In this document: positions 1 to 62,062 of the stretch, piece after piece
Position numbering within the stretch: position 1 is the first letter of the stretch
Layout: each line of letters starts with the position of its first letter
Source of the DNA: Pseudomonadota bacterium
GTDB lineage: Archaea > Thermoplasmatota > SW-10-69-26 > JACQPN01 > JAJPHT01
Reading direction: 5' to 3'
Length of the DNA stretch: 62,062 nucleotides
Assembly (NCBI GenBank): GCA_021325135.1
Contig: JAJPHT010000003.1
Span: 1-62,062 of the forward strand
Made by a program: the position numbers and the translations under genes
The notes under the pieces: generated by a model
What the model was told of the DNA's origin: nothing
Seen by the model: only the letters and a program-made list of their open reading frames with translations
Databases searched by the model: none

Positions 1-2
1 AG

Positions 3-443
3 CGCCTGCTGGAGCGCTATCAGCACGTCTTCAACGACGTCCTGGAGCTGGAGTGGCGCATCGCCAGCGTCACGCCCTTCTACATGAGCCACAGCGGCAT
101 GGGCGACGTCGCCAGCGCGGAGGGCGAGAAGCGCAAGGAGAAGACCCTGGCCGACGCTCCGGAAACCGGCACCCTGGACTTCGAGGCGTGGCTCCCCTAC
201 CGCGGCAGCCGCGAGGATTCGGAGTGGCTGGAGTTCCAGAACCTCAGCATCGTCGGCAAGAAGTACACCGACGCGTTCAACATCAAGGGGCAGAAGGCGG
301 ACCTCTGGAGCGGGTGCAGCGGCATCGGCCTGGAGCGCTGGACCGTCGCCTTCCTCTCGCAGAAGGGGCTCGACCCCGAGAGGTGGCCCGCCGAGTTCCG
401 CAAGCGCGTGGGCAAGCTCCCCGAGGGCATCACGTTCCTCTAG
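3..443 (+). CDS. serS: Seryl-tRNA synthetase, type 2 (methanogen-type), C-terminal part (5' truncated by window)
   Basis: [19 protein letters not shown]...[32 protein letters not shown] matches class II motif 3 and the C-terminus typical of methanogen-type SerRS. Confidence 0.9.
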
Positions 444-457
444 ATGCTCGTGTCGTC

Positions 458-486
458 GCGCGCAAAATGGGGGGTTTCAGGGGGGC
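458..486 (+). repeat. Left imperfect terminal inverted repeat (GCGCGCAAAATGGGGGGTTTCAGGGGGGC)
   Basis: Aligns with the reverse complement of 26409-26436 (GCGCGCAAGGGTGGGGGGTTCGGGGGGC). Confidence 0.5.
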
Positions 487-548
487 TCGCCCCCCTGACG
501 TGAAGTCGTCGGATCCAAGGGATGAAAACGTCAGGGGGCTTCGCCCCC
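477..548. repeat. Two related GC-rich hairpins (TCAGGGGGGCTCGCCCCCCTGA; TCAGGGGGCTTCGCCCCC)
   Basis: 9-bp perfect stem at 477-498; second near-identical unit at 531-548; the two can also pair with each other via CCCCTGACGT/ACGTCAGGGG. Confidence 0.7.
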
Positions 549-687
549 AAAGGGGTACGGGGCAACGGGTCGGCCAACGCCCCGCGACTAGTCGGGTTCC
601 CCGGGCTCCCGGGGGCCTGACTGGTTCCGGTGCCTGGTTCCGGCTCCAGCGGGCAACGGTTTTCGCGTGCGAAGGAGCGATGAAGAC

Positions 688-1113
688 ATGCCGACTCCCG
701 AGCACCAGACCCCCGCCGAGTACCAAGCCCAGCGCCGCCAGCAGGCCGTGACCCTCTACTTCGCCAGCCCCGAGGAGCGGGCGCGGTTCCGCAAGCTGGC
801 CGCCGACGCGGGCTATTCCCGCGACTTCAGCGGGTGGCTCATCCAGAAGGTGATTCACGCCACCAGCGGCCACCTGTACCCGCCCGGCTACGTTGACGAG
901 CTGAAGGCCGAGAACTCCCGGCTCCGCTCCCGCTTGGAGCAGGCGCGCGACGACATGGAGGATTACCGCGCGCAGCTCCGCGCCCTCCAAGGCGAGCGGG
1001 ATACGGCCGTCGTCCTGCTCGCCGGGCGTCTGCCCGACGGGGAGCAGATCATCAAGCGATACCTCCCCGGCATCCCCCTGGCCGCCGCCGGCTCCCAGGA
1101 GGCGAGCGCGTGA
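688..1113 (+). CDS. Putative ribbon-helix-helix/coiled-coil protein, first gene of integrase operon
   Basis: VTLYFASPEERARFRKLAADAGYSRDFSGWLIQKV is RHH-like; followed by heptad coiled coil; GTGA overlap with next gene. Confidence 0.6.
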   Translation: MPTPEHQTPAEYQAQRRQQAVTLYFASPEERARFRKLAADAGYSRDFSGWLIQKVIHATSGHLYPPGYVDELKAENSRLRSRLEQARDDMEDYRAQLRALQGERDTAVVLLAGRLPDGEQIIKRYLPGIPLAAAGSQEASA

Positions 1114-1682
1114 ACGCCGTTGCCATCGCGCCCGCCGCCCTGCGCGACCTCGTGAGCCGCCTGGAGGCCGCGGCCCGCGCCATCAAGCGCGGCCACCACC
1201 GCGCCGCCGCCCGGAGCATCGCGGGCGCGGCAACGGACCTCGCCAACCTCCCCGACTTCACCGGCGAGCCCGACACCCTGGGGATCGACCGGGCCGACGT
1301 GGGCGCCACCGTCCAGACCCTCGATGCGACGGCCCGCGCGCTCCAGCAGGGGGACGACCGCGGGGCGTCCGTCGCCGTCTCCAAGATCGCCGCGGACCTC
1401 GCCGCCCTGATGGAGCCCAAGGAGGAGCGCGGGAGCTTCGGCCGCTACGAGCTGGCATGGAGCGCCCCCGGAGAGCGCACCGTCTTCCCCGTCGAGCTTC
1501 CCGGCGTGCCGCTGCGCCGCACGTTCCCCACGCACGACGACGCCCGCGCCTGGGCCGCCCTCTCGGACGCCCCCCTCTCCGGGATCGAGGGGCGCCCGCT
1601 GCGCGTGTGGCGCATCCGCGACGCGGCGAAGAAGGGCGACCGCTGGCGCATCCTCCCCGCCGACTGGAGGCTGAGCGCGTGA
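1110..1682 (+). CDS. Hypothetical protein (integrase operon)
   Basis: 190 aa ORF coupled by GTGA overlaps at both ends; normal composition. Confidence 0.7.
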   Translation: MNAVAIAPAALRDLVSRLEAAARAIKRGHHRAAARSIAGAATDLANLPDFTGEPDTLGIDRADVGATVQTLDATARALQQGDDRGASVAVSKIAADLAALMEPKEERGSFGRYELAWSAPGERTVFPVELPGVPLRRTFPTHDDARAWAALSDAPLSGIEGRPLRVWRIRDAAKKGDRWRILPADWRLSA

Positions 1683-3001
1683 GCTTCATTGACCCGCGCC
1701 TCCGCACGCGCGCCCCCGTCGCGCCGGTCGCGGCTCGCGCGCCCAAGCCCAAGACGAACGCCGAGCTTTTCGAGGACTTCTTGGCCTACCTCCCGGGCCG
1801 CCTCGCCACGACCACCGCGGAGAGCTACCGGAATTATGTCCGCGACGCCCTGGCCTACTTCCACACCGAGACGGGCGAGGAAATCCCCGTCCGCGAGTGG
1901 ACAAAGGACCTCGTGTGGGCCTACCTCCACCACGTCGAGCAGAACTATTGCCGCAAGCTGAACAGCTTCACGAGCAAGGAGGGAACGCGCGTCGTCTGCC
2001 TCAACAACGTGTGGATCGGCCACAAGGCGCCGGAGGATGGCCTGGAGTTGTGCCGCACCTGCCCCCTGTTCGAGCGGCCCACCATCGAGAAGCGCATCCA
2101 CGCCCTGAACCGCTGGATGGGCTACCTCGCCAGCCTCGGCTACGTCCCCGTGAACTTCATCCGCGACGTGCTGGCGGAGAACACCCAGGCGACGCCCCGG
2201 CACGCGCGCACCAGCAAGGGCGAGAAGAAGCGAAACCCCACGGTGGCGGAGACGGTCCGCCTCGTGAACGGCACCACGCACCCCATGAAGCGGTTCGTCT
2301 ATGCGGCCAACCTGAAGTGGGGCACGCGCCCCAACGAAATGATGGCCCTGGACCGCTTCGCCAGCTTCGGGCTCCCCACGCCCGAAGGCTGCGCCGAGCC
2401 CCCGGGCTTTGAGACGGCCTTCCGCTACCACCCCGAGGCAAAGGGCTTCGGCCTCGGGGGCCGCCTGGCCTACATTCCCGACCACAAGGGCGCCCTGGAC
2501 AAGCGCCAGGGGAACCGCTGGCTGGTCGTGGACGACGAGCTGAAGCCCCTGCTCCTGGCGGCCTTCGAGTGGTGGGAACGCAAGGTGAAGCGCCACCCGG
2601 ACGGACGCCCCGTCCATACCCGCTTGGTCATCAACGACAAGGGCCGCCCCCTGGCAAACGAGAAAATCGAGCGGATCAACTCCTCATGGTTCTACGCCGA
2701 CGCCGAGCGGTTGGGCCTCATGGTGCCCGGCGACCGAGAGAAGCCCCTCCGGCGCCTGAGCTTCGGCACCGGCCGCCACGGGTTCGAGGCCCTGGTTCAA
2801 GAGCTGGAGCTGGCGCAGGACTGGCAAAACCACATGCGCGGAGACAAGCTGCACGACGCCCGCGGCCACTACTACGTTCCCACGCCCCTTGACATGGAAC
2901 GCAAGTACCTCAAGCACATTCCCACCCTGGGCTTCAGCCCGATCCCCACCACGGACGCGGCGCCGGCCAAGGCGGGGGCGAAGCAGGGGGCGAGCGCGTG
3001 A
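1679..3001 (+). CDS. Tyrosine recombinase / integrase
   Basis: N-terminal SAM-like domain (TAESYRNYVRDALAYF), box I WGTRPNEMMALD, box II GTGRHGF...HMRGDKLHDARGHYY; GTG start overlaps upstream TGA. Confidence 0.88.
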   Translation: MSFIDPRLRTRAPVAPVAARAPKPKTNAELFEDFLAYLPGRLATTTAESYRNYVRDALAYFHTETGEEIPVREWTKDLVWAYLHHVEQNYCRKLNSFTSKEGTRVVCLNNVWIGHKAPEDGLELCRTCPLFERPTIEKRIHALNRWMGYLASLGYVPVNFIRDVLAENTQATPRHARTSKGEKKRNPTVAETVRLVNGTTHPMKRFVYAANLKWGTRPNEMMALDRFASFGLPTPEGCAEPPGFETAFRYHPEAKGFGLGGRLAYIPDHKGALDKRQGNRWLVVDDELKPLLLAAFEWWERKVKRHPDGRPVHTRLVINDKGRPLANEKIERINSSWFYADAERLGLMVPGDREKPLRRLSFGTGRHGFEALVQELELAQDWQNHMRGDKLHDARGHYYVPTPLDMERKYLKHIPTLGFSPIPTTDAAPAKAGAKQGASA

Positions 3002-3357
3002 GCCCCGCCCTGTCCGTGCAGCTCACCCGGGCGGAGGCGCGCGCCATCCATGACCACTTCACGACGCCCAAGGACGTGAAGGAGGAGCCGGCCGCCCGCA
3101 CGCTGCGCGCCAGCCTGGCCCGGCTCCTGGCCGACTGGCACCAGCAGCGCCGCGAGGAGCGCGCGCTCCGCGTGAGCGCCGCCCAGGCGCGCGTGATCCT
3201 GCGCGCCGGCCTCCAGCTCGCCCAGACCGCCCGCCGCTCCCGCATGACGGGCGAGGAGTGCGCCGCGATCCTCACGGCCAGCCGCAAGGCGGAGACGGCG
3301 CTGGAGCTGGCGGCGGAGAAGGAGCGCCGCGCCGCCGCGAAGCGCGCGGGCGACTAG
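2998..3357 (+). CDS. Hypothetical helical protein
   Basis: GTGA-coupled to integrase; internal repeat VQLTRAEARAI / LRVSAAQARVI. Confidence 0.65.
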   Translation: MSPALSVQLTRAEARAIHDHFTTPKDVKEEPAARTLRASLARLLADWHQQRREERALRVSAAQARVILRAGLQLAQTARRSRMTGEECAAILTASRKAETALELAAEKERRAAAKRAGD

Positions 3358-3896
3358 ATCACGGACCCGCCGGCCGACTCGGCCGCGAGGAAGGCGGCCA
3401 CGCCCTCCAGCACGCCGGGGCGCCAGTGGTCCGTGAACAGCCCGTGCCGCCCCGTCCGGGCCAGGTGCGCCGCGAGGGCGGCGGGCTGGATCGCCACGCC
3501 GAAGTAGGCGTCGCCGGGCGGGTCCCACGTCGCATCGACCACGCGGCCCTCAGGCGTGACGCACCAGGCGTGATGCGTGGGGAACCCGCGCAGCGCGTAG
3601 CCCTCGGCGTAGCCCCACCCCTTGCTCTCCGCGAGGGTGGCGGCGTTGGTGAAGCAGTCCCGCGGGGGCATCGTCGGCACGCCCGCGGGCCGCGCCCCTG
3701 CCGGCGCGTCGAAGAAGCGCCCCTGGCCCATCAGGAACGTTTCCAGGCTCCGGGGCGCCTGCTTCGGAGAGATGCGCTCCGCGATGCCGCCCAGGTAGCC
3801 CAGGAGGGCCGTCTCGCCCTCGGTGCGCGCCTCGCGCCGCGGGGGCGGAGCTGGAGCAGTCGGGGGGGAGGGCTTGGCCCTTCGGGGGGCGTGCAT
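3354..3896 (-). CDS. Virus-type protein with putative Cys-His-Asp (transglutaminase/papain-like) triad
   Basis: DCFTNA...YAEGYA...PTHHAWCV...GRVVDATWD. Confidence 0.65.
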   Translation of the reverse strand: MHAPRRAKPSPPTAPAPPPRREARTEGETALLGYLGGIAERISPKQAPRSLETFLMGQGRFFDAPAGARPAGVPTMPPRDCFTNAATLAESKGWGYAEGYALRGFPTHHAWCVTPEGRVVDATWDPPGDAYFGVAIQPAALAAHLARTGRHGLFTDHWRPGVLEGVAAFLAAESAGGSVI

Positions 3897-3949
3897 GGAG
3901 AACGCGACCCGCACGCTTCCGGATCAAGATTGCCCCGCGGTGGGAGGGC

Positions 3950-4051
3950 TTACGCGGGGGAGCCGCACGAGGAGCAGGAGGGGCCGCGGCAGGAGCCCCA
4001 TTCACAGTCCGGGGGCATGAGGGGCGCCTGGCAGCAGGCGGACAAGGGCAT
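3950..4051 (-). CDS. 33-aa zinc-finger-like microprotein
   Basis: MPLSACCQAPLMPPDCEWGSCRGPSCSSCGSPA, translated by hand; below ORF-track cutoff. Confidence 0.45.
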   Translation of the reverse strand: MPLSACCQAPLMPPDCEWGSCRGPSCSSCGSPA

Positions 4052-4127
4052 CGGGATGGATGGCGGCGGCGGGAGCTTGGGCGCGAGCGGGAGGCCGCGC
4101 CGAAGCTACCGCGCGCCCGCCCGGGAT

Positions 4128-4268
4128 TCACCGGGCGGCGTCATCGAGCACCGAGGGAGGAAGGTGAAGGTCCGCCGCGAGGGCGCGGCCCTGCTCCTCG
4201 GTCATCAGGTGGTAGGTGAACACCGCGGCCTTGAGGGCGCGGGCCAGGGCGTGCTCCGTGGGCGTCAC
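4128..4268 (-). CDS. 46-aa hypothetical protein
   Basis: VTPTEHALARALKAAVFTYHLMTEEQGRALAADLHLPPSVLDDAAR; preceded by GGTGA Shine-Dalgarno. Confidence 0.55.
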   Translation of the reverse strand: MTPTEHALARALKAAVFTYHLMTEEQGRALAADLHLPPSVLDDAAR

Positions 4269-4274
4269 GACGGA

Positions 4275-4652
4275 TCACCGCGCGGAGTCGTCGGCGTGGT
4301 GGTCGGTCGCGGAGCCCAGCTCCGACGCCGCGGAGGAGTCGGGCTCCTCCGCGGCGTCGGAGCTGCGGGCGGCGCGGCGCGCGGCCCTGCGCGCCTCCTC
4401 CGCCTGGCGCTTGCGGAGCAGGAACGCGCGGGCGCGGGCGGCGCGGGCGCGCTCCCTGTCGTCCGTGGGCTCCTCCATCGCGCCTTGTCCCTGGAGGGCC
4501 AGCCGCAGGCTGTGACCCCATCCGGGCTTCTGCGCGCGATGGTTCGCGGCCACCTCGGCCTTGCCTAGTTCGTCCTGCAACTCGTCAATCAGGCTCGCCA
4601 CGTCAGGCGGAACCCACTTGGGCACGCGGTAGCTGTCGCTGGGGGTGGTCAT
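4275..4652 (-). CDS. Hypothetical protein
   Basis: 125 aa ORF with GAGGT SD, head of a leftward gene run. Confidence 0.6.
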   Translation of the reverse strand: MTTPSDSYRVPKWVPPDVASLIDELQDELGKAEVAANHRAQKPGWGHSLRLALQGQGAMEEPTDDRERARAARARAFLLRKRQAEEARRAARRAARSSDAAEEPDSSAASELGSATDHHADDSAR

Positions 4653-4874
4653 GGGAACCTCGTTTCTCTCTGCGCCTCCGAAGCCTCTCGGGAAGCGGGC
4701 GACGCGCGCCGGAGGCGTGCAACGCCGGGGTTGCCACCTACGTTCTTTTGGGTGGATATATTGCTTGCGCGGTGGAACCGGGTCTGCACCCGAGAAGATG
4801 GGCCTCTTCTGTCGAAGGCTCGCTAGAGCGTCAAAAGCAGCCTAGTGAAATTGGCTTTGCTTCCGGCGGTGCTA

Positions 4875-6473
4875 TCATCCGTCGCGTTGGCCGCTGGGTT
4901 TCGCCCGATCCAGCGCAGCGCGAACGCGGGGCCGGTCGCGGATGGGCTCAAAGCCTCGCCCCGTCGCCACGTCAACAGGAATATCCCACAAGAGGTCCGG
5001 AGCCTCCAGCGCCGCGACGATGGCCCCCTCTGCGGCGTCGAAATCGCCCAGCAGCAGATAGGACAGCGCGGCGTGGGCCTCCGCGGTTCCTTGCGGGCTG
5101 GGCATGGCGCGGGCGTAGGCCGCAAGCGCCTCCCGGTGGTGATCTAAGCGGGCCAGCGCGAGGCCGTAAGCTTCCCAATGTTCTCGGTTGCTATCGTCGG
5201 CTTGGATGGCATCGTTCCAGAAGGCGAGCGCGGTTTCCCGTAGGCTGCGAACATGGTCGGGATGGGCGGAGGAGGCCATGCGCTCGGCCTCCTCGGCCTT
5301 CATCGCGGCGGCCTCGGCGCGCTCGCGCCGCGAGCTGGGAGCCTCCAGCTCGACGGCCAGGCTGGGCCGTGCCGTGCGCGTCCTGCGATGCCTGCGGGCG
5401 TAGGTGGCCGCGCCCACGCACACGACGGCGGCCAGCGCGATCCCGAGGACAGCGGCCCAGGAGGGACCGGCGACCTCGGCGCGGAAGGGGGCCCGCGCGG
5501 TGCCCTTGAGCGTGGTCTGATCGAGCGAGCCCGTGAGGTCCACCCTCGCGACGGCGTCGCCCGTCTGTGTGGTCGTGGGCGTGAGGGTGGCGCGCAGCGT
5601 CCCGTTCATCGTCGCGGGCGAGCCCGTGGCGGAGTAGGTCAGTCCCGTTGTGTTGACCCAGCCCGCGAGGGGCGAGAAGTCCAAGGAGCCGGCCACCGCG
5701 AGCGTGGGGGGCGCGGTCGCCGCGATCTGGACGCCCGAGGCGTTGTCCAGCGTCACCGTGCCCGCGTCATACTCCAGCGTGACCCACCGCCGGTCTAACT
5801 CCTGCACGGTCGGCGTTTGCGTCGTGGTGTCACCCGTGGGCATCTGTTCGGCGCCTTGGTCGGACTCCAAGAGAACCGTGGAACCCTTGACCTTGAGCAG
5901 CCCGCCCCCCTCGATCATGGCGCGGCCGTAGCCAAGCGTGCCGATCAGGTGCGGGCCTGCCACCGTCTTGATGAAGGCGGGGTCCTTGGGCCCCTCCCAA
6001 TCTGTTACGCTGCCGCCCTCGCCGGGTCCTGGGCTCGCCATGCGGGTCAAGAGCTTGGGCTCCAGCTTCGCGCCCTCCCCGGTGAACGAGACGCTGGCGC
6101 CGCTCGCCGGAACAAACGCCATCCATCCTGATTCGTTTTGGGCGACGACGGCGCGGACGTTGGTGCGTTCGCTGCAAGGGTCCTGCTTGGTGACGGCGGA
6201 ACGCGCGGGGTCGCCTGTCACATTGACGCTAACCCAGCGGTGGAAGTGATAACAGACATTGGCGCGCGGGAGGAATGCAACGGCGTAGGTCTGCGAGGTG
6301 TTGCCGGCGAGGAGCGCCAAGGGATTGAATGCGGCAGTCGTGGCTCCCTGGGCCGCTAGGGGTCCGGTGGTGGATAGGTGGCTGTCCATGAGCGGCGAAC
6401 CGGCCAGGACGGCGGGCAGGGTGAGGAGCCCTGCAAGGAGCAGCGTAACTCCTTGCCCTCCCGTCACCCGCAT
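4875..6473 (-). CDS. Single-pass membrane protein: signal peptide, beta-rich extracellular domain, TM helix, cytoplasmic TPR-like domain (putative receptor)
   Basis: Signal peptide MRVTGGQGVTLLLAGLLTLPAVLA; TM WAAVLGIALAAVVCVGAATYA followed by RRHRR; TPR-like HWEAYGLALARLDHHREALAAYARA; homologous to 58291-59730. Confidence 0.8.
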   Translation of the reverse strand: MRVTGGQGVTLLLAGLLTLPAVLAGSPLMDSHLSTTGPLAAQGATTAAFNPLALLAGNTSQTYAVAFLPRANVCYHFHRWVSVNVTGDPARSAVTKQDPCSERTNVRAVVAQNESGWMAFVPASGASVSFTGEGAKLEPKLLTRMASPGPGEGGSVTDWEGPKDPAFIKTVAGPHLIGTLGYGRAMIEGGGLLKVKGSTVLLESDQGAEQMPTGDTTTQTPTVQELDRRWVTLEYDAGTVTLDNASGVQIAATAPPTLAVAGSLDFSPLAGWVNTTGLTYSATGSPATMNGTLRATLTPTTTQTGDAVARVDLTGSLDQTTLKGTARAPFRAEVAGPSWAAVLGIALAAVVCVGAATYARRHRRTRTARPSLAVELEAPSSRRERAEAAAMKAEEAERMASSAHPDHVRSLRETALAFWNDAIQADDSNREHWEAYGLALARLDHHREALAAYARAMPSPQGTAEAHAALSYLLLGDFDAAEGAIVAALEAPDLLWDIPVDVATGRGFEPIRDRPRVRAALDRAKPSGQRDG

Positions 6474-6669
6474 AGTGGCCCCGGCAACGGCCAAGTCCTG
6501 CTTGGCCTTATCCGTCCAAGGACTCCCCCGATTCACAACTAACCTACACAAAACCGCTGGCGGGGGGTGAATCGGTTCAGTTTTCACTCGGGATTTCCTG
6601 TGAAATTCGGGGAGGCACGCCGCGGCGCGAACCATTATCCGCGCCCAGGCGGCTCCTGGCGTGTTCCCC

Positions 6670-6999
6670 ATGATCGCCCGTCCTGCGCTCGGCGCCCTCA
6701 TGGTCGCGCTCCTTGCCGTCGCGCCTCTCGCGCTGGCCGACCCGGACCCTGGCAACGCGACGCCCCAGGCAGTCGTGAGCACGGCGCAGTCGTGCGCTGG
6801 CGTCGATCCGGGTCCGCCCCCTGCGCTCGTGGGTTCCTGCTGGAACGCTGCCGTCGCCTTCGGTGCGGAGGTCATCCTGCCCACGGAACTTGCGGGCGTC
6901 ATGCTCACTTGTTACGACGTGGATTATGGGCCACCCCCCAACGTCGTCTGGGGGCCGTGTGCTGCCGCTGCCCTGAACCTCACGGGCCTTCCCCCCTAA
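6670..6999 (+). CDS. Small secreted protein with two disulfide-loop repeats (putative signal peptide precursor)
   Basis: Signal peptide ending ALA; repeats SCAGVDPGPPPALVGSC and TCYDVDYGPPPNVVWGPC. Confidence 0.75.
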   Translation: MIARPALGALMVALLAVAPLALADPDPGNATPQAVVSTAQSCAGVDPGPPPALVGSCWNAAVAFGAEVILPTELAGVMLTCYDVDYGPPPNVVWGPCAAAALNLTGLPP

Positions 7000-7015
7000 T
7001 CGCTGGGCTCGCCTG

Positions 7016-7597
7016 TCACCGTCGTGCTTGGTTGGCCTCTTGCTGAATCCTGAGCGCCAGCGTGGCGACCTTGCGCCCCAGCGCGGTTAGCCGTATGCGG
7101 ACGTAGGGAACGCGGTTCTCTAGGCCCTGCTCGACCGTCACAAGGTCTAGCGCGACGATGCGGGCGCGCAGCTTGCCGGCGGGTCCGTACCCCAGCTCCA
7201 GGGCGGAGCGGAGAGCCGCGCTGTTCGTCACCGCGGGCTCGTTCGTCAGGACCACCACGAGCGCGAGGAGCGCGCGGGGCTCCTCCGTGATCCCCGGGAC
7301 CAGGGCCTCTATCTCGGCGGCGAGGTCCGCCACGCGGCGCCCGGCCTCGGTCAAGCGGACGGGGATCGGCTTGCGCTCCTCCTCCGTCTCGACCAGGCGC
7401 CAGGCGGCGAGGTCCATGCGCAACTCCGCGCTGTCCTTCTCGGCCGAGTAGCCGGTCCCGTTGTGGAAGCCGGTGGCGGTCGTCTCCTCGGGGTAGATGC
7501 TCCGGAGGTGGAGCAGGCCGCGGAACACCCGCGGACGCAGAAGAATGTCCCGCAGGTGGCCGCCCTCCCTCCTAGCGGCAGGCTTGGGGTCGGGCAA
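7016..7597 (-). CDS. Tandem winged-helix (MarR-like) transcription regulator
   Basis: Two wing motifs: PVRLTEAGRRVA and RIRLTALGRKVA; start codon uncertain (TTG). Confidence 0.7.
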   Translation of the reverse strand: MPDPKPAARREGGHLRDILLRPRVFRGLLHLRSIYPEETTATGFHNGTGYSAEKDSAELRMDLAAWRLVETEEERKPIPVRLTEAGRRVADLAAEIEALVPGITEEPRALLALVVVLTNEPAVTNSAALRSALELGYGPAGKLRARIVALDLVTVEQGLENRVPYVRIRLTALGRKVATLALRIQQEANQARR

Positions 7598-7697
7598 ACG
7601 CTTTTCCCAATAAGCGGGCTTCCGATGCAGTAGTCAACGGGAAGCCTGTTTGCATGGGGATGCCTGAGACGTGCCACGAGGGGAAGCCCCCTGCCGC

Positions 7698-7979
7698 ATG
7701 GCCGGGACGGGTGATCTAGTGCGGCAAGGGCGCGCCCTGGGGCGGGCTCGCGTTGGCTACCGCTGGGCCCCGGCAGGGACCACGACGTTCCTGACCCCTG
7801 CCGAGGCCGCGGCGGTCTTCCCCTTCGTCAACGCGGCGATCACGGGCAGCGGGACCGCGCTCATGGGGGGCGACGGGGCGGCGCTCATGTCCGCCCATCG
7901 CAAGCTCGACGCTGGCCGTAGCCACGTCCCGCCCAGCCCACGCCTGGTTCACATTCCTGGGGGGACAGGCCGGGCATGA
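7698..7979 (+). CDS. Hypothetical protein
   Basis: Short ORF divergent from the wHTH gene; no motif recognised. Confidence 0.35.
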   Translation: MAGTGDLVRQGRALGRARVGYRWAPAGTTTFLTPAEAAAVFPFVNAAITGSGTALMGGDGAALMSAHRKLDAGRSHVPPSPRLVHIPGGTGRA

Positions 7980-8010
7980 CGGCTCTAGGCGAGAGCGGGG
8001 GGCCGGAGTA

Positions 8011-8403
8011 GTGCGCTTCCGCGAAATGCTAGCCTGGGCCTTCCCCAAGGGAATGCCCATGCAGCTCCCTTCTGCGCGTCAACTGGAACAGGTCGGTTGG
8101 CTCGTGGCGCTCCGCCCGGGTCACGTCGTCGTTTGCCAGCCGCCCACGCCCGAGGAGTTGCCCCACGTCGTCAAGCTGCTCCGCGAGCGCCGCGAGCCCT
8201 CGCGCTGGTCGGGCGTGGCGATCTGCGAGCAGCGGGCCTCCGTCTCGTGGCTGCCCATCGGGCCCTACGACGCGGCGGAAACCGCGATCTGCGGCGCGTG
8301 CGCGCGTCATCTCGATTCCTGCTCCGAATGCCGGGCCGCTGTGGTGGATTCCCAAGCGGTCGCGCCGAGGAAAACGCCTAGGCCGTTCCGAACCCGGCGG
8401 TAG
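8011..8403 (+). CDS. Hypothetical protein, possible zinc binding
   Basis: AICEQ...AICGAC...CSEC cysteine pattern. Confidence 0.45.
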   Translation: MRFREMLAWAFPKGMPMQLPSARQLEQVGWLVALRPGHVVVCQPPTPEELPHVVKLLRERREPSRWSGVAICEQRASVSWLPIGPYDAAETAICGACARHLDSCSECRAAVVDSQAVAPRKTPRPFRTRR

Positions 8404-8613
8404 CAATCAACCAAGTCCCGTGCCACGAAACAGCACGTCACGGCGCTTGGGTTAGGTTACAGTTTGTGTCTTTTTCTCTGGGGGAATGCAACATTTCGGT
8501 TAGCTCTCAGATAGGTTCTTGTGAGCCATCGTGTTATTTTGTGGCGGGAGATAGGCTTGTCGCGGGTGATCCCCCGCCGCGTTGGGCTGCGATCCCGTGG
8601 AGACGAAAAACCA

Positions 8614-10287
8614 ATGAGACGAATCCTTGCGGTCCTCGTGACCGTCCTGATGCTTCCCCTCCTGTCCATGCCCTTCGTGTCCGCCACGGACCCGGAATGC
8701 GCGCCCGGCACCGCGACCGGAAGCTGTACCTTCACCGGCCCGACGCCCGGCGGTGTGTACGTCTATGACACGATCATCGTGCCCGCTGGCGTTACCGTGA
8801 CCTCCGACCTCTCGCTCGTGCTTCACGCGCGCAACGAGCTTCGCGTCGAGGGCAACGTCGTGGCGCCCACCGTCACGCTCGTTTCCGACCTCGCCGCCAT
8901 CGTGAGCGGCAACGTCCGCGGGCTCGACGGCAACGCGCTCACCCCGAACGGAGGCGACGTGAGCGTCACCGCCTCCAACCTCCTCTACACGGGCGTGATC
9001 CAGTCGGGCAACGGCGCCCCTGGCGTTGACGACGTGCAGAACGTCGGCGACACGCTCCCCACCGTCGCCGCGCACGCCACCCCCGGAGGCAACGGCGGCA
9101 ACGTCGTCATCAGCTCCCCCTCCCTCATCTTGCAGGGCTCATTCATCGTCGGCAACGGCGGCAAGGGCGGCTCCGCCCAGGCCATCGGCGGCACCATGTC
9201 CGCCAGCGCCATCGGCGGCGACGGCGGCGCCTCCGGCAACCTCGTCCTCCCCCCGACCTACAACGTCCTCAACGTCATCGGGGAGGGCCTTGTGACCGGC
9301 GGCGAGGGCGGCGACGGCGGCAACGCCTTCTCCCAGGTGTCTCAGACGCCCCCTTCCTACATGGCGCTCCCCAGCGACGCCGTGACGGGGCCCGTCAACG
9401 ACGCCACCCAGCAGGACCCCGGCACCGGCCCCGTCCCGCCGCTCGCGGCTGCGGTCCCCGCGCTGTACGGCCCCGACTCCTGGCCCGCGGCCAGCGACTC
9501 CCGCTCGTTCGTCGCCTGCAAGGGCGCGGACAGCACCGGGTACGGCGAGATGGGCAAGACCGGCTGCCAGGGCTGGAGCGGCTACGAGGACCGCACCACC
9601 GACGGCGGCAACGGCGGCTACGGCATCCTCCGCGGCGGGCGCGGCGGCGACGCCACCGCCTACGGCGGCCAGGGCGGCATGGGAGGGCGCGGCGGCAACG
9701 GCTTCAACCGCGACTGCACGATCTACACGAGCGGTCAGAGCACTTGCAGCAACCACTTCGGCGGCCAGGGCGGGCGCGGCGGGACCGGCGGCAACGCCTA
9801 CTCCTACGGCGGCAACGGCGGCTCCTCGGTCGTCCAGGGCGGCGCGGGCGGCGACGCCTACGCCTTCGGCGGCAAGGGCGGCACGGGCGGCCTGGGCGGC
9901 GACGGCGGCGGCGGCTGGGTCAACATGTACGACGGCGACCAGGTCTCCCAGACGCTCGCCACCATCGGCTGCATGAAGGGCATCTACACCTTCGAGGCGT
10001 TCGAGCTGGTCATCGGCTGCGGCGACTACCTGTGGGCGTCCAAGGGCACCTACTTCGTCTGCGGTGACCCCGGCGCCGCCGGTCCCGGCGGCGATCCCGG
10101 CCAGGGCTACGCCTCTGGCGGCGCGGGCGGGCGCAACCTCCAGGGCCTCGGCACCGCCGGCCCCTCGGGCAACAGCTACGGCTACCCGGGCTATTGGGGC
10201 AACAGCGGCACGCAGGGGGGACGGCAGAACACGGTCCTTCTCGTGAACGTCGCACCCGCCCAGTACGCTTCTCACGTCTGCGGTTAG
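8614..10287 (+). CDS. Secreted glycine-rich repeat protein (GGxGGxGG)
   Basis: Signal peptide MRRILAVLVTVLMLPLLSMPFVSA; many GGNGG/GGKGG/GGDGG repeats; paired Cys. Confidence 0.85.
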   Translation: MRRILAVLVTVLMLPLLSMPFVSATDPECAPGTATGSCTFTGPTPGGVYVYDTIIVPAGVTVTSDLSLVLHARNELRVEGNVVAPTVTLVSDLAAIVSGNVRGLDGNALTPNGGDVSVTASNLLYTGVIQSGNGAPGVDDVQNVGDTLPTVAAHATPGGNGGNVVISSPSLILQGSFIVGNGGKGGSAQAIGGTMSASAIGGDGGASGNLVLPPTYNVLNVIGEGLVTGGEGGDGGNAFSQVSQTPPSYMALPSDAVTGPVNDATQQDPGTGPVPPLAAAVPALYGPDSWPAASDSRSFVACKGADSTGYGEMGKTGCQGWSGYEDRTTDGGNGGYGILRGGRGGDATAYGGQGGMGGRGGNGFNRDCTIYTSGQSTCSNHFGGQGGRGGTGGNAYSYGGNGGSSVVQGGAGGDAYAFGGKGGTGGLGGDGGGGWVNMYDGDQVSQTLATIGCMKGIYTFEAFELVIGCGDYLWASKGTYFVCGDPGAAGPGGDPGQGYASGGAGGRNLQGLGTAGPSGNSYGYPGYWGNSGTQGGRQNTVLLVNVAPAQYASHVCG

Positions 10288-10443
10288 ACGCGAGCAACCT
10301 TCAGCCCCCGCGCTCGACGCCCGACGGCTCAGCGCGGGGGCGACCCCCCTCAATAAGACCTATCCACCCAAAACGCCCATCCTCTCGACAAAAGTTACAA
10401 CCGGGCCAAGTAACTCCCCGCCCGCCACCCTGCGAGGAATCCC

Positions 10444-12129
10444 ATGAAGAACGTTCGTCCCATCGTTGCACTTGCCCTCCTTCTCTGTCTGGGCGCCACC
10501 ATCCTCCCGCCGCAGGCAGTCTCCACCGGAGGCGATGGCGAAGGAACGGTCTCAACGGGAGGAACCGGCGACGGCTCCGGCGGCGGCGGTTCCCCTCCGC
10601 CTTACGACTGCACGAAAGACCCATCGAACCGTGTGGACTGCGGCTCCAACGACATGTGCCCCGGCATCTCGTGGCCCGCGCCCCAGGGCTCACAAGCCAC
10701 GAGCACCGGCCACCTGGGCGGCAGCGACACCGACGATTGGGCCAACGTCGAGCTGTACCGCACCGAGACGTTGAGCGTTACGAGCGACCACGGCGCCGTC
10801 ACCTACGCGACGCCAGCTTGCGGATCGATGCCCCTCGACAAGCCCACGCCCACGAACGTCAATCAGGGCGGCGACTACGCATTCGATACCTCCGTCCCCG
10901 CTGGACTCCCAGAGGCTGCCAGCCACGTTGCCTACGCGATCACGCCGAACGACGCGACCGGCCCCGGAACCGACGTGGGCAACGTCGCCGCCGCAGCCTA
11001 CCCCGTCACCGTCGCCCCGAGCGACGCGGGCGCCGCTGGCCTGCTCCAGATCAACGGCAGCTTGCCCGACCGCGAGATGCCCGACGTGGACTGGTTCCGC
11101 TTCCACTCCACGCTGGCGGAGACGCCCGGCGTGGACGGCCAGCCCCGGGGCCTCGCCCTCGGGCTCCTCTCCGCAACGTTCTCCCCCGACTGCAACGGCG
11201 GCACCTACACCATGACGCTCTACCAGTCGGACGGCATGACCGCCATCTCCTCCGCCTCCGGCTGCGGCAGCGCAGGCGTTACCCTCTCCTGCATCACCGC
11301 CGGGTACACGGCCGTCTATGCCGAATTGACCGTCGGAGGCAAGGGCACCGGCTACACCCTCGCCCCGAGTCTTTCGCCCCTGTACCTCGTCAACGTGGAC
11401 AACGGCACCGCCCAAGACTTCGCTATCAACCCGCAAGTCCCTTGGTGCGATCCTCTGCTGCCTATGATCCTCGGCGTTGCCCAGGCTGGGAACGCAGTTG
11501 CCAACGAGGTCGGGGACGTTCTCGCCGGCATTAACCCCGCCGTCTGCCCCAGCGACGGCGGCAGCGCCCAGGTCAACGACCCCACGCTCACCCAGGCTTG
11601 CGGAATGTATGTCTGGATTCTCGACCAGCAAAACACGCTCCCCTCACAACAGATTTACAGCCACTACTTCCCAGGATGCATCCCCGAGACCTGCTATCTC
11701 CAAGCGACCGCCAGCACCGAGCAGGTTAGCCCGGACGATCCGACCGCGCCCTACTATCAAGCTGGAGCGAGTCCGACGTGCCGAACTGATAACATTTGCT
11801 ACGCCGCCGACTACGGCGGCGGATCGTTCTATGGATTCCAAGGATGGACGACGATCCAATGCACGCCCGGCACGACCGACACGAGCTTCTACGCCGAGGC
11901 CACTTGCGTGAGCCGTGGCTCCAGCATCGGTCCGGTCCAGAGCGGCCAGCTCATGCCGATCATTGAGTACCTGTACGTTCCGAAGGGAACCTGCGTTACG
12001 CACACCTTTACGCAGGGCGTAACTGCCACCCTCGCAACAAATCCCGAAGGGCAGTCCTACTCGACGGACCCTGACTTCCAGACCAGCAAGCCGATCAAAG
12101 TCTGCCACTATTCGGACGCATCTACCTGA
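10444..12129 (+). CDS. Secreted Cys-rich protein with possible pre-peptidase C-terminal (PPC)-like domain
   Basis: Signal peptide; DTDDW and DVDWFRF...YTMTLYQSDG motifs; many Cys. Confidence 0.8.
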   Translation: MKNVRPIVALALLLCLGATILPPQAVSTGGDGEGTVSTGGTGDGSGGGGSPPPYDCTKDPSNRVDCGSNDMCPGISWPAPQGSQATSTGHLGGSDTDDWANVELYRTETLSVTSDHGAVTYATPACGSMPLDKPTPTNVNQGGDYAFDTSVPAGLPEAASHVAYAITPNDATGPGTDVGNVAAAAYPVTVAPSDAGAAGLLQINGSLPDREMPDVDWFRFHSTLAETPGVDGQPRGLALGLLSATFSPDCNGGTYTMTLYQSDGMTAISSASGCGSAGVTLSCITAGYTAVYAELTVGGKGTGYTLAPSLSPLYLVNVDNGTAQDFAINPQVPWCDPLLPMILGVAQAGNAVANEVGDVLAGINPAVCPSDGGSAQVNDPTLTQACGMYVWILDQQNTLPSQQIYSHYFPGCIPETCYLQATASTEQVSPDDPTAPYYQAGASPTCRTDNICYAADYGGGSFYGFQGWTTIQCTPGTTDTSFYAEATCVSRGSSIGPVQSGQLMPIIEYLYVPKGTCVTHTFTQGVTATLATNPEGQSYSTDPDFQTSKPIKVCHYSDAST

Positions 12130-12143
12130 AGGAGAGACGGTCC

Positions 12144-12692
12144 ATGCAACTCCAAGTGACACCCGAAACGTTATCCACGGCCCGCCGACTCAAGGACATG
12201 AGTTTTCCTATGAAGTCGGGCTTGCTGGCGGTGCTCGTTATCCTGCCGATCCTGCTTCAATCCGCCGGAGCGGACTCCACGACCTCCAGCGCATCCTACA
12301 CCGCCATCAACCCGTGGACGCGCTTCGGTGTGGACGTGCCCGACTGCATCTATGCCGGTCCCGTCCCCGACACCCCTCGCGTCGGACTTGGCGGAGCCTG
12401 TTTCTCCATGCCGAACGGAACCTACCACTACCGCGTCACGCTCAATGACGACGTGTGGGGACTCGGTTTCGCAGAGGTTGGCCTGTGCGGGAGAATGCCT
12501 GATGGCACACGGGCCTGTTACGGGGATGCCGTCTGCAACGGCACCGCGGAGGGAGATACCCCCATCAACATTACCTCGATTACCGTGACGGTCCACGACT
12601 ATCAGAGGGCGCGACTCGACGGGTGCGATTCCGTGCCCGTCACCTGGGTCCCTACGCACGGCCAAATCACGCTTGAGCTAACGCCCAAGTAG
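12144..12692 (+). CDS. Secreted Cys-containing protein
   Basis: Signal peptide MKSGLLAVLVILPILLQSAGA (true start may be an internal ATG); six Cys. Confidence 0.75.
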   Translation: MQLQVTPETLSTARRLKDMSFPMKSGLLAVLVILPILLQSAGADSTTSSASYTAINPWTRFGVDVPDCIYAGPVPDTPRVGLGGACFSMPNGTYHYRVTLNDDVWGLGFAEVGLCGRMPDGTRACYGDAVCNGTAEGDTPINITSITVTVHDYQRARLDGCDSVPVTWVPTHGQITLELTPK

Positions 12693-12710
12693 CACGCCCG
12701 GGGCACCACC

Positions 12711-13154
12711 ATGAACAAGCAACCCCCCTGGCCCGTCGTGGTCGAAACCGGAATGAGCTACCTCCTCGGGCTGGCCGCCGTCACCGTCGGCGCCCTAATG
12801 ATCCTCCGAGAGATTCCACCTCTCGGCCTCGCAGGAGCCAACGACGTGATGGCCCAGGTCGGCCTTCCGCGCTCTCAGTGGGACGCCGCTCTCGGTCTCC
12901 TGCTCGTGTATCTCGGCATCGGTGAGGCGTTCATCGCCCGCGGTATTTGGCAGGGGCGACGCTGGGCGTTGCCTTTCTTCATCCTCAACGACACGCTGTT
13001 CCTCGCCTATTTCCTCGTGATTCTCCCGTTCGATTGGTTCGGCTGGATTCTGCGCGCCGTGGCCGTCGTCGGGATCGTGTGGTACGTCCTCCGCCCGAGA
13101 GTCAAGGACTATTTCCGCGACGACGCGGGCCCCGAACCCGATTCGGGAACGTGA
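12711..13154 (+). CDS. Four-TM membrane protein
   Basis: Four hydrophobic segments; ends WYVLRPRVKDYF. Confidence 0.8.
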   Translation: MNKQPPWPVVVETGMSYLLGLAAVTVGALMILREIPPLGLAGANDVMAQVGLPRSQWDAALGLLLVYLGIGEAFIARGIWQGRRWALPFFILNDTLFLAYFLVILPFDWFGWILRAVAVVGIVWYVLRPRVKDYFRDDAGPEPDSGT

Positions 13155-13328
13155 AGGAAACTAGATCGGCGCGGCGCTGGAGCCTGGCACCTGGCACCAC
13201 CGCGATGCTCTCATAGCCTGTGAGAGCGCCTTTGGCTTTCGCCGCCCCCGGCCCGGTCCCACGGACGCGCCTTCCCCCCTCGCGCCCGTGGGGCCGGTCA
13301 TGTTCCTTCGGCGGCAGGATGCCCCACC

Positions 13329-13673
13329 TTGACGAACGACTACCGCAAGGGCTGGCGCTACAAGCTGGCCCACGACCGCAACCAGACCCGACGCCGGAGC
13401 AGCGCGATCCGGAACCCTGTGGAACGCTTCCGCCGCGCGCACCCCCTGGGCTCGCCCGGCCACCGCTGCGCCTCCCGCAGCTCGACCCCGCACGCCGGCC
13501 CGCTGGAGGTTCACCACGTCGGGGGCCTGCGCTCGACCGCGCGCCTGGTCTTCATGTGCCGCAGGCACAACCGCGAGACTGAGGGGATGCGCCTGGGCAG
13601 CGGCAAGCCGAAGCCCGGCAGCAGCGCCCCCCGCAGCAGCAAGAGCCGGAGGCGCCGCTCATGGTGGCGTTGA
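13329..13673 (+). CDS. HNH endonuclease-like protein
   Basis: RCAS...LEVHHVGG...LVFMCRRHN. Confidence 0.55.
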   Translation: MTNDYRKGWRYKLAHDRNQTRRRSSAIRNPVERFRRAHPLGSPGHRCASRSSTPHAGPLEVHHVGGLRSTARLVFMCRRHNRETEGMRLGSGKPKPGSSAPRSSKSRRRRSWWR

Positions 13674-14023
13674 CCTGGCAGGATGCCGTCTTCTTCGCGT
13701 GCGACGTGGCGTTCTTCGCGGACCTCATCCTGTACGCGAAGGCGCCCGAGAAGCCCCACCCCCCGTGGAGGAGCCGCTTGAACGCGGTGCTCCTGATCGC
13801 CTGCGCCCTGACGGGCTGGACGCTCTCCCTCCGCGCCTGGGCCGTCCTCACGCTGGCGAGCGCCGCGACCTGGGCGCTCATCGGGCGCCGGAACGCCGCC
13901 AGGATCGCCGCGAAGAAGACGGCCGCCAAGCCGGGGGAGAAGTCGGGCGGGAAGTCCGTGCAGATCGCCGCGGAGACGGCGGGCGCCGAGCCGACGCCCC
14001 GCGCCGCGGGGGGCTCGCCGTGA
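13661..14023 (+). CDS. Small membrane protein
   Basis: Three hydrophobic segments and a Lys-rich tail; overlaps both neighbours. Confidence 0.7.
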   Translation: MVALTWQDAVFFACDVAFFADLILYAKAPEKPHPPWRSRLNAVLLIACALTGWTLSLRAWAVLTLASAATWALIGRRNAARIAAKKTAAKPGEKSGGKSVQIAAETAGAEPTPRAAGGSP

Positions 14024-14268
14024 GCTGGCCGGAGATCCGCCCCGATGGCTCCCCGTCCGCGGGGGCGAGCTGGAGCGCGGGCGCCAGCTCCGCGGGCTCC
14101 TCGCCCCTCGGGCCGGCGGGCATCCTCACCGCGCCCACCAGCGGGCGGCGGACCAGCGGGTTCCACCGCGTCGCGTGCCACCGCTGCGGACGCCCCACCG
14201 TCACGGCGGGCAGAGTGGGCGGCTACAACGGAGCGGGCGCCCTTTGCTCGACGTGCCGCCGCCACTAG
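14020..14268 (+). CDS. Small zinc-finger protein
   Basis: GTGA-coupled; CHRC...CSTC. Confidence 0.55.
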   Translation: MSWPEIRPDGSPSAGASWSAGASSAGSSPLGPAGILTAPTSGRRTSGFHRVACHRCGRPTVTAGRVGGYNGAGALCSTCRRH

Positions 14269-14513
14269 ATCGCCTGCTCCAGCTCGACGCGCGCCTGCGC
14301 GCGTGGATCGCCACGCGCGCCGCCAAGCTCGACGCGATCCCCGACACGCTCTTGGTCCGCGCCTTGTGCGTCCTCGTGGCCGGCTTCTTCTCCGTCCCCG
14401 CCGCCATGAGCGTTCTCCACCACCACCCACGCGCCGCCTTCTCCTACCTCGTGGGCCTCCTGGGCGTGGGCGCCCTCGCGCTCCTGGCGTGGCTGCGCGA
14501 GGGTGCCAGGTGA
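14253..14513 (+). CDS. Small two-TM membrane protein
   Basis: LLVRALCVLVAGFFSVPAAM and FSYLVGLLGVGALALLAWL. Confidence 0.65.
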   Translation: MPPPLDRLLQLDARLRAWIATRAAKLDAIPDTLLVRALCVLVAGFFSVPAAMSVLHHHPRAAFSYLVGLLGVGALALLAWLREGAR

Positions 14514-14527
14514 CGTCACCAGGCACC
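14502..14527. promoter_or_regulatory. 26-bp near-perfect palindrome upstream of capsid-like gene (candidate operator)
   Basis: GGTGCC-A-GGTGACGTCACC-A-GGCACC. Confidence 0.5.
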
Positions 14528-14623
14528 AGGCCCGCGGCGATGCGTGCGAGCAGTCCCGCTCAAATCCTACCTCGCGCCCGAAGGTCGCGTCGGCGCTATC
14601 AGACGCGCCAACGGTGACAACAA

Positions 14624-14899
14624 CTGAAAGCAAATCGTTCCCTCCGAAACGACGACGCGGCCAACCTGGGCGCCGTGGGCGGCGCGGTGGTCGGTGGCAC
14701 CATCATGTTCATGGTTGCTATCGTCCTGAACCTCGCCCTCCTGCCCGGCGTGGACGACAGCGCAGCCGCCGCCAAGACCAGCCCGAACGCCACCAGCGGC
14801 GAAAAGGGAATCGTGAGCATCGACTCCCTGGTCTTCGCCGCCTTCCCGATCATCGGGATTGTGAGCGGCGGCTGGATCGGCGGTCGCATGGGCGACTAG
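14624..14899 (+). CDS. Putative major capsid protein, spindle-shaped virus type (hydrophobic helical hairpin)
   Basis: KANRSLRNDDAA-NLGAVGGAVVGGTIMFMVAIVLNLALLP-(loop with NAT sequon)-IVSIDSLVFAAFPIIGIVSGGWIGG: two hydrophobic helices, LLP kink and glycosylation sequon as in SSV1 VP1-like proteins; GGTGA SD then CTG start. Confidence 0.7.
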   Translation: MKANRSLRNDDAANLGAVGGAVVGGTIMFMVAIVLNLALLPGVDDSAAAAKTSPNATSGEKGIVSIDSLVFAAFPIIGIVSGGWIGGRMGD

Positions 14900-14923
14900 A
14901 TCACGCCCCGCCACGCCGCCTTT

Positions 14924-14968
14924 GGCCGGCGCGCAGCGCGCGCCGGCCGCCCCCCTTCTCCTCTCCTA
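14924..14968 (+). terminator. Hairpin plus pyrimidine tract after capsid-like gene
   Basis: 11-bp stem GGCCGGCGCGC-AGC-GCGCGCCGGCC followed by CCCCCTTCTCCTCTCC. Confidence 0.55.
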
Positions 14969-14987
14969 ACCCTCCCGGTGATCCCTC

Positions 14988-17618
14988 ATGCTCCAGCCCA
15001 AGCTCCGCCCCGCCCGCGCCCTCGCGCTCCTCCTCGCGCTCGACCTCGCCGCCTCCGCGCTGGTGATCCTCACGCCCGGCGCCAACGCCCTGCCCAACGC
15101 CAACGACCCGTGGCAACAGGAGATTTGGCGTCAAGCCGTCCCCGGCGGCTTCAGCAGCTCAAACACATGCGGCCCCTGCCCCTCGACGGGCACCACGGGC
15201 ACCGCGACCCTGCCCGCCGGGGACTACTACGTCGTGGTGAACGCCGGATGCGTCTCATGCAGCGGCCCCTTCACCTACACGTTGAACGGCGTGGGCGTCG
15301 TGACGTGGAACAACGACGGCAGCATGACGCTTGGCAGCGTCGGCTCCAGCGTCAGCGGCTATCAATTCCTCCAGTGGGGCGGCTGCTCCAACGGCTGCTA
15401 TGCCTACCTCGCCGTGACGCTCTCCGCGACCGTGACGCTCAGCTTCAACGGCTTCAACAGCTTCGGCATGGGCAACTGCGGGTTCGGATGCAGCTCCGGC
15501 GGCGGAACGCTATCAACTAGCGCGCTCTCCGGCTACGGGTTCGTGGGCGGCTTCTGGACCGGCTACAACGGCGCGCAGAATTATCACTCCATGTGGTTCA
15601 GCGCCTTGGGACAGCTAAGCGAGGCCGGCATCCTCGCAACGCAGATGACGCGCACCCCGACCACGACCCAATGGACATGGAGCCAAGTCCAGGGGGACGC
15701 GCAGCTCATCAACGCCGCCAACAGCAACGCCGGGTCCTACGTCTCGGGCGTGCAATCATTCGTGGCCGACTTGACCAAGGGCCAGTTTATCGACACGACG
15801 GCCTTTCGCTGGAACCCTAGTGGCGTCGCGGGCGGCTGCTCGGGAACCACCATCCAGCTTTCCCTCTCCAGCAGCCTTGCCTATCCCTGGAACGTCTCCG
15901 CGGAAATCGCCAACCTCACCTTTCCGGTAACGCAAGATAGCAACAGCGGCGGAACGTCCTTCGTAACCGTGGACTGGTCGAACGCCCTTGCCTCCAGCGA
16001 CCGCGCCCTTACCTTCGGAACGCCCACCATCAGCGCCGCGGGCAGCGCGCTCACCAAGGGCACCGCGGCCTTTTACTCCAACTTCCCGCCCACCGTCGCG
16101 GCCGGCGGGACGTTCTATCTTCACTGGAACCTCTTGGGGAACGCCAACTGCGCCGCCGTCATGCAATACAACGGCGGCAATCCGTATTCCGGCGGCTCGA
16201 TTTACACTGATAGCGGCGCGGCCTGGGCGCAGCAGACCCTTCAGGACGTGAACCAGCTTATCGTGAACGTCTATGGCGGCGCAACGGTCCTCTACACCGC
16301 CAACGAGGCGCAGAAGGACGTAGGCGGCGCGTCCTACCTCTACCTGTGCGAAGTGCAACGCGACGCCGTGGCCCAACGGTACAGCTTGAGCACGAGCTAC
16401 GGCGGCGCGGCTCGCGCCGGAAGCTATCAAGCCGCAGGGTCGAACGTCTGCAACGGTGTCACCGCCGGAGGCCAGCAGGAAACGATTCAGGAATGGCGCC
16501 TCGGCTACGAGTCGCCCGTGAACGTCTCGCAAAGCGTGACGCTCTCCCTCAATCTCGCGGGTGCATCGCGCAACCTTCTCTATGTGGGAACGCTGGCCGG
16601 CACGCAGCCCGCGCACCCCAACCTTGCCGCGGGCTTCGGCTTCGCGGCCACCGGGTACAACACGGTTACGGCTTACAAGCTGTTTTCAACGGACGACTAC
16701 GCGACCAGCGCGACGTTCACCGTGTCGGAATGCGTGGACCCGGCGTGCGCCACCCTCGGCGCGGCGATCAACACCAGCAGTTACGTTGTCACGATTTGCC
16801 CCGGCGCGTTCGCGCGCACGGTGGCGGGCGTCGTGAACGCCAGCGCCATGTTCAACGTCTCGGGGCAGGACGTGGCGGGCTGCAAGCTGACGGTGGACCT
16901 CAAGGACTCCGCGCACGCCCCGACCTCGTGGACCGTGGCGATCCCGGGCCCCGGCTCCTACGCCTACACGTTGGGCATGTTCCGTCCCTCGCTGGCGGGC
17001 GGCGGCCCCGCGCTACTGCCCGTCGTCATCACGTTCAGCGGCAACGCCACGCGGGTTGTGCCCGACAAAGTGAACCTCTCGATTAACCGGACCTTGCCCA
17101 CACCCCTTTGGGTGGATCAAGTCCTGTTCGACCTCAAGAGCGGGACCTATCGGCGCGTGGGCAGCCCCGCGCCCTGGAACAGCGGCGACGGCGCGACGTT
17201 CACGTTCCTCTATCCCACGCTCAAGAGCGCGACCGAGGCGCGCGACGCGGGCACCTATGAGGTGTTCGTGACGGACGGCAACGGGACTTACCTGGGCGGT
17301 GAGTCCTTCTGCCTCCTCACGAGCTGGAGCGCGAGCGCCGCCAGCTCGTGCAACGTGCCCCTCCAGCCCGCCGACCAGCTCAAGCTAGCCGCCGACAGCG
17401 CCGCGGCCATCGGGCAGGAGCGCGTTCTCATCAGCCGCGCCCAGGCCCAGCAGCTTCAGCAAGAGGCCGTCGATTATGTGGCGCTCGCCGTCGTCGTCCT
17501 GTTCCGGCCCGACTACTTCGGCACGCCCAACATTCTGTGGGGCCTCATCGCGTCGGGCATGATCCTGGCGACGGGCACGGTGGGCGGCTCCCTGGGCGGC
17601 TCCCGCAGGAGGCACTAG
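14988..17618 (+). CDS. Large membrane-anchored glycoprotein (putative virion adhesin/tail protein)
   Basis: Signal peptide, Ser/Thr/Gly/Asn-rich beta body, about ten N-x-S/T sequons, C-terminal hydrophobic segments. Confidence 0.8.
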   Translation: MLQPKLRPARALALLLALDLAASALVILTPGANALPNANDPWQQEIWRQAVPGGFSSSNTCGPCPSTGTTGTATLPAGDYYVVVNAGCVSCSGPFTYTLNGVGVVTWNNDGSMTLGSVGSSVSGYQFLQWGGCSNGCYAYLAVTLSATVTLSFNGFNSFGMGNCGFGCSSGGGTLSTSALSGYGFVGGFWTGYNGAQNYHSMWFSALGQLSEAGILATQMTRTPTTTQWTWSQVQGDAQLINAANSNAGSYVSGVQSFVADLTKGQFIDTTAFRWNPSGVAGGCSGTTIQLSLSSSLAYPWNVSAEIANLTFPVTQDSNSGGTSFVTVDWSNALASSDRALTFGTPTISAAGSALTKGTAAFYSNFPPTVAAGGTFYLHWNLLGNANCAAVMQYNGGNPYSGGSIYTDSGAAWAQQTLQDVNQLIVNVYGGATVLYTANEAQKDVGGASYLYLCEVQRDAVAQRYSLSTSYGGAARAGSYQAAGSNVCNGVTAGGQQETIQEWRLGYESPVNVSQSVTLSLNLAGASRNLLYVGTLAGTQPAHPNLAAGFGFAATGYNTVTAYKLFSTDDYATSATFTVSECVDPACATLGAAINTSSYVVTICPGAFARTVAGVVNASAMFNVSGQDVAGCKLTVDLKDSAHAPTSWTVAIPGPGSYAYTLGMFRPSLAGGGPALLPVVITFSGNATRVVPDKVNLSINRTLPTPLWVDQVLFDLKSGTYRRVGSPAPWNSGDGATFTFLYPTLKSATEARDAGTYEVFVTDGNGTYLGGESFCLLTSWSASAASSCNVPLQPADQLKLAADSAAAIGQERVLISRAQAQQLQQEAVDYVALAVVVLFRPDYFGTPNILWGLIASGMILATGTVGGSLGGSRRRH

Positions 17619-17621
17619 ATC

Positions 17622-18848
17622 ATGCGCGCGCCGCGCGTCGTCGCCGCGATCCTCGCGGCGCTCCTGCTCTCCCCGTCCGTGCTCGCCGCGCAACAGCTTG
17701 AGATTGGCACCACGGACTTTGCCACCGAGAGCTTCAGCGCCGAGTCGGACAACCCGCCCACCGCCGACGACTACGCCTATGGCTTCCTCTCTCCCCCCTT
17801 CAGCGGGTACGAGCAGGGACCGGGAAGCATCCAGAGTTTCGGCGTGGAAGTGGCAACCGACTTCGGCACGCTCACCAGTGGGACCGGCGACCGCTCGCAG
17901 ATCACCACCATAACGGTGAGCAACAACACGACGACGGTTCTTCTGCGGTACGAGAGCCGCGCGACGCGCCACCTTCTCGGCTTCTTCACGCTCGACCAGA
18001 GCGCGTATGTGAATGGAACCCTCACCTGGCAATCCTCGCGCACGGAGCTTCACCCGTTCTCGGGGCTGCGCTATCAGACGAGCGCCATTCTTGCTTACAG
18101 CAACAACGACACCAACGCCTTCCCGCCCTCGCAAGGTCCCAACGTCATCAACACCCTGGGTTCCGCCTCGGAGACGATTCACGGGGGCGCGCTCTACTAC
18201 CTCGATCCCAACAGCGGGGGCGACTACTTCAGCGGCAAGCACGCAACCCGCTATCTCCTCGCCAACCTCTCGGGCGTCGTCGCCGTCACCGTCAGCACGG
18301 AATACCCCGACGGGTTGCCGAACGCGCTTGAGCTTCGCTATCGGTTCGAGGATGGCGACGCCTTGGCCGTGCGCGAAGCAGGCCAGGACTGCGGCAAGGG
18401 CTGGAAGAATTGGGTCCGCGACTCCTTGGGCGCCTGCCCGAGCGTCGCGGGCTTCCTCGACCTCCTGGCCGCGGGCTTCACGTCCGTCCTGGGCCTGATC
18501 CTGCGCGTCGTCGTGGGCGAGAAGGGGCAAGACCTGGCCGACTTCATGGGCGGCCTCGCGCAGCAGGGCATCAACGCCGTGGTTCTCCTCGTGCGCCTCG
18601 CAAGCATCGACACGCCCCGCGAGCTGGTGGCCTGGGAACTCCTGATCCTTTGTTATGCCATGGCGCTTGGCGGCTTCACCCACGACCCCACCGTTACGTT
18701 GTCCATCGCCAAGGGCGGCACAAAGGCGCTGGTCATGCTGGTTGTGGGCTGGTTCGTTTTCCTCTACCACGCCCTGCGCTTCAGCCTCACGCTCCTGGCG
18801 CGCATCGTCACCGCGATTGCCGATTTCCTGGGAGGCATCATCCCATGA
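17622..18848 (+). CDS. Putative virion membrane protein
   Basis: Signal peptide, extracellular domain with sequons, multi-TM C-terminal third. Confidence 0.8.
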   Translation: MRAPRVVAAILAALLLSPSVLAAQQLEIGTTDFATESFSAESDNPPTADDYAYGFLSPPFSGYEQGPGSIQSFGVEVATDFGTLTSGTGDRSQITTITVSNNTTTVLLRYESRATRHLLGFFTLDQSAYVNGTLTWQSSRTELHPFSGLRYQTSAILAYSNNDTNAFPPSQGPNVINTLGSASETIHGGALYYLDPNSGGDYFSGKHATRYLLANLSGVVAVTVSTEYPDGLPNALELRYRFEDGDALAVREAGQDCGKGWKNWVRDSLGACPSVAGFLDLLAAGFTSVLGLILRVVVGEKGQDLADFMGGLAQQGINAVVLLVRLASIDTPRELVAWELLILCYAMALGGFTHDPTVTLSIAKGGTKALVMLVVGWFVFLYHALRFSLTLLARIVTAIADFLGGIIP

Positions 18849-21181
18849 GAGCCCCGCCCGCGATCCACGCGCGCCGGCTGGCGCTCCTGCTCGACTTCTT
18901 GCCCCTCGCCCTCTTGGCCCTCACGCTCCTGCTCCACGTCGCCGCGGCATCCAGCGCGACGGATGGGAGCTGCGCGAGCACGACGGCCACCAGCCCGAGC
19001 GGCGGCACGCGCGTCTTCGCTCTCAGCGCCAGCGCGGCGACGGTGGGAACCTCCGGCTGCGCCTTGACGGGCGAGGGGATCACCGAGGCCGACGCCGGAG
19101 CGCCCATCGCCATCCGGTGCGTAGAGCTGACGACCCTGAACCTTCCCCCTGGCACGGCGGACTCCAACGGGATTCACCTCCGCGCCTACGCCGATGCGGA
19201 CAGCTTCCAGACCGGCGGAGCCGGCACCCCCGTATGGGAAGCCCTCCGCTCCTCCTGCTCCCCCGAGTGGGACGGGCAACTCTACTGTACCAGCGACGGC
19301 ACCGCGACGGGAGCGCCCCGCTACGGCACGCTGCGCCTTCTCGTGCGCGCCGTCCGAACCTCCACCCTCGCCTATGACGTGAACAGCGAAGACGCCGCGA
19401 CGACGAGCCATTGGGGCGTCGTTCGGTGCCTGCCGCGCGTGAGCAGCCTCACCGATCCCGGCCAGGCCATCAAGTACGTCGGTGGGGACTCCTTCCAGGC
19501 GAGCGCGAGCGCGACGGCGGGCGCCTACAACAGCGGCGCGACCGCGACCCTGAGCGCGACGTGCGGCAGCTTCACCGCGACCCTGGGCAGCGTCGCCCTG
19601 GCGCCCGACGTGGCGAGCGCGAGCGTGACCATCAAGGGCGACCCGGCGACGACGTGGCCCGCGCCCTGCTCCGTGGCCGAGTCCGTGATCCTCTCCCGGC
19701 TCTCGGCCGTCTCCGGCTTCACGGCACAGCCATACGCGCGCTGGTCCGCCACGGAGCCCACCGGCATCAGCCTGAGCGCGGACAAGCTCACCGCCTCCCG
19801 CTCGACGGGCAAGGGACTAGATCGCGGGCTCAGCGCCGCGGACTGCGCCGCCAGCGTGGCCGGCTCGCCGGTCGCCGTCGTGAACCGCCTGGAGAGCGTC
19901 ACGCTCGCCGCCCACTGGTCGAACGCCCGCGGCGAGGCCGTCCCCTCGGGCCGGCTCGTGGACGCCTACCCCTACCGCGTGGGGACCACGCCCGACGCGG
20001 AGACGGACTTCAACCACGTCGGCGCGACGGCGGGCGCCTCGGGCCTCGTGAGCGTCCTGGCGACGAGCCGCGCCACGAGCACGAGCACGCAGAACACGAC
20101 CGCGCCGGACTATGCCCTGTGGTTGAAGACCTACGGCGCGACCCGCACGACCGCGGAGCTTTACAACTTGGGCGGCTGCCCGGCGTTCTTTGACCTCTCG
20201 TGGGTGTGGACCTTCGGGAACCTCACGCTCTCCAAGCAGCAGGCGCCCGTCCAGAACGCGAGCGTCTTTGTCATCGGCGCCGACCTCATGTATGCGCGCG
20301 CCGAGAACTTGACCGAGGCCGACGGCCTGCGCGTCGCAGGCGAGGCCGTCACCTGCCAGCGCACGCTCCCCGACGGCTCGACCGAGACGGCCGCGAGCCT
20401 GGGCACGACGGGCACCACCGGCACAACGGGGCTTCACCAATTCCTCATCGTCGCCCCGCCCGGGACGTGGCTCCTCGCGTGCAGCGCGGCGGACAACGGC
20501 AACTATGCGGTGTTCGTCGTCGCCTACACGCACGCCAGCCCCGTGAGCGCGCAGACCTCGCTCTCGATCCTCGCGGAGCCCGTCTCCGGCGGCTTCTCCG
20601 TCAACGTCTCGGTGGTCATGCGCGCGTATGACCCGGGGTGCGACTGCCCCGCCCGCGCCTTCCCGGACGCCGGCGGCGCCGTGCGCCTCACCGTCCTGGC
20701 GTGGAACAACACCACCGCGACGTATGACGCGCCCGTCTTGCGGTGGGCGATGAACCAGACGAGCCCCACGGAGTCGGCCTTCTTCGCCGTGGTGAACGTC
20801 TCGGCGTGGAACGCCTCGCGGCCCGTCGTCGTCATGGTCAGCGCGAACATGACCGGCCGCGCGTTCCTCGCCTCGGGCAGCTACGCGGCGCTGGCCGTCT
20901 CGACGGAGAGCGCCGCGCCGCCCAGCGTCATCGACGGCACGTTGCCGTTCTTCATCATCATGGCCGTGGGCCTGGGGTTCCTCGCGTTGACCCTGGCCTT
21001 CGGCCTGCCCTATTTCGCCGTCTTCACGTTGGCGGCGACGTTCGCGGGCTATGCGCTTTACCATCAGGCCCAGGCGCAAGGTGTGGTGATCCTCGCGGGT
21101 CCCTACGTCCCCATGCTCCTCTTGACGGAGGGCCTGTCCAGCATCGGGGCGGCAGCATACGCATACCGGAAGGTGAGCTAG
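18845..21181 (+). CDS. Large membrane-anchored glycoprotein (putative virion protein)
   Basis: ATGA-coupled start; signal peptide; many sequons and paired Cys; three C-terminal TM helices. Confidence 0.8.
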   Translation: MRAPPAIHARRLALLLDFLPLALLALTLLLHVAAASSATDGSCASTTATSPSGGTRVFALSASAATVGTSGCALTGEGITEADAGAPIAIRCVELTTLNLPPGTADSNGIHLRAYADADSFQTGGAGTPVWEALRSSCSPEWDGQLYCTSDGTATGAPRYGTLRLLVRAVRTSTLAYDVNSEDAATTSHWGVVRCLPRVSSLTDPGQAIKYVGGDSFQASASATAGAYNSGATATLSATCGSFTATLGSVALAPDVASASVTIKGDPATTWPAPCSVAESVILSRLSAVSGFTAQPYARWSATEPTGISLSADKLTASRSTGKGLDRGLSAADCAASVAGSPVAVVNRLESVTLAAHWSNARGEAVPSGRLVDAYPYRVGTTPDAETDFNHVGATAGASGLVSVLATSRATSTSTQNTTAPDYALWLKTYGATRTTAELYNLGGCPAFFDLSWVWTFGNLTLSKQQAPVQNASVFVIGADLMYARAENLTEADGLRVAGEAVTCQRTLPDGSTETAASLGTTGTTGTTGLHQFLIVAPPGTWLLACSAADNGNYAVFVVAYTHASPVSAQTSLSILAEPVSGGFSVNVSVVMRAYDPGCDCPARAFPDAGGAVRLTVLAWNNTTATYDAPVLRWAMNQTSPTESAFFAVVNVSAWNASRPVVVMVSANMTGRAFLASGSYAALAVSTESAAPPSVIDGTLPFFIIMAVGLGFLALTLAFGLPYFAVFTLAATFAGYALYHQAQAQGVVILAGPYVPMLLLTEGLSSIGAAAYAYRKVS

Positions 21182-21259
21182 CACGACCCCACACGAGACG
21201 ACCGGCGGCCACGCGCCGCAGCAGACCCCCACGACCACCCCGCCCACGGGAGGGAGCGC

Positions 21260-21685
21260 ATGAGCCGCAAGGTCCGCGCCCTCATCTTCGGCGGGCATGA
21301 AGTCGAACGCGCCCGCGTCATCCACGAGGGCGCCAACCTCTTCCACAAGCCGACCAACCGGCGGTGGGCCATCAAGGGCGGCCCCATCCTGGGCCGCCGC
21401 CCGTGGGTCTTCGGCGGCAGCGCCGACACCTACCTGTGCAGCGCCGAGACGGCAACGACGTTCGACCCGCCGCGCGACACGAGCGCGGCGACGATCAACG
21501 GCAAGGAGTACCAGATCACGCCCGAGTTCTTGGCCGAGCTGCTGGACAACCGCGACTTGGCCGCCTTGAACCAGGCGTCGAAGCCCACGCCGGTCCTCCT
21601 GCTGCTCCTCGCGGCGGGCGCGGGCGCGGCGGCCATGGTCATCCTTCAGATGGTCCTCAAGGCGACGAGCCACGGGGGCGGCTAG
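21260..21685 (+). CDS. Hypothetical protein with C-terminal TM anchor
   Basis: GGAGGGAG SD; VLLLLLAAGAGAAAMVILQMVL. Confidence 0.75.
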   Translation: MSRKVRALIFGGHEVERARVIHEGANLFHKPTNRRWAIKGGPILGRRPWVFGGSADTYLCSAETATTFDPPRDTSAATINGKEYQITPEFLAELLDNRDLAALNQASKPTPVLLLLLAAGAGAAAMVILQMVLKATSHGGG

Positions 21686-22078
21686 ATGCGCCACCCGGAG
21701 CCCGCCCCGCCCGAGGATGAAGAAGGCTTCGCATTCGAGGATGAAGGAGTCGAAGGCGTGGTCGAAGCCCTGGGCCCCGAGCCCACCGAGGATCAGACCA
21801 TCAGCCTCCTTCACGAGTTTGGGCAGCCCCCCGAGTACCGCACGATGGCGAAGCACACGCCCGAAATGATCCACCTGGGCGCCATCGTGCTCACCAAGGG
21901 CCGGTTCCTCGGCTCGACGCTGCGCGAACAGGTGGTCGAAAACCTGTTCCTCATGTCCCGCAGCACGGACGGGTGGGGCAGCGAGCAGATGAAGGAGATC
22001 GCCGCGCGCCAGCCCGGCACGCGCGCCGGCCCGATCCGGCGCTTCTTCGGCCTCGGTCGGAAGGAGGGCCAGGCATGA
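21686..22078 (+). CDS. Hypothetical protein, acidic N-terminus
   Basis: TAG-ATG abutting; coupled to next gene. Confidence 0.7.
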   Translation: MRHPEPAPPEDEEGFAFEDEGVEGVVEALGPEPTEDQTISLLHEFGQPPEYRTMAKHTPEMIHLGAIVLTKGRFLGSTLREQVVENLFLMSRSTDGWGSEQMKEIAARQPGTRAGPIRRFFGLGRKEGQA

Positions 22079-22434
22079 GCGCGCCCGATGGCCTGACCAC
22101 CAGCGGGGGCTTCAGCCCGCAGGAGATGGACGCCTTCCAAGTCTATCAGTGGCGCGGCATCGTCAGCCACCACAAGACGTATGCCCACCTGTCCCGCGAC
22201 GGGAAGCGCACCGCCTGGGAGTCCTGCAAGACGTTTGCCGACCTCCTGATTCCCCAGGCGAGCCCGGACTTTCTCAAAGCCTACCGCGACGCCTGCGCGC
22301 GTCGCAAGCGCGGCGACTGGCCCACGGAACGCCTCTTCATCGCCTGCGAGCTGGAGATGAAGCGACAGAAGCGCCTCGGACGCGACCAGCTCAAGCCGAG
22401 CAAGGACGCCGGGATTCTGACCCGGGGACTCTGA
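22075..22434 (+). CDS. Hypothetical protein
   Basis: ATGA-coupled start with GGAGG SD. Confidence 0.7.
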   Translation: MSAPDGLTTSGGFSPQEMDAFQVYQWRGIVSHHKTYAHLSRDGKRTAWESCKTFADLLIPQASPDFLKAYRDACARRKRGDWPTERLFIACELEMKRQKRLGRDQLKPSKDAGILTRGL

Positions 22435-22448
22435 GGGGGGACTAGATC

Positions 22449-23282
22449 ACGACCACGAGCCCCACGCCCCAGCGCGAGCCCTCGCCCGACTCCAACGACC
22501 CGGAGCGGGAGAACGTCCTGCGCGCGGAGTACCAGATTGTCCGGCGCAAGATCACCGACGAGAACTTCGATTTCGTCACCGTCATCAGCGGGTACGAGGG
22601 CAGCGGGAAGTCCACGCTGGCCCTCAAGGTCGCCGGCTACACCGACCCGACGTTCGACGGCACGCGCGTAGCCTTCACGGGCGACGAGCTTCTAGAGCTG
22701 ATGGAGAGCGCGCCCCGCGGCTCCTCCATCCTCTTTGACGAGGCCGCCATGGGCCTCTACAACCGCGAGAGCATGACCGCGACAAACCGCGCGATCACCA
22801 CGGCGGCCATGATCGCCCGCGCGAAGAACTACCACATGGTCTTGTGCATCCCGTCGTTCTGGTCGCTCGACGCCTACTTCCGCGACCACCGCGCCCGCTG
22901 CTGGATTCACGTTGAACGCCGCGGCGAGGCCGTGGTTCACGTCCCCGTTCGCCAGCGGTACACCAAGGACGTGTTTTGGGAACAGGTGATCCTCCACTTC
23001 TTCAGCCCCATCAAGGGCGCCGTGTGGGACGCCTACGAGGCCCGGAAGATGGCGTTCATTCAGAAGGCGCTCAAGGCCGCGAAGGAGCGCGACCGGCCCC
23101 AGGAGAACGATGAAGACGCCGCGGCGCGCGACAACGCCTTGGCGGAGGAAATCGCCGCGAACCCCGAGTTTTGGACGCCCAAGGGATACGCGAAGCGCGG
23201 CCTCATCGCCGCGCGCTATGGCCTGAGCGCCTTCCACGCGCGCCACGTTGCGGAAGTCGCCAAGGGCCACCGGGAGGGCTAG
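22449..23282 (+). CDS. P-loop ATPase of the type found in spindle-shaped/pleomorphic virus morphogenesis modules
   Basis: Walker A FVTVISGYEGSGKST lies in frame upstream of the ATG at 22701; Walker B ILFDEA; ARAKNYHMVLCIPSFWSLDAYFR. Start is non-canonical (ACG 22449 or ATC 22446). Confidence 0.85.
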   Translation, partial: TTTSPTPQREPSPDSNDPERENVLRAEYQIVRRKITDENFDFVTVISGYEGSGKSTLALKVAGYTDPTFDGTRVAFTGDELLELMESAPRGSSILFDEAAMGLYNRESMTATNRAITTAAMIARAKNYHMVLCIPSFWSLDAYFRDHRARCWIHVERRGEAVVHVPVRQRYTKDVFWEQVILHFFSPIKGAVWDAYEARKMAFIQKALKAAKERDRPQENDEDAAARDNALAEEIAANPEFWTPKGYAKRGLIAARYGLSAFHARHVAEVAKGHREG

Positions 23283-23758
23283 TCCTCGTGGGGCTCATAG
23301 AGGGAGGCCGCCTTCTCCAACGCCTCGGCGGCGGCCCGCGCGGCGCGCGCAGCCGCGGAGAGCGCCCTCCCCGCGGACACCTCCAAGCGGATCGCGTCCG
23401 CCACGTCCTGCTCCGCGTTGACCGCCTCGATGCCGGCGCTCATCAGCTCGTGCCCCATCGCGTGATCCCCCGCGCCCTGCGCGATCACCGCGACCTGGGC
23501 GGCCAGGGCGCCCGCCGCGCCCGCGGCGGCCTTGGCCGAGACGACGGCGCGGAAGATGGCGCGCGCCTCCATCTCCTCCTCCGCGTCCTCCGGCTCCTCC
23601 TGGCCCGTCTCCTGCGGCAAGGCGACGTAGCCGGCGGGCTGCGCGCATTGCTCGTGAAGGCGAACGGTGGTCCCCTTGTCTTCCAAGGTGATCCCCGTTC
23701 CCTCGGGGACCGGGTTTCCGCAATGGGTACATGGCTGGGACCGTCCGGCGGCCGTCAT
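23279..23758 (-). CDS. Zinc-finger plus helical domain protein
   Basis: CTHC...HEQC then Ala-rich helices; convergent with ATPase, sharing CTAG as both stops. Confidence 0.65.
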   Translation of the reverse strand: MTAAGRSQPCTHCGNPVPEGTGITLEDKGTTVRLHEQCAQPAGYVALPQETGQEEPEDAEEEMEARAIFRAVVSAKAAAGAAGALAAQVAVIAQGAGDHAMGHELMSAGIEAVNAEQDVADAIRLEVSAGRALSAAARAARAAAEALEKAASLYEPHED

Positions 23759-23974
23759 CTTGGCGCCGAAGCAAGGACGCCCGTAAGGGGGTTTCGGGGT
23801 CCCGAGCGTTACCCGAGGAGTGGTGAGAGAGATGCGAACCCCTCCCCTTTCTTGATTCAATGGGTAGCGCACGGCGACGAATGGCCGGAAGGTGGAACGC
23901 ACGAGCCGCCGCAGCGCGCCGGCCGGTGCTGGAGCCGGCACCGGGAGCCAGCCCCAGGCCCCGGCCGCGCCCGC

Positions 23975-24061
23975 CTACAAGCGCGCGGCGATGCCGACGG
24001 CGACGAGCCAGGCCAGGAGCACGAGGCGCGCGAGCGACGAGGGATCAAGGAGGGCTGACAT
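23975..24061 (-). CDS. 28-aa single-TM microprotein
   Basis: MSALLDPSSLARLVLLAWLVAVGIAARL with GAGGT SD. Confidence 0.45.
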   Translation of the reverse strand: MSALLDPSSLARLVLLAWLVAVGIAARL

Positions 24062-24333
24062 GGGGACCTCAGAGAGACGAGGGCACGAGCGCGCAACCCC
24101 TCGCGCGCTTCTGACCCCCTGCCGGCTCGACGGCGCGCTTCGGGGTGGTGGTTGTCGGTGTCCGAACGTCCCCCGTTGGAGTCCGCAGCATCGGGGAGGC
24201 AGGAGCGGCCCCGGAGTCGTGCCTTTCGGTTCTGACCGGGCCTCGGTCGTTGGCGAGGAAACCCGTGAAACGGCGCGCATCCACGCCGGCCAGGCTCGAC
24301 ACGTTGAAGGACCCCGCCGCGCCCTGTCTGAGC

Positions 24334-24537
24334 ATGGAGCCCGAGGAGTCGGCCAAGCTCGCCGCGCTGTTCGTCCTCCTGGGCCTCATCGCCCTCCTGT
24401 TCCTGTCGTGGACGGTGACGGGACTCCTTCTCCTGGCCTTCGCCATCGCCGCCGGGATCGACGCCCGGGTGGGCTACGCGCGGGCCGAGGCCGCCGAGCG
24501 CGGCGAGGCCGAGGGCCAGCCCCCGGCGCAGCCCTGA
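24334..24537 (+). CDS. Small membrane protein
   Basis: LAALFVLLGLIALLFLSWTVTGLLLLAFAIAAGI. Confidence 0.65.
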   Translation: MEPEESAKLAALFVLLGLIALLFLSWTVTGLLLLAFAIAAGIDARVGYARAEAAERGEAEGQPPAQP

Positions 24538-24582
24538 GCGGGAGCGCGGCCTTGAAGCGGCGCCCCGCCGCTTGCCGCCCGC

Positions 24583-25044
24583 ATGAGCCCCACCCCGCCC
24601 GCGCGCCGGGCCGCGCCCTCGCGCAGCTACCGGCGGGGCCTGGTGGTGGGCGTCTTCGTCGCGGCCCTCGCGGGGCTCCTGGGCTACGCGGCGGGCGACG
24701 CCGCCGCCGTCGTGGTCCTCTCCTTCGGCCTCCCGGTGGGCGTGGGCGTCGCCGCGGGCCCCGTCGTCATCACGGCGCTGGCGATCCTCGCCGTCCTCGC
24801 CGTCTTCGCGTTCAAGCCCGCGTGGGCCAGCTCCCGCGGCTACACCCGCGGCGCCACCGTCGGGCTCTTGGCCGCCGTCGTGCTCTACTTCAGCGCGCGG
24901 CTGGCGGGCGGCCTCGTGGTCGCCCTGATCCGCGCCGACGGCTGGCCCGCGTGGACTCGGCTCCTGCTCGTGCCCCTCGTGGCCGTGCCCCTCGTGCTCC
25001 TCGTGGGGGCGGGAGTCGTCGCCCTGGGCCGCCGGCTCGACTAG
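24583..25044 (+). CDS. Multi-pass membrane protein
   Basis: Four to five hydrophobic segments. Confidence 0.7.
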   Translation: MSPTPPARRAAPSRSYRRGLVVGVFVAALAGLLGYAAGDAAAVVVLSFGLPVGVGVAAGPVVITALAILAVLAVFAFKPAWASSRGYTRGATVGLLAAVVLYFSARLAGGLVVALIRADGWPAWTRLLLVPLVAVPLVLLVGAGVVALGRRLD

Positions 25045-25747
25045 ATCACGCGCCCCACCTTGGGGCCGCCCCGTCCGTGGCGCCCAGGAGGCCGGGCGCG
25101 CGATGGCGGCGCATGGAAGCCCTCGGGTCCCCCACCGATGCCTTCCCCGCGATCCTCGCGCATTAGGCGACGTCCGCGTCCCCAATCGCCACGCTGGCCG
25201 AAGCGGCGACCGCGGGCCATGTAGCCCCAAAATCCAAGACGGGATCAGCCGTCTAGCACACCAGGCCGGGGCCTGAAGCCTCCTCGCACAACCTTCTCTC
25301 CCTGGCCTTCTTTCTCACAAGTCGTCGCGGTTTCGACGGACGCGGCGCGGCGGGTTCGCTTCGATCCGCCGCAGCCCATCGGTTGCACCGCAACCAAGCA
25401 GAAGCAAGCTGCCGCAGCCTTCCGGCTTCGCGGCAGCGGGGGCAGGATGGGCACGGCCCGGCGCCAGCCTCCCACGAGGGCGCGGACCGAGGGCACCCCC
25501 GCTGCCTCTCCTCCGGTGAGTCCCCCCAGGAGAGGAACCGCTCTCTTCATGTGCCGTAACGCAGGTTGCAGCCGTCGTGCTGCGCCCCTCGGCCCGCCCT
25601 GTCGCCGGCCCCCACGCCCGCCCGCAGTACGCTTGCCGGGCCTGCGGTGCCATGGCGACGCCCCGCGTTGAAGGGGCCTGTCCGCGATGCGGGGCGCCCC
25701 TGGGGAGCCCCGTTGTCTAGGCCTGCCGCAAGCCGCCAAACCTAAGT

Positions 25748-26023
25748 TTGCGTCTCGCCTTGTTGCGCCCGTTGGGAGAGAACGCGGGAGGCGTCGTTCT
25801 CGCACGCTTGCGCGACCACGCCGCCGAAGAAGGATGGAGATTCGAGGCCGCGCCTTACGCCGCAGGCTACCGCGCGAGGATCACGCGGGGCATGGAAACG
25901 CTGGAGGTCCAGATCACGGCGGCGGGCTTTGTTCACGCCTTGGGCAAGCCCTCCCCCCTCTACGCCTCGGTTCTCCTTTGGAAAGCCACCATGCCCACGT
26001 TCGGCCCCGGCCGGCTTCTCTAA
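25748..26023 (+). CDS. Hypothetical protein
   Basis: 91 aa, globular-looking composition (GWRFEAAPYAAGYRARITRG). Confidence 0.5.
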   Translation: MRLALLRPLGENAGGVVLARLRDHAAEEGWRFEAAPYAAGYRARITRGMETLEVQITAAGFVHALGKPSPLYASVLLWKATMPTFGPGRLL

Positions 26024-26295
26024 CGGGACGGAGCGCGGCGGGCCGCTTCGCGCGCCTCGCGCAACTCCCGTCCAGCCGCGGTAAGCTCAGCCCTCGCCCC
26101 CTCCAAGGCAGCCGAGACAGAAGCCCGCTGCGTCGGCGGGCAGCCACGGAGATTGGCCTGGGCTGCGTCAAATGCCCGTTGTGCCTCCACGAGCCGGCGG
26201 CGGGCTTCGGCCTCACTGGTCCCGGGCAAGCTTGAACCTCCAAGGGCCTTGGCTTCAAGGGGTCTTAAGCCTCGATGAAAAGGCGCACCCGACAT
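26020..26295 (-). CDS. Hypothetical coiled-coil protein
   Basis: Helical Ala/Arg/Glu pattern; start uncertain. Confidence 0.4.
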   Translation of the reverse strand: MSGAPFHRGLRPLEAKALGGSSLPGTSEAEARRRLVEAQRAFDAAQANLRGCPPTQRASVSAALEGARAELTAAGRELREAREAARRAPSR

Positions 26296-26387
26296 GCGGG
26301 GCTTCGGTCGCGTCCCGCCGCGAGGAAACCACGCGCACCACATGGCTTATGTGATCCGCGGGAGAGTAAGGGGGCAGCACGCGGCAA

Positions 26388-26744
26388 CTAGTTGCCCGCG
26401 CCCCTTCTGCCCCCCGAACCCCCCACCCTTGCGCGCCGCCCCTTGCGCCGCCCGCGCTCGGCCCTCTCCTCGAGCCACGCGTGGGAGAGCACCAGCGTCG
26501 CGCCCACGACGAGCAGCGCCGCGAGGGCCAGCCCCGGCGCCTGCCACCAGGCGTGCCACGCGCGGGGGACGCACGAGGCCGTGAAGGTCTGCCCGTCCAG
26601 CGGGCCGCTATCGCACGCGGTCCCGTGCGCGAGCGAGGCGCGCCACCCCAGCGCGAGCCCGCAGGCGAGGGCCAGGAGCGCGAGCCCCCGGCGCTTCCAG
26701 CGCGGCGCGGCGGCGAGCGAGCGGGAGAGGCGCGGAAGCAGCAC
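26388..26744 (-). CDS. Two-TM membrane protein
   Basis: Two hydrophobic helices flanking a Cys-Cys loop; 3' end runs into the right repeat. Confidence 0.55.
   Translation of the reverse strand: MLLPRLSRSLAAAPRWKRRGLALLALACGLALGWRASLAHGTACDSGPLDGQTFTASCVPRAWHAWWQAPGLALAALLVVGATLVLSHAWLEERAERGRRKGRRARVGGSGGRRGAGN
26409..26436 (-). repeat. Right imperfect terminal inverted repeat
   Basis: Reverse complement aligns with 458-486; embedded in a long hairpin centred on the palindrome GGCAACTAGTTGCC (26383-26396). Confidence 0.5.
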
Positions 26745-26815
26745 GGCAAAATCTAGCGCGAAGCGGAAGCGTCAGGAGAAAAAAGAGCCCGCCGCTCCCA
26801 CCGCGGAGAGCGCGC

Positions 26816-27649
26816 TTAAACGTTGCCGGGACCGTTGTCGCAGGTGCTGCCGTAGCTCCACGGCAGGTCGCCCGAAGGCAGGCAGGTGCCGGTGGTCGTC
26901 TCGTCGGGCTGGATGGTGTCGGTGGTGTCCCACGAGTGGTTGTCGTTGGGCCAGATGACGGCGTGGAAGTCGCCGTGCCCCGAGGCGGAGTGGCCCTGGA
27001 CCATGGAGCCGCTGCACTTGTCGTTGCGCCAGATGCCGTCCGCGTCGCAGCGGTAGCTCCAGTCCGTCGTCACCTGGCAGGTGGCGGCGTACTTCCAGTT
27101 GAGGTTGGTCTTCACGTTCTCGTTGCCGCTGCCGCTGTCGGCCCAGAAGTGCAGCCACGTGTGGCTGTCCCGGGGCGTGCCGTTCTGGGCGCAAGTGCCG
27201 GTCCCGCCGCCGGTCCCCTGCGTGCCCAGGCTGGGCTGCGACGGGGTCGAGGTGGCCACCGTCGCGCTGGCGCCCCCCACGGCGTAGGGGTTCTCCGCGA
27301 CGCGGTGGATCTGCGTGACGGCGCCCGTGGCCGCGTCCACGGCCCCGGAGTACGTCTGCCCGTCGATGGTCCACACCACGTCGGCGCTGCGGATGGCGCA
27401 GGCGAAGACGTCGACGTGGAGCACGAGATCGTCCACGTAGGCGGGGCGCGGGCCCGGCGAGTAGCTGCCGGCGCCCGTGCAGACGTTTCCAGGATCGGAG
27501 GGCGCGAAGGCGTGGGCGATCACGGGCGCAGGCACGAACGGGAGCGTGGACGGGTCGAGCCAGACGGTCGCGTCGGCGCGGACGGCTCCAACGGGGAGCG
27601 TCGCGACGGCGACGGCCAGGGAGGCGAACACGGCAGGAGGGACTCTCAC
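26816..27649 (-). CDS. Secreted Cys-rich protein
   Basis: Signal peptide; paired Cys; T-rich terminator downstream. Confidence 0.75.
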   Translation of the reverse strand: MRVPPAVFASLAVAVATLPVGAVRADATVWLDPSTLPFVPAPVIAHAFAPSDPGNVCTGAGSYSPGPRPAYVDDLVLHVDVFACAIRSADVVWTIDGQTYSGAVDAATGAVTQIHRVAENPYAVGGASATVATSTPSQPSLGTQGTGGGTGTCAQNGTPRDSHTWLHFWADSGSGNENVKTNLNWKYAATCQVTTDWSYRCDADGIWRNDKCSGSMVQGHSASGHGDFHAVIWPNDNHSWDTTDTIQPDETTTGTCLPSGDLPWSYGSTCDNGPGNV

Positions 27650-27923
27650 GATGGTTCACCAGGGAGGCCTACGGGCTTCCCGGAGCATCGACGGATCGCT
27701 CCGTGCATAACAGTTGTTGCAGACGAATGCTCAACGTGTTACAGCGCTATGCCAATCTTCGATCTGTCCGGATCGCCGGCGCCAGGCGTGGCGGGCCCTT
27801 TCCACCGCGTGCAGGTTGTCGAGGCTTGTTGTGAAATTCGTCCACGCCATGCGACGAGCGGCGACGAATCTGCATACGAAATGCTGCTTGCCGGGATGGA
27901 TTTCCTGTGCGTGGGGCGTCGCG

Positions 27924-28292
27924 TCACTTCGCGCGGCGCACGACGATGCTCTCGTGGAGCGTCTCCTCGCCCATGCCGCGCAGGCGGGCCATGAGGGGCT
28001 CCTCGGACGCGGCGAGGCGGTGCAGGCCGCGGCCGTTGACGCTGAGCGCCTCGTCGATCCAGCCGCGGGGCTCGGCCAGCGGAAGCACCTGCGTCGGGCG
28101 CAGCCCCTTGAACGAGCGGTACTCCTGCCGCCGCACGCTGCCGCGCGCGAGGTCGATGCCGCCCAGCCCCTCGCTCCTCAGCTCGGCGAGGATCGCCGCG
28201 CGCAGCTCGTCGCGCCGCTGCTCCAGGAGGCGGATCTGCTCCTCGAGGTCGAAGCACTCCTCGACGAGCAGCGGAAGGGCGCCGGTGGACAC
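27924..28292 (-). CDS. Hypothetical protein, N-terminal coiled coil
   Basis: LVEECFDLEEQIRLLEQRRDELRAAILAEL. Confidence 0.6.
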   Translation of the reverse strand: MSTGALPLLVEECFDLEEQIRLLEQRRDELRAAILAELRSEGLGGIDLARGSVRRQEYRSFKGLRPTQVLPLAEPRGWIDEALSVNGRGLHRLAASEEPLMARLRGMGEETLHESIVVRRAK

Positions 28293-28338
28293 GGCCCCTT
28301 GGAGGCGGCAGGGCCTACAAGAAGGCGGCGTCGCCCGC

Positions 28339-28707
28339 TCAGGGCAACCAGGGCGCGATCTCGCCCGCGCCGTGGATCTCCAGGAAGAAGTCGCGATAGC
28401 CATTGACGGTGATGCCCAGGAAGCCGTCGAAGCCCGCGATCTGATAGCTGCCGGGGGCCAGCGTCGTCTCGGCGCCGTTCTGGACGACGGTGAGCGCGCT
28501 CGTGTCCACGGTGAACCGGACGTAGCAGCCCGAGCAGGCGAAGCTCTGCGTGAAGGCGCCGCCGCTCCACGACGCGCCGCCCCCCACGACGTAGTACGTC
28601 GTCGCATGCGCCGTGCCGCTGATGGCGCCGGGCACGACGGGGTCGGCCAGCGCCGCGGGGAGCGCGAGCGTGGCGAGGGCGAGAAGGGCGAAGGCGAGGC
28701 GGGGCAC
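28339..28707 (-). CDS. Small secreted beta-rich protein
   Basis: Signal peptide VPRLAFALLALATLALPAALA; GGAGGT SD. Confidence 0.7.
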   Translation of the reverse strand: MPRLAFALLALATLALPAALADPVVPGAISGTAHATTYYVVGGGASWSGGAFTQSFACSGCYVRFTVDTSALTVVQNGAETTLAPGSYQIAGFDGFLGITVNGYRDFFLEIHGAGEIAPWLP

Positions 28708-28829
28708 GGCGACCTCCCCTTGCCCGCGGTGGGGATAAGGGCCCCCTTGTCGCCCGCGGTGCGGACAACCCCCTTCCGGCGGCCCGGCAGGCGGGCACGC
28801 GGGAGGGGCTGCCGCTTCCAGCAACGTTC

Positions 28830-29504
28830 ATGGACGGATTGTTAGCTCCATCTTCCGTGGTCAGCGATAGGGAAAAGCGCGTCGCCCGGCGACGCAGGCT
28901 GCACGCGCAAGGGCTCAGCGACCAGGAGATCGCGCGGCGCGCGGGCGAGAAGATCGGCACGGTGCGCGCGTGGCGCCGCCGCGAGGGCCTCGCCGCCAAC
29001 GGCTCGGGCCGGCGCGCGCTCCCGCGGGAGGACGAGAGGCGCCGCCGGGACGCGTACCGCCGCGCGAAGAGCGACACGGAGGCGGCCGCGCTCCTGGGCA
29101 TGGGCGCGGGCACGTTCCGCGAGTGGCGGCTGCGCCGTGGGCTCCCCGCCAAGCGGTCGCGCGCCATCGGCCGCGCCGAGCGCGAGCGCCGCATCCGTCT
29201 TGTGCGCAGCGGCCTCTCGCGCCAGGAGGTCGCGCGCCGGCTGGGCATCAAGCCCGGCACGCTGGCCGCGTGGATGAAGGACAACGGGCTCGTCGCCCCC
29301 CGCAAGCCGGGCCGGCCGCCCCTGAGGCAGGCGGGCCGCGTGCTCAGCGCCGTGCGCCGGGGCGGCCAGGACACGCGCACCATCGCCCGCATGGCGCGCG
29401 TCCCCGTCCGCCACGTGCAGCCTCTTCTCAAGCGCCTGCGCGACCGCGGCCAGCTGAAGGGATACACGGGAAGCCTCTCCCCCATCGAGCCCCCCGCGTC
29501 GTGA
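28830..29504 (+). CDS. Multi-HTH DNA-binding protein with C-terminal GRP + winged-helix module
   Basis: Three repeats of the type GLSDQEIARRAG...TVRAWRRREGL; C-terminus paralogous to 54502-54705; start may be GTG 28857. Confidence 0.75.
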   Translation: MDGLLAPSSVVSDREKRVARRRRLHAQGLSDQEIARRAGEKIGTVRAWRRREGLAANGSGRRALPREDERRRRDAYRRAKSDTEAAALLGMGAGTFREWRLRRGLPAKRSRAIGRAERERRIRLVRSGLSRQEVARRLGIKPGTLAAWMKDNGLVAPRKPGRPPLRQAGRVLSAVRRGGQDTRTIARMARVPVRHVQPLLKRLRDRGQLKGYTGSLSPIEPPAS

Positions 29505-29542
29505 CCGCGCCTTTTTCACCCCGGAGGGCCGATGCCGGGCCG

Positions 29543-30376
29543 ATGAAGGAAGTCCGCTTCGACGTCGAGGGCGAGCCCGTCGCCGGCTCGCTGCACGAGC
29601 CCACGGGCCCCGCGCGCGGCGCGCTGGTCCTCGTGCACGGGTTCCTCTCGCGGCGCGAGGAGTTCGCCGACGCGCCCACGAAGCTCGCGCAGCGCGGCTG
29701 GGTCGTCCTCGCCATCGACCAGCGCGGCTTCGGCGCCTCCGGCGGCCCCCGCGGCGTCCTGAGCGCGCCGCGCGCCACCGCCGACACGCTGGCCGCCGTC
29801 GCGTGGCTGCGCAAGGAGAGGCCCGGCCTCCCCGTGGGCCTCGTCGCGCACAGCATGGGCGCGGTCTTCGGCGCGGGAGCCCTCGCGGCGGACCCCTCCA
29901 TCCGCGCGGCCGTCCTCGCGGCGCCCATGAAGAGCGTGCGCGCGGAGCTTGGCGACGCCGAGTTCCTGGGCTACCGCGTCGCGAACGCCTTCAGCCGCGC
30001 CAAGGCGCGCCTCGGCATGGGCCCCCTCGTCGTCCCCTACAAGAATCGATATCGCGACCTCTTCTTGGACCCGGAGGCCGCGAAGCGCGCGCAGAAGGCC
30101 GCCTTCCTCGACGCGACCGTGAGCCTGGGCAACTACGACGCCCTGCTCGCCATGGACACCCTCGCCTCCGCGCGCAAGGCCACGCAGCCAGTTCTCGTCA
30201 TCCTGGCCCAGCACGACAAGGCCGTGAAGCACGCCAGCAGCCGCGAGGTCTACGACGCGCTGGCGGGCCCCAAGGAGATCGTCATCCTGGACTGCGGCCA
30301 CAGCATGTTCGGCGACTGCAAGGCCGACGAGGCCATCGCCCAGGTCGACCGCTGGATGGGCATGCACCTGGCGTAG
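29543..30376 (+). CDS. Alpha/beta hydrolase (lysophospholipase/serine aminopeptidase-like)
   Basis: LVHGF, DQRGFGAS, nucleophile AHSMG, HDKAV, CGH. Confidence 0.9.
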   Translation: MKEVRFDVEGEPVAGSLHEPTGPARGALVLVHGFLSRREEFADAPTKLAQRGWVVLAIDQRGFGASGGPRGVLSAPRATADTLAAVAWLRKERPGLPVGLVAHSMGAVFGAGALAADPSIRAAVLAAPMKSVRAELGDAEFLGYRVANAFSRAKARLGMGPLVVPYKNRYRDLFLDPEAAKRAQKAAFLDATVSLGNYDALLAMDTLASARKATQPVLVILAQHDKAVKHASSREVYDALAGPKEIVILDCGHSMFGDCKADEAIAQVDRWMGMHLA

Positions 30377-30441
30377 GGACCCCGAGCGCCCCAAGGCGAG
30401 CATCGAAACATAGAGAATGCTTGGCCCGCCTGGCTTCCGCC

Positions 30442-30867
30442 ATGCCCACCCGCAGCCCCGACGTGGACGCCATCATCGAGGCGACTCCGGACGAGCGCGG
30501 CGCCCTCCTGGCGAAGCTGCGGGACGTCATCCACGCCGCCGACCCCGAGATCGTCGAGGTCGTCAAGTGGCGAAAGCCCAGCAGCCCCCTGGGCGCGGCC
30601 GTCTTCGAGCACGACGGCATCGTCTGCATCCTCATCCCGCTCAAGGGGCGCGTCCGCGTCAGCTTCGCCGCGGGCGCCAGCCTCCCCGACCCCAAGAAGC
30701 TCTTCAACGCGCAGCTCAACGGCATGTCGAGGGCCATCGACGTCCCGGTGGGCGGCAAGATCGACGTGGCGGGCCTCAAGGCCCTCGTCCGCGCGGCCGT
30801 CAAGCATCGGACCGGCGCGAAGCGCAAGGCCGCGAAACCGGCCCCGAGAAAGAAGGCCGCCCGCTGA
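30442..30867 (+). CDS. DUF1801 (YdhG-like) protein
   Basis: LRDVIHAADPEIVEVVKW...FAAGASLPDPKKLFN...LKALVRAAV. Confidence 0.85.
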   Translation: MPTRSPDVDAIIEATPDERGALLAKLRDVIHAADPEIVEVVKWRKPSSPLGAAVFEHDGIVCILIPLKGRVRVSFAAGASLPDPKKLFNAQLNGMSRAIDVPVGGKIDVAGLKALVRAAVKHRTGAKRKAAKPAPRKKAAR

Positions 30868-30936
30868 TCTTGCACCCTAGGCCGTTGGCCCAAGCCTGCC
30901 TTGGGGGGTGGAGACGCCGAGCCCACCGCCCCAATC

Positions 30937-31175
30937 CTTATATGCGGGCCTCATCTTCGCGCCCCTACCTTCCGCGCGAGGCCCAGCGACGAATCTGCGG
31001 ATTCGTCGGGGTCGCACGTTCCTGCGGGAACGCGCTCCCCAGCCGTGGACCGTGGAGAGGATGCGGCATGGACCCGCTCCCCCGCCTGCCCTGGCGCAGG
31101 CCACGCTGGGGGCGCGCGCGTGCTCTCTTCTCCCGGAACGGCAGGGCCCCAGCGCGGGCATTCGAGGACCATCCC
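30937..31175 (+). promoter_or_regulatory. TATA-like box and long structured leader of rps3ae
   Basis: CTTATAT at 30937-30943; 9-bp stem CGACGAATC-TGCG-GATTCGTCG at 30987-31008 and further hairpins. Confidence 0.45.
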
Positions 31176-31937
31176 ATGGCAGAGAAGACCGAGCAGAACC
31201 AGAAGAAGAAGGTCAGCCGCACCGCGGTCAAGAAGGTCAAGGACAAGTGGAAGGCGAAGCAGTGGTACACGGTGCGCGCGCCGCCCATGTACAACGCCGT
31301 CGCCATCGCCGAGACCCTCGCGGACGAGACGGACAAGCTCATCGGCCGCGTCGCCGAGGCGACCCTCCAGGACCTCACGGGCGACTTCAGCAAGATGCAC
31401 ATCAAGGTCAGCTTCAAGGTCGCCGCGGTGCGCGGCAACGAGTGCGCGACGAAGTTCGCGGGCCACGAGCTGACGTCCGACTACATCCGCCGCCTCACGC
31501 GCAGGAAGCACAGCAAGATCGACGCCGTCGTCGACGTCACCACCAAGGACGGCTTCCAGTTCCGCGTGAAGCCCATGGCCGTCACGGAGCGCCGCGCGCA
31601 GCACACCCAGGAGCAGGAGATCCGCCGCCTCGCGGTGACCATCCTCCAGGGCGCCGCCGCCGAGCGCGAGCACGCCGCGTTCATCCGCGACGTGGTCAAC
31701 GGCGAGCTTGGCCAGGTCATCTTCCGCGAGGCGCGCAAGGTGTACCCCCTGAAGCGCGTCGAGATCCGCAAGAGCGAGGTCACCGGCGAGCCCCAGGCGT
31801 ACTTCGAGACGGTCGACCTCTTCGCGGCGCCGCCCCAGCCGGAGCCCGCGCCCGAGGCCGCCGCGCCCGCCGAGGCCCCCCCGGCCGAGGGCGAGGCCGT
31901 CGAGCCTGCGCCCGCCGCCGAGGAAGAGCAGCTCTAA
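31176..31937 (+). CDS. rps3ae: 30S ribosomal protein S3Ae (eS1)
   Basis: KVKDKWKAKQWYTVRAP...LIGRVAEATLQDLTGDF...DYIRRLTRR...KVYPLKRVEIRKSEV. Confidence 0.97.
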   Translation: MAEKTEQNQKKKVSRTAVKKVKDKWKAKQWYTVRAPPMYNAVAIAETLADETDKLIGRVAEATLQDLTGDFSKMHIKVSFKVAAVRGNECATKFAGHELTSDYIRRLTRRKHSKIDAVVDVTTKDGFQFRVKPMAVTERRAQHTQEQEIRRLAVTILQGAAAEREHAAFIRDVVNGELGQVIFREARKVYPLKRVEIRKSEVTGEPQAYFETVDLFAAPPQPEPAPEAAAPAEAPPAEGEAVEPAPAAEEEQL

Positions 31938-31955
31938 GGCTGCCCTCGGTGGCCC

Positions 31956-32732
31956 ATGGTGGACGCGGCCTCCTTCCTCGCGCCGGCGAAGCTGCTGCAG
32001 GTCCTCGCGGTGGCGGCGATCGGCGTCTACACGTACCGGAAGGACATGCTCAACGCGGCCGGCGCGTTCACCGCGTTCACCATGGGCGCCCTCATCGTCC
32101 TGTTCACCAACTTCTGGTGGCTCCTCCTCCTTTTCGCGCTCCTGGGCCTGGGCAGCGCGGCCACGCGCTTCCGCTACGCCGAGAAGGAGGCGCGCAAGGT
32201 CAGCGAGAAGGCGGGCGGCCGCCGCAGCACGCGCAACGTCGTCGCCAACGGCGCGACGCCCGCCGTCCTCGCCGTCGCGGCGCCCTTCCTCGCGCAGGTG
32301 CTATCACCCAACGTGGCGGCCGTCGCCTACGTGAGCGCCATCGCCGTCGCCGCGGCCGACACGCTGGCCAGCGAGTTCGGCAGCCTCGCGACGCGCGTCT
32401 ACATGATCACCACGCTCAAGCAGGTCCCCGCGGGCGTGGACGGCGGCGTCTCGTTCCCCGGCCAGATGGCCGCCCTGGGCGGCGCCGCCATCGTGAGCGT
32501 GCTGGGCTGGCTCTTCCTGGGCGTCGCGACGCGCGGCCCCCTCTCCATGAGCCTCAACGCCTACACCCTCCTCATCCCCATCGCGTGCGGCTTCCTGGGC
32601 TGCCAGATCGACAGCGTCCTGGGCGCCACGCTGGAGGGGGGCGGCCTCTTCACCAAGGAGGAGACGAACCTCGTCTCCATCACGGCGGGCGCCGTCGTGG
32701 GGCTCGTCCTCGCGGCCCTGGCCGGCGCGTGA
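31956..32732 (+). CDS. DUF92 / TMEM19 family membrane protein
   Basis: RSTRNVVANG, ADTLASEFG, VPAGVDGGVS, DSVLGATLE. Confidence 0.92.
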   Translation: MVDAASFLAPAKLLQVLAVAAIGVYTYRKDMLNAAGAFTAFTMGALIVLFTNFWWLLLLFALLGLGSAATRFRYAEKEARKVSEKAGGRRSTRNVVANGATPAVLAVAAPFLAQVLSPNVAAVAYVSAIAVAAADTLASEFGSLATRVYMITTLKQVPAGVDGGVSFPGQMAALGGAAIVSVLGWLFLGVATRGPLSMSLNAYTLLIPIACGFLGCQIDSVLGATLEGGGLFTKEETNLVSITAGAVVGLVLAALAGA

Positions 32733-32830
32733 GGCCGCGCCCCGGCTGACCGTTCGCGGCGAACGAACACGCCGTTCCGCCCCTCCGGGCAGGCGCCGGG
32801 TTATGCCCGCACACGGCCGGTCCTGCGGTC

Positions 32831-35089
32831 ATGACCCGCTCCCACGCCCCCCTCGCGGCCGCCCGCAAGGCCCTCTCCGCCCTCGTCGTCTCCAGCTTCC
32901 TCCTCTTCGCCTTCGCCCCCGCGCTCGCGAAGGGCACCGACGACACCCAGAACGGCCTGACGTGGCGCGGAGAATGGACGTCCAGCACCACGTACTCCCA
33001 GGGGGACATCGTGGGCTACCTCGGGTCCACCTTCATCGCCAAGGCGCGCAACACCAACGTCGTCCCCGCCACGCATCCGACCACGTGGGACCTCCTCGTG
33101 GCCATGGGCCCGCCTGGACCCGCAGGCCCGGCTGGCCCTGCTGGACCCGCCGGTCCGGCCGGGCCTGCGGGTCCCACGGGCCCGCAAGGTCCCGCGGGAG
33201 CGACCGGAGCCGTCGGCCCTGCCGGGCCCGCAGGTCCGGCCGGCCCCGCCGGAGCCACGGGCGCCACCGGACCCCAAGGGCCCCCCGGCCCCACGGGTGC
33301 CACCGGAGCGCCGGGCGCTCCAGGCGCGACGGGCCCGCAAGGTCCGCCCGGGCTCCAGGGAATCCCGGGCTCCCAGGGAGCGCCCGGCGCCCACGGCGCC
33401 GCCGGCGCGCAGGGCCCCCAGGGCGACAAGGGCGAGACGGGCGACGTGGGTCCGCAGGGCCCCGCCGGTCCGCAAGGCGACGCGGGCCCCGCGGGTCCTG
33501 CCGGCGCCGATGGCGCGACCGGGCCCCAGGGCCCCCAGGGAGACGTCGGTCCCGCAGGTCCGCAGGGCGACGTCGGACCCCAGGGGCCGAAGGGCGACAC
33601 GGGCGACACCGGCCCGATGGGTCCCCAGGGCGACGTCGGTCCGCAGGGGCCTCAGGGTGACATCGGCCCCGTGGGCCCCCAAGGCCCCGAGGGGCCCCAA
33701 GGTGAGACCGGACCTCAAGGCCCCGCCGGCGCCGATGGCGCCACGGGCCCCCAGGGTCCCGTCGGTCCCCAAGGCGAGACCGGCCCCGTGGGCCCGTCTG
33801 GGCCGCAGGGCGCCAAGGGCGACACCGGCGACGTGGGCCCGCAAGGCCCCGTCGGGCCCCAGGGTGAGGTCGGCCCCGTTGGTCCGAAGGGTGACACGGG
33901 CGACATGGGTCCCCAGGGCGAGGTCGGTCCAGTTGGCCCGCAGGGTCCCGCCGGGCCCCAGGGCGACACCGGCCCCCAGGGTCCGGCCGGCGCGGATGGC
34001 GCCACCGGCCCGATGGGCCCCGCGGGTCCTGCTGGACCCCAGGGTCCCCAGGGCGAGAAGGGCGACAAGGGTGACACCGGCGACGTGGGACCGCAAGGGC
34101 CCCAGGGCGAAGTCGGACCTGCCGGCCCCCAGGGCCCCGAAGGCCCCCAGGGCGAGACCGGTTCCCAGGGCCCCGTCGGCGCCGACGGCCCGATGGGTCC
34201 CATGGGTCCCCCCGGTCCGCAGGGCGACACGGGTCCTCAGGGCCCCCAGGGCGACACGGGTCCTCAGGGTCCCGCCGGAGCGGACGGTGCGACGGGCCCC
34301 ACGGGCCCCGCCGGTCCTGCTGGCCCCCAGGGCCCGGCCGGTCCCAAGGGCGACACGGGCGACGTGGGCCCTGCCGGTCCCCAAGGTCCGGCCGGCCCGG
34401 CGGGCGCGGACGGCGCGACCGGTCCCCAGGGCCCGGCTGGCCCGCAGGGTCCTGCCGGCCCCAAGGGTGACACCGGGGCGCAAGGCCCCGCGGGTCCCAC
34501 GGGTGCGACGGGCCCCCAGGGTCCGACCGGCCCGAAGGGCGACACGGGCGCCACCGGCGCAACGGGCCCCCAGGGCCCCGCAGGCGCGACGGGTCCCCAA
34601 GGTCCCGCTGGCCCCACCGGCGCGACGGGCGCGCAAGGCCCGGCCGGCGCCACGGGTGCGACGGGCCTCCAGGGTCCGACCGGCACGACGGGTGCAACGG
34701 GTCCGCAGGGTCCGACAGGTGCGACCGGCGCGACGGGCCCCAACTTCATCATGGGCTCCAGCGCCGGCAGCGTCGCGGCGGGCTCCACGGTGTTCACCGG
34801 CCTCTTCGGCCAGAGCGGGACGGAGGCCAACGCGCAGATGCTCATTCCCACGAGCATGTCGTTCGGCCACCTGACGTGCTTCGGCCCCAAGCCGACGGCG
34901 GGCAACTCGGATGTCTTCACCGTGATGAAGAACGGCACGGCGACGACCGCGACCTGCACCATCCCCAGCGGCGGGACGACCCCCGTGACCAGCGCGATCT
35001 CGCTCTCTCTGGGCACGGGCGACCAGATCGACGTCCGGGTCGCGAACGGCAACACGGCGGGTCCCGTCTACTGGTCGCTGGGCCCGTAG
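32831..35089 (+). CDS. Secreted collagen-like protein
   Basis: Signal peptide, WRGEW...YSQGDIV small domain, about 180 Gly-X-Y triplets (33107-34741), C-terminal globular domain. Confidence 0.92.
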
Positions 35090-35099
35090 GCGAATCGGC

Positions 35100-35140
35100 G
35101 GCGGGCGCGGAGCCATGCGCCCGCCAATCCCCTCTTTTTC
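35100..35140 (+). terminator. Hairpin plus T-tract after collagen gene
   Basis: GGCGGGCGC...GCGCCCGCC followed by CTCTTTTTC. Confidence 0.55.
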
Positions 35141-35227
35141 GCATTTCCACCCCTGCCCGCGCTCGTGGGCGGGCGCTAGCTGATAACCTTCCGGGGGCGG
35201 AGAGGCACGTCGCTGGAGCCTGCCTCG

Positions 35228-36103
35228 ATGCGTCGCCGCGCCCTGCCCCTCGCCCTTCTTCCGATCCTCCTCGTCCTCGCCGGGTGCACGACGCGCGGCC
35301 CGGAGACGGCGGGGGGCCCCGCGGCGCCCGTGGAGTCCAACTCGACGGTGGCGCGCGGCGACCTGGCGTTCCCCGTCGTGTCGAGCGTCGACGGCGTGGC
35401 GCCCCCCGCGGCGGGGGACCTCACGGTGCGCGGCGCCAATGGCGTGACCGTCATGGCGGACTCGGCCAACGGCTCGCTGCGCGTCGGGCTCGGGCCCCTC
35501 GTCGCACCCGTGGGCGGCATCATCGCCTGCGGGTCGGCGTGCAACACGTCGCAGGCCAGCGCGGGCATGGTGGTCGCGGACGGGAGCCTCATCAGCCACC
35601 ACGACCTGGCGCTCAACGCGCTGGGGCCCGAGGGCGACTCGGTCGTCTACTTCTACGACCAGGGGCGCCAGAACGGCGAGTACCTCCAGTGGTCCGACGC
35701 GGCCGACCGCTTCCAGCTCTCCCACGACACGGAGATCCTGGGCGAGGCGCTGGCGCGCGGCCCCGTGGGGACCGTGAGCGCGGCGTCGGTGCCCAACGGC
35801 TCCTTCGTGTTCACGCCCGCGCTGGAGGGCAACGAGATGGCGGTCTACCTGCGCGGCTCCGCGACGCTGCAGGGGGGATCGGCGACGATATCATTCCCGC
35901 CGGAGTTCGCGGCGGTGGTGGGCGCGGGCGCGATCACGGCGCAGGCGACGCTCACGAGCCCCGCGCCTGCGCTCTACGTCAGCGAGAAGGCGAAGGACCA
36001 CCTCACCGTGCAGACGGTGGAGCCATTCAACGGCACGGCGACGTTCGACTACTTCGTCCAGGCGCCGAGGGCCGGCGGCGAGGCGTTCCACACGGTGCGC
36101 TAG
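35228..36103 (+). CDS. Lipoprotein with fibre-like body
   Basis: Lipobox LAGC; C-terminal EGNEMAVYLRGSATL...FPPEF...LYV...FDYFVQAPR resembles domains at the end of fibre proteins. Confidence 0.75.
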   Translation: MRRRALPLALLPILLVLAGCTTRGPETAGGPAAPVESNSTVARGDLAFPVVSSVDGVAPPAAGDLTVRGANGVTVMADSANGSLRVGLGPLVAPVGGIIACGSACNTSQASAGMVVADGSLISHHDLALNALGPEGDSVVYFYDQGRQNGEYLQWSDAADRFQLSHDTEILGEALARGPVGTVSAASVPNGSFVFTPALEGNEMAVYLRGSATLQGGSATISFPPEFAAVVGAGAITAQATLTSPAPALYVSEKAKDHLTVQTVEPFNGTATFDYFVQAPRAGGEAFHTVR

Positions 36104-36144
36104 CGAGGCGAAAGCAGCTTCCAGTCCCCAGGAGACCCGTCATC

Positions 36145-36324
36145 ATGGCCCTGCAATACATGACGCGGAAGGTGGAGTTCACGGGCGCCTTCCAGCCGCA
36201 CCTGCCCGACGTGGACGCGATGCTCGACGAGGCCGCGCGCGGCGGCTGGCGCCTCGTCCAGATCCTCCCCTCCCTCAACGTAGGCACCTCCTGGGAGGCT
36301 CTCTTCGTCTTCATGCGGGAGTAG
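36145..36324 (+). CDS. DUF4177-like small protein
   Basis: QYMTRKV...LDEAARGGWRLVQIL...FVFMRE. Confidence 0.7.
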   Translation: MALQYMTRKVEFTGAFQPHLPDVDAMLDEAARGGWRLVQILPSLNVGTSWEALFVFMRE

Positions 36325-37501
36325 GCAGCAGCGCCGTGGGGACGCGGGCGTCGTGCAGGCGCAGCAGCAGGTGGAGCACGCCCGCCGCGCCCACCATGAG
36401 GGGCGGGTGCAGGCCCCGCGCGGCGCCCGAGGGCCACGCGGCGAACTCGCCCCACCGCGCGACGGCCTCGCGCCCGTGGCGCGCGACGAGGAGCCGCATC
36501 TGCGCCTCGGCGCGTCCGCGCGCGTCTGCGTCGCCCAGGCCTTCGGCGATGGCCCACGCGCACTCCACCAGCCCGACGGTGCCGTGGCAGGGGTGCGCCT
36601 CGCGCCCGGCGTCCGCGAGGTCCGTCGCGAGCTTGCGCCGCGTGGCCGCCAGCGCGACGCGCGCCTCGTCTAGGAGGCGCGGGTCCCGCAGGTGCGGCCA
36701 CGCCTGCACCCGCGCGAGGCCGATGCCGGGCGCGCCGTGGCACCACGCCGTCGCGCACGGGTGGCGGCCCCCCTTGGGCTCCGCCTGGTAGTTGGGCCAG
36801 TTGCCCTCCTGCGCGTCGAAGCGGTCGCGCTCCCACTGGAAAAGCGCCAGCGCGCCCTCGCGGAAGCGCGGCTCGCCGGTGGCGCCGTGGAGCGCCGCCA
36901 GGGCCAGCGCGCCCCCCGACGCGCCGTGGCTGAGCCCCGTGAGCGTGGGCTTCCACGAGAGGAGCCCCTCCCCCAGCCGCCGCGCGAGGGGGAGCGCCTC
37001 GGGCGCGTCGTCCATGCCCAGGAGCGCCAGGATCGCGCCCGCGCTTCCGAAGATGATATCGTGCTCGGGCGGCTCGCCGGACTCCGCGAGGCGCGCCAGG
37101 ATCGCGCGAGCGGCCTCTGGGCGGCCCAGCTCGCGCGCGACGCACGCGACGCCCAGCGTGCCGCCGTAGACGCCGAAGCGCCAGTCGCTGCCCACCTTCC
37201 CCAGGGGCGTCGCGTCGGCGTCCCACGCGTGCGCGAGGGCGTGGGCGAGAGCGCCCTGCGCCGCGCGCTCGTGCGCGGCGTCGCCCGTCGCGCGCGCCAG
37301 GCGCCCCAGCGCGAGGGCGACGCCCGCCGTGCCGTTGTAGACGGAGGGGCCCAGGGTCTCCAGCGCCGCGACGGGCTCCGTGGGCACGCTCATGAGGTGC
37401 GGCACGCGGCGCGTGAGCCAGTTGCAGGCGTCGTCCGCCCACACGGCCTGCGCGGCGAGGGCGTCCCCGATGGCGGCGGCCTCGTCGAGCCACGCGCTCA
37501 C
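36311..37501 (-). CDS. lanC: Stand-alone lanthionine synthetase LanC-like cyclase
   Basis: YNGTAG, GLSHGASG, WCHGAPG, CHGTVG (zinc ligands), LMVGAAG; GTG start overlaps upstream stop. Confidence 0.9.
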   Translation of the reverse strand: MSAWLDEAAAIGDALAAQAVWADDACNWLTRRVPHLMSVPTEPVAALETLGPSVYNGTAGVALALGRLARATGDAAHERAAQGALAHALAHAWDADATPLGKVGSDWRFGVYGGTLGVACVARELGRPEAARAILARLAESGEPPEHDIIFGSAGAILALLGMDDAPEALPLARRLGEGLLSWKPTLTGLSHGASGGALALAALHGATGEPRFREGALALFQWERDRFDAQEGNWPNYQAEPKGGRHPCATAWCHGAPGIGLARVQAWPHLRDPRLLDEARVALAATRRKLATDLADAGREAHPCHGTVGLVECAWAIAEGLGDADARGRAEAQMRLLVARHGREAVARWGEFAAWPSGAARGLHPPLMVGAAGVLHLLLRLHDARVPTALLPTPA

Positions 37502-38322
37502 GCGGGCACCTCCCAGCGCGCCGCGAGGAAGGGGTATTCGGCGCGCGAGCCGGGGCCGCGGTGCGGCGCGTCGAGGTCGAGCCCCGCGGCGCGGAAGCGG
37601 GCCTCCACCGCGAGGACGGGGTCGCCGCCCTCCCGCGCGTCCCAGAGGCCCTCCGCCAGGAGCGCGGCGCGGTGCGTGCCGAAGCTGTCCTCGCCTCCGG
37701 GGTCCTCCGCCACCGCGACGCCGGGCGCGAGGCGCAGCGCGAAGAGGGGCGTCGCGGGGCGCAGCCACGGCAGCAGATGGGCGTGGGCGCGCTCCAGCGC
37801 GGGGCGCGCGGCGTCCCAGGCGCCGGGAGGGAGATAGCACACGGCGCTGTCCGCTCGGCGGAAGGCCTGCGGGTCGTCCATGAGCTTCGCCTGGAACGGC
37901 ACGCCGGCAGATATCAATTCGCGAGGGAGGTGGCGCGTGAAGGGCGCGCCGCCCGCCGCGCAGAGGCTCCAGTAGACGCGGATGGAGCCCTCCTCCGGCG
38001 GAGGGCCCGCCAGGAGGTAGGCCCAGCCCCGCGACGCGTCCCGGCGCAGCGCGACGCCCTCGGGCACGACGCGGGCGAGGGCCGCGACGAACGCCGTCCG
38101 CAGGTGGACGTCGGGCACGTGCTGGTACGCGCCGCGCCCCTCGTCCTGGCGCGCGCCCACCGACGCGTAGAGCCGGCCCGCGGCGCGCGCGAGGGCGGGC
38201 GGGAGGCGCGCGAAGGGCGTGTCGGCGGGCTCGCCGCGCACCTCCTTGCCGTCCCAGAGGACGCGCTCGCCCTCGAAGCGCAGCCGCGCCGCGATGGCGC
38301 GGACCTCCTCGCGCGGCGTCAC
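37498..38322 (-). CDS. HopA1-family protein (LanY-type phospho-lyase)
   Basis: RVYWSL...PFQAKLMDDPQAFRRADSAVCYL...TPLFALRLAPGVAVAEDPGGEDSFGTHRA...FRAAGLDLDAPH. Confidence 0.85.
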   Translation of the reverse strand: MTPREEVRAIAARLRFEGERVLWDGKEVRGEPADTPFARLPPALARAAGRLYASVGARQDEGRGAYQHVPDVHLRTAFVAALARVVPEGVALRRDASRGWAYLLAGPPPEEGSIRVYWSLCAAGGAPFTRHLPRELISAGVPFQAKLMDDPQAFRRADSAVCYLPPGAWDAARPALERAHAHLLPWLRPATPLFALRLAPGVAVAEDPGGEDSFGTHRAALLAEGLWDAREGGDPVLAVEARFRAAGLDLDAPHRGPGSRAEYPFLAARWEVPA

Positions 38323-39404
38323 GGCGCCACCCCGAACCACTCCGCCATGGCGCGTGCGGGGTCCTCGTGCCACCGGTCCGCCAGGTCCAGCGCGGCCAGC
38401 GCCACCCCCGGGATGCGCGGCTGCTGCTGGGTCAGCTCGAAGGCCTGGAGCAGGAGGTGGAAGGGGACGAGCGCCGCGACGCGCGGGAAGAGGGAGGGCT
38501 CGCCGTAGGCGCTCCAGAACGCGCGCCCCGCCTCGGGCCAGCCGAAGGGAATGCCGGCCTTCCCGCGGGCGTCCGCGAGGTCGCGGGCGCGCAGCGTCAT
38601 GGCCGAGAGCAGCCAGAAGCGGACGTGCTCGCCGAGGTAACAGGCGACGTCCCACGCGGGGTCGCCGACGCCCGCCATCTCCCAGTCGATGAGGCGCAGC
38701 ACCGGGCCGCCCTCGGGGTCCGCGCCCGGCGCCACGAGGAGGTTGTCCCACCGGACGTCGTGGTGGACGAGGCCCGGCTGCGCGCGCCACGCCTCCAGGA
38801 GCGGCGCGCGGGGGGCGTTGAAGAACGGCCTCCCGCGCAGCGCGTCGGCCAATTGCGCCATCGCCGCGCCTTCCACCTCCTCGGGCAGGCTCAGGGTCAG
38901 CGCGCCGGGCGGGCCGCGCGGGAGCGAGGGGAACGCGCCGGCGCGCGCGGCCTCCGCGCCGGCCCGGTGGACCCGCGCGAGGAGGCGGCCCGCCGCAGCG
39001 GCCGTCTCTGGCGGGAAGCGCGGGCGGCCCCCGGCGAGGTGGAGCTTCGTGAGCGTCGTCGCGGGGTGGACCAGCTCGGTCACGAGCACCGCGTCGGCCT
39101 CGTCGTCGGCGCGCCAGCGAGGCACGTCGCGACGCGCGGGCGCGAGGAGAGGGTGCTCCGCGAAGGCGCGCAGGGCGGCGGACTCCGCGGCGAGGGTGCG
39201 GCGGCCGCGCGCCTCGTCCTCGTCGCCCGCCTGCTTCACGAGGAGCCCCGCGGCGCCGGGGACGACGACGCGGAAGTTGCGGTTGCGGCGCGTGCGGTCG
39301 TGGACCTCCACCTTGCGGTGGACCGCGTCGGCGGGGGCCAGGAGCCCCCGGGAGAAGAGGTAGGCCGGCAGCGTCTCGAGGTCGAGGAGCGCGCGCCCGG
39401 CCAT
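38319..39404 (-). CDS. Aminoglycoside phosphotransferase-like kinase (LanK-type)
   Basis: RRNRNFRV, LLVKQ, LVHHDVRWDNLLV, LIDWEMAGVGDPAWDVA. Confidence 0.88.
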   Translation of the reverse strand: MAGRALLDLETLPAYLFSRGLLAPADAVHRKVEVHDRTRRNRNFRVVVPGAAGLLVKQAGDEDEARGRRTLAAESAALRAFAEHPLLAPARRDVPRWRADDEADAVLVTELVHPATTLTKLHLAGGRPRFPPETAAAAGRLLARVHRAGAEAARAGAFPSLPRGPPGALTLSLPEEVEGAAMAQLADALRGRPFFNAPRAPLLEAWRAQPGLVHHDVRWDNLLVAPGADPEGGPVLRLIDWEMAGVGDPAWDVACYLGEHVRFWLLSAMTLRARDLADARGKAGIPFGWPEAGRAFWSAYGEPSLFPRVAALVPFHLLLQAFELTQQQPRIPGVALAALDLADRWHEDPARAMAEWFGVAP

Positions 39405-39410
39405 GGTCGC

Positions 39411-39662
39411 TCAGTTGGCGAGGCAGCGGCCGTAGGACTGGACGATGCTCAGCGCGGGGATGGAGCAAACCGCGGTGCAGAACGCCACGGGCTGCTCCAT
39501 CTCCTGGGCGCGGCCGGGGATGCAGATGTTGAAGCTCAGCCGCGAGGGCATGAAGCTGCAGATCGCCGTGCACTGGGGTCCGGCCACGTTGTCCGGCATC
39601 TCGTCGTGGACGCGCGCGAAGGGCGTGGCCTCCAGGCGCTCGATGTCTTCGGGGGTCAGCAT
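39411..39662 (-). CDS. Putative RiPP (lanthipeptide) precursor, 83 aa
   Basis: Acidic leader MLTPEDIERLEATPFARVHDEMPDNVAG, then Cys/Ser/Thr-rich cores CTAICS and CTAVCS; first gene of kinase-lyase-LanC operon. Confidence 0.8.
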   Translation of the reverse strand: MLTPEDIERLEATPFARVHDEMPDNVAGPQCTAICSFMPSRLSFNICIPGRAQEMEQPVAFCTAVCSIPALSIVQSYGRCLAN

Positions 39663-39927
39663 GGTTGCAAGCCTCTGCGCCGCAAGGGCGCGTCCGTGCG
39701 AGCGCGTGGCACGAACGTAAACCCGACGGCTGCGCAAGGGGCGGCCTGCCGGGACAGGTCCCCGCCTTCTTGATCTGTCAGTGATGGGGGCCGGTTACGG
39801 GGGGCGGGGCCACGGAGGCAGTCCCACGGGGGGCTCCCCCAGATGGGGGCATCAGGCATTCCCGCCAGGTGGGGATTTCGTGCGCCACCCCCGAACCGGG
39901 CAGGACCCGGATGGAGCGCGGAGCCGA

Positions 39928-41553
39928 CTATCCCTCCGAGTCGAAGCGGATGCCCAGCGTGCCCGCCGTCCGCGTGCAGTTGACGCCGCTGGACGCGCGC
40001 TGGTCGCAGGTTTCGTCGGCGTTGCTGGAGTTGTAGTAGAGGTCCGTGCCGTTGCCATCGAAGAGCAGCGCGAGGCCGGCGGACGTGGCGCCGTAGTTCT
40101 CAACGAGCCCTCCCTGGCCGAGGTACTGGTCGTTGCCTTGCGCGTCGACGAGGACCGCGACGCCGGGGCCGCCGTGGACGACGCCGCTGAATCCCTTGTA
40201 CTGGTCGTACCCGATCGCGTCGTAGAGGAAGGCGGCGCCGTAGCCATCGACGAACGCGTTCCCGCCGCGGTACGTGTCGTAGCCGGCGAGGTCGACGAGG
40301 AGACCGACGCCGCCTCCGATGGCCCCACCGTTGTCGGCGAATGAATTTCCCCAGTAGGAGTCGTCGTCGTTGGTGTCGCCCGCGCTGACGAGGAAACCGT
40401 GGCCGCCAAACGCGCCGCCGTTGGTCCCCATGTCGTCCGCGACGATCGAGTCCTTCCCCAGCACGTCGATCAGCGCGCCTTCCGCGGGGACGTCGAGCGG
40501 GGAGAAGCCTCCGCCGTTCGCCCCGTAGTCCCAGGCGTTGTAGGCGTCGTCGCCGCCCGCGTCCAGGAGGAAGCCGACGCTGGGCGTGTTCACCCCGTCG
40601 GACGCGCCGCCGTTCACGCCGTAGCTGAGCGCGTAGTACCGGTCGTTGCCCTGCGCGTCGACGAGGAAGCCGGCCCCGTGCTCGGCGCCGCCGTTCACGC
40701 CGTGGCTGCGGGGCGCGTTCGGATCGCCGTACTGGTCGTTGCCGCCCAGGTCGATGAGGGCGGCGGAGGGGCAGACGGAGGGGCCAAGCTGCCCCTGGCA
40801 GAGGAAGCCGTTGCCTCCGTTGTTCGCCAGGTAGGTGTCGTCCCCGCCCACGTCGACGACGAGGGCGAAGTCGTCGCTGTACGTGTTCGACGTCCCCACC
40901 GGGTCGATGGCGATGAAGGGGGGGACGTAGACCCACGTGGAGGGCGGCGGGAGCGCGAGCCTCTCATGGGGCGTCGCGGCGGCCAGCGCCACCGTGGCGT
41001 CGAGAAGGGCGCCCCGCGCGGCCAGCATCGCGGGCAGGCCCTGGGAAGGCGCCTGCTCGAAGGCCGCGAAGGCGTCCACGACGCGCGCCAAGGCTCCCGC
41101 CTGGGCGGCGGGGAGCGCGTCCAGGGCCTGGATGCTCTTCGTCTGGTCGGGCGTCAGCTTCGCCTCGTGGGTGGCGAGATACGCGAAGGCCGCCTCGCTG
41201 GGGCGCAGGTGCCCCGCAAGGACCGGCGCAGGCGCGGCCTCCATCCCGTTGAGCGCGAGCGAGCGCGCCGCCGCGACGCGCTCCAGCTGCTCGCCCAGGG
41301 CGAGGCCTCGGAGCGGCGAGGCGGCGGCCGACTCGGCGGCGTGCGCCGCGGCGAAGTTGATCCGCTCTGCGGCCAGCTCCGCGGAGACGACGGGATCGGC
41401 GGCGCGCGTGGCGGCCGCCAGGTCCAGCTGGTGGGCCGCGGCGTCCAGGGCGCTCGTCGGGGAGGCGGAGGGCGCAGCGGGCCACCCGCCCAGCGCGAGG
41501 GCGGAGGGGGCGGTCAGGATCAGGGCGATGACGAGAGAGATTCGGGTCAGCAT
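39928..41553 (-). CDS. Secreted protein with repeated NGG...LxDxxGxDxY motifs
   Basis: Signal peptide; about eight repeats such as LIDLGGNDQY, LVDAQGNDRY, LLDAGGDDAY. Confidence 0.85.
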   Translation of the reverse strand: MLTRISLVIALILTAPSALALGGWPAAPSASPTSALDAAAHQLDLAAATRAADPVVSAELAAERINFAAAHAAESAAASPLRGLALGEQLERVAAARSLALNGMEAAPAPVLAGHLRPSEAAFAYLATHEAKLTPDQTKSIQALDALPAAQAGALARVVDAFAAFEQAPSQGLPAMLAARGALLDATVALAAATPHERLALPPPSTWVYVPPFIAIDPVGTSNTYSDDFALVVDVGGDDTYLANNGGNGFLCQGQLGPSVCPSAALIDLGGNDQYGDPNAPRSHGVNGGAEHGAGFLVDAQGNDRYYALSYGVNGGASDGVNTPSVGFLLDAGGDDAYNAWDYGANGGGFSPLDVPAEGALIDVLGKDSIVADDMGTNGGAFGGHGFLVSAGDTNDDDSYWGNSFADNGGAIGGGVGLLVDLAGYDTYRGGNAFVDGYGAAFLYDAIGYDQYKGFSGVVHGGPGVAVLVDAQGNDQYLGQGGLVENYGATSAGLALLFDGNGTDLYYNSSNADETCDQRASSGVNCTRTAGTLGIRFDSEG

Positions 41554-41571
41554 GGGGGCACGTCCAGGATA

Positions 41572-42273
41572 TCAGGGGAGCACGAGGTTCGGCGGCTGGC
41601 ACCACGCGAGCGGCACGCAAGCGAGCCAGTCGGCGTCGAGGCCCGGCACGCACGAGGGCTCTCCGGGCGGCGTCGCGCAGCCCGCCGCGTCGGGCGGGCC
41701 CGGGGGCGCCTGCGGAGGGAAGTTGACGACGGCGTCGAGGACGTCGAAGCCCCACTGCATCACGCCGGGGTGCCAGGGGTCCTCGTCGTCGACGCAGTCG
41801 AACGTGTGGGCGAAGCCGCAGTTCGTCGTGTCGCGCGCGTAGCAGGCGGCGGGCGGGTTCTCCCAGACGAGGCTCCTGGCGACGGGGTTCACGAAGCTCT
41901 TGAAGACGAGGCAGTGCGCCCAGTCGCTCAGGGCCAGGGAGTCGCCCAGCAGGATCTCCACGCCTGGGCCGGCAAGGAAGGCGGCGTCGTCGACGGCCAC
42001 GATCGCGACCGGGTAGGTCGTGTCGTTGAGGGTGGAGAGCGTCGAGACCGTCTTGTCCTTGCCCTCGTCGGTGAGCGGGCTGTCCTGGCCGGCCTGGTGC
42101 ATCGCCACGGCGGCGTCGTCCCAGGCGCAGCCGCCCTGGTCGAGGGCGTACTGCCAGTCGGTGTGGTACGTGCTCTCGACGAAGTCCTGGCGCTCGTCGG
42201 CGAGGGCCAGCGGCGCGAGCAGCGTGGCCGCCAGGGCGGCGGCCATCAGCGGGGGGAGCGATCGTCTCGTCAT
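41572..42273 (-). CDS. Secreted Cys-rich protein
   Basis: Signal peptide MTRRSLPPLMAAALAATLLAPLALA. Confidence 0.75.
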   Translation of the reverse strand: MTRRSLPPLMAAALAATLLAPLALADERQDFVESTYHTDWQYALDQGGCAWDDAAVAMHQAGQDSPLTDEGKDKTVSTLSTLNDTTYPVAIVAVDDAAFLAGPGVEILLGDSLALSDWAHCLVFKSFVNPVARSLVWENPPAACYARDTTNCGFAHTFDCVDDEDPWHPGVMQWGFDVLDAVVNFPPQAPPGPPDAAGCATPPGEPSCVPGLDADWLACVPLAWCQPPNLVLP

Positions 42274-42277
42274 GGGC

Positions 42278-42841
42278 TCACCATCCGGGGGCGTCGTAGG
42301 GGTCGATGCCGAGGCAGGCCAGCCCCGCCTCCGCGCGGTCGCGGGTATGATCATAGCGCGCCTGGGCGTGGAGCCATCCGCCCGTGCGCGCGTCCCCCAG
42401 CGCGAGCGCGTCGTCCGCGTCCGCGTGGGTGAGGTCGCGCTTGCCGTGGGCGCTGGCGAGGCAGAGCGCGGTGGCGCCCGACGTGTCGACGACGACGGCG
42501 TTCAGGGCGCTCGCGGCGCCCAGCGCCCTCTCCTGCGCGTCGCCCGCCGCGGCCACCGTCGCGTCGCGGACCTGCGGGTAGAGCGTGTCGTTGGCCACGG
42601 CGTCGTAGGCCCAGGCGTAGGCGGCGGCCGCGTCGTCGCCCAGCATCGTGGGGTCGGGCGGGGGCGCGTCCACGCTGCGGTTGTGGTCGAGGGCGTCGAG
42701 CGCCCGCGCCGCGTCGGCGTGCTGCGCGTCCAGGCAGCCGCGCTCGGCGATCTGGCGGGCCGCGTCCGCGTCGCCCGCGTCCGCGGCCGCGCAGCCCAGG
42801 GGCAGCGCGAGCAGCAGGGCCAGCGCGAGGGGGGCCCGCAT
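42278..42841 (-). CDS. Putative lipoprotein, helical
   Basis: [17 protein letters not shown] lipobox-like. Confidence 0.7.
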   Translation of the reverse strand: MRAPLALALLLALPLGCAAADAGDADAARQIAERGCLDAQHADAARALDALDHNRSVDAPPPDPTMLGDDAAAAYAWAYDAVANDTLYPQVRDATVAAAGDAQERALGAASALNAVVVDTSGATALCLASAHGKRDLTHADADDALALGDARTGGWLHAQARYDHTRDRAEAGLACLGIDPYDAPGW

Positions 42842-45534
42842 CAGCAGGCCTCCGGGGCGTTCTGGCACACCGTCTCGTAGGCGGGGTCGACGACGTTGGG
42901 CACGCCCGCGGGGGGCGCGTTCTGCTGCGAGTCCACGGCGCGGTTCGGCGTGTCCGCCGCGTAGAGCGCCAGGAGGTTCTGCCCTTCGGCGAACTGCAGC
43001 GCGACCGTCTGGACGTCGAAGGGCGTCGTGCCCGACCAGCCGCCCACCCCGGCGCACGTGCCGAGGTACTCGGCGCCGGTGTTGCTCAGCTCGCTCTCCC
43101 AGGGCTGGATCGCGTCCTCGGGCCGCACGCCGTCCACCGCCGCGGTGCACTTCTCGATCAGGGTGCCGACCTCGTAGGCGGGGCGATCCAGGATCTGGAA
43201 GACGTCGTGGATCTGCGTGGCGAGGCCCAGGGGCGTGGCCGCGCCTTCGGCGCTCTCGCGCACGCGGGTGTACGCGCACGTCGCGGTGACGAGGGCGTTG
43301 TCGCACGCCTGCTCGCGGGCGTCGCCCGTGGGCTGGTTCGCCGCGTCGAAGACGCCGCTCGTGTCGGCGCAGAGGCCGGGCACGCCGGAGCCCACGGTGA
43401 GCCCCTGGTCGTCGAAGTGGGGGCCGGCGTAGACGTCGGGGCGCACGGGCAGGCACGAGACGGCCGCCGCGGAGGCGGGCCGGAGCGGGCCGAAGTCGAG
43501 CCCCGCGCAGGTCGCGGCCTCCAGGGCGGGGTACTTCGCGGGCGCCGCGCAGAAGGCCTCCTGGGCCTCGTCCACAGGGGTCGAGGCCGGCAGGATGACC
43601 ACGCCGTCGTGGTTGAGCGTGACCTCGGGCACGACGTTGCCCGGGTTGACGCCCATCACCTCCGCGACGCGCGGGTTCGTGAGGTCCACGAGCGCGACGC
43701 GCGACGCGGGCAGGTCCGCGGGGATGCCCAGCTTCGCCAGGCCGCCCTTCGCGGCGAGCCCGTTCCACTGGCCCGTGCCCGGGACGAGGGGCACGAAGCC
43801 CGACTTGAGCGTCACGGCGGTGCCGTCGGGCTGCACGTAGAGCACCGTGGGCTGCGCGTGGAGCGTCGCCGCGCCCGCGTCGACGAGGCGCTGGAGCGTG
43901 GGCCCCAGCAGAGGGTCGTTCGCCGGGATCGGCGCCAGGCGCGCGTCCGAGGAGCCCGCGTTGAAGCCCCACTGCCCGTTGCAGTTGCGCCAGAAGCTGA
44001 AGCTGCCGGAGCCGTTGGCGCCGAAGTCGTGCTCGTAGCCGATCTCCTTGTAGCCGGCCATGCCGTAGCCGAAGATGGTGGCGCCGCCGGCCTTCCAGGG
44101 GACGTCGAGGCGGCCGCTCCAGTTGATGAGGCTCGACCAGTCGCTGCTGCAGTTGGTGATGTCGCCGCTGATGTCGAACTCGATGGGGTACTTGATGCCC
44201 CCCTCGACGCCGATGTCGATGGTGATCGTCCAGCGGAAGACCTTCTGCTGGATCGAGATGTACGAGCGGCCGGAGACGCGGATGTCGAAGGTCGCCACGA
44301 CCGACGTGTGGCTGGGGCGCTGCGTGGTCAGCGCGGGGATCACCGCGTGGAAATCGCCGCAGATGCGCAGGCCGATGGAGCTGTCGCTGTTGGCCGAGAT
44401 GGCGCCGTTGGAGCCGGCCGACGAGCGGATGTTGTCGAGGATCGCGCGGAGGATGGCGGTCATGCCGCCGCTGGTGAGGTCCGAGAGCGTCACGATGGTG
44501 ACGCAGCTGTCGTGCTCGACGGGGCCGTACTCGATCTCGACGGCGTCGGTGCTGCCGTCGGGGTGCTTGACCTCGACGTTGAGCTTGCGGGCGACGGCGT
44601 CGAACCAGTAGTTGGTGGACGCCTGCGGGGAGCCCGCGGGGCTGGCCGCCGCGCTGGAGCTGGACCCGTCCCCGTACTGCACGTCGGCGGAGGGGGCGCT
44701 CTCATCCTCGGCCTTCTGCTGGTCGTCGGCGGTGAAGTGGTCGCAGGGGTCCTGGCTCTGCGCGTCCGCCGCGTAGCAGTTGGTCGAGCCTGGGTTGATG
44801 TAGATGATGCAATCCTGGTCCGCCGTGTCGACGTTCCGGCCGCTGTAGAAGTCCTTCACGGCCTTGTCGCACGCGCTCATGTCCGGGTCGCCCATCGGGC
44901 GCTCGGGGAAGAGCATGAGCTGGGCGTAGCGCTTCAGGCCGCCGTGCGCCTTGACGTAGTCGAGGAACGCGGGGACGAACGCCGCGTCGCGGTCGACCAG
45001 CACCTGCTCGAAAAGGTCGTTGGCGATGGAGGGGGCGACGACGCCCGCGTCCACCTCGCCCTCGAAGGACGTGCGGATCGTCTTGCCTGGAATGGGGTCC
45101 AGCCGCGACGAGTCGCACGCGCCCAGGAACACGTCCGTCGCGAAGCTTCCCGCGATGGCGTCGCGCAGCTGGCTCCAGGGCACGAGCGTCCCGCCCGCGC
45201 GCAGGCCCGCGGCCTCGCCGTGGCCCAGGACGACCAGGAAGCGCGCGTGGGAGCCTGCGACCAGCGAGAGCAGCGTGGCCGCGTCGTCCGCCTCCAGGAG
45301 CGCGACGCGGCGCATGCCGCCGACGTCGCGCAGCAGGTGGGCCGTCTCCAGGGCGGCCTCGTGCGGGAGCGCGCCGTCGGGAGCGCCCGCCAGCGGGGCG
45401 TACACCACGTCGACGGGGAGGTCCGCCTCGTAGTCCGCGTTGGAGGCGGGGACGGGCTGGAGGAGGGTCACGGCGAGCAGAAGGCCAAGCGCGCCGATGG
45501 CGAGCAGACGAACGGTCCGGGGGGTCGAGGTCAT
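42841..45534 (-). CDS. Large secreted multidomain protein with N-terminal caspase/CHAT-like (clan CD) motif
   Basis: Signal peptide; FLVVLGHG and VFLGACDS; Cys-rich linkers. Confidence 0.75.
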   Translation of the reverse strand: MTSTPRTVRLLAIGALGLLLAVTLLQPVPASNADYEADLPVDVVYAPLAGAPDGALPHEAALETAHLLRDVGGMRRVALLEADDAATLLSLVAGSHARFLVVLGHGEAAGLRAGGTLVPWSQLRDAIAGSFATDVFLGACDSSRLDPIPGKTIRTSFEGEVDAGVVAPSIANDLFEQVLVDRDAAFVPAFLDYVKAHGGLKRYAQLMLFPERPMGDPDMSACDKAVKDFYSGRNVDTADQDCIIYINPGSTNCYAADAQSQDPCDHFTADDQQKAEDESAPSADVQYGDGSSSSAAASPAGSPQASTNYWFDAVARKLNVEVKHPDGSTDAVEIEYGPVEHDSCVTIVTLSDLTSGGMTAILRAILDNIRSSAGSNGAISANSDSSIGLRICGDFHAVIPALTTQRPSHTSVVATFDIRVSGRSYISIQQKVFRWTITIDIGVEGGIKYPIEFDISGDITNCSSDWSSLINWSGRLDVPWKAGGATIFGYGMAGYKEIGYEHDFGANGSGSFSFWRNCNGQWGFNAGSSDARLAPIPANDPLLGPTLQRLVDAGAATLHAQPTVLYVQPDGTAVTLKSGFVPLVPGTGQWNGLAAKGGLAKLGIPADLPASRVALVDLTNPRVAEVMGVNPGNVVPEVTLNHDGVVILPASTPVDEAQEAFCAAPAKYPALEAATCAGLDFGPLRPASAAAVSCLPVRPDVYAGPHFDDQGLTVGSGVPGLCADTSGVFDAANQPTGDAREQACDNALVTATCAYTRVRESAEGAATPLGLATQIHDVFQILDRPAYEVGTLIEKCTAAVDGVRPEDAIQPWESELSNTGAEYLGTCAGVGGWSGTTPFDVQTVALQFAEGQNLLALYAADTPNRAVDSQQNAPPAGVPNVVDPAYETVCQNAPEAC

Positions 45535-45545
45535 GGTGGCTCACC

Positions 45546-45971
45546 TCAAGGCCAGGCGCCGATCCACGTCATGGAGAGCTGCTGGCTGTCGGTCTCGCCC
45601 AGGATGTCCTCCGCGACGACCGTCACGAGGTAGCTGGTCGTCTTGGGGGCGTACTCGTGGCAGGGATCGGCGGCGGGGGCCGCGTAGCCGCTGCCCTTGC
45701 CCACGATGGCGCCGCCGGAGAGGACGTCCTGGTTGCCATCGCCCCAGTCCACGGTGATGCGGAACGTCGCCGTCGAGGGGGTGTCGTGGATGAGCATGTT
45801 GAGGCAGGCGTGGGGCAGGTCGGCGCGCGCGTCCCACGTCGGCGGGAGGACGTAGTCGTTGTAGTACGGCGTGACGGAGATGAAGTGGAAGTCGGCGCTG
45901 GCGCTCGCGGCGGGGAAGAGCGCGAGAACGGCGGCGCCGAGGCTGAAGGCGATGCGGAGGGTGGACGTCAT
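45546..45971 (-). CDS. Secreted PKD-like domain protein
   Basis: FRITVDWGDG...HEY...YLVTVVAED. Confidence 0.75.
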   Translation of the reverse strand: MTSTLRIAFSLGAAVLALFPAASASADFHFISVTPYYNDYVLPPTWDARADLPHACLNMLIHDTPSTATFRITVDWGDGNQDVLSGGAIVGKGSGYAAPAADPCHEYAPKTTSYLVTVVAEDILGETDSQQLSMTWIGAWP

Positions 45972-45983
45972 GCGATCAGATCC

Positions 45984-46523
45984 CTAGGGGTAGATTCCGA
46001 GGTAGGTGGCGAGAAGCTCGCAGGTGTGCGTGTCGCTGAGGCCGCCGTTGACGCGGTGGATGCGGACGTCCTGGCCGGGGCCGCAGCCGAACATCGACTC
46101 GTAGCCGGGCGTGATGAACTCCACGCAGTAGGCCTGGTTGGGGTGGAGCGAGCCCGTGCTGAACGGCTGCCCAGGCGAGACCAGGTTGTCCTGCTCGCCG
46201 CAGACGTCGGCCTGCTCGAGGACGACGCAGCGCGCCTTTCCGATGAACGGGACGGTGTGCGAGAGGGCGTCGTCCACGACCTGGGCGCCCCGGTCGACGG
46301 TCTTGACGACCACGGTGACGGGGTCCTCGTTGCAGCAGTACGTGGTGTCGCACGAATCGCCAGCGGACACCCCGGGCAGGACGCCGGAGGTCGCGATGGT
46401 CACGAGGGCGACGAGGACCAGCGCGGCGATCGCGCCGAACCGGGGTTTTCGCCAACGCCTTGGCGGGGGGCGCTGGGACGAAGCCGGCGGGAGGGGGGTG
46501 ACCAGCAGGGTGCGTCTCATCAT
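45984..46523 (-). CDS. Secreted/membrane-anchored Cys-rich protein
   Basis: Basic N-terminus, hydrophobic helix, eight Cys. Confidence 0.7.
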   Translation of the reverse strand: MMRRTLLVTPLPPASSQRPPPRRWRKPRFGAIAALVLVALVTIATSGVLPGVSAGDSCDTTYCCNEDPVTVVVKTVDRGAQVVDDALSHTVPFIGKARCVVLEQADVCGEQDNLVSPGQPFSTGSLHPNQAYCVEFITPGYESMFGCGPGQDVRIHRVNGGLSDTHTCELLATYLGIYP

Positions 46524-46638
46524 GGGCTCAGCCCGGAGGCGGACAATCGTCCCCGGAGCCATAATCCCAGGCAGGCGTTCGCCTGCGCTGCCTTCCCCGG
46601 CAGAAAACGCCAAGCCACCCACCCGGCATCGCTCGGGC

Positions 46639-48159
46639 GTGACCGGCAAGGCGCTCCTCGTGATCCTCGACGGCTTCGGCCTGCGCGACGAGACGGAGGG
46701 GAACGCCATCAAGGCCGCGAAGGCCCCCACCCTGGGCCGCTTCAGCGCGCACCTCTCGCGCACGTACCTGGAGACCTCGGGCCTTGCCGTGGGCCTCCCC
46801 GAGGGGCAGATGGGGAACAGCGAGGTGGGGCACATGAACATCGGCGCGGGGCGCGTCATCTACCAGACGCTCACGCGCATCGACAAGGCGATCCGCGAGG
46901 GGGACTTCTTCCGCAACCCCGCGCTCGTGGAGGCCGCCCGCAAGGCGAAGGCCTCGGGCGGCAACCTGCACCTCCTGGGCCTCGTCTCCGACGGGGGCGT
47001 GCACAGCAGCCAGGAGCACCTGCACGCGCTGCTGCGCCTCTCGAAGCAGGAGGGGCTCTCGGGCGAGCGCGTCGTCGTGCACGCCTTCACCGACGGGCGC
47101 GACACCTCGCCCACGGGAGGCGCGGGCTACCTCGCCGCGCTGGAGGAGGAGATGGAGCGCGTCGGCGCGGGCGTCGTCGCCACCGTCGCCGGGCGCTATC
47201 ACGCCATGGACCGCGACAAGCGCTGGGAGCGCACGAGGAAGGCCTACGACGCCATCGTGCACGGGAAGGGGCTCGACGCGCGCACCGTCGCGGACTACGT
47301 GCGGCAGTCCTACGCCGCGAACGTGACCGACGAGTTCCTGGAGCCCGCCGTCGTGCGGCCCGACCTCCACGTGCGCGAGGGGGACAGCGTCGTCTTCTTC
47401 AACTTCCGGCCCGACCGCGCGCGGCAGATGACGCGGGCCCTCGCCGAGAAGGGGTTCTCGGGCTTCCACGACGAGAGGAGGCCCCACGTCCACCTTGTCA
47501 CCATGACGCGCTACGAGGACGGCTTCCCGTACCCCTTCGCGTTCGGCGACGAGCGCCCGCGCGACACGCTGGGCGAGGTCGTGAGCCGCGCGGGCCTCAC
47601 GCAGGCGCGCATCGCGGAGACGGAGAAGTACGCCCACGTCGCCTACTTCCTCAACGGCGGCGACGAGCAGCCCTTCCCCGGCGAGGAGCGGCGCCTCGTC
47701 CAGAGCCCCAAGCACGTGCCCACCTACGACCACGCGCCCGAGATGAGCGCGGCGGGCGTCGCGGCCGCGGGCGTCGCGGCCCTGCGCGAGGGCAAGGACC
47801 TGGTGGTCATGAACTTCGCCAACTGCGACATGGTGGGCCACACGGGCGACTTCGCCGCCACCGTGAAGGCCGTGGAGACGGTGGACCAGTGCCTTGGCCT
47901 CCTCGTCGAGGCCGCCCGGGAAGAACGATATCACCTCTTCGTCACGGCCGACCACGGCAACGCCGAGGAGATGACCAACCCCGACGGCACGCCGCAGACG
48001 GCGCACACGACGCTCCCCGTGCCCCTCTTCTACGCCGGCCCTTCCGGCAGCCGCAAGATGCGCCCCGGCATCCTCGCCGACGTGGCGCCCACCATCCTGG
48101 AGGCCATGGGGCTGCCCAAGCCCGCGGCGATGACGGGGCAGAGCCTCTTCGCGCGCTGA
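46639..48159 (+). CDS. gpmI: 2,3-bisphosphoglycerate-independent phosphoglycerate mutase
   Basis: LVILDGFG, GQMGNSEVGH, GRYHAMDRD, AETEKYAHV, NCDMVGHTG, TADHGNAE. Confidence 0.97.
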   Translation: MTGKALLVILDGFGLRDETEGNAIKAAKAPTLGRFSAHLSRTYLETSGLAVGLPEGQMGNSEVGHMNIGAGRVIYQTLTRIDKAIREGDFFRNPALVEAARKAKASGGNLHLLGLVSDGGVHSSQEHLHALLRLSKQEGLSGERVVVHAFTDGRDTSPTGGAGYLAALEEEMERVGAGVVATVAGRYHAMDRDKRWERTRKAYDAIVHGKGLDARTVADYVRQSYAANVTDEFLEPAVVRPDLHVREGDSVVFFNFRPDRARQMTRALAEKGFSGFHDERRPHVHLVTMTRYEDGFPYPFAFGDERPRDTLGEVVSRAGLTQARIAETEKYAHVAYFLNGGDEQPFPGEERRLVQSPKHVPTYDHAPEMSAAGVAAAGVAALREGKDLVVMNFANCDMVGHTGDFAATVKAVETVDQCLGLLVEAAREERYHLFVTADHGNAEEMTNPDGTPQTAHTTLPVPLFYAGPSGSRKMRPGILADVAPTILEAMGLPKPAAMTGQSLFAR

Positions 48160-48207
48160 GCGGCGCCCTCGAAAGGGCTTTGCCTCCGCGTGCGGGCTCC
48201 GGGAGCC

Positions 48208-48609
48208 ATGCCCTCCGCTCCGGCCGGCGACCCCGTGCTCCTCTGCCCCCGCGACCGCGTCGCCATGGAGAAGGTGAAGCGCGCGGAGGTGGTGCTCGAC
48301 GAGTGCGGCCGCTGCAAGGGGCTCTGGTTCGACCACCGGGAATTGAAGGCCGTGGCCCACGACTCGGACCTGGAGAAGCGCGCCGCCCACCTGGGCAAGT
48401 ACCCCTTGAAGAGCCCCTTCTCGTGCCCGCGCTGCGGCGGGACCTGCTATCAGTCGTTCGTGGGGGACGTGGAGGTGGATACGTGCGCCTCGTGCCACGG
48501 CGTGTGGCTCGACGCGAACGAGTTGGAGGAGGCGAAGCGGCAGCTTGACGCCGACCGCATCATCCACGGGAGCGGCGCGGGGTTCCTCTCGTTCCTCGCG
48601 CGCCTGTGA
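48208..48609 (+). CDS. Tandem zf-TFIIB-like zinc ribbon protein
   Basis: CPRD...DECGRCKGLWFDHREL and CPRC...DTCASCHGVWLDANEL. Confidence 0.88.
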   Translation: MPSAPAGDPVLLCPRDRVAMEKVKRAEVVLDECGRCKGLWFDHRELKAVAHDSDLEKRAAHLGKYPLKSPFSCPRCGGTCYQSFVGDVEVDTCASCHGVWLDANELEEAKRQLDADRIIHGSGAGFLSFLARL

Positions 48610-48618
48610 GGGGCGGGC

Positions 48619-49647
48619 TCACGCCGCGTAGCCCTTGACGTAGCGCAGGAGCTTCTTCTGCTCCTCCTCGAAGAGGGACCAGACCTCGGCGCCCAGCGCG
48701 TACTCCAGCAGCATGGAGGACTCCAGCATGGCCAGCTCGTAGGCCACGGTGTGGTCGTGCTCCCGGCGCTTGACCTGGATGAGCCGGCGGATGGCGTGCT
48801 CGCCGGCGGAGACGGCGCGGGGGCCCTCGTCGCCGTGGAGGAAGCGCGCCTTGAGGGCGAGGACCTTGGCGTGGCCCAGCGCGTCCTGGATGTCCATGAC
48901 GCGATCGGGCCTCTTGGGGCGCTGGTAGGTCTGAAGCGGCTCCTCGGGGCGGGGCGAGAGCATGCGCGCGGCGGCGTTGCGCCACATCTCCTTCGCGGAC
49001 TCGATCCACGTCTCGCCGAAGCTGCGCACGTAGTCCGCGGCGTCCACGAGCTTGCCGAACCCCTTCTGCGGAAGCTCGATGTGCTCGCGCACGAGGGCGC
49101 TGCGCAGCGTCGCAGGGGCCAGGCGAGGGTGGACGATCTGGAGCGCGCCCGCCTCCACCCGAGGGAACTCGAACTCCAGCTCGGCGAGGATCTGGCGGTC
49201 GCCCGGGATGTCCATGCGCGGCATGGAGACCAGGAGGCGGTCGGTGCCCGAGGGGTTGTGGAAGTGGTGGAAGCCCATCTTGGCGCCCGGCTTGGCGGCG
49301 CCGGGGATGGGCATCTCCAGGGCGCGCAGGTCGACCTTGCGGGCCGCGGGGGCCGGGCCCAGCGGGGCGAACTTCAGCTCTTTGGCGTCCGCGCGGAAGT
49401 AACGCCCCGCGATGCGCAGGCGGTCCTCCAGCTCGGTGAGGGCGAGGGCCAGGTCGGCCTCCTCGTCCACGCGGCGGACGTCCTGCACGACGTCGCTTGC
49501 GTCGCGCGAGCCGCGTGGGAACTCCGTGACGAGCAGCACCGACTCCGCCTGGCGCGGCTCCACCTGGGCGTGGACCTCGTGGGTCTGCGCCTCGTCGAGG
49601 TAGATCCAGTGGCGCGGCGCGAGCCGCGGAGCCCCCAGCGTCGCCAT
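48619..49647 (-). CDS. Hypothetical protein
   Basis: Long ORF with normal composition; no family recognised. Confidence 0.75.
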   Translation of the reverse strand: MATLGAPRLAPRHWIYLDEAQTHEVHAQVEPRQAESVLLVTEFPRGSRDASDVVQDVRRVDEEADLALALTELEDRLRIAGRYFRADAKELKFAPLGPAPAARKVDLRALEMPIPGAAKPGAKMGFHHFHNPSGTDRLLVSMPRMDIPGDRQILAELEFEFPRVEAGALQIVHPRLAPATLRSALVREHIELPQKGFGKLVDAADYVRSFGETWIESAKEMWRNAAARMLSPRPEEPLQTYQRPKRPDRVMDIQDALGHAKVLALKARFLHGDEGPRAVSAGEHAIRRLIQVKRREHDHTVAYELAMLESSMLLEYALGAEVWSLFEEEQKKLLRYVKGYAA

Positions 49648-49760
49648 GCGGTCCCCTTCGGCTCTCCCGGAGGCCCCATAAATAGTCACGGCCGGGGACC
49701 GCGGCCCACCGATCCCGTGGGTGTTTAAGTGCCGGCGGACCGCTCGCGCCCGCGAGGCCC

Positions 49761-52700
49761 ATGGGAAACATGCCCAGCCGCTGGGGAGGTCGCGCCCTGG
49801 CCCTCGTTGCCGGCGCCTTGCTGGGCATCGCAGGCTACCTTCTCGGGGCCATCGTCGGCGATCGCCTTGCGTTCGGGTTCACCTTCGACTGGTACGTGTC
49901 GCCCGTCGCCCGTTCCTATCCCGTGGGCGTCGTGCTCGGGGCCGCGGCCATCGCCGCCGCCGTGGGCGCCGTCGCCTCCCTGGCCCTCCTCGCGGGCCCC
50001 GTCGCCCTGCTGGCGCGGCAACGCCTCCGCGCGACGCGCCACGTCCCGCCCCGCTACCCCCGCGCCGTGAGCCTGGACGTCCACGCGGGGCGCCTCCTGG
50101 TGGCGCTCCCCGCCCTGGCCGCGCTCCTGGCGGCGCTCCTGGGCTACCTCTTCTTCGCGAGCCCCATGGCCTCCGGCGCGGCGCCCGTCTCCAGCGTGAC
50201 GCCCCGCGGCTACAGCGCCATGGTGGCGGACGCCGCGGGCCTGGGCATGGGCCTCTCCGCGCTCCTCGCCACGTGGACGGTCTACCTGGGCGTCATCCAG
50301 GGGAAGATCGTGCGCGAGAGCCCCCGCAACCTCATCGCGCGCGTCTCGCTCTTCGGCGCGAGGCACGCCAAGGCCACCGTCGCGGTGGTGCTGCTCCTCA
50401 GCCTCGTCGCGGGCTACTACGCGACGGGCATCACCACCAACGTGGACGTGGCGGACGTCCTGCCCCGCGGCGACCCCAACACCGACGCGGCGCACAACCT
50501 CACGCAGAAGTTCAAGTCGAGCTTCACGCAGCAGGTCACGTTCCAGTTCCACACGCTGGACGTGAACGACTCGCGGCAGCGCGACCTCTACGAGCAGGCC
50601 AACCGTAGCCTCCCCGACCGCCGCACCGACGCGCGCCCCTGGAACATCACCGACGAGGTGTACGTCCGCGCCGAGGCCGACATCGTCGACCGCGTCGTCC
50701 ACACGAAGCCCTTCGTGGGCTCGGTGGGCGCGCCCGACTTCTACAAGCTCCTCAACTGGACGCTGGCCGGCGGCGACTCGGCGGGCCTCTGCAACCCATC
50801 CTCCGCCACGCAGTGCGCGAACGTCCCCCAGCAGCTTTCGGGCCAGGGCAACGCGTCCTTCTCGCTTCCCGACACGAGCCCGCAGGGCGAGGCGCGCTAC
50901 TGCACGCTCCAGGCCGCGGTGTCCGGCTACTGCAACGGCCAGGACGCCGGGCAGGACGTCTCCGCCGTCTACCAGGCGGTGGACGCGGTGACCTCGCCCT
51001 CGTGGCACCAGACGGCCATCCTTGTCACCGTCGACCCCAACGACCCCATCGCCACGCGCGACATCGGCGAGGCCGCGCTGAGGCTGCGGGACCAGATCGT
51101 GGCCGACGCGCAGAGCCAGCCCGACCCCCTGCTGAAGGTCTTCGGCCCCGAGAACCCGCCCATGTTCAGCGTGGACCTGCCGCTGGCCAACGCGCACGCC
51201 AGCGACCTCACGCAGCACGACTTCCAGCTCCTCCTCCCCGTCATCGCGATCTTCATCGCGGTGACGCTCTTCATCGCGTTCCGCAGCCTCACGAGCGTCT
51301 TCATCTCGTTCGCGATGCTCACCGTCGCCGTCGTGTGGACCTTCGGCATCATGGGCGGCATGGGCATCGCGCTCAACACGCTCAACCTCGCCGTCGTGCC
51401 GCTCATCATGGGCGTCGGCATCGACTACGGCATCCACATGATGAACGAGTACCAGGAGCTTCGCGCCGCCGGCAAGACGCCCACCGAGGCGTGGACGTTC
51501 GCGGGCGGCGGCAGCGCGCTGGCCCTCTTCGTGGGCACGCTGACCACCGTCGCGGGCCTGCTCATCATGGTCGTCTCCCCCTCGCTCCTCGTGGCGCAGC
51601 TGGGCGCGCTCGCGGCGTTCGCCATCGGCGCGTGCTTCGTCCTCGCCATCCTCTTCGTCCCCGCCCTCGTCACCGTGATCGAGGGGCTCCAGGCCGCCAC
51701 GGGCCGCCGCGCCGCCAACAGGAAGGAGGAGTACGCGCCCTCGCGCATCATGCCCGCCTTCGCGACGGGCGTCTCGCGGGGCCGCTGGCTCGTGGCCGTC
51801 GTGCTCGTGCTCCTCGCGGGCGCCGCCATCGCCAGCGCGGGCACCATCCAGAAGGAGGCCTTCGGCGACCCGCCGCGCAACTGGCTCCCCAACGATCCCC
51901 TGCGCCTGGAGGACGAGAAGGCGCTGCGCGGGTTCTACGACTCGCCCAACGACGACGTGAAGGCGAACGTGCTGGTCTTCGAAGGGGACATGACCGACCC
52001 GGCCACGCACGCGTACATCGCAGCCATCACCTCGACGCTGCGCGGCAACGCCCTCAACGGGACGTGGACCGACGCGGCGGAGGGCAACAAGACGAAGGAG
52101 AGCCGCATCATCGCGGACACGCTCAAGGACCTCCCCTTCCTCGTCAACACCTTTGTGACGGTGCACAACGGCGTGCCCGGGGTCGCGGCCAACACCGGGG
52201 CCCCCGCCCTCGCGCAGCTTTTCGCTCCGCTGGGCCAGAACCCCACGACGCCCCTCACCCAGGGGAGCACGTACCCGCAGACCCGGGAGGCCATCAAGGC
52301 GACCCTCGACGAGGCGTTCGCCTCCCCCTTGTACCAGCTGGGCAACATCTTCGTGGACCACCCCGGCTACGACACGGCGGTCACCGTCTTCTCGGTCAAG
52401 GCGGCGAGCTACGACGACGCGGCGGCCGTCTGGGCGGAGGTCCACGACGCGCTGGCGAAGAACGAGGCGCTGCGCCCCGCGGGCGTCCACGCGTCGTTCT
52501 TCGGCAACACCGCCATCAACTACCTCTTCGTCGCGAAGCAGGTGCCCTGGCTCTACTACATGAGCATCGGGACCAACGTCCTCGTCGTGCTCATCGTCTT
52601 CGCCTTCACGCGCTCGTGGCGCGCCACGCTGGTCGTGGGCCTGTGCAACTTCCTCACGAGCACGCTCTGGCTGGGCCTGCTCCCCTTCCTGGGCGTGGGG

Positions 52701-53072
52701 CTCGCCATCTCGCTGACCCTGCCGCTCATCTTCATCTTCTGCATGGGCAGCGACTACGGCCTGCACCTGGCGCTGCGCTGCCGCAAGAGCGGCGACACGC
52801 GGGAGACGTTCGAGGGCGTCGGCAAGGGCGTCCTCTACAGCTTCGTGACCACCATCGGCGCGTTCCTCGTCTTCACGCAGGTGAGCGACCTCGCCGGGCG
52901 GCGCAGCATGATCGCCACCACCATCGCCATCGGCGTCGTGTTCCTCGTCACGCTGGCGGTGGTCCCCATGGTCTACCCCGTGAAGAAGGGGCGCAAGGGC
53001 GAGCGCGACCGCAACGTGCCCGTGGTCGAGACGCGCAAGGCCGCCGCCCCCGAGCCCTCCCCCGCGGAGTGA
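49761..53072 (+). CDS. RND superfamily / MMPL family transporter
   Basis: Two TM-bundle halves with large extracytoplasmic loops; PLIMGVGIDYGIH and MGSDYGLH motifs. Confidence 0.92.
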   Translation: MGNMPSRWGGRALALVAGALLGIAGYLLGAIVGDRLAFGFTFDWYVSPVARSYPVGVVLGAAAIAAAVGAVASLALLAGPVALLARQRLRATRHVPPRYPRAVSLDVHAGRLLVALPALAALLAALLGYLFFASPMASGAAPVSSVTPRGYSAMVADAAGLGMGLSALLATWTVYLGVIQGKIVRESPRNLIARVSLFGARHAKATVAVVLLLSLVAGYYATGITTNVDVADVLPRGDPNTDAAHNLTQKFKSSFTQQVTFQFHTLDVNDSRQRDLYEQANRSLPDRRTDARPWNITDEVYVRAEADIVDRVVHTKPFVGSVGAPDFYKLLNWTLAGGDSAGLCNPSSATQCANVPQQLSGQGNASFSLPDTSPQGEARYCTLQAAVSGYCNGQDAGQDVSAVYQAVDAVTSPSWHQTAILVTVDPNDPIATRDIGEAALRLRDQIVADAQSQPDPLLKVFGPENPPMFSVDLPLANAHASDLTQHDFQLLLPVIAIFIAVTLFIAFRSLTSVFISFAMLTVAVVWTFGIMGGMGIALNTLNLAVVPLIMGVGIDYGIHMMNEYQELRAAGKTPTEAWTFAGGGSALALFVGTLTTVAGLLIMVVSPSLLVAQLGALAAFAIGACFVLAILFVPALVTVIEGLQAATGRRAANRKEEYAPSRIMPAFATGVSRGRWLVAVVLVLLAGAAIASAGTIQKEAFGDPPRNWLPNDPLRLEDEKALRGFYDSPNDDVKANVLVFEGDMTDPATHAYIAAITSTLRGNALNGTWTDAAEGNKTKESRIIADTLKDLPFLVNTFVTVHNGVPGVAANTGAPALAQLFAPLGQNPTTPLTQGSTYPQTREAIKATLDEAFASPLYQLGNIFVDHPGYDTAVTVFSVKAASYDDAAAVWAEVHDALAKNEALRPAGVHASFFGNTAINYLFVAKQVPWLYYMSIGTNVLVVLIVFAFTRSWRATLVVGLCNFLTSTLWLGLLPFLGVGLAISLTLPLIFIFCMGSDYGLHLALRCRKSGDTRETFEGVGKGVLYSFVTTIGAFLVFTQVSDLAGRRSMIATTIAIGVVFLVTLAVVPMVYPVKKGRKGERDRNVPVVETRKAAAPEPSPAE

Positions 53073-53076
53073 GGGC

Positions 53077-53337
53077 GTGGCCGACCGCCTGGGCCTCGCG
53101 GCCGCCCTCTTGGCCCTCGCGGGGATCGGCGGCGTGGCGCTGCTCCTGCGCGGCGCGGCGCCCTACTCCTCCGCGGGCCTGGCCCTGGCGGGCGGCGTGG
53201 GCGCAGCGGCCTGCGGCGGGGTCGCTCTCCTGGGCTCGCCCCGAGGCGCTTCTCCCCGGTGGCTGGCCCTCGGGGCGGGGCTCCTGGGCGTGCTGGCGGC
53301 GGTCGCCGTCCTCGCCTGGGCCGTCGGCCTGGTGTGA
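53077..53337 (+). CDS. Small three-TM membrane protein
   Basis: Three hydrophobic segments, directly after the RND gene. Confidence 0.65.
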   Translation: MADRLGLAAALLALAGIGGVALLLRGAAPYSSAGLALAGGVGAAACGGVALLGSPRGASPRWLALGAGLLGVLAAVAVLAWAVGLV

Positions 53338-53404
53338 GAAGCTGACCTGTTCAGCCGCCAAGCCCAAATCCCCGGGGGCCGTTGCCGCAAGCGGAGGTTG
53401 TATC

Positions 53405-53602
53405 ATGAAGACCGTGACCGTGCTCCTCGCGCTGTCGCTGGCGTCCGTCGGCATCCTGCTGATGGCCGAGAGCGCCCAGGCGAAGCCGAACCTGCCCTGC
53501 CTCGTGGGGCACTCCTACTATGACGGGTGCCTGCTCTGCCAGTCGCCCAGCCCCGACGACGAGTGCGCCTGCCGCCCCGAGTGCCCCCCGGGAGGCCCCT
53601 GA
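53405..53602 (+). CDS. Secreted Cys-rich mini-protein 1 (6 Cys)
   Basis: Signal peptide ending AQA; KPNLPCLVGHSYYDGCLLCQSPSPDDECACRPECPPGGP. Confidence 0.85.
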   Translation: MKTVTVLLALSLASVGILLMAESAQAKPNLPCLVGHSYYDGCLLCQSPSPDDECACRPECPPGGP

Positions 53603-53603
53603 G

Positions 53604-53789
53604 ATGAAGGCCGCCATGGTCCTGCTCGCCCTGAGCATCGCCCTCAGCGGCGTCGCCCTCCTCGCGCCCTCCGCCGACGCGTCCCGCTGCGTCATCGGCG
53701 AGAGCAGCGACTGCATCATCCAGGTCTACTGCCTGGAGAACTGCTGCACGGGCCCCTGCTGCTACCCCTACGACTGCGCGGAGCCGTGA
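53604..53789 (+). CDS. Secreted Cys-rich mini-protein 2 (8 Cys)
   Basis: Signal peptide ending ADA; SRCVIGESSDCIIQVYCLENCCTGPCCYPYDCAEP. Confidence 0.85.
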   Translation: MKAAMVLLALSIALSGVALLAPSADASRCVIGESSDCIIQVYCLENCCTGPCCYPYDCAEP

Positions 53790-53799
53790 GGCGAGCCCC

Positions 53800-53976
53800 A
53801 TGCGCGCCGCCCTGCTCCTCGTCTGCGCCCTCGCCCTCGTCGGGACCGCCGTCCTGGCGCCCGCCGTCGAGGCCGCGCCCGTGAACGTGTGCCTCTCCTA
53901 TTGGTACTGCATCCCGCACTGCCTGACCAACCCGTCGGGCGACTGCGACTGCAAGCCGGAGTGTGCGCCCCCATGA
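53800..53976 (+). CDS. Secreted Cys-rich mini-protein 3 (6 Cys in mature part; absent from ORF track)
   Basis: MRAALLLVCALALVGTAVLAPAVEA-APVNVCLSYWYCIPHCLTNPSGDCDCKPECAPP. Confidence 0.85.
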   Translation: MRAALLLVCALALVGTAVLAPAVEAAPVNVCLSYWYCIPHCLTNPSGDCDCKPECAPP

Positions 53977-54185
53977 GCCGCGCCGTCCTCTTCCTGGGGC
54001 TGGCCGCCGCCCTCGCCGTCGCCGGCACCCTCGCGATCACGTCCTCCGCCCAGGCCCTCCCCACCTGCGTCGTCGGCTACACGCCGGAATGCATGGTGCA
54101 GGTGGACTGCTCGACGGAGTGCGTCTGCGTCCTGGAATGCTGCACGACCTACTGCTGCTACCCCAAGGACTGTGCCGACCCATGA
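53973..54185 (+). CDS. Secreted Cys-rich mini-protein 4 (10 Cys)
   Basis: Signal peptide ending AQA; LPTCVVGYTPECMVQVDCSTECVCVLECCTTYCCYPKDCADP. Confidence 0.85.
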   Translation: MSRAVLFLGLAAALAVAGTLAITSSAQALPTCVVGYTPECMVQVDCSTECVCVLECCTTYCCYPKDCADP

Positions 54186-54376
54186 GCCGCGCCCTCGTGC
54201 TCCTCGTCGTCTCCCTCGCCCTCGTGGGCGCGGGTCTCGGCTTCGCCGCGGGCGAGGCCTCGGCGTGCAAGGTCTCGGTGGGCACCGTGTGCCTCGTCCC
54301 CGGCAATTCCCCCTGCGACCCCGACGGGACCTGCTACCCCTGCGACCCCCGCCCGGGCCACCCCCTCGACTGTTAG
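54182..54376 (+). CDS. Secreted Cys-rich mini-protein 5 (6 Cys)
   Basis: Signal peptide ending ASA; CKVSVGTVCLVPGNSPCDPDGTCYPCDPRPGHPLDC. Confidence 0.85.
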   Translation: MSRALVLLVVSLALVGAGLGFAAGEASACKVSVGTVCLVPGNSPCDPDGTCYPCDPRPGHPLDC

Positions 54377-54384
54377 GCCGCCGC

Positions 54385-54410
54385 GCGGGCAGGCGCCCGC
54401 CTTTTCTTTT
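54385..54410 (+). terminator. Terminator of mini-protein operon
   Basis: GCGGGC-AGGC-GCCCGC hairpin followed by CTTTTCTTTT. Confidence 0.65.
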
Positions 54411-54501
54411 CCCCCCAGCTGCCCAGCGCCAGCCAGGGTGACGGGTGGGCTCGGCTGCAAGAAGCCTTTTATTGGAGAATTATTGTGAATTGTCGGTGGT
54501 T

Positions 54502-54705
54502 ATGGCAACGAAGAAGAAAAGCCGCGGCAGGCCCCGGCTGACGCAGACCGCGCGCGTCCTCAACGCCGTGAAGCGCGGCGCCCAGGACGCCCGCACCATC
54601 TCCCGCGTGGCCCGCGTCCCGATCCTCCACGTGCACCCCCTCCTCAACCGGCTGCGCAGCCGGGGCCAGGTCACGGGGTACACGGGCTCGCTGCGCGCGC
54701 CCTGA
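54502..54705 (+). CDS. Small basic GRP (AT-hook-like) + winged-helix protein
   Basis: KKKSRGRPRLTQTARVLNAVKRG...LLNRLRSRGQVTGYTGSL; paralogue of the C-terminus of 28830-29504. Confidence 0.75.
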   Translation: MATKKKSRGRPRLTQTARVLNAVKRGAQDARTISRVARVPILHVHPLLNRLRSRGQVTGYTGSLRAP

Positions 54706-54742
54706 GGCCAACGTTTTTCTCCGGCGGGCCCTTGCGCGGCCC

Positions 54743-55936
54743 ATGCTCGTCGGCCTCGTGGGCAAGCCCAACGTGGGCAAGTCCACCTTCTTCTCCGCGT
54801 CCACCAAGGCCCCCGCGGAGATCGCCAACTACCCCTTCACCACCATCGCCCCCAACCGCGGCGTGGCCTACCTCCGCGCGCCCTGCCCCCACGTCGCCCT
54901 GGGCCTCGCGGCCTGCACGCCCCGCACCGGCAAGTGCGCCGAGGGCACGCGCTGGATCCCCGCCGAGGTGCTCGACGTCGCGGGCCTCGTCCCCGACGCG
55001 CACGCCGGCAAGGGCATGGGCAACAAGTTCCTCGACGACCTGCGCGCGGCGGACGTGCTGATCCACGTCGTGGACGCCTCCGGCTCCACCGACAGCGAGG
55101 GCAACCCCGTCCCCGCCCACTCCCACGACCCCGCCAAGGACGTCGAGTTCCTCACCCGCGAGCTGGACGCCTGGATCGGCGGCATCCTGGGCAAGGACTT
55201 CGCCGCCACCGCCCGCGGCATCACCATGAAGAACGCCAAGCCCGAGGTCGTCCTCGCGGAGCGCCTCACGGGGCTGGGCGTCAAGGAGCACGACCTCGCC
55301 AAGGCCATCGCGAAGTCGGAGATGCCCCCCGTCGTCACCAAGTGGACCGACGAGGACCTCATCCGCCTCGGGGGCGAGATCCGCCGCCAGAGCAAGCCCA
55401 TCCTCCTCGCCCTCAACAAGGCTGACAGCGCGGACCCTGCCACCGTGAAGCGCCTCCAGGGCCTTGGCCTCACCGCCGTCCCCACCAGCGCCTCCAGCGA
55501 GCTGGCCCTCCGCAAGGCCGCCGACGCGGGCGTCGTCCGCTACGAGCCGGGCGACGCGGACTTCACCCTCGTGGACGAGTCCAAGCTCAACGCCGCCCAG
55601 AAGAAGGGCCTGGAGCAGATCCGCGAGAAGGTCATGCGCCCCTTCGGCGGCACCGGCGTCCAGAAGCTCCTGGAGGAGGCCGTCTACCGCTTCCTCGACC
55701 GCGTCGTCGTCTACCCCGTCGAGGACGAGACGCACTTCACCGACAAGGAGGGGCGCGTGCTCCCCGACGCGCACCTCCTCAAGCGCGGCGCCACCGCCCG
55801 CGACCTCGCGTACAAGGTCCACACCGACCTGGGCGAGCACTTCATCCGCGGCGTCAACGCGCGCACGAAGCGCGTCGTGGGGGCCGAGTATGAAGTGCAG
55901 GACGGGGACGTGATCCGGATCGTCGCGGGGAAGTGA
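54743..55936 (+). CDS. ychF: YchF/Obg-family ATPase, archaeal type
   Basis: GLVGKPNVGKST, NYPFTT, DVAGLV, GMGNKFLDDLR, NKAD, C-terminal TGS domain. Confidence 0.95.
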   Translation: MLVGLVGKPNVGKSTFFSASTKAPAEIANYPFTTIAPNRGVAYLRAPCPHVALGLAACTPRTGKCAEGTRWIPAEVLDVAGLVPDAHAGKGMGNKFLDDLRAADVLIHVVDASGSTDSEGNPVPAHSHDPAKDVEFLTRELDAWIGGILGKDFAATARGITMKNAKPEVVLAERLTGLGVKEHDLAKAIAKSEMPPVVTKWTDEDLIRLGGEIRRQSKPILLALNKADSADPATVKRLQGLGLTAVPTSASSELALRKAADAGVVRYEPGDADFTLVDESKLNAAQKKGLEQIREKVMRPFGGTGVQKLLEEAVYRFLDRVVVYPVEDETHFTDKEGRVLPDAHLLKRGATARDLAYKVHTDLGEHFIRGVNARTKRVVGAEYEVQDGDVIRIVAGK

Positions 55937-56012
55937 TATCTCCCGAGGGCTCCGCTCCACCGCGGCGAAGGAAGCGCGCGGTTGAAGCGGGGTCCGCGCG
56001 GTGCGAGCCCCC

Positions 56013-56876
56013 ATGGCGGAGGCGCGACCCCTTGGAGCTCCGGGCACCGCCGCCCTCGCCTTCGTCCTCCTCTCCTTCGCGCTCAACAGCGTCGTCACGC
56101 GCCTCGTGGTGGGCGGCGGTCTCCTGGACCCGGGCCTGGCCACCGTCGCGCGCTTCGTCGCGGGCGCGCTCATGCTGGCCCTCGTGGCGCTCGCCCGCGG
56201 CAGGCCCCGCGACGCGCGGCCGGGGCGGCGCAGCGTGGCGCCCGCGCTGTGGCTGGGCGCCTACGCGCTGCTCATCTCCTATGGATACGCGCACATCGGC
56301 GCGGCGGCGGGGACGTTCGTCTTCTACGCGCTGGTCCTCGCCACCATGACCGCGGGCGGCGCGCTCATGGACCGCAAGGCGCCGCCGTGGCGCGCGATCG
56401 CGGGCGGCCTCCTCGCGCTCGCGGGCGTTGGCGTCCTCGCGCTGGGGCGCCTCGCGGGCACGACGCCCCTGGGCGTGGCGCTGCTGGCGGGCACGGGCGT
56501 CGCGTGGGGCGCGTACAGCCTGCACGGGCGCCGGCAGCCCGACGCGTTCGCGTTCAGCGCCGGCAACTTCGCGCTCCTCGCCCTGGCGCTCCTGCCGCTG
56601 GGCGGCGCGCTCCTGGCCGCGGGCGCCGCGTGGACCGCGCGCGGGGCGCTGCTGGCCATCGCCATGGGCGCGCTCACCACCGCGCTGGCCTACGTCGCGT
56701 GGTACCGCCTGCTGCCCGCGATCCCGTCCGCCCAGGCCGCGACCTACCAGATGCTCATCCCGGTGCTCGCCGCGGGGATCGCCGTCGCCGCGCTGGGGGA
56801 GCCGCTCTCGTGGCGCTTCGCCCTGGCCGCCGCGCTGGTGCTGGGCGGCATGGCGCTGGCGGGCCTCAGGAGATGA
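56013..56876 (+). CDS. DMT/EamA family transporter
   Basis: Ten TM segments; AQAATYQMLIPVLA...LGEPLS. Confidence 0.9.
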   Translation: MAEARPLGAPGTAALAFVLLSFALNSVVTRLVVGGGLLDPGLATVARFVAGALMLALVALARGRPRDARPGRRSVAPALWLGAYALLISYGYAHIGAAAGTFVFYALVLATMTAGGALMDRKAPPWRAIAGGLLALAGVGVLALGRLAGTTPLGVALLAGTGVAWGAYSLHGRRQPDAFAFSAGNFALLALALLPLGGALLAAGAAWTARGALLAIAMGALTTALAYVAWYRLLPAIPSAQAATYQMLIPVLAAGIAVAALGEPLSWRFALAAALVLGGMALAGLRR

Positions 56877-57267
56877 GGCGCGGGGCGCTTCGCGCAAGGA
56901 GCCGGTCGAGGAAGATGGCCAGCTCGCCGCGCGCGATGGGCTTCTGGAGGAAGCGGTGCGGCCGCGCCAGCTCCACCTTGCGCGCGGGGAGCGTCGCCTC
57001 GCGGAAGCCGCTGGCGAGCACGCGCAGCCCGTCCGGGTGGCGGCGCCGCGCGGCGGCAAGCAGGTCGAGGCCGTCCAGGTGGGGCATGCGGTAGTCCGCG
57101 ACGACGAGGTCGAAGGTCGTCTCGGCGAGGAGGCGCGCCGCCGCGCGGCTGTCGTCCATGGTCGTCACCGAGAGGCGCGCCGAGCGGCAGCCCGCCGCCG
57201 CGCCCTCGAAGAGGGGGAAGATCTCCTGCACGTCGTCCACGACGAGCATGCGCGCCCGCGGGGTCAT
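56866..57267 (-). CDS. Stand-alone response regulator receiver
   Basis: LVVDD, FDLVVADYRMPHLDGLDLL, LASG, FLQKP. Confidence 0.92.
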   Translation of the reverse strand: MTPRARMLVVDDVQEIFPLFEGAAAGCRSARLSVTTMDDSRAAARLLAETTFDLVVADYRMPHLDGLDLLAAARRRHPDGLRVLASGFREATLPARKVELARPHRFLQKPIARGELAIFLDRLLARSAPRLIS

Positions 57268-57278
57268 CGCGGACGCTC

Positions 57279-57914
57279 TTAGACGGCCTTCCCTTCAACC
57301 TGCGGCGCGGAGGACGTGGGGGCGCTCTCCGCTGGAGCGTCGTGTGAATCGTCGCCCTTGGCGCCCAGCATGACGTAGAGCTTGGGCGTGGCGACGAGGC
57401 CGCGAGGGTCGTGGGGCGTGCCGCGCTGCACCATGCCCGCGTCCAGGAGGCGCTTCGCGTGGTAGTAGACGACGCGCTGCGAGAGGCCCGTGCGCGCGAT
57501 GAGCTCCGCGACGGTGAGGCGCGGGTGCTCGACGATGGTGAGCGCGAGGCGGCGGCTCGTCTCCTCGTGGAGAAGGGCGCGGTCCTCGGGCGACTCGTCC
57601 AGCGGCGCGGGGTAGGGGTAGACCAGGCGCCGGCGGCCCGCGCGGCGCGTGTCGACGAGCTTCGCCGCGGAGAGGACCTGGAGATGGTGGATGAGGCCCC
57701 CCAGCGTCATGCCGGCGCGGCGCGCGAGGTCGCGCACCGTGATGCCGGGGTGCTTGAGGACGAGGTGGTAGACCTGCATCCTCAGGGGAGAGTGGAGGGC
57801 GGGGGGCGCGTCCCCCTGGCGGATCAGGCCCAGGAGGGCGACCGGGACGAGGCCGCGGAGGGTCCCTTCAAGGAGTTCCTGACGCCAATCCACGGTCGCA
57901 CCCTGGGGGTGCAC
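57279..57914 (-). CDS. Tandem winged-helix (ArsR/COG3398-like) transcription regulator
   Basis: HPGITVRDLARRAGMTLGGLIHHLQVL and HPRLTVAELIARTGLSQRVVYYHAKRL. Confidence 0.88.
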   Translation of the reverse strand: MHPQGATVDWRQELLEGTLRGLVPVALLGLIRQGDAPPALHSPLRMQVYHLVLKHPGITVRDLARRAGMTLGGLIHHLQVLSAAKLVDTRRAGRRRLVYPYPAPLDESPEDRALLHEETSRRLALTIVEHPRLTVAELIARTGLSQRVVYYHAKRLLDAGMVQRGTPHDPRGLVATPKLYVMLGAKGDDSHDAPAESAPTSSAPQVEGKAV

Positions 57915-57917
57915 GCC

Positions 57918-58112
57918 TCAGGCGTTGTTTGAGCCTTGCCCTGCTGTCGGGCACTCATAGACGTCCAGGGGGTGCGAGGGGTCGGGGTTGACGCTTACAC
58001 AGGAGGCGTCTCCGGCCGCGGGGGGCGAGGACGGGAGGGCCACCTCCGCGAGGGCTCCGGGGAGCGCGAGTCCGATCATCAGGCAAGTCAGGAGGGCAGT
58101 TGTTCTCAACAT
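57918..58112 (-). CDS. Small secreted peptide with one disulfide loop (putative signal precursor)
   Basis: Signal peptide ending ALA; SCVSVNPDPSHPLDVYEC. Confidence 0.7.
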   Translation of the reverse strand: MLRTTALLTCLMIGLALPGALAEVALPSSPPAAGDASCVSVNPDPSHPLDVYECPTAGQGSNNA

Positions 58113-58290
58113 GGTGGAGACCACCGGCGCGTGCTCGTCGCCGGCATCCTTCAGGGCGTCGCGCAGGGCCCCTTCGCGAATTCACAGCATCCGACGGGAG
58201 GCCTCGAACGCGTCAGGAAGGGGTGGGGGCACCCCATCGGGTGCTTACAGTGTCAGAAAACAGAAACGATCGCTCCGGATTCGGCGGGGC

Positions 58291-59730
58291 GTGAAGGCCG
58301 TCGCGATCCTGCTGGGGGCGCTCCTCGCCCTTCCGGGCGCGTGGGCGGCCCCGGCGCAGGGGGTCCTCCACCTGGCGGGCCCCGCGACCTTCCAGGCGCC
58401 CAGCGTCCACTCGGGCGGCGCCCTCACGGCCTACTGCGGCAGCACGGGCGGGGTCGGCTCCTTTATCCTGCGCGCCTCGCGCGTCCACGTCGACGCCTAC
58501 GAGGCCGACTACGTGGACGCGCAGACGCCCGTCGCGGACCACGTGAACTACCGCACGGGCCTCCAGCACGCCTCCTACGACCTCACCGACGTCACGGCGA
58601 CCCTCTCGGGGGACCCCGCGCCGGGCTGGCTGGGCGTGGACCTCTTCGAGGGCGGAAGCCTCCTGGCCAACGCGACGGCGGGCGCCTCCCTCGCGCAGGA
58701 GGACGGCATCCTGGGCAACGGCCCCACCGGCGACAACCCCGAGGCGCCCGCCTACGCGCACCGCGTGGACGGCGGGCTCGTCCTGGGCTCCGTCGCCTCG
58801 TGGGAGTACGCCGGGAAGGGCTCCGTCAAGGTGAGCGGCCTCTCGCTGGACCTGCGCGCGCGGGAGAACGAGACGGTCCTCGCCACGGGCTGGTCGCGGG
58901 GGGAAGGCCCCGTCGCGACGCTCGCCCAGCGCTGGGCCCTCCTCGCCTTCCCCGCGGGCTCCCTCTCCCTCGCCAGCGCCCTGCCCTGCTCGGTCGCGCT
59001 GCGCTCCGACGCCGCGCGCTGGACCGGGGAGGCTGTGCTCACCGGCGCGTCGGGCGTCCTGGACGTCGGCGGCCGCTCCTACGAGGCACAAGGGGGTCCC
59101 GCGACGGTGGCCGGGGCGCTGCACGCCGACGCGACTCCCGCTGGGCAGGGCATGGACCTCCGCCTGGAGGGCGACGTGCAGACGACGAGCCTCGCCTCGG
59201 CGAACGTCCCCACCTCGGCGACGGGCCTCGTCGTGTGGCCGTGGATCGCCCTGGCCGCGCTGGCCGTCACGGGCGGGGGCGCCCTCGCGCTCCTGCGGCC
59301 GCGAAAGCGGGAGGGCCTCGCGCTGGGGGCCGAGGAGCTGGCCGCGCTGGCGGAGATCGCGGCGGAGTCCGACCAGTTCGACGACGCCCTCGCGTGGAAC
59401 GCCCGCGCGCGCGACGCCTCGCGCACGAGCGCCCGCCTCTGGCTCGACGAAGGCTACTACCTGGAGCGGCTGGGCCGCACCGACGAGGCGTTCGCGGCCT
59501 ACCGCACGGCGGCGGAGCTGGGCGCGCCGGGCGACGCGCGCCTCTGCGAGGCGCGGCTGCTCCTCAAGCTCGGCTCCCACTCCGACGCCGAGTCGAGCCT
59601 CATCGAGGCGCTGCGCGCCTCGCCCGCCAGCGTCCTGGAGGCGGAGAGCCCCGACTTCGCGCCCCTCGCGCGCCGGCCGCGCGTCCGCGCCGCCATGGAC
59701 GAGGCGCGGCGCATCATGGAGCGCGGCTGA
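58291..59730 (+). CDS. Single-pass membrane protein with extracellular beta domain and cytoplasmic TPR (putative receptor)
   Basis: Signal peptide; [24 protein letters not shown] followed by RPRKR; [25 protein letters not shown]; homologous to 4875-6473. Confidence 0.8.
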
Positions 59731-61000
59731 TATCAAACGCGCGCAGGCACTCGCGCGCGGCGCGCTGCCCCTCGCGCAGCGCGCCCTCCATGGTGCCCGG
59801 GTAGCTGCGGCTCGTGGCGTCGCCCGCGAAGAAGAGGCGATCCTCCACGGGCTCCGCCAGCGCGTCGTGGTCCTCGACGGAGGCGCCCAGGGGGACGTGC
59901 ACGTAGGAGCCGCGCGAGAAGGGGTCGCGGTCCCAGCGCGTCACGAGGGAATCCACGGGGTCGGGCGCGTCGGGGACCATGCGGCGCAGCAGGCGCATGG
60001 CGCGCGCGACGGCCTTGGCGTCGTCGTCCGACTCGTCCTCCCGCGAGCGCAGGGTCTTCGTGAGCAGCGCAAGGACGGGCTCCCCCAGCGCGGGCGCGAG
60101 GCTCACGAACTCGGCGCGCGGCTCGTCCAGGATGCCGAAGCGCCGCGCGTCGGGCCACGCGACGCGGGGAAACCGCATGACGACCTTGTCCATGAGGCTC
60201 ACACCCAGGCGCGCGAGGGCCTCGCGCTTGCGCGCGGGCAGGGGCGGGTCGAAGGCGACGTCGCCCGCCTGGAGGACGCCCAGGGGGAGCGTGACGATGG
60301 CGCGCGGGGCGCGGAAGGTCCCGCGGTCCGCCTCCACGACGACGCCCTGCCGGCCGTGGCGCACGCGGAGGACGCGCACGCCGAGGCGCACGTCGAGCCC
60401 TTCGCGCATCCGCTCCACGACGCGGTCGAGACCGCCCGTCGCCAGCGCGTCGTCGCCGGGCATGTCCTCCTCCTGGCCGTAGGCCGCGAGGGAGAGGCGG
60501 TCCGCGTCCGCGCCCTGGAACATGCCCAGCTGCATCTCGCCCCACCAGCGCAGCGCGGCGCGCATCTCGCCCGTCTCGCCGCGCTCGTCGAGCACGCGCT
60601 CCAGCGCGTCGGCCTGGTCGTCGGCGGGGCTCGCGTCGCGCTGCATCTCCTGGAGGCGGCGCGCGACCTCGCCGAAGCGCCGCGCCGCCTCGCGCACGCG
60701 CTCCTCGGGCCAGCGATGCCCGTCGGCCGTGAAGAGCGCGCCCTCCTTCCAGTCCCACGGCGCGGCCTCGCCGCCGACCTCGCGGAGGCGGTCCGCCAGG
60801 GGATTGCGCGACGCGCCGCCCAGCCACGCGGCGCCAAGCTCCACGGGGAAGCCCCACGCGCGGCGCGTGAGGACGCGGCCGCCGACGCGCTCCCGCGCCT
60901 CCAGGAGCGCCACTCGCACGCCCGCGTCGGCCAGCGCCCGCGCCGCGGAGAGGCCCGCGATGCCCGCCCCCACGACGAGGACCTGCGCGTCGTCCGCCAT
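59714..61000 (-). CDS. Flavin-containing amine oxidase
   Basis: [54 protein letters not shown]. Confidence 0.93.
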
Positions 61001-61096
61001 GCCCCGCAGGTCGGAGCGCGCAAGGATGAGCATGGCGCCTCGGCGATTGGGGAAAACGCTGATCCGTCCTGCGGCGCTCGTGACCTGGAGGCTGTC

Positions 61097-61801
61097 ATGC
61101 GCGCGCTCGCCCTCCTTCTCGCCCTGCCCTTCGTCCTGGCCCCGATGCCGGCCACGGCCCAGGCGGTCCACCCCGTCGCCGTCGTGGACTTCGCCTTCGC
61201 CCCCGGCCTCGTCACCGTGGACCCCGGCGACACGGTCCAGTGGCGGAACCAGGGGAGCGCCGCGCACACCGTCACCGCCGACGACGGCTCGTGGGGCTCG
61301 GGCGTCCTGGGGCCTGGCGCCACCTACTCGCTCGTCCCCGCCTCGCCCGGCGTCGTCGCGTACCACTGCGCGATCCACGCCAGCATGCACGGCACGATCC
61401 TCGTCCGCGACCCCACGCTGCCCGACCTGGCCGTCGCCGCGCTGGCGGTCCTCCCCGGCGACCTGCCCACGGAGAAGACGATCCAGTACGCGGTCTCCAA
61501 CGACGGGGGCGCCCCGGCGGGCCCCTCCGTGCTGCGCCTCACCTACTCGGACGCGCGTGGCGAGCATCCCCTGGCGGAGGTGCAGGCGCCCGCCCTGGCC
61601 CCGGGCGACCGCTTCGAGGGCTCCCTGGCCTGGGACGGCACGGGGGACGTGGGCGACCTCACCCTCCACGCCCTGGCCGACGCCGGGGGCGCCGTCGCCG
61701 AGGGCCCCGCCGAGGGGAACAACGCCGCCAGCGCCACCGCGACCTTCCTGGCGTCCACCGGGGGCACGGGGATCGCCGTCCTTCCCCTCCTGGGAAGCTA
61801 G
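61097..61801 (+). CDS. Secreted blue copper (plastocyanin/amicyanin-like) protein with CARDB domain
   Basis: HTVT and YHCAIHASM type-1 copper ligands; PDLAV...VSNDGG...ADAGGAVAE...NN CARDB pattern. Confidence 0.88.
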
Positions 61802-61916
61802 GGGCCGTACCCATGACTACTTAAGCGATGGCGTAGTGGCATCATTGATCCGAGTTCGTACCTGACCCTCACCGGGGCCAAGTAGTCAGAATCCAGGGTC
61901 AGGAAAGTAGAATCCG

Positions 61917-62062
61917 ATGTACGGTAACAACCGTGGCCCCTCCGGCCCCCGCGAGATGCACAACGCCGTCTGCAGCGACTGCGGCAAGCAGACCCAGGTC
62001 CCCTTCAAGCCGACCGAGGGCCGCCCCGTCTACTGCCGCGACTGCTTCCAGAAGCACGCGCC
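61917..62062 (+). CDS. CxxC-x17-CxxC domain protein (3' truncated)
   Basis: REMHNAVCSDCGKQTQVPFKPTEGRPVYCRDCF. Confidence 0.92.
   Translation, partial: MYGNNRGPSGPREMHNAVCSDCGKQTQVPFKPTEGRPVYCRDCFQKHA

Follow-up and report, generated by a model that had tools for sequence, protein, structure and literature searches.

The window analysed here, a 62,062-bp stretch of a contig from a soil Thermoplasmatota archaeon (GC 70%, rpS3Ae 91% identical to that of a Thermoplasmata MAG), carries a 25,866-bp insertion at 549-26414 that splits a dispersed palindromic host repeat at a GCCCCC core (Table 1). An integrase operon at the left (688-3357) and a co-oriented gene run further right (13329-23282) are both present as described in an earlier, sequence-only reading, which had proposed a spindle-shaped provirus.

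Table 1. Features of the insertion and its host flanks, by position in the window
Feature	Position	Strand	Remarks
Host dispersed palindromic repeat (REP/MITE-like), left part	457..548	+	Host side of attL
Left element end	549..592	.	Imperfect terminal inverted repeat; ACTAGT palindrome at 587
141-aa protein preceding integrase	688..1113	+	Putative regulator or excisionase
Tyrosine-recombinase-type integrase, 440 aa, unsplit	1679..3001	+	Class assigned from motifs
125-aa accessory protein	4275..4652	-	38% identity to L015
Single-pass surface receptor-like protein	4875..6473	-	Homologue in L015; several host paralogues
Variable cargo	8521..13154	+	Secreted Gly-rich, 561-aa secreted, 182-aa secreted and 4-TM proteins
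Basic 114-aa protein with His/Cys motifs	13329..13673	+	Possibly HNH-like or nucleoid protein
Putative major capsid protein precursor, SSV1 VP1-like hairpin	14624..14899	+	CTG start; class III (prepilin-type) leader, ~residues 1-13
GC-rich hairpin and pyrimidine tract	14915..14975	+	3' of capsid gene; putative terminator or attenuator (RNAfold)
876-aa beta-rich membrane-anchored protein	14988..17618	+	Putative tail or adhesion protein
408-aa protein, signal peptide and several TM segments	17622..18848	+	Putative minor virion protein; conserved in L015, L018, L020
778-aa sequon-rich membrane-anchored protein	18845..21181	+	57% identity to L015
Three small conserved genes (141 aa with C-terminal TM, 130 aa, 119 aa)	21260..22434	+	Precede ATPase
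AAA+/P-loop ATPase, ~278 aa	22446..23282	+	Probable non-canonical start
Right element end	26384..26414	.	ACTAGT palindrome at 26387; attR core GCCCCC 26409-26414
Split host repeat, terminal piece	26415..26436	+	Host side of attR

The element had previously been bounded at 458-26436; it is indeed integrated, but its true ends are 549 and 26414, the stretches 457-548 and 26415-26436 being the two halves of the host repeat. This repeat occurs in many copies across the genome, and the copy at 457-548, with the attL core at 543-548, is devoid of the terminal piece present in intact copies. When it is rejoined to 26415-26436, 109 BLAST matches run across the junction, the best of them 97% over 102 nt. 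Three orphan terminal pieces of the repeat exist genome-wide, 26415-26436 being one and the end of an element on C45 another, and in C45 the repeat is split at the same nucleotide. A search for an empty site was likewise successful, as two genomes of the same genus (G002 and G003) carry no element at the equivalent position. On sequence grounds, these data support 549-26414 as a mobile unit with ends at the GCCCCC core inside the dispersed host repeat.

The terminal inverted repeats of the left and right ends agree at 15 of 25 positions, while ACTAGT, with 12 occurrences in the genome, is found on the element's contig only at the two ends. Similarity of the inverted repeat of C45 is visible in an alignment. 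A GCGCGC core at 458/26436 was rejected as the att core because both sites are the termini of the host repeat itself. Duplications of the serS end are present in G001 and G002 but are not the att of the element, and in the host genome no second copy of the serS 3' end was detected. No direct repeat of at least 12 nt between the two ends and no tRNA gene in the window were detected. In the proposed scheme the tyrosine integrase would carry out recombination between a palindromic attP and the terminus of the host repeat, so that many chromosomal sites would be usable. An integrase family with such a target might become useful for genetics in this untractable group.

Searches of JGI metagenome and IMG/VR contigs, which may not include this strain, gave no match to the predicted attP junction, and no excised circle of the element was found. 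Contig depth over the element (20-21) is not raised above that of the host flank (23.6). This copy looks quiescent and may be helper-dependent or decaying. Its integrase has the His of the H-x-x-R motif replaced by Gly (GTGR), whereas three paralogues with 41-43% identity all retain HCxR and the L136 integrase (49% identity) retains HCQR; no Pfam or PHROG match was obtained. The preceding 141-aa protein is 46% identical to its L136 counterpart and has paralogues located upstream of integrases on C39, C45 and C46. No homologues of the cargo region were found in L015, and C46 encodes a paralogue of the 561-aa secreted cargo protein. The element has no recognisable replication gene, and an Rfam search of its right arm gave nothing significant.

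In the co-oriented run, the basic 114-aa protein is 70-80% identical to proteins of L015 and L003 and has no Pfam match. Homologues of the 876-aa protein sit after the capsid gene in all six relatives, with a paralogue on C39. Its structural model has a pLDDT of 42 and is confident only in beta domains at the C-terminus, for which most structural matches are Ig-like; the protein has no Pfam or PHROG match. The 778-aa protein shows a weak C-terminal match to L018, and the three small genes are arranged in the same way in L015, L018 and L020, with identities of 32-75%. The claim of three large, sequon-rich anchored proteins was correct as to signal peptides and C-terminal anchors, found in the 876-, 408- and 778-aa proteins; an excess of sequons is seen in the 778-aa (10 versus 4.3 expected) and 408-aa (4 versus 2.3) proteins but not in the 876-aa protein (10 versus 9.2). 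Pfam and PHROG searches of the tested genes revealed no terminase, portal, HK97 capsid or conjugation family, again in line with the first reading. The presence of a conserved predicted morphogenesis module, comprising the capsid protein, three membrane-anchored proteins, three small proteins and the ATPase, is supported by these comparisons.

The 91-aa product of 14624-14899 was confirmed as a two-helix hydrophobic protein, with segments at residues 22-40 and 62-80. It contains an LLP motif, and the Asn of its N55-A-T sequon is invariant across 7 homologues. A close homologue has ATG at the place of the CTG start. The terminator ascribed to this gene was also found, as a hairpin with a pyrimidine tract that has similar versions in five of six relatives. 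Searched against the PDB, the capsid profile matches SSV19 VP1 best (E=0.0025), and Foldseek, suggested earlier as a check, ranks the same chain first (prob 0.85, rmsd 2.4 A, E 1.5). When individual viral genomes are searched with the profile, SSV1 VP1 and His1 ORF21 each rank first in their own genome. A profile built from the mature part only reaches VP1s at E 6e-5 to 0.014, versus 4.7 for the best host pilin. In addition, phrog_11172, the SSV1 VP1 family (bioRxiv 10.64898/2026.09.15.751708), matches two members of the capsid family. Identity to SSV1-type VP1 is about 21%, and sequence E-values to known capsids are modest. BFVD and PDB-wide VIA fold searches returned generic helical hairpins only, structure search with a helical hairpin being unspecific, and the ESM Atlas gave no match. 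The profile has a single match in the host genome, without a VP3 paralogue. Taken together, profile and structure comparisons support homology of the 91-aa protein to SSV1-type major capsid proteins.

The terminal P-loop ATPase is present as well, with invariant Walker A (GYEGSGKS) and Walker B motifs, but its frame opens at 22446 and Walker A lies upstream of the first ATG (22701). Its start is probably non-canonical, because no ATG, GTG or TTG precedes Walker A and the TAG-ATC junction at the start is kept in an 82%-identical relative. Conservation of the junction in L030 also makes loss of the start codon by decay unlikely. Read-through of the TAG was ruled out, since L030 has an in-frame TGA ahead of it. 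In tblastn searches against phage records the ATPase matches only the spindle viruses TPV1 and LSV-48N (28-31%). The ATPase phylogeny proposed as a check groups it with L018 and L020 (support 98/93), leaving TPV1 and LSV-48N outside this lineage and the fusellovirus B251 on a very long, unsupported branch.

Spindle viruses are marked by a signature module of hairpin capsid protein and AAA+ ATPase (bioRxiv 10.1101/2025.02.15.638363), and both of its components, the VP1-homologous hairpin and an AAA+ ATPase linked to the capsid gene, are found here. The element is very probably an integrated virus with an SSV1-type capsid. Taken as a whole, it is likely a temperate virus of the spindle-shaped (SSV1-capsid) supergroup, belonging to an undescribed lineage that infects high-GC Thermoplasmatota. 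The provirus interpretation of the sequence-only reading thus gains support from capsid homology, ATPase matches, the empty site and a circular relative, with particle shape deduced from the genes. That relative, a more distant one, is a 19,774-bp circle present in three assemblies, and samples containing it are SRR11678611 and JGI 3300035687 and 3300041409. The same integrase-to-structural layout recurs at another locus in L136/L015. The block is not part of the core genome, as it is absent at the site in relatives and 20 other genomes of the class gave no match for the capsid gene; no close relatives were found by scanning IMG/VR, GTDB and JGI, and the host assembly shows no convincing CRISPR array.

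Two other identities are far less probable. One is a non-viral integrative element for a surface apparatus that is pilus-like or transfers DNA, the 91-aa protein being its pilin-like subunit. This would fit the class III leader, the many membrane or secreted proteins and the failure to find a Rep; it is highly improbable given that this protein has a second TM helix and no globular head, that the mature profile does not recognise pilins, that no PilB/PilC or conjugation family was found, and that the circular relative has a virus-like gene set. Equally improbable is a pleolipovirus-like enveloped virus in which the 91-aa protein would be the matrix protein and the 876-aa protein the spike. Such viruses share the layout of membrane protein and NTPase, and the C39 element, whose Rep is HUH-like and in which the capsid has no match, encodes homologues of the 876-aa and 141-aa proteins. 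Yet the small protein is homologous to VP1, no pleolipovirus family was matched in Pfam or PHROGs, and no fusogen appears among the top structural matches of the 876-aa protein, whose model is of low confidence.

Judging from its genes, the virion of the proposed virus is quite likely spindle-shaped, though not certainly: rod-shaped or filamentous particles can be built on this capsid fold too. The same provirus might instead form rods or filaments, by clavavirus-like or IME1-like extrusion: rod-shaped APBV1 has the same hairpin fold (PMC9351363), Dehalococcoides IME1 elements with SSV1-VP1-like proteins co-occur with filaments, and a pilin-type leader would fit pilus-like extrusion. This is nevertheless unlikely, as the nearest named sequence matches of both capsid and ATPase are spindle viruses and the genome of ~20-26 kb resembles those of TPV1 and LSV-48N. 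In the spindle-type provirus, the precursor would enter the membrane as a hairpin of two helices, its two ends facing inwards and Asn55 of the loop N-glycosylated on the outside. Mature subunits and the ATPase would then assemble helical strands around circular dsDNA, and particles would bud without lysis, with the large anchored proteins forming the attachment end.

The element belongs to none of the families Fuselloviridae, Halspiviridae and Pleolipoviridae. With Fuselloviridae (SSV1, SSV19) it shares a hairpin capsid with LLP kink, loop sequon and a leader ending in [KR/DE][GA], an AAA+ ATPase, a large membrane-anchored protein, and a temperate lifestyle with integrase. Unlike these viruses it has a single capsid gene, an unsplit integrase, an att site in a dispersed repeat rather than a tRNA, and a Thermoplasmatota instead of a Sulfolobales host; its other genes have no detectable homology, and no PHROG match to B251, A154, C166 or B115 was obtained. 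The unclassified spindle viruses TPV1 (Thermococcus prieurii virus 1) and Haloferax LSV-48N are similar in their ATPases and in their 21-25 kb circular genomes with integrase. The candidate capsid of TPV1 also has an RRRG leader end, whereas its MCM helicase and SSV-type integrase set TPV1 apart. His1 of Halspiviridae has a capsid homologue (E 0.014) but is linear and non-integrating, with terminal repeats and PolB. No polymerase-like gene is found among the called genes of the element; a 649-aa gene of L018 reads like a putative protein-primed PolB. Dehalococcoides IME1 (bioRxiv 10.64898/2026.09.15.751708), compared here by description, likewise combines SSV1-VP1-like hydrophobic proteins and an ATPase on an integrative element but has a bacterial host, a pI-like ATPase and an association with filaments. 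No description of this type of element was found in the published literature searched, and a 2026 survey counted no more than 30 provirus regions across Thermoplasmatota and Nanobdellota taken together. The proposed identity would extend spindle-type viruses to a high-GC soil lineage of Thermoplasmatota.

The claim that the small protein is not a pilin holds for its mature part, a two-TM VP1-homologous hairpin without a pilin head encoded outside any pilus operon, but the pilin-like N-terminal leader was overlooked. Like type IV pilins and archaellins, the substrates of PibD/FlaK, it has a short MKAN[RQ] leader in which residues that are acidic or basic, and Gly/Ala, come right before a hydrophobic helix. 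Six of eight capsid homologues begin with [ML]KAN[RQ], and a start codon followed by KAN[RQ] occurs eight times in six frames of 3.77 Mb: in three pilins, three archaellins, the capsid gene and one internal match. The shared start of the capsid leader and of host pilin and archaellin leaders points to host PibD, encoded once in the host (C22:12405-13148) and not in the element, as the maturation protease. It would act on the cytoplasmic side and take off the ~12-15-residue MKAN leader in the way it does with pilins and archaellins.

Processing by PibD is rather likely, but we infer it only, because the element's capsid (DA/AN, slash marking the putative cut) misses the strict FlaFind 1.2 motif, [KRDE][GA]/[ALIFQMVED][ILMVTAS] ahead of a hydrophobic stretch, failing at +2. 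That motif is met by four of eight capsid homologues as well as by SSV1 and SSV9, whose cut sites (mapped as KG/EA in SSV1) fit it (PMC4307647), and one host archaellin also fails it. Taken alone it is weak evidence, since 84 of 485 host proteins with an N-terminal TM (17%) pass a near-identical version. A PibD-capsid complex prediction scored 0.01 and was not counted as evidence. Alternatively, PibD may not cut the leader of a spindle-type provirus capsid; the leader would then stay in place as a tail that binds DNA, or be taken off by a different protease. In favour of this rather doubtful alternative are the unmet strict motif, an M50 peptidase gene after the ATPase in L018, and the reading of SSV19's Arg-rich N-terminus as DNA-binding in the SSV19 paper. 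However, the start of the leader equals host class III substrates residue for residue, the leader is acidic near the site and poorly suited to DNA binding, and no protease was recognised in the element, L015 or L020.

The protease that cleaves SSV1 VP1 ahead of a Glu has yet to be identified; the five upstream residues are essential and the Glu is not (PMC5748691). This question becomes directly testable here, where the capsid leader matches a tag that in this genome is otherwise used only by pilins and archaellins. The finding that SSV9 is not produced in a pibD mutant of S. islandicus is confounded by an entry defect (PMC7217056); it would gain a second reading if PibD matures capsids. The balance tips slightly towards a general reading in which spindle-virus capsids would be PibD substrates with leaders copying those of host-lineage pilins, PibD would mature SSV1 VP1, capsid assembly would borrow the first step in building type IV filaments, and the present lineage would integrate in a dispersed palindromic repeat and not in tRNA genes. 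Within this general reading, the leader may take the form MKAN..DDxG/A here and a basic K/R-G/A form in Sulfolobales and Thermococcales.

The block to the right of serS, which ends at position 443, is an insertion. Two genomes of the same genus have, immediately after serS, counterparts of the 27924-28292 and 28339-28707 genes, with no element between; the gene of the 91-aa hairpin capsid was not found in 60 relatives searched, and its profile found no match in 20 other genomes of the host class. The empty site and the missing capsid gene bear out the mobile insertion proposed from sequence alone, rather than a stretch of core genome. The tetranucleotide CTAG is avoided by the host (0.2 per kb); across 444-26800 its density is about six times higher. 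A neighbouring gene at 26816-27649 is not part of the element, and a paralogue of it is found on C42.

Neither a tRNA nor a long direct repeat was found for the ends. Instead, 457-548 belongs to a multi-copy palindromic host repeat whose intact copies run on after GCCCCC into CGAACCCCCC, whereas this copy does not; its missing piece lies at 26409-26424. Fusing 457-548 to 26415-26436 yields 109 junction-spanning BLAST matches, the best with 97% identity over 102 nt. The split repeat and these matches therefore delimit the element at 549-26414 (25,866 bp), retaining the discrete element of the sequence-only reading at this place but replacing its ends, 458 and 26436. The core is 6 bp, the inverted ends are imperfect (15/25 identity), and the rare ACTAGT stands just inside both. 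Truly orphan terminal repeat pieces number only three genome-wide, one belonging to this element and one beside a C45 element of 14 kb, whose integrase is 41% identical and which also interrupts this repeat, at the identical nucleotide and in opposite orientation. From this pattern we infer that the integrase carries out insertion at the repeat. In two other genomes (L023 in G002, L024 in G001) the serS 3' end is duplicated downstream of serS with a repeat between duplicates, possibly scars of other insertions at a serS hotspot.

A hairpin capsid with an AAA+ ATPase is the published spindle-virus signature (bioRxiv 10.1101/2025.02.15.638363), and the element matches both parts. The profile of the 91-aa protein and its seven metagenome homologues has SSV19 VP1 as top PDB match (E 0.0025), Foldseek with the two-helix model (pLDDT 77) ranks that same chain first, VP1 and ORF21 come out on top when SSV1 and His1 are translated in six frames, and the sequon in the loop lines up with the one in VP1. 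With the leader removed, the profile matches five fusellovirus VP1s (E 6e-5 to 0.002), ASV1 and His1 (near 0.01), against E 4.7 for the best host pilin; the protein is VP1-like, as first proposed, and its mature part is not a type IV pilin. These signals are each modest but mutually consistent; broader fold searches gave no information, which is to be expected of a two-helix hairpin. The ATPase matches TPV1 and LSV-48N alone among 50,697 phage records and forms a supported clade (98/93) with those of related elements L018 and L020. The element resembles fuselloviruses in morphogenesis but differs from Fuselloviridae in lacking VP3, in its unsplit integrase, in an att site that is not a tRNA and in host phylum. 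Family tests place it outside Halspiviridae and also outside Pleolipoviridae, whose similar layout had been the main alternative. The element is probably a new family-level spindle-type lineage, unusual in two ways: its capsid bears a leader of the host-pilin type, and it integrates into a dispersed repeat. Small two-helix proteins also lie near related ATPases in another Thermoplasmatota (L062, G057) and in an archaeal contig of 27% GC (L027); the capsid profile picks up those of L027, and the leaders of several of these proteins end in KKG or GKG.

The capsid reading frame opens two codons upstream of a CTG preceded by GGTGA, where a close homologue has ATG. Genome-wide, a start codon plus KAN[RQ] is seen at eight places: three pilins, three archaellins, the capsid gene and a single internal match. 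This start is shared by six of the eight viral capsids; the leaders of the other two end in DDRA and DDEA, resembling a host archaellin and pilin. The host has one prepilin peptidase, PibD (C22; PF01478 and PF06847), and the element has none. PibD cleaves ahead of the hydrophobic helix on the cytoplasmic face (PMC6098224, PMC4307647); this agrees with a hairpin oriented like that of SSV19, its termini inside the cell and its loop exposed. Cleavage of SSV1 VP1 takes place just ahead of Glu66, the five upstream residues being essential and Glu dispensable (PMC5748691). The SSV1 and SSV9 cut sites pass the FlaFind motif, whereas SSV2, SSV19, ASV1, SMF1 and TPV1 have K/R-G/A at the equivalent place but break the motif at +1 or +2. 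Since this capsid fails the strict motif, which only 4/8 homologues satisfy, and since a near-identical version is satisfied by 17% of the host proteins that have an early TM, the specific evidence is the shared MKAN start rather than the motif. Processing of the leader by PibD is rather likely. No paper linking PibD to a spindle-virus capsid leader was found, coverage of key papers being incomplete. On C24, a gene that runs divergently from two pilin genes encodes a 166-aa membrane protein carrying two Asp motifs; by eye it looks like a second prepilin peptidase, but PF01478 does not match it.

The element moves as a unit. In a related host, the 77.5-kb contig L136/L015, whose flanking host genes are different, carries homologues of the gene starting at 688 (46%), the integrase (49%), the genes at 4275, 4875 and 13329, and the structural run as far as the contig end. 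The gene order capsid, large proteins, 141/130/119-aa genes, ATPase recurs in L018 and L020. Assemblies L020-L022 (19,804, 19,901 and 19,843 nt) reduce to a single 19,774-bp circle, circularly permuted in two of three. Non-structural arms vary: L020 has resolvases and an integrase, and L018 adds an M50 peptidase and, by our own reading, a PolB-like gene. A second provirus-like element, on C39 (L058), combines the same integrase family with an HUH-like Rep, an ATPase and counterparts of two proteins, the 876-aa (37%) and the 141-aa one, with no match to the hairpin capsid, which suggests module exchange between morphotypes. A further element of this integrase family, on C46, has a long minus-strand operon of uncharacterised membrane proteins.

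Coordinates of the motifs, genes and further elements discussed
Feature	Location	Strand
GACTAGATCACG	window 3352, 14894, 22440, 25039	+
GACTAGATCACG	window 7720	-
Shared stretch, ~58 nt	window 25259-25316; C26:13818; C41:17032	
Receptor-like paralogue, element	window 4875-6473	
Receptor-like paralogue, host	window 58291-59730	
Gene outside element	window 26816-27649	
Cys-rich peptide genes	window 53405-54376	
166-aa membrane protein	G000:C24:38421-38921	
C39 element	G000:C39:17869-47862	
C45 element	G000:C45:54420-68433	
C46 element	G000:C46:131006-156170	
PolB-like gene and M50 peptidase regions	L018:6429-8378, 17329-17904	
Small two-helix protein	L062:8972	
Small two-helix proteins	L027:154-664, 8613-9078	

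Among the element's genes none was recognised as a Rep, primase, helicase or polymerase, and its integrase has Gly in place of the His of H-x-x-R, which its paralogues retain. Contig depth is not raised inside the element (20-21 vs 23.6 over the right flank), and a metagenome contig search found no attP join. Intact, conserved structural genes point to a provirus that is probably quiescent or helper-dependent.

The window is a complete contig (C7) of a 3.77-Mb genome of about 72% GC, whose rpS3Ae is 91% identical to that of a MAG titled Thermoplasmata archaeon BP_742 and hence assigns the host to Thermoplasmatota; its GTDB class is probably SW-10-69-26. Its DNA is present in a 2017 soil metagenome, probably its source, and two 2024 mine metagenomes from a separate study hold short stretches at 99-100% identity, from element interior and host flank alike. 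Four copies of GACTAGATCACG lie in the element and one outside it, close to another integrase on C26; most of them overlie stop codons, and 9/27 genome copies of CTAGATC fall in the element; either motif may be an operator or methylation site. The ~58-nt stretch, with no Rfam match, is 90% shared with copies adjoining an integrase on C26 and after a purA-like gene on C41. Single-pass receptor-like paralogues occur in element and host, and the host chromosome carries five small Cys-rich secreted peptides in tandem.

Follow-up and report, generated by a model that had tools for sequence, protein, structure and literature searches.

An exact, strand-biased octamer at gene boundaries of an integrated archaeal provirus

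The octamer ACTAGATC is a selected, polar and element-specific cis-signal of an integrated provirus carried by an uncultured soil archaeon of the Thermoplasmatota. This conclusion is well supported by the exactness of the word, its extreme enrichment, its strand bias, its tendency to sit at gene boundaries and its retention despite codon bias. Nine exact copies occur between positions 3353 and 25047 of the window (the whole stretch of 62,062 nucleotides that was analysed), eight on the plus strand and one on the minus strand. The original prediction had listed three options: a polar cis-signal serving a viral protein that binds, packages or translocates DNA; a switch governed by methylation; and a site of recombination. 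Its general part stands, as the word is exact, enriched and strand-biased, while these specific options are only partly supported. Our tentative preference is for an operator or ‘stoperator’-like network read by an element-encoded winged-helix protein, a reading in which we infer both the binding and the transcriptional effect.

Occurrence and enrichment of the word

The 3.77 Mb genome contains 11 copies of ACTAGATC, two of them in the approximately 3.7 Mb outside the element:

C24:24918, copy antisense within a host helicase gene
C26:10237, copy within a second integrated element

Dinucleotide shuffles of the window yield 0.23 copies by chance, and none of 100 shuffles reaches nine. A third-order Markov model of the element predicts 0.14 copies (p = 5.6e-14), and the rate in the rest of the genome predicts 0.014 (p = 5e-23). 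The motif is therefore not equally frequent genome-wide, which had been named as a possible refutation. The coordinates and strands first given for the nine copies were all correct, as was the absence of the word from the host part of the window (36 kb). The statement that it is seen only within the element needs amending for the second, unrelated element on contig C26, which has the core of the word and, once, a full 21-mer. Variants with one mismatch are not enriched in the element (0.11 per kb versus a background of 0.27 per kb).

Longer identities reported earlier were also recovered. The 12-mer GACTAGATCACG begins at 3352, 14894, 22440 and 25039, with a single further genome copy on C26 (n = 5), and the 16-mer GGGCGACTAGATCACG begins at 3348 and 14890. 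The extended consensus is (GGGC)GACTAGATCACG(C), and the flanks of the copies form a graded, asymmetric consensus of 12–21 nt that has neither dyad symmetry nor a hairpin. No conserved RNA structure was found at the copies. Exact copies with graded, asymmetric flanks suggest a protein-sized site that is read as sequence, rather than an RNA structure.

The word also joins two palindromic tetramers, since CTAGATC/GATCTAG is the only 7-mer with a one-base overlap of CTAG and GATC. CTAG is strongly depleted in the host (observed/expected 0.08) and GATC is not (1.35), while the CTAG density of the element is about six times that of the host. Colliding methylation or restriction specificities, acting as a methylation-dependent switch or as CTAG protection in a CTAG-avoiding host, could account for tolerance of the word, but not for its 60-fold excess. 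Such specificities leave the invariant leading A, the flanking consensus and a strand bias despite palindromic cores unexplained. Moreover, the other 21–23 CTAG sites of the element do not share this context, and no methyltransferase was recognised in the element. This explanation is consequently highly improbable.

The element and its genes

The element, integrated and at host depth, is a provirus that carries an integrase and resembles spindle-shaped or pleomorphic viruses. No syntenic relatives were found in any collection searched. The features that bear on the word are as follows:

585..594, palindrome CGACTAGTCG close to the left element end, in which the ACTAG half of the motif forms a dyad
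688..1113, plus strand, RHH-like protein with a coiled coil, upstream of the integrase; second candidate reader
1679..3001, plus strand, tyrosine recombinase (integrase) of 440 aa, from an AF2 model (pLDDT 61) and Foldseek
7016..7597, minus strand, probable winged-helix DNA-binding regulator, divergent from the long plus-strand operon; candidate motif reader
14988..21181, plus strand, three large secreted proteins (876, 408 and 778 aa) with C-terminal membrane anchors
22446..23282, plus strand, P-loop ATPase of the archaeal spindle-shaped-virus type
26383..26396, palindrome GGCAACTAGTTGCC close to the right element end

The integrase has no Pfam match, but its top Foldseek matches are all tyrosine recombinases (XerA, XerD, lambda Int, Tn1549 Int and Cre). 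Three integrase paralogues (42–44% identity) lie on contigs C39, C45 and C46, each preceded by a paralogue of the RHH-like protein, for which Protein Atlas rows for RHH_1, TacA and NikA-like proteins offer weak leads. The three secreted proteins, which have no Pfam or PHROG match, presumably form a virion or surface module. Matches of the ATPase in tblastn are to Thermococcus prieurii virus 1 (TPV1) and Haloferax LSV-48N, alongside PHROG 5484 and 38691, and no ATG, GTG or TTG precedes its Walker A motif.

The winged-helix assignment of the gene at 7016–7597 is weak. All of its Protein Atlas neighbours are winged-helix families (score 0.9), with a Pfam HTH_34 match at E = 0.21 and a PHROG transcriptional regulator match at E = 0.022; its AF2 model was unusable. 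The gene could instead belong to a receptor–peptide signalling module that is also present in host DNA.

Placement at gene ends

The nine copies are arranged as follows:

3353..3360, plus strand, class I copy (GGGCGACTAGATCACG); TAG is the stop of 2998–3357 and closes the integrase operon; the CTAG at 3354 is also the stop of the convergent minus-strand gene 3354–3914
7713..7720, minus strand, sole inverted copy (CACTAGATCACC), within a 121-bp divergent region
13160..13167, plus strand, class II copy (ACTAGATCGG), intergenic, 6 nt past the TGA of the membrane-protein gene 12711–13154
14264..14271, plus strand, class II copy; its TAG closes the weakly supported ORF 14020–14268; also Leu-Asp-Arg, codons 7–9 of the overlapping gene 14244–14513
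14895..14902, plus strand, class I copy; TAG is the stop of a small hydrophobic, capsid-like gene (14618/14675–14899)
17614..17621, plus strand, copy (AGGAGGCACTAGATCATG); its TAG closes the gene for the 876-aa secreted protein (14988–17618), and ATC and the ATG of the 408-aa gene follow, with AGGAGG upstream
19816..19823, plus strand, copy deep in gene 18845–21181, where CTA GAT CGC encodes Leu-Asp-Arg
22441..22448, plus strand, class I copy, 7 nt past the TGA of 22075–22434, with GAGGGGGG before it; its ATC (22446) is where the ATPase reading frame opens
25040..25047, plus strand, class I copy; TAG is the stop of 24583–25044

The divergent region around the inverted copy separates the winged-helix gene (start 7597, minus strand) from a weak plus-strand ORF. 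On the plus strand this copy reads GGTGATCTAGTG, a Shine–Dalgarno-like stretch with a start codon, and it overlaps the GGTGATC and the GTG (7719) of the weak ORF.

Seven of the nine copies lie 1–9 nt from a called gene end (P = 5e-5). Of the 21 other CTAG sites in the element, only 5 have a called gene boundary within 25 nt (Fisher p = 0.009). The earlier claim of seven junction copies that often supply the stop codon is thus borne out, with four stops, or five if the weakly supported ORF is counted. All nine copies match the local direction of transcription. Bias in stop-codon context, the other refutation that had been foreseen, does not explain the motif, because host TAG stops rarely precede ATC (5/825, versus 5 of about 13 in the element; p = 9e-8). 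Codon usage points the same way. CTA makes up just 0.4% of host Leu codons, as unusual as had been supposed, and GAT 4.9% of Asp codons, so the in-gene copy at 19816, spelled with both, indicates selection on a DNA or RNA word rather than on protein.

T-runs mark host gene ends and are lacking at the ends of the plus-strand operons of the element. The class I copies at 3353 and 25040 stand exactly where two of these operons end. A word acting on RNA polymerase or mRNA without a dedicated protein, either as an AGATC-type leaky terminator or attenuator, or through TAG-ATC-AYG stop/restart coupling, would suit the missing T-runs and the presence of AGATC within the motif in sense orientation. There is precedent in Haloferax volcanii, where AGATC lies just downstream of 456 of 736 coding-region transcript 3′ ends and gives 11–27% termination in reporters (Berkemer et al. 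2020, PMC7237163). That organism shares with the present one a GC-rich archaeal genome, sense-strand AGATC and possible T-run-free transcript ends, and leakiness of the signal would suit sites within operons. However, the H. volcanii signal concerns coding regions genome-wide and not a single element, and here AGATC is embedded in an invariant 8–12-mer. The first five bases of the Illumina adapter are AGATC, so part of the published 3′-end signal may be a trimming artefact. In this host, AGATC is common in genes and not enriched after stops, where TTTT is enriched; it therefore cannot explain the invariant ACT that precedes it or the extended consensus.

Restart coupling draws support from two sites. 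At 17614, the copy bridges stop and start behind AGGAGG, and at 22441 it follows GAGGGGGG and opens an ATPase frame that has no canonical start before Walker A. Yet the ATPase could start just as well at CTG 22518, which has a GGGAG of its own, and two copies (13160 and 22441) have a TAG that is not in the reading frame of the gene before them. Of the frames that open at ATC or ACG, those at 14895 and 25040 do not code and those at 3353 and 13160 are short and say little either way, so that the word is not a general start signal. Given also the failure to find conserved RNA structure at the copies, and a second element whose core copies are mostly antisense to genes, an effect of the bare word on polymerase or message is unlikely.

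Polarity and the second element

The element on C26 carries five copies of the core CTAGATC, all in the orientation of its integrase gene and antisense to most of its genes. Over both elements together, the integrase orientation is shared by 13 of 14 copies (p = 0.0009). Since the C26 core follows the integrase strand and not the gene strand, polarity at the DNA level, as for packaging or translocation, has to be kept in play. No protein common to both elements was detectable by BLASTP or hhalign, and a shared element-encoded reader is thus not evident.

An alternative is that the copies would mark sites where one particular strand of the viral DNA, replicated or packaged, is nicked or bears a short single-stranded gap, made by a strict nuclease or the replication machinery. 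An invariant 8-mer without a degenerate halo suits enzyme-like specificity, and the strand bias is strong (8/9 here, 5/5 on C26). The motif GCCCA marks single-strand interruptions in the betapleolipoviruses HRPV-3, SNJ2 and HHPV4 (PMC3384331, PMC5867852). Those viruses and this provirus, which is rich in membrane proteins, has an ATPase and is of the spindle or pleomorphic kind, are both archaeal and membrane-containing, and in both a short, exact motif on one strand switches polarity with transcription direction, as in HRPV-3. The present word differs in being longer, far rarer (9 versus 27–35 copies) and stricter in its placement at gene ends. GCCCA itself shows no polarity in the element, and the ATPase matches spindle-shaped viruses (TPV1, LSV-48N), with none of the four matching records being a pleolipovirus. 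An HNH-like ORF at 13329–13673, recognised by eye, has no Pfam or PHROG support. Nicks in phage T5 and phiKMV-like viruses, which are bacterial tailed phages, are likewise sequence-specific, on one strand, partly intergenic and at kilobase spacing, although their consensus is different and longer. Localized nicks of these phages are cited in the HRPV-3 work (PMC3384331). By comparison, no nicking enzyme was identified in the present element. Nicking also leaves unexplained the extended flanking consensus and the position of one copy in a regulator control region; it is a minority possibility, though one with some weight.

The C26 copies also bear on whether the words are linkers at module boundaries, used for gene exchange among co-resident elements by short-homology or site-specific recombination. 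Copies lie at gene boundaries, and two otherwise unrelated elements of one genome share them, including the 21-mer GCATGGGCGACTAGATCACGC, which is common to the 14895 copy (C7:14886–14906) and C26:10237 within unrelated flanks. The integrase genes on C26 and C45 have CTAGATC as their stop context, the integrase operon of the present element also ends with it, and ACTAGT dyads, of which the genome has only 12, lie near both element ends. Against this, the word lacks the dyad symmetry and spacer of a tyrosine-recombinase core, and 8–21 nt is very short for homologous exchange. Recombination between direct repeats would delete essential genes, and the 19816 copy lies within a gene, away from any module boundary. 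Among contigs aligned to the element, no recombination between copies was seen and none joins two copies. A role as linkers is quite unlikely.

A docking site and stoperator-like network

In the reading tentatively preferred here, a single provirus protein with sequence specificity would dock at an asymmetric site whose core is the word. This protein would most likely be the winged-helix regulator (7016–7597) and less likely the RHH-like protein (688–1113). The inverted copy would serve as an operator, in the 121-bp region between the regulator gene and the start of the long plus-strand structural operon. The other eight are placed along transcription units, pointing as the genes run and squeezed into boundaries, where bound protein would impede or attenuate RNA polymerase between successive genes. 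The outcome could be silencing of the integrated element, or setting of relative gene levels.

Besides the weak winged-helix assignment and the failure to detect a reader shared with C26, two features weigh against this docking-site network. The C26 copies, antisense to most genes, are a poor fit to a site whose polarity follows transcription, unless each array has a function of its own, and the complete lack of degenerate copies makes the 8-mer set stricter than is usual for operators, more like an enzyme site. In favour of the network, in addition to the enrichment, orientation, boundary, codon and T-run evidence given above, the inverted copy adjoins what is probably a winged-helix regulator gene in a divergent region, and the layout matches that of published stoperators, which are asymmetric and dispersed, mostly point one way with respect to transcription, and include a site that precedes the repressor gene (PMC6550527, PMC9283540).

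Closer comparison with Cluster A mycobacteriophages (L5 gp71, Bxb1 gp69 and the TipsytheTRex repressor; PMC6550527, PMC9283540) brings out both differences and likenesses. The present host is an archaeon, with transcription machinery unlike that met by these phages. The element has nine sites in 26 kb with an invariant 8-bp core, compared with 24–36 sites in about 50 kb with a variable 13–14-bp consensus. Its candidate reader is a winged-helix protein rather than the HTH-plus-stirrup of L5-type repressors, and, unlike in Cluster A, a second element bears the core antisense to its genes. Common to both are a temperate element with asymmetric, dispersed words that run mostly in one direction relative to transcription, lie in short intergenic spaces or at stop codons, include one copy in a regulator control region, and are nearly absent from the host chromosome.

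Occurrence of the word

An exact count of the oriented 8-mer ACTAGATC (the word) returns nine copies in the window, and every coordinate and strand in the original prediction is correct. The source assembly comprises 3.77 Mb in 51 contigs at 71.6% GC, and the window is the complete contig C7. Genome-wide, there are 11 copies: nine at 3.3–25 kb of C7, one on contig C24, antisense within a host helicase gene, and one on contig C26, inside another integrated element. The word had been described as confined to the element, the integrase-bearing, virus-like provirus of the window. This holds for the host DNA of the window, but not for the genome, given the copies in the C24 helicase gene and the C26 element. 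That it might be equally frequent genome-wide can be set aside, since nine of the 11 copies lie in the element; 9 exact copies in 22 kb of the element compare with 2 in the other 3.75 Mb.

Dinucleotide-preserving shuffles of the window give 0.23 expected copies, and none of 100 shuffles reaches nine. At the rate of the rest of the genome, 0.014 copies would be expected in the element. ACTAGATC is the top-enriched 8-mer both in a k-mer count of element versus genome (p = 5e-22) and against a third-order Markov background of the element itself (0.14 expected, p = 5.6e-14). In 40 related genomes of the family, it occurs 0–4 times per genome, not above a control word.

Several trivial or general explanations can be discarded. 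An assembly or adapter artefact is ruled out by contigs from an independent study, which span the copies at 13160 and 25040 with zero mismatches. A polar chromosomal word of the Chi/KOPS type is ruled out by the single copy in host DNA outside mobile elements, and an RNA guide encoded elsewhere by the lack of any further complement of the 8-mer in the genome. Regular spacing was dropped as a property, the coefficient of variation of the intervals being 0.58 with n = 8, too few to inform. A candidate second motif, GGCAACGG, was rejected as the Gly-Asn-Gly codon repeat of a Gly-rich protein.

Sequence and structure of the copies

All nine copies are exact. The density of one-mismatch variants is 0.11 per kb in the element, below the 0.27 per kb of the genome, and the word therefore has no degenerate halo. 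Copies can be grouped by their flanks. Five share GACTAGATCACG, the only five occurrences in the genome: the class I copies at 3352, 14894, 22440 and 25039, and the copy on C26. Two of these extend to GGGCGACTAGATCACG. The 14895 and C26 copies are identical over 21 nt, GCATGGGCGACTAGATCACGC; their flanks are unrelated, and no protein homology underlies the match. Three copies take the form ACTAGATCG(G/C) and two the form CACTAGATCA. The class II form of the word is ACTAGATCGC.

The consensus of 12–21 nt is asymmetric, with no dyad symmetry in or around the copies. Folding of 52-nt windows around them yielded no shared hairpin; the word is mostly unpaired in these folds, as expected of an AT-rich island within GC-rich DNA. 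It occurs with no other long repeat.

The core, CTAGATC, is the sole one-base overlap of CTAG with GATC. CTAG is strongly depleted in the genome, with 749 copies observed versus ~9,750 expected from base composition (~0.08), while GATC, at 13,204 copies (1.35 x expected), is not. The CTAG density of the element is ~6x that of the host. It is nevertheless very unlikely that the word represents a collision between CTAG and GATC methylation. CTAG-rich 5-kb bins occur in both the C7 and C26 elements, and also on C8, C19, C27, C45 and elsewhere.

Placement at gene boundaries

Genes were mapped with a codon log-likelihood model trained on the long ORFs of the genome. The copies relate to the mapped frames as follows.

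Genes and frames at copies of the word
2998-3357, gene with its TAG stop codon supplied by the word
14675-14899, gene with its TAG stop codon supplied by the word
14988-17618, gene with its TAG stop codon supplied by the word
24583-25044, gene with its TAG stop codon supplied by the word
14020-14268, weak ORF with a further TAG stop from the word
3354-3914 (-), convergent gene also terminated by the palindromic CTAG at 3354
13160 and 22441, copies 6-7 nt past a TGA stop, out of frame with that gene
17614, copy forming a stop-to-start bridge, AGGAGG-C-AC-TAG-ATC-ATG
14264, copy doubling as codons 7-9 of the following gene
19816, copy deep in a 778-aa gene, read CTA-GAT-CGC

Seven of the nine copies lie <=9 nt from a called gene end (P = 5e-5, against a baseline of 11% of the element falling <=25 nt from a called gene boundary), and an eighth, at 7713, coincides with the opening of a weak ORF. 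Of the 21 remaining CTAG sites of the element, just 5 are <=25 nt from a boundary (Fisher p = 0.009). The context bias of TAG stops, which the original prediction named as a possible explanation, does not account for this: ATC follows 5 of 825 host TAG stops versus 5 of ~13 in the element (p = 9e-8). Across 1.05 million host codons, CTA makes up 0.4% of Leu and GAT 4.9% of Asp codons, and the in-gene copy at 19816, which uses both, is therefore maintained against codon bias. More generally, the word carries a stop in one frame per strand and demands rare codons elsewhere, so its placement at boundaries could partly reflect tolerance and not required action. A promoter role was rejected, spacing to start codons being inconsistent, as was, on the reading frames at the copies, the idea that translation generally starts at ATC or ACG.

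A terminator or mRNA signal of the AGATC type is another possible reading. In Haloferax volcanii, leaky termination is reported at the motif AGATC (PMC7237163), and the word holds AGATC in the sense orientation. Among 3,330 host genes, however, AGATC is frequent within genes and not enriched past stops, where TTTT is 10-90-fold enriched in the first 70 nt. Being common in the host and unlinked to gene ends, AGATC cannot explain the invariant ACT or the flanks. A stop-restart signal, moreover, would fit only the copy at 17614 and perhaps that at 22441. An AGATC-type signal is improbable as the function of the word.

The element and its proteins

The element extends from ~460 to ~26,400, is CTAG-rich, and has almost no Pfam or PHROG matches. 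Its 440-aa protein (1679-3001) has no sequence match, and a profile of the family found none among PDB sequences. The structural model (pLDDT 61) matches tyrosine recombinases only: archaeal XerA, XerD, lambda Int, Tn1549 Int and Cre. Three paralogues of this integrase, at 42-44% identity, are encoded at C39:18234-19790, C45:55021-56631 and C46:154270-155862, each behind a relative of the gene at 688-1113, whose product gives weak ribbon-helix-helix (RHH) leads. The genome thus holds four tyrosine recombinases of about 440-536 aa, each behind an RHH-like gene, which are invisible to Pfam and recognisable by predicted fold only. That the copies are recombination linkers is improbable. A tyrosine-recombinase core or att site would have inverted arms round a spacer and give recombinant junctions; the copies are not surrounded by a dyad, and none of the contigs matched to the element connects two of them.

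The frame at 22446-23282 encodes a P-loop ATPase that matches Thermococcus prieurii virus 1 (TPV1) and the lemon-shaped Haloferax virus LSV-48N, as well as PHROGs 5484 and 38691. Its Walker A motif (GYEGSGKST) precedes the first ATG, GTG or TTG (window 22446-22700). Candidate starts are ATC at 22446 or ACG at 22449, behind GAGGGGGG, and CTG at 22518, behind GGGAG; homologues have 28-50 residues ahead of Walker A, a range that favours none of them. The ATPase gene is preceded by genes for one small, doubly hydrophobic protein and for three large proteins that are secreted and membrane-anchored; the structural genes have zero Pfam or PHROG hits. The composition of the element appears to be that of an archaeal virus, spindle-shaped or pleomorphic, that integrated via a tyrosine recombinase. 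Its gene order (small hydrophobic, large anchored secreted, P-loop ATPase) may resemble the pleolipovirus core. The 440-aa and 549-aa proteins were rejected as major capsid protein or terminase, being the integrase and a secreted protein.

A module at 8614-12692 encodes three secreted Cys- or Gly-rich proteins (557, ~500 and 160 aa) and recurs in the related genomes G002 and G007, shuffled, multi-copy and outside a virus-like context. The ORF at 13329-13673 has, by eye, an HNH-like pattern (LEVHHVGG ... LVFMCRRHNRE) with zero Pfam or PHROG support; if it is a real HNH protein, nicking at the word would be a candidate role for it. Palindromes centred on ACTAGT, which has just 12 copies genome-wide, lie near the element ends (CGACTAGTCG at 585-594 and GGCAACTAGTTGCC at 26383-26396). 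These are features separate from the word copies, and may represent its ACTAG half in dyad form.

At the left end, window 3-443 overlaps C10 14878-14982, the right end of that contig, over 35 residues at 100% identity. The overlapped host gene presumably encodes, by its look, the C-terminal part of an aminoacyl-tRNA synthetase. C7 and C10 probably join here, which would place the insertion just past that gene. Depth of the element in the source run equals that of the host, at ~20-fold.

Polarity and a second array

The + strand carries eight copies, and also most genes of the element. The lone minus copy, at 7713-7720, lies in a 121-bp gap between gene 7016-7597 (-) and a weakly coding + ORF, which starts at GTG 7719 behind GGTGATC (the host Shine-Dalgarno type). 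The copy is therefore in the sense orientation for the minus gene, and it overlaps the ribosome site belonging to the gene that opens the long + operon. Thus, all nine copies match the local direction of transcription. The nearest Protein Atlas clusters to the 7016-7597 product are all winged-helix regulators, making it a probable member of that group; a single-sequence AF2 model (pLDDT 41) was unusable. By eye, the protein seems to hold two similar helix-wing segments, which would suit a monomer reading an asymmetric site.

A second array is found in the C26 element (~13 kb, ~2,500-15,900). The core CTAGATC occurs 27 times genome-wide, and five of these copies are in this element, all on the minus strand.

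Features of the C26 element
2817-4340 (+), tandem HTH_20 protein
13882-15051 (-), phage integrase (Pfam, E = 1.3e-5)
15052-15825 (-), RHH-like gene
4334, 6960, 10237, 11421 and 13879 (-), CTAGATC copies

Three of the five copies supply a TAG stop; in two cases it is the opposite strand of the CTAG palindrome that provides it. CTAGATC likewise closes the integrase paralogue on C45. No proteins common to the C7 and C26 elements were detected by BLASTP or hhalign. All five C26 copies are co-oriented with the integrase gene, and four are antisense to genes. Taking both arrays together, 13 of 14 copies point as the integrase gene does (p = 0.0009). This integrase-linked polarity is the chief difficulty for a model in which the sites are polar with respect to transcription only.

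Such polarity, like the strictness of the 8-mer, suits a process at the level of DNA, and the copies could be nick or gap sites in viral DNA. In betapleolipoviruses, an exact short motif, GCCCA, precedes single-stranded gaps, and its polarity tracks transcription switches (PMC3384331, PMC5867852). The word is likewise short, exact and on one strand, with a polarity that tracks transcription switches. However, it is not GCCCA, which is non-polar here (60 on + versus 84 on - in the element, a ratio as in host DNA), and the element has sequence matches in spindle-shaped viruses only, namely TPV1 and LSV-48N. Nick or gap sites are an unlikely explanation, albeit one with some weight.

A possible operator network

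The word has the traits of a recognition site for one specific macromolecule: it is asymmetric and exact, of protein size when its flanks are included, unstructured and polar, it is maintained against codon bias, and it is nearly absent from the host. By analogy with phage systems, the copies may be operator- or stoperator-like sites of a regulator of the element, with class I copies at operon ends; this reading is favoured tentatively, and could well be wrong. The repressor of Cluster A mycobacteriophages recognises an asymmetric site that is present at the lytic promoter, ahead of the repressor gene and at 2-3 dozen genomic places, mostly in one direction relative to transcription, and the bound repressor halts elongation (PMC6550527, PMC9283540). 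The word resembles stoperators in being a dispersed asymmetric site of a temperate element, rare in the host and placed at gene ends. The inverted copy (7713-7720) adjoins the gene of a candidate, probably winged-helix, regulator, and may correspond to the site ahead of the repressor gene. As for direction, all nine window copies run with their genes; four of the five C26 core copies are antisense.

Under an operator or stoperator role, the inverted copy in the control region beside 7016-7597 would be an operator of the probable winged-helix regulator. Class I copies are located where both + operons end (3353, 25040), past a small capsid-like gene (14895) and ahead of the ATPase gene (22441). 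T-runs, the host terminator signal, are absent at all four of these sites. There is an outside chance of something more elaborate: either a peptide-receptor regulator reads the array, with a secreted peptide setting read-through of the structural operon, or the copies are strand interruptions, programmed with an 8-base specificity, in a new group of archaeal viruses. The peptide-signalling version, if true, would give archaea a counterpart of arbitrium-plus-stoperator control.

Dispersed oriented words at gene junctions are a known kind of feature, and the function of this one is something we infer. Precedents are the stoperators of bacterial phages and the unexplained strand-specific motif of haloarchaeal pleolipoviruses. 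What differs here is the archaeal host domain and virus type; a very short invariant core in which two palindromes overlap, one of them avoided by the host; a site that is often itself the stop codon of a gene, whichever the strand; and a core common to two unrelated elements of one genome. To our knowledge, no such word has been described in Thermoplasmatota viruses, and we know of no cultured virus-host system for this phylum. A word that is short, exact and rare in the host gives uncommonly clean access to the system: a specific activity, binding or cutting, is predicted and is testable with three small proteins and the 12-mer, and the word is a possible marker for relatives of the virus group. 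It is also relevant to the question of what halts or slows RNA polymerase in GC-rich archaeal genomes, which offer few places for T-rich terminators.

Relatives of the element

Protein-seeded scans of GTDB genomes, IMG/VR and JGI metagenomes returned no syntenic relative. Against genome contigs, the 876-aa protein found one Thermoplasmata MAG locus, non-syntenic and with zero CTAG. IMG/VR gave no match to the 549-aa, 440-aa, ATPase or 408-aa protein, nor did metagenomes to the 778-aa protein. Scans with the word itself (a 14-mer in IMG/VR, a 16-mer in metagenomes) gave single random-looking hits and no clusters. The 549-aa family consists of secreted Gly-rich proteins, multi-copy and non-syntenic across related genomes, and an identical copy of the 549-aa protein is also encoded on a 285-kb contig; the secreted-protein module is present in related genomes in shuffled copies only.

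Fragments identical to the element (0-1 differences, window 7001-27000) occur at 2-4-fold depth in two mine metagenomes (X2 and X3) of another study, and the same element or organism is therefore also present outside the source soil. ATPase homologues at 26-46% identity were found in 27 of 400 other Thermoplasmatota genomes searched, and five distant homologue loci showed no comparable oriented word. In the 40 kb round one ATPase homologue (G305:C1:1150001-1190000), the palindrome GTTGCAAC occurs 12 times, versus 0.57 expected (both strands).

What the first reader, a model, noticed from the sequence alone, without database searches (positions are those of the whole stretch)
4875..7597. Candidate archaeal peptide-signalling module (receptor + disulfide-loop peptide + regulator) present in both the provirus and the host chromosome
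Seen in sequence: 4875-6473(-) and 58291-59730(+) are full-length homologues. Aligned blocks include [100 protein letters not shown] and [30 protein letters not shown]. Both have a signal peptide, a large extracellular domain, one TM helix and a cytoplasmic TPR region. Each is transcribed divergently, across ~180-200 bp, from a small secreted protein sharing a C-x2-V-[DN]-x-[GD]-P-x7,8-C loop: SCAGVDPGPPPALVGSC and TCYDVDYGPPPNVVWGPC in the provirus, SCVSVNPDPSHPLDVYEC in the host. Each peptide gene is followed by a tandem winged-helix regulator, although the two regulators are of different wHTH types and orientation. Established: TPR proteins with adjacent secreted peptides mediate quorum sensing and the arbitrium lysis-lysogeny decision in Firmicutes, but those receptors are soluble. 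Inference: this is a distinct transmembrane ligand-receptor pair with diverged specificities, and the virus may use its copy to sense infection density or interfere with host signalling.
Basis: partly seen in the sequence, partly recalled or inferred. Interest (0 to 1): 0.9.

Follow-up and report, generated by a model that had tools for sequence, protein, structure and literature searches.

The report
Archaeal split membrane sensor-regulator module
An uncultured soil archaeon and its relatives carry ten or more copies per genome of an undescribed three-gene set (a membrane sensor whose outer domain matches no known fold, a small secreted protein with a disulfide loop, and a DNA-binding regulator) that most likely passes outside signals to gene expression; one copy rides on an inserted mobile element.

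Summary
The two large proteins are paralogues (29% identity, E 4e-15). They belong to a family with at least 10 full-length copies in this Thermoplasmata genome, at least 504 sequence clusters in metagenomes, and a range almost limited to one class.

Each is a single-pass membrane protein: signal peptide, 300-residue all-beta ectodomain (pLDDT 94, no structural match found), TM helix, and a cytoplasmic 3-TPR domain of the HOP/CHIP peptide-binding type.

10 of 11 copies have a divergent small secreted ORF with a C-phi-x-phi-x(2-4)-PPP-x-phi-x(2-5)-C loop, against 1.6% of control genes. 27 of 28 loci have an adjacent winged-helix regulator, either a tandem ArsR-like type (T) or a second type (U), never both.

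New here: four divergent relatives, three in this genome and one in a related one, fuse this ectodomain and a TM helix directly to the tandem wHTH in place of the TPR. TPR-only proteins also sit beside T or U. The best reading is therefore a split transmembrane transcription regulator in which the TPR docks the regulator.

A ligand role for the small protein is untested, and the arbitrium analogy fails. The "provirus" is a real 27-kb insertion, but its viral nature is unproven.

The scan had already noted the chromosomal copy on this window (e1-5614246).

The parts
4875..6473 (-). R1: single-pass sensor protein (532 aa) of the island copy. Signal peptide residues 1-26, ectodomain 27-334, TM 340-359, 3-TPR 382-524.
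   Evidence: A gene of the same length is called in an independent assembly.
5472..6395 (-). R1 ectodomain: all-beta with very long strands and no structural match found.
   Evidence: AF2 pLDDT 93.9, pTM 0.89. VIA-wide best Z 5.3. Foldseek PDB TM <= 0.12. ESM Atlas TM <= 0.31.
5397..5456 (-). R1 transmembrane helix, followed by a basic stretch.
4902..5330 (-). R1 cytoplasmic 3-TPR domain plus capping helix, of the HOP/Sti1/CHIP/Sgt2 type.
   Evidence: VIA Z 14-15, rmsd 2-3 A over about 120 residues. Foldseek probability 1.0 to TPR chains.
6474..6660 (.). Divergent intergenic region (187 bp). It holds a promoter-like motif, AATTTCACAGGAAATC, at 6592-6607 on the minus strand, oriented towards R1.
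   Evidence: Related motifs lie in the R-S spacers of other copies and upstream of other secreted-protein genes.
6661..6999 (+). S1: secreted 112-aa protein with a signal peptide (1-26) and two disulfide-loop motifs. It has no FN3-like domain.
   Evidence: It is called as a gene in an independent assembly. Homologous single-loop genes lie in the same position on L138 and L139.
6793..6840 (+). S1 loop 1, C45-C60 (CAGVDPGPPPALVGSC).
6910..6960 (+). S1 loop 2, C84-C100 (CYDVDYGPPPNVVWGPC).
7016..7597 (-). U1: 193-aa regulator made of two U-type probable winged-helix repeats.
   Evidence: The U family HMM recurs beside 8 R genes. wHTH-like consensus. Weak wHTH hits. A faint WHD_ArnR1 hit on the L138 homologue.
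58291..59730 (+). R2: chromosomal paralogue (479 aa) with the same architecture.
   Evidence: Weak Pfam TPR hits at residues 352-445.
57918..58124 (-). S2: secreted 68-aa protein with one loop, C42-C58 (CVSVNPDPSHPLDVYEC), encoded at 57951-58001.
57279..57914 (-). T2: tandem ArsR-like winged-helix regulator, lying 3 bp after S2.
   Evidence: Pfam HTH_24 3e-14, MarR_2 8e-13, HTH_20 5e-11. T HMM.
56866..57267 (-). Receiver-only response regulator lying 11 bp after T2, on the same strand.
   Evidence: Pfam Response_reg 4.3e-13. The same gene follows T in the G001 locus L121.
460..27880 (.). Inserted element of about 27.4 kb that carries the R1-S1-U1 module.
   Evidence: In a congeneric genome the gene ending at 443 lies directly beside the homologue of 27882-28328. 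GC is 0.67-0.70 against 0.71-0.77 outside. Its ORFs are nearly all without family, apart from a DnaA-like AAA+ ATPase at 22446-23282.

Best explanation
This is a lineage-specific, three-gene transmembrane signalling module of one class of uncultured Thermoplasmatota.

- **R** is a single-pass sensor. A 300-residue all-beta ectodomain faces outward. A TM helix follows. A small 3-TPR peptide-binding domain faces the cytoplasm.
- **Regulator.** The TPR domain docks the winged-helix transcription factor encoded next to it: T (tandem ArsR-like) or U (a second type). R plus T/U thus works as a two-piece version of the one-piece sensor-TM-wHTH proteins (transmembrane transcription regulators) that the same genome encodes in numbers. 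A change at the ectodomain would alter holding or release of the regulator, which then acts on the divergent R/S promoter region and other targets.
- **S** is exported, forms a disulfide-stapled hairpin with a poly-proline turn, and is the extracellular partner of the ectodomain, either as its ligand or as a co-sensor.

The many paralogous copies are separate channels with diverged specificities. The copy at 4875-7597 is cargo of a 27-kb inserted element.

**Shown:** the architecture, the paralogy, the conserved gene triad, the fusions, and the insertion.

**Inferred:** TPR-regulator docking, S-ectodomain contact, and the direction of signalling.
For: 1. **Family and architecture.** BLASTP E 4e-15. 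At least 10 full-length copies in the genome. 504 clusters at E <= 1e-30. Confident AF2 models.
2. **TPR type.** Z 14-15 to the HOP TPR1/2A/2B, Sti1, CHIP and Sgt2 peptide-binding domains.
3. **S adjacency.** 10 of 11 R paralogues against 24 of 1479 controls. 13 of 19 loci pass the strict test in ten other genomes of the genus, family and class, and more carry an FN3-type S with fewer prolines. The loop aligns in register in 21 sequences.
4. **Regulator adjacency.** 27 of 28 loci have a regulator, T in 19 and U in 8, mutually exclusive. My arithmetic puts the chance expectation at roughly 10%: about 61 T- or U-like ORFs in 3.77 Mb, with about 6 kb examined per locus.
5. **Fusions.** In C1:7522-9450, C30:45699-47462 and C40:225180-226793 of this genome, and in L035 of another family, an R-type ectodomain (E 1e-11, 2e-6, 2e-10, 2.5e-15) and a TM helix are followed by the tandem wHTH (E 1e-18 to 1e-27) where R has its TPR.
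6. **TPR without ectodomain.** The module-type TPR keeps its wHTH neighbour when the ectodomain is missing. C23:6596-7255 (TM+TPR) has U 3 bp away, and C46:102590-103390 (TPR) has T 57 bp away. 13 of 18 TPR ORFs have T or U within 900 bp.
7. **Origin of T.** The N-termini of free T proteins resemble the juxtamembrane segment of the fused proteins.
8. **Known class.** Transmembrane transcription regulators are a described class in archaea, averaging 4 per genome (PMC10269533).
Against: - No physical interaction has been shown for any pair.
- T and U have no conserved C-terminal tail of the EEVD kind that HOP-type TPRs usually bind.
- The S gene is missing or unrecognised at several loci (L118, L123, L129, L130) and beside most fused forms, so S may not be essential.
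- T-like proteins are numerous in this genome (64 hits), which raises the background for adjacency.
- No expression data could be obtained.
- The R tree is star-like, so co-divergence could not be tested.
Confidence: 0.55

Rival explanations
1. Peptide quorum sensing or autoinduction. S is a diffusible, disulfide-cyclised signal released by the cell. Cognate R detects it at the surface and frees the regulator, which activates the S-T operon in a positive feedback loop. The element uses a private channel to sense related elements or host density.
For: - S is secreted, small in several copies (35-42 mature residues), and carries a conserved stapled loop with variable flanks.
- S and T are co-oriented with gaps of 3-11 bp and diverge from R, the layout of an autoinduction loop.
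- There are many diverged copies per genome.
- An element-borne copy has 31% identity or less to the host copies found by BLAST.
Against: - Most S proteins are 12-16 kDa with an FN3-like domain, large for a diffusible signal.
- No processing protease or exporter is conserved in the loci.
- The closest relatives of the element's module lie beside cellular genes.
- No binding or expression evidence exists.
Confidence: 0.15
2. S is a co-sensor or stabiliser, not a signal. It stays bound to the R ectodomain, as ToxS does with ToxR, TcpH with TcpP, or RseB with RseA. It tunes the sensor's response to another cue, or protects it from proteolysis.
For: - The gene pairing is one-to-one.
- S has a folded FN3-like domain in most copies.
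- In another family of the class, S lies directly upstream of R on the same strand with a 14-bp gap, as for subunits of one complex (L133, L025).
- ToxR-ToxS is the established precedent (PMC7496328, abstract seen).
Against: - S is transcribed with T rather than with R in most loci.
- Short copies lack any domain beyond the loop.
- No interaction evidence exists.
Confidence: 0.2
3. The module is not a signalling device. R and S form a surface structure, for example for adhesion or the cell envelope. The TPR serves as a cytoplasmic scaffold, and the neighbouring wHTH is simply the local transcription factor of that operon.
For: - The ectodomain has no recognisable ligand-binding fold.
- S contains an FN3-like domain, common in surface proteins.
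- The promoter-like motif is shared with many other secreted-protein genes.
Against: - The fusions of the same ectodomain to a DNA-binding domain are hard to explain for a purely structural protein.
- So is the persistence of the TPR-wHTH pairing when the ectodomain is absent.
Confidence: 0.08
4. An arbitrium-like viral decision system. The element is a temperate virus, and R1/S1/U1 set its lysis-lysogeny choice.
For: - The module lies on a 27-kb insertion.
- That insertion carries a DnaA-like AAA+ ATPase with a viral family match (PHROG 5484, E 4e-9).
Against: - No capsid, portal, terminase or other virion hallmark was detected in 20 ORFs.
- The integrase-like ORF has no Pfam match.
- The receptor is membrane-bound with 3 TPRs and no HTH, unlike AimR.
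- Homologous modules sit in cellular contexts.
Confidence: 0.03

Closest known systems
Transmembrane transcription regulators (TTRs: ToxR/ToxS, TcpP/TcpH, CadC; archaeal ArnR/ArnR1) (PMC10269533, PMC6396743, PMC7496328)
   Same: - An extracytoplasmic sensor domain is coupled through a single TM helix to a DNA-binding domain at the membrane.
- Some are accompanied by a small extracytoplasmic partner protein (ToxS, TcpH).
- Paralogues in this genome (C1, C30, C40) are true TTRs built on the same ectodomain.
   Different: - In R1 and R2 the DNA-binding domain is a separate protein and a 3-TPR domain takes its place.
- The topology is sensor at the N-terminus and cytoplasmic domain at the C-terminus. 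From my own knowledge, ToxR has the opposite order.
- The ectodomain matched no known fold in my searches.
- The DNA-binding unit is a tandem ArsR-like wHTH.
Anti-sigma/ECF sigma pairs and other membrane sequestration of regulators (RsgI/SigI, RseA/RseB/SigE) (from own knowledge)
   Same: - A single-pass membrane protein with an outward sensor domain holds a soluble transcription regulator on the cytoplasmic side.
- The pairs are present in many paralogous copies per genome.
- An extracytoplasmic accessory protein is present in some (RseB).
   Different: - Archaea have no sigma factors.
- The proposed holding domain is a TPR, not an anti-sigma domain.
- The regulator is a wHTH.
- No regulated-proteolysis genes lie in the loci.
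RRNPP quorum sensing and phage arbitrium (Rap/Phr, PlcR/PapR, AimR/AimP) (from own knowledge)
   Same: A TPR-containing protein is encoded next to a small secreted peptide gene and linked to transcription control.
   Different: - RRNPP receptors are soluble and have 5-9 TPR-like repeats, usually fused to an HTH.
- They bind short linear peptides re-imported by Opp.
- Here the TPR has 3 repeats, is membrane-tethered and has no HTH.
- The secreted protein is 35-140 residues with a disulfide loop and would meet the ectodomain, not the TPR.
HOP/Sti1, CHIP, Sgt2 and PP5 three-TPR 'carboxylate clamp' domains (PDB 1elw, 3upv, 3uq3, 2c2l, 5lyn, 1a17)
   Same: Closest structural match of the cytoplasmic domain: Z 13-15, rmsd 2-3 A, about 120 residues, three repeats plus a capping helix.
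   Different: - Those are eukaryotic co-chaperone domains that bind EEVD C-termini.
- No such tail is conserved in T or U.
- Clamp residues were not examined.

Membership tests
RRNPP / arbitrium (AimR-AimP) | The receptor is a soluble cytoplasmic protein. | tested here: not met
   R has a signal peptide, a 300-residue ectodomain and a TM helix.
RRNPP / arbitrium (AimR-AimP) | A long TPR-like array (5-9 repeats), usually fused to an N-terminal HTH. | tested here: not met
   Three repeats plus a cap at residues 382-524, with no DNA-binding domain in R.
RRNPP / arbitrium (AimR-AimP) | A short linear mature peptide, re-imported by an oligopeptide permease. | not testable with these tools
   Processing cannot be read from sequence. 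No Opp genes were seen in the loci inspected.
Transmembrane transcription regulators (TTR) | A DNA-binding domain and at least one TM segment in the same polypeptide. | tested here: not met
   R1 and R2 have no DNA-binding domain. The feature is met by paralogues C1:7522-9450, C30:45699-47462 and L035. In C40:225180-226793 my strict TM test found no helix.
TPR superfamily | Tandem 34-residue helix-turn-helix repeats forming a right-handed superhelix. | tested here: met
   Structure match Z 14-15. Pfam sequence hits for P0002 fall below the gathering scores (TPR_8 21.9 against 25.7), and P0001 has none.
ArsR/HTH_20-type winged helix (T2, 57279-57914) | Pfam wHTH models above the gathering score, in two copies. 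| tested here: met
   HTH_24 52.8 (cut-off 21.9), MarR_2 48.8 (27), HTH_20 42.8 (27), each with two stretches.
Winged helix (U1, 7016-7597) | A significant match to a wHTH family or fold. | tested here: inconclusive
   HTH_34 E 0.21. MarR chains E 0.1. Atlas feature neighbours are all wHTH at about 0.9. The family consensus looks like H1-H2-H3-wing.
Fibronectin type III (N-terminal part of most S proteins) | A match to fn3 models. | tested here: inconclusive
   fn3 E 0.04 for one S protein and none for two others. S1 and S2 of the window lack this part altogether.
Provirus of an archaeal virus | Virion hallmark genes (capsid, portal/terminase or family-specific structural proteins) plus an integrase and att sites. 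| tested here: inconclusive
   The insertion is shown by synteny. 20 ORFs gave no Pfam or PHROGs structural hit. The only viral-type hit is a DnaA-like AAA+ ATPase. No direct repeat longer than 10 bp lies at the ends.

The most novel reading that the evidence does not exclude
The S proteins are secreted, disulfide-stapled signals, each read by its cognate R ectodomain. That would make this the first peptide- or protein-based extracellular signalling system in Archaea. It would have ten or more private channels per cell, built on a sensor fold not seen before. Mobile elements would carry a channel of their own to sense kin or host state.
Probability: 0.2. Interest if true: 0.9.

Novelty: new variant of a known kind. 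Interest (0 to 1): 0.68.

Why it matters
Signal transduction across the archaeal membrane is poorly known. From my own knowledge, no secreted-peptide receptor system has been described in archaea.

- The module provides a large family that can be tested directly: at least 504 sequence clusters, with 10 or more copies per genome.
- Its logic can be read from sequence, because the same sensor domain occurs both fused to its DNA-binding output and split from it with a TPR domain in between.
- This predicts a specific TPR-regulator contact and a specific ectodomain partner.
- The ectodomain is confidently modelled and matched nothing in three structure libraries, so it is a candidate new sensor fold.
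- A copy on a mobile element suggests that such channels move between genomes.

Tried and rejected
- **Complex prediction.** The R2 ectodomain (alignment A7) with mature S2 (alignment A6) gave no verdict: ipSAE 0.00-0.01, controls not run. This says nothing about binding.
- **Ectodomain fold.** Searches against PDB by Foldseek, against 48,161 PDB representatives by VIA-align and against the ESM Atlas found nothing convincing: Z <= 5.3, TM <= 0.31. The Atlas feature search also gave no usable hit. Whole-protein fold searches returned only the TPR domain.
- **The search for related loci.** P0002 alone found nothing.
- **Word-index protein searches.** The R search was swamped by generic TPR proteins. 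The S search found only 8 hypothetical proteins.
- **Co-divergence of R with its partners.** Paralogues are too diverged: median terminal branch 1.3, with 15 of 25 inner branches unresolved in a quick tree whose careful search did not finish. I did not pursue a Mantel test.
- **Shared operator in the R-S spacers.** I found AATTTCACAGGAAATC-like motifs, but they also precede unrelated secreted-protein genes, so the motif is a general promoter-like element and not a module-specific site.
- **Conserved C-terminal tail on T/U for a carboxylate-clamp TPR.** None was found.
- **att-like repeats at the island ends.** None is longer than 10 bp.
- **Rfam and tRNA scans of the window.** Both were empty.
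Full report
**Organism and setting**

The window is a whole 62-kb contig of a 3.77-Mb, 71% G+C metagenome-assembled genome. A conserved GTPase at 54743-55936 is 87% identical to that of a "Thermoplasmata archaeon" MAG, and the next relatives are all Thermoplasmatota.

- P0001 (4875-6473, minus strand) and P0002 (58291-59730, plus strand) align over 377 residues at 29% identity, E 4e-15.
- Each diverges, across 187 and 166 bp, from a small ORF with a Sec-type signal peptide and the quoted Cys loops.
- Codon-position G+C fits coding for all of them. The island genes have a lower third-position G+C (0.78-0.83) than the chromosomal ones (0.92-0.97).
- An independent assembly calls genes of 532, 112 and 193 residues at the same places.

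**The family**

- The genome holds at least ten full-length paralogues and several divergent ones.
- An exhaustive profile search found 504 clusters (at 50% identity) at E <= 1e-30, nearly all 450-580 residues and matched end to end.
- An ectodomain-only profile hit 22 of 301 Thermoplasmatota genomes. Of 21 genomes sampled from the window's own class, 19 had a hit (counting the window's own genome); of about 280 from the rest of the phylum, 3 had one.
- No member carries a name, and Pfam finds nothing beyond weak TPR hits.

**Structure**

- With a 96-sequence alignment, AlphaFold2 models P0001 at mean pLDDT 86: a signal helix, an all-beta region (28-326) with strands up to 23 residues long, a TM helix (340-359), a disordered basic linker, and helical repeats (382-524).
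- The cytoplasmic domain matches the three-repeat peptide-binding TPR domains of OM64, Sti1/HOP, Sgt2 and CHIP at Z 14-15 and rmsd 2-3 A over about 120 residues.
- The ectodomain folded alone reaches pLDDT 93.9 and pTM 0.89, yet it matches nothing. The best VIA-align Z is 5.3 over about 100 of 308 residues, below the usual best score for models without a relative. Foldseek TM is 0.12 or less and ESM Atlas TM is 0.31 or less.
- I treat it as a candidate new fold, not a proven one.

**The small secreted protein (S)**

- I wrote a rule: an ORF of 40-230 residues within 900 bp upstream, with a signal-peptide-like start, a C-x(9-21)-C motif containing at least two prolines, and at most four cysteines. 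It was met by 10 of 11 R paralogues and by 30 of 1485 long control genes, six of which are R genes themselves.
- In ten other genomes of the genus, family and class, 13 of 19 loci with enough flank pass. Others carry an obvious S with fewer prolines.
- Most S proteins consist of a signal peptide, an FN3-like domain of about 85 residues (fn3 E 0.04 at best), the loop, and a short tail often ending in G-L-P.
- Some, including S2, have only the loop. S1 is unusual in having two loops and no FN3-like part.
- All 21 loops align in register as C-phi-x-phi-x(2-4)-P-P-P-x-phi-x(2-5)-C, which reads as a disulfide-stapled hairpin with a proline turn.
- In a second family of the class, S lies directly upstream of R on the same strand, and the loop precedes the FN3-like part (L133, L025).

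**The regulator**

- A profile of the tandem ArsR-like wHTH (T) and a profile of the second type (U, built from the window's 7016-7597 and three others) were run over 28 R loci. 19 have T, 8 have U, none has both, and the one without either is cut by a contig end.
- T follows S in one operon.
- U lies convergent just downstream of R in most cases. In the window, and in the two closest metagenomic relatives of R1 (L138, L139), it lies upstream of R beyond S.
- U is only a probable wHTH.

**The key new evidence**

1. In C1:7522-9450, C30:45699-47462 and C40:225180-226793, an R-type ectodomain is followed by the tandem wHTH where R has its TPR. The same holds in another family of the order (L035). 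My strict TM rule found the helix between them in C1 and C30, found none in C40, and was not run on L035.
2. The genome encodes at least a dozen further signal-peptide, ectodomain, TM and tandem-wHTH proteins with other ectodomains. These belong to the described class of transmembrane transcription regulators (PMC10269533).
3. The module-type TPR occurs in 18 ORFs, and 13 of them have T or U within 900 bp. They include a TM+TPR protein without an ectodomain that has U 3 bp away, and a TPR protein that has T 57 bp away.
4. The N-termini of free T proteins resemble the juxtamembrane segment (L-Y-x-R-h-x-P-x-x-h-L-E-x-x-x-R) of the fused forms.

By the domain-fusion argument, R plus T/U is a split transmembrane regulator, and the TPR is the docking site for the regulator. 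This is inference; no binding was shown.

**What S does**

It remains open. The one complex prediction I could run gave no verdict. S may be the ligand, possibly an autoinducer given the S-T operon, or it may be a bound co-sensor of the ToxS kind. I give these comparable weight.

The arbitrium analogy fails on the defining features: a soluble receptor, a long TPR array fused to an HTH, and an imported short peptide.

**The "provirus"**

- In a congeneric genome, the seryl-tRNA-synthetase-like gene that ends at window position 443 lies directly beside the homologue of 27882-28328, and synteny continues from there.
- Twenty of its ORFs gave no Pfam or PHROGs match, except a DnaA-like AAA+ ATPase (PHROG 5484, E 4e-9).
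- No att repeat longer than 10 bp was found.
- It is an integrated mobile element that may be viral.
- R1 is 31% identical or less to the host paralogues found by BLAST.
- Its nearest relatives (about 35% identity) keep the same U-S-R order. One of them lies beside ArsA, tRNA-deacylase and permease genes, with no similarity to the rest of the island. The module looks like movable cargo.

**Verdict**

The module is a new, lineage-specific variant of membrane-coupled transcription control, with a candidate new sensor fold and a clear set of testable contacts.

Noticed in passing
window 460-27880: A 27.4-kb insertion relative to a congeneric genome. It is ORFan-rich, and its integrase-like 440-aa ORF (1679-3001) has no Pfam match. 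A DnaA-like AAA+ ATPase lies at 22446-23282, in a frame that is open upstream of the first canonical start codon. No att repeat longer than 10 bp was found.
   Followed up: partly
own genome: C12:105301-106461, C31:18015-19520, C39:14404-15756, C5:39656-41182, C6:8028-9575, C23:97969-99603, C49:79472-81817, C45:9541-11499, C15:132118-133838: An expansion of single-pass proteins built as signal peptide, varied ectodomain, TM and tandem ArsR-like wHTH. They share a juxtamembrane motif, L-Y-x-R-h-x-P-x-x-h-L-E-x-x-x-R. There are 64 tandem-wHTH-like ORFs in all, far above the archaeal average of 4 transmembrane regulators per genome reported in PMC10269533.
   Followed up: partly
own genome C23:6596-7968 and C46:102590-104571: Ectodomain-less relatives of the module. 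A TM+TPR protein is convergent with a U-type regulator 3 bp away. A TPR protein is followed by a T regulator and then by another TPR-like ORF.
   Followed up: partly
window 6592-6607 (-); also near 58175-58190, and C19:814, C19:24883, C45:66895, C46:87969, C41:8752, C36:89164, C37:6228: A promoter-like motif, AATTTCACA[GA]GAAT[TC]C. It lies 60-135 bp upstream of R genes and about 80 bp upstream of several unrelated genes for secreted proteins. It may be a class-specific promoter element.
   Followed up: partly
window 56866-57267 (-): A receiver-only response regulator follows T2. The same arrangement is kept in the congeneric locus L121 (5355-5726). No histidine kinase was seen nearby.
   Followed up: partly
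own genome C49:81899-82795: Three tandem 60-66-aa ORFs with signal peptides and Cys loops (CHDVTVPFPKEIDPVHC, CQRIHVSEPVALADPTNC, CVVEHVPAPVDERAGC) lie just downstream of a fused sensor-TM-wHTH gene.
   Followed up: no
S proteins of L013, L120, L124, L126, L012 and window 6661-6999: Many S proteins end in a conserved short tail (V-G-L-P, R-L-P, G-L-P-H-P, G-L-P-P) whose role is unknown.
   Followed up: no
window 8521-10287 and 10444-12129 (+): Two large Gly-rich secreted proteins of the island (557 and 561 aa), with GG-repeat stretches and no family match.
   Followed up: no
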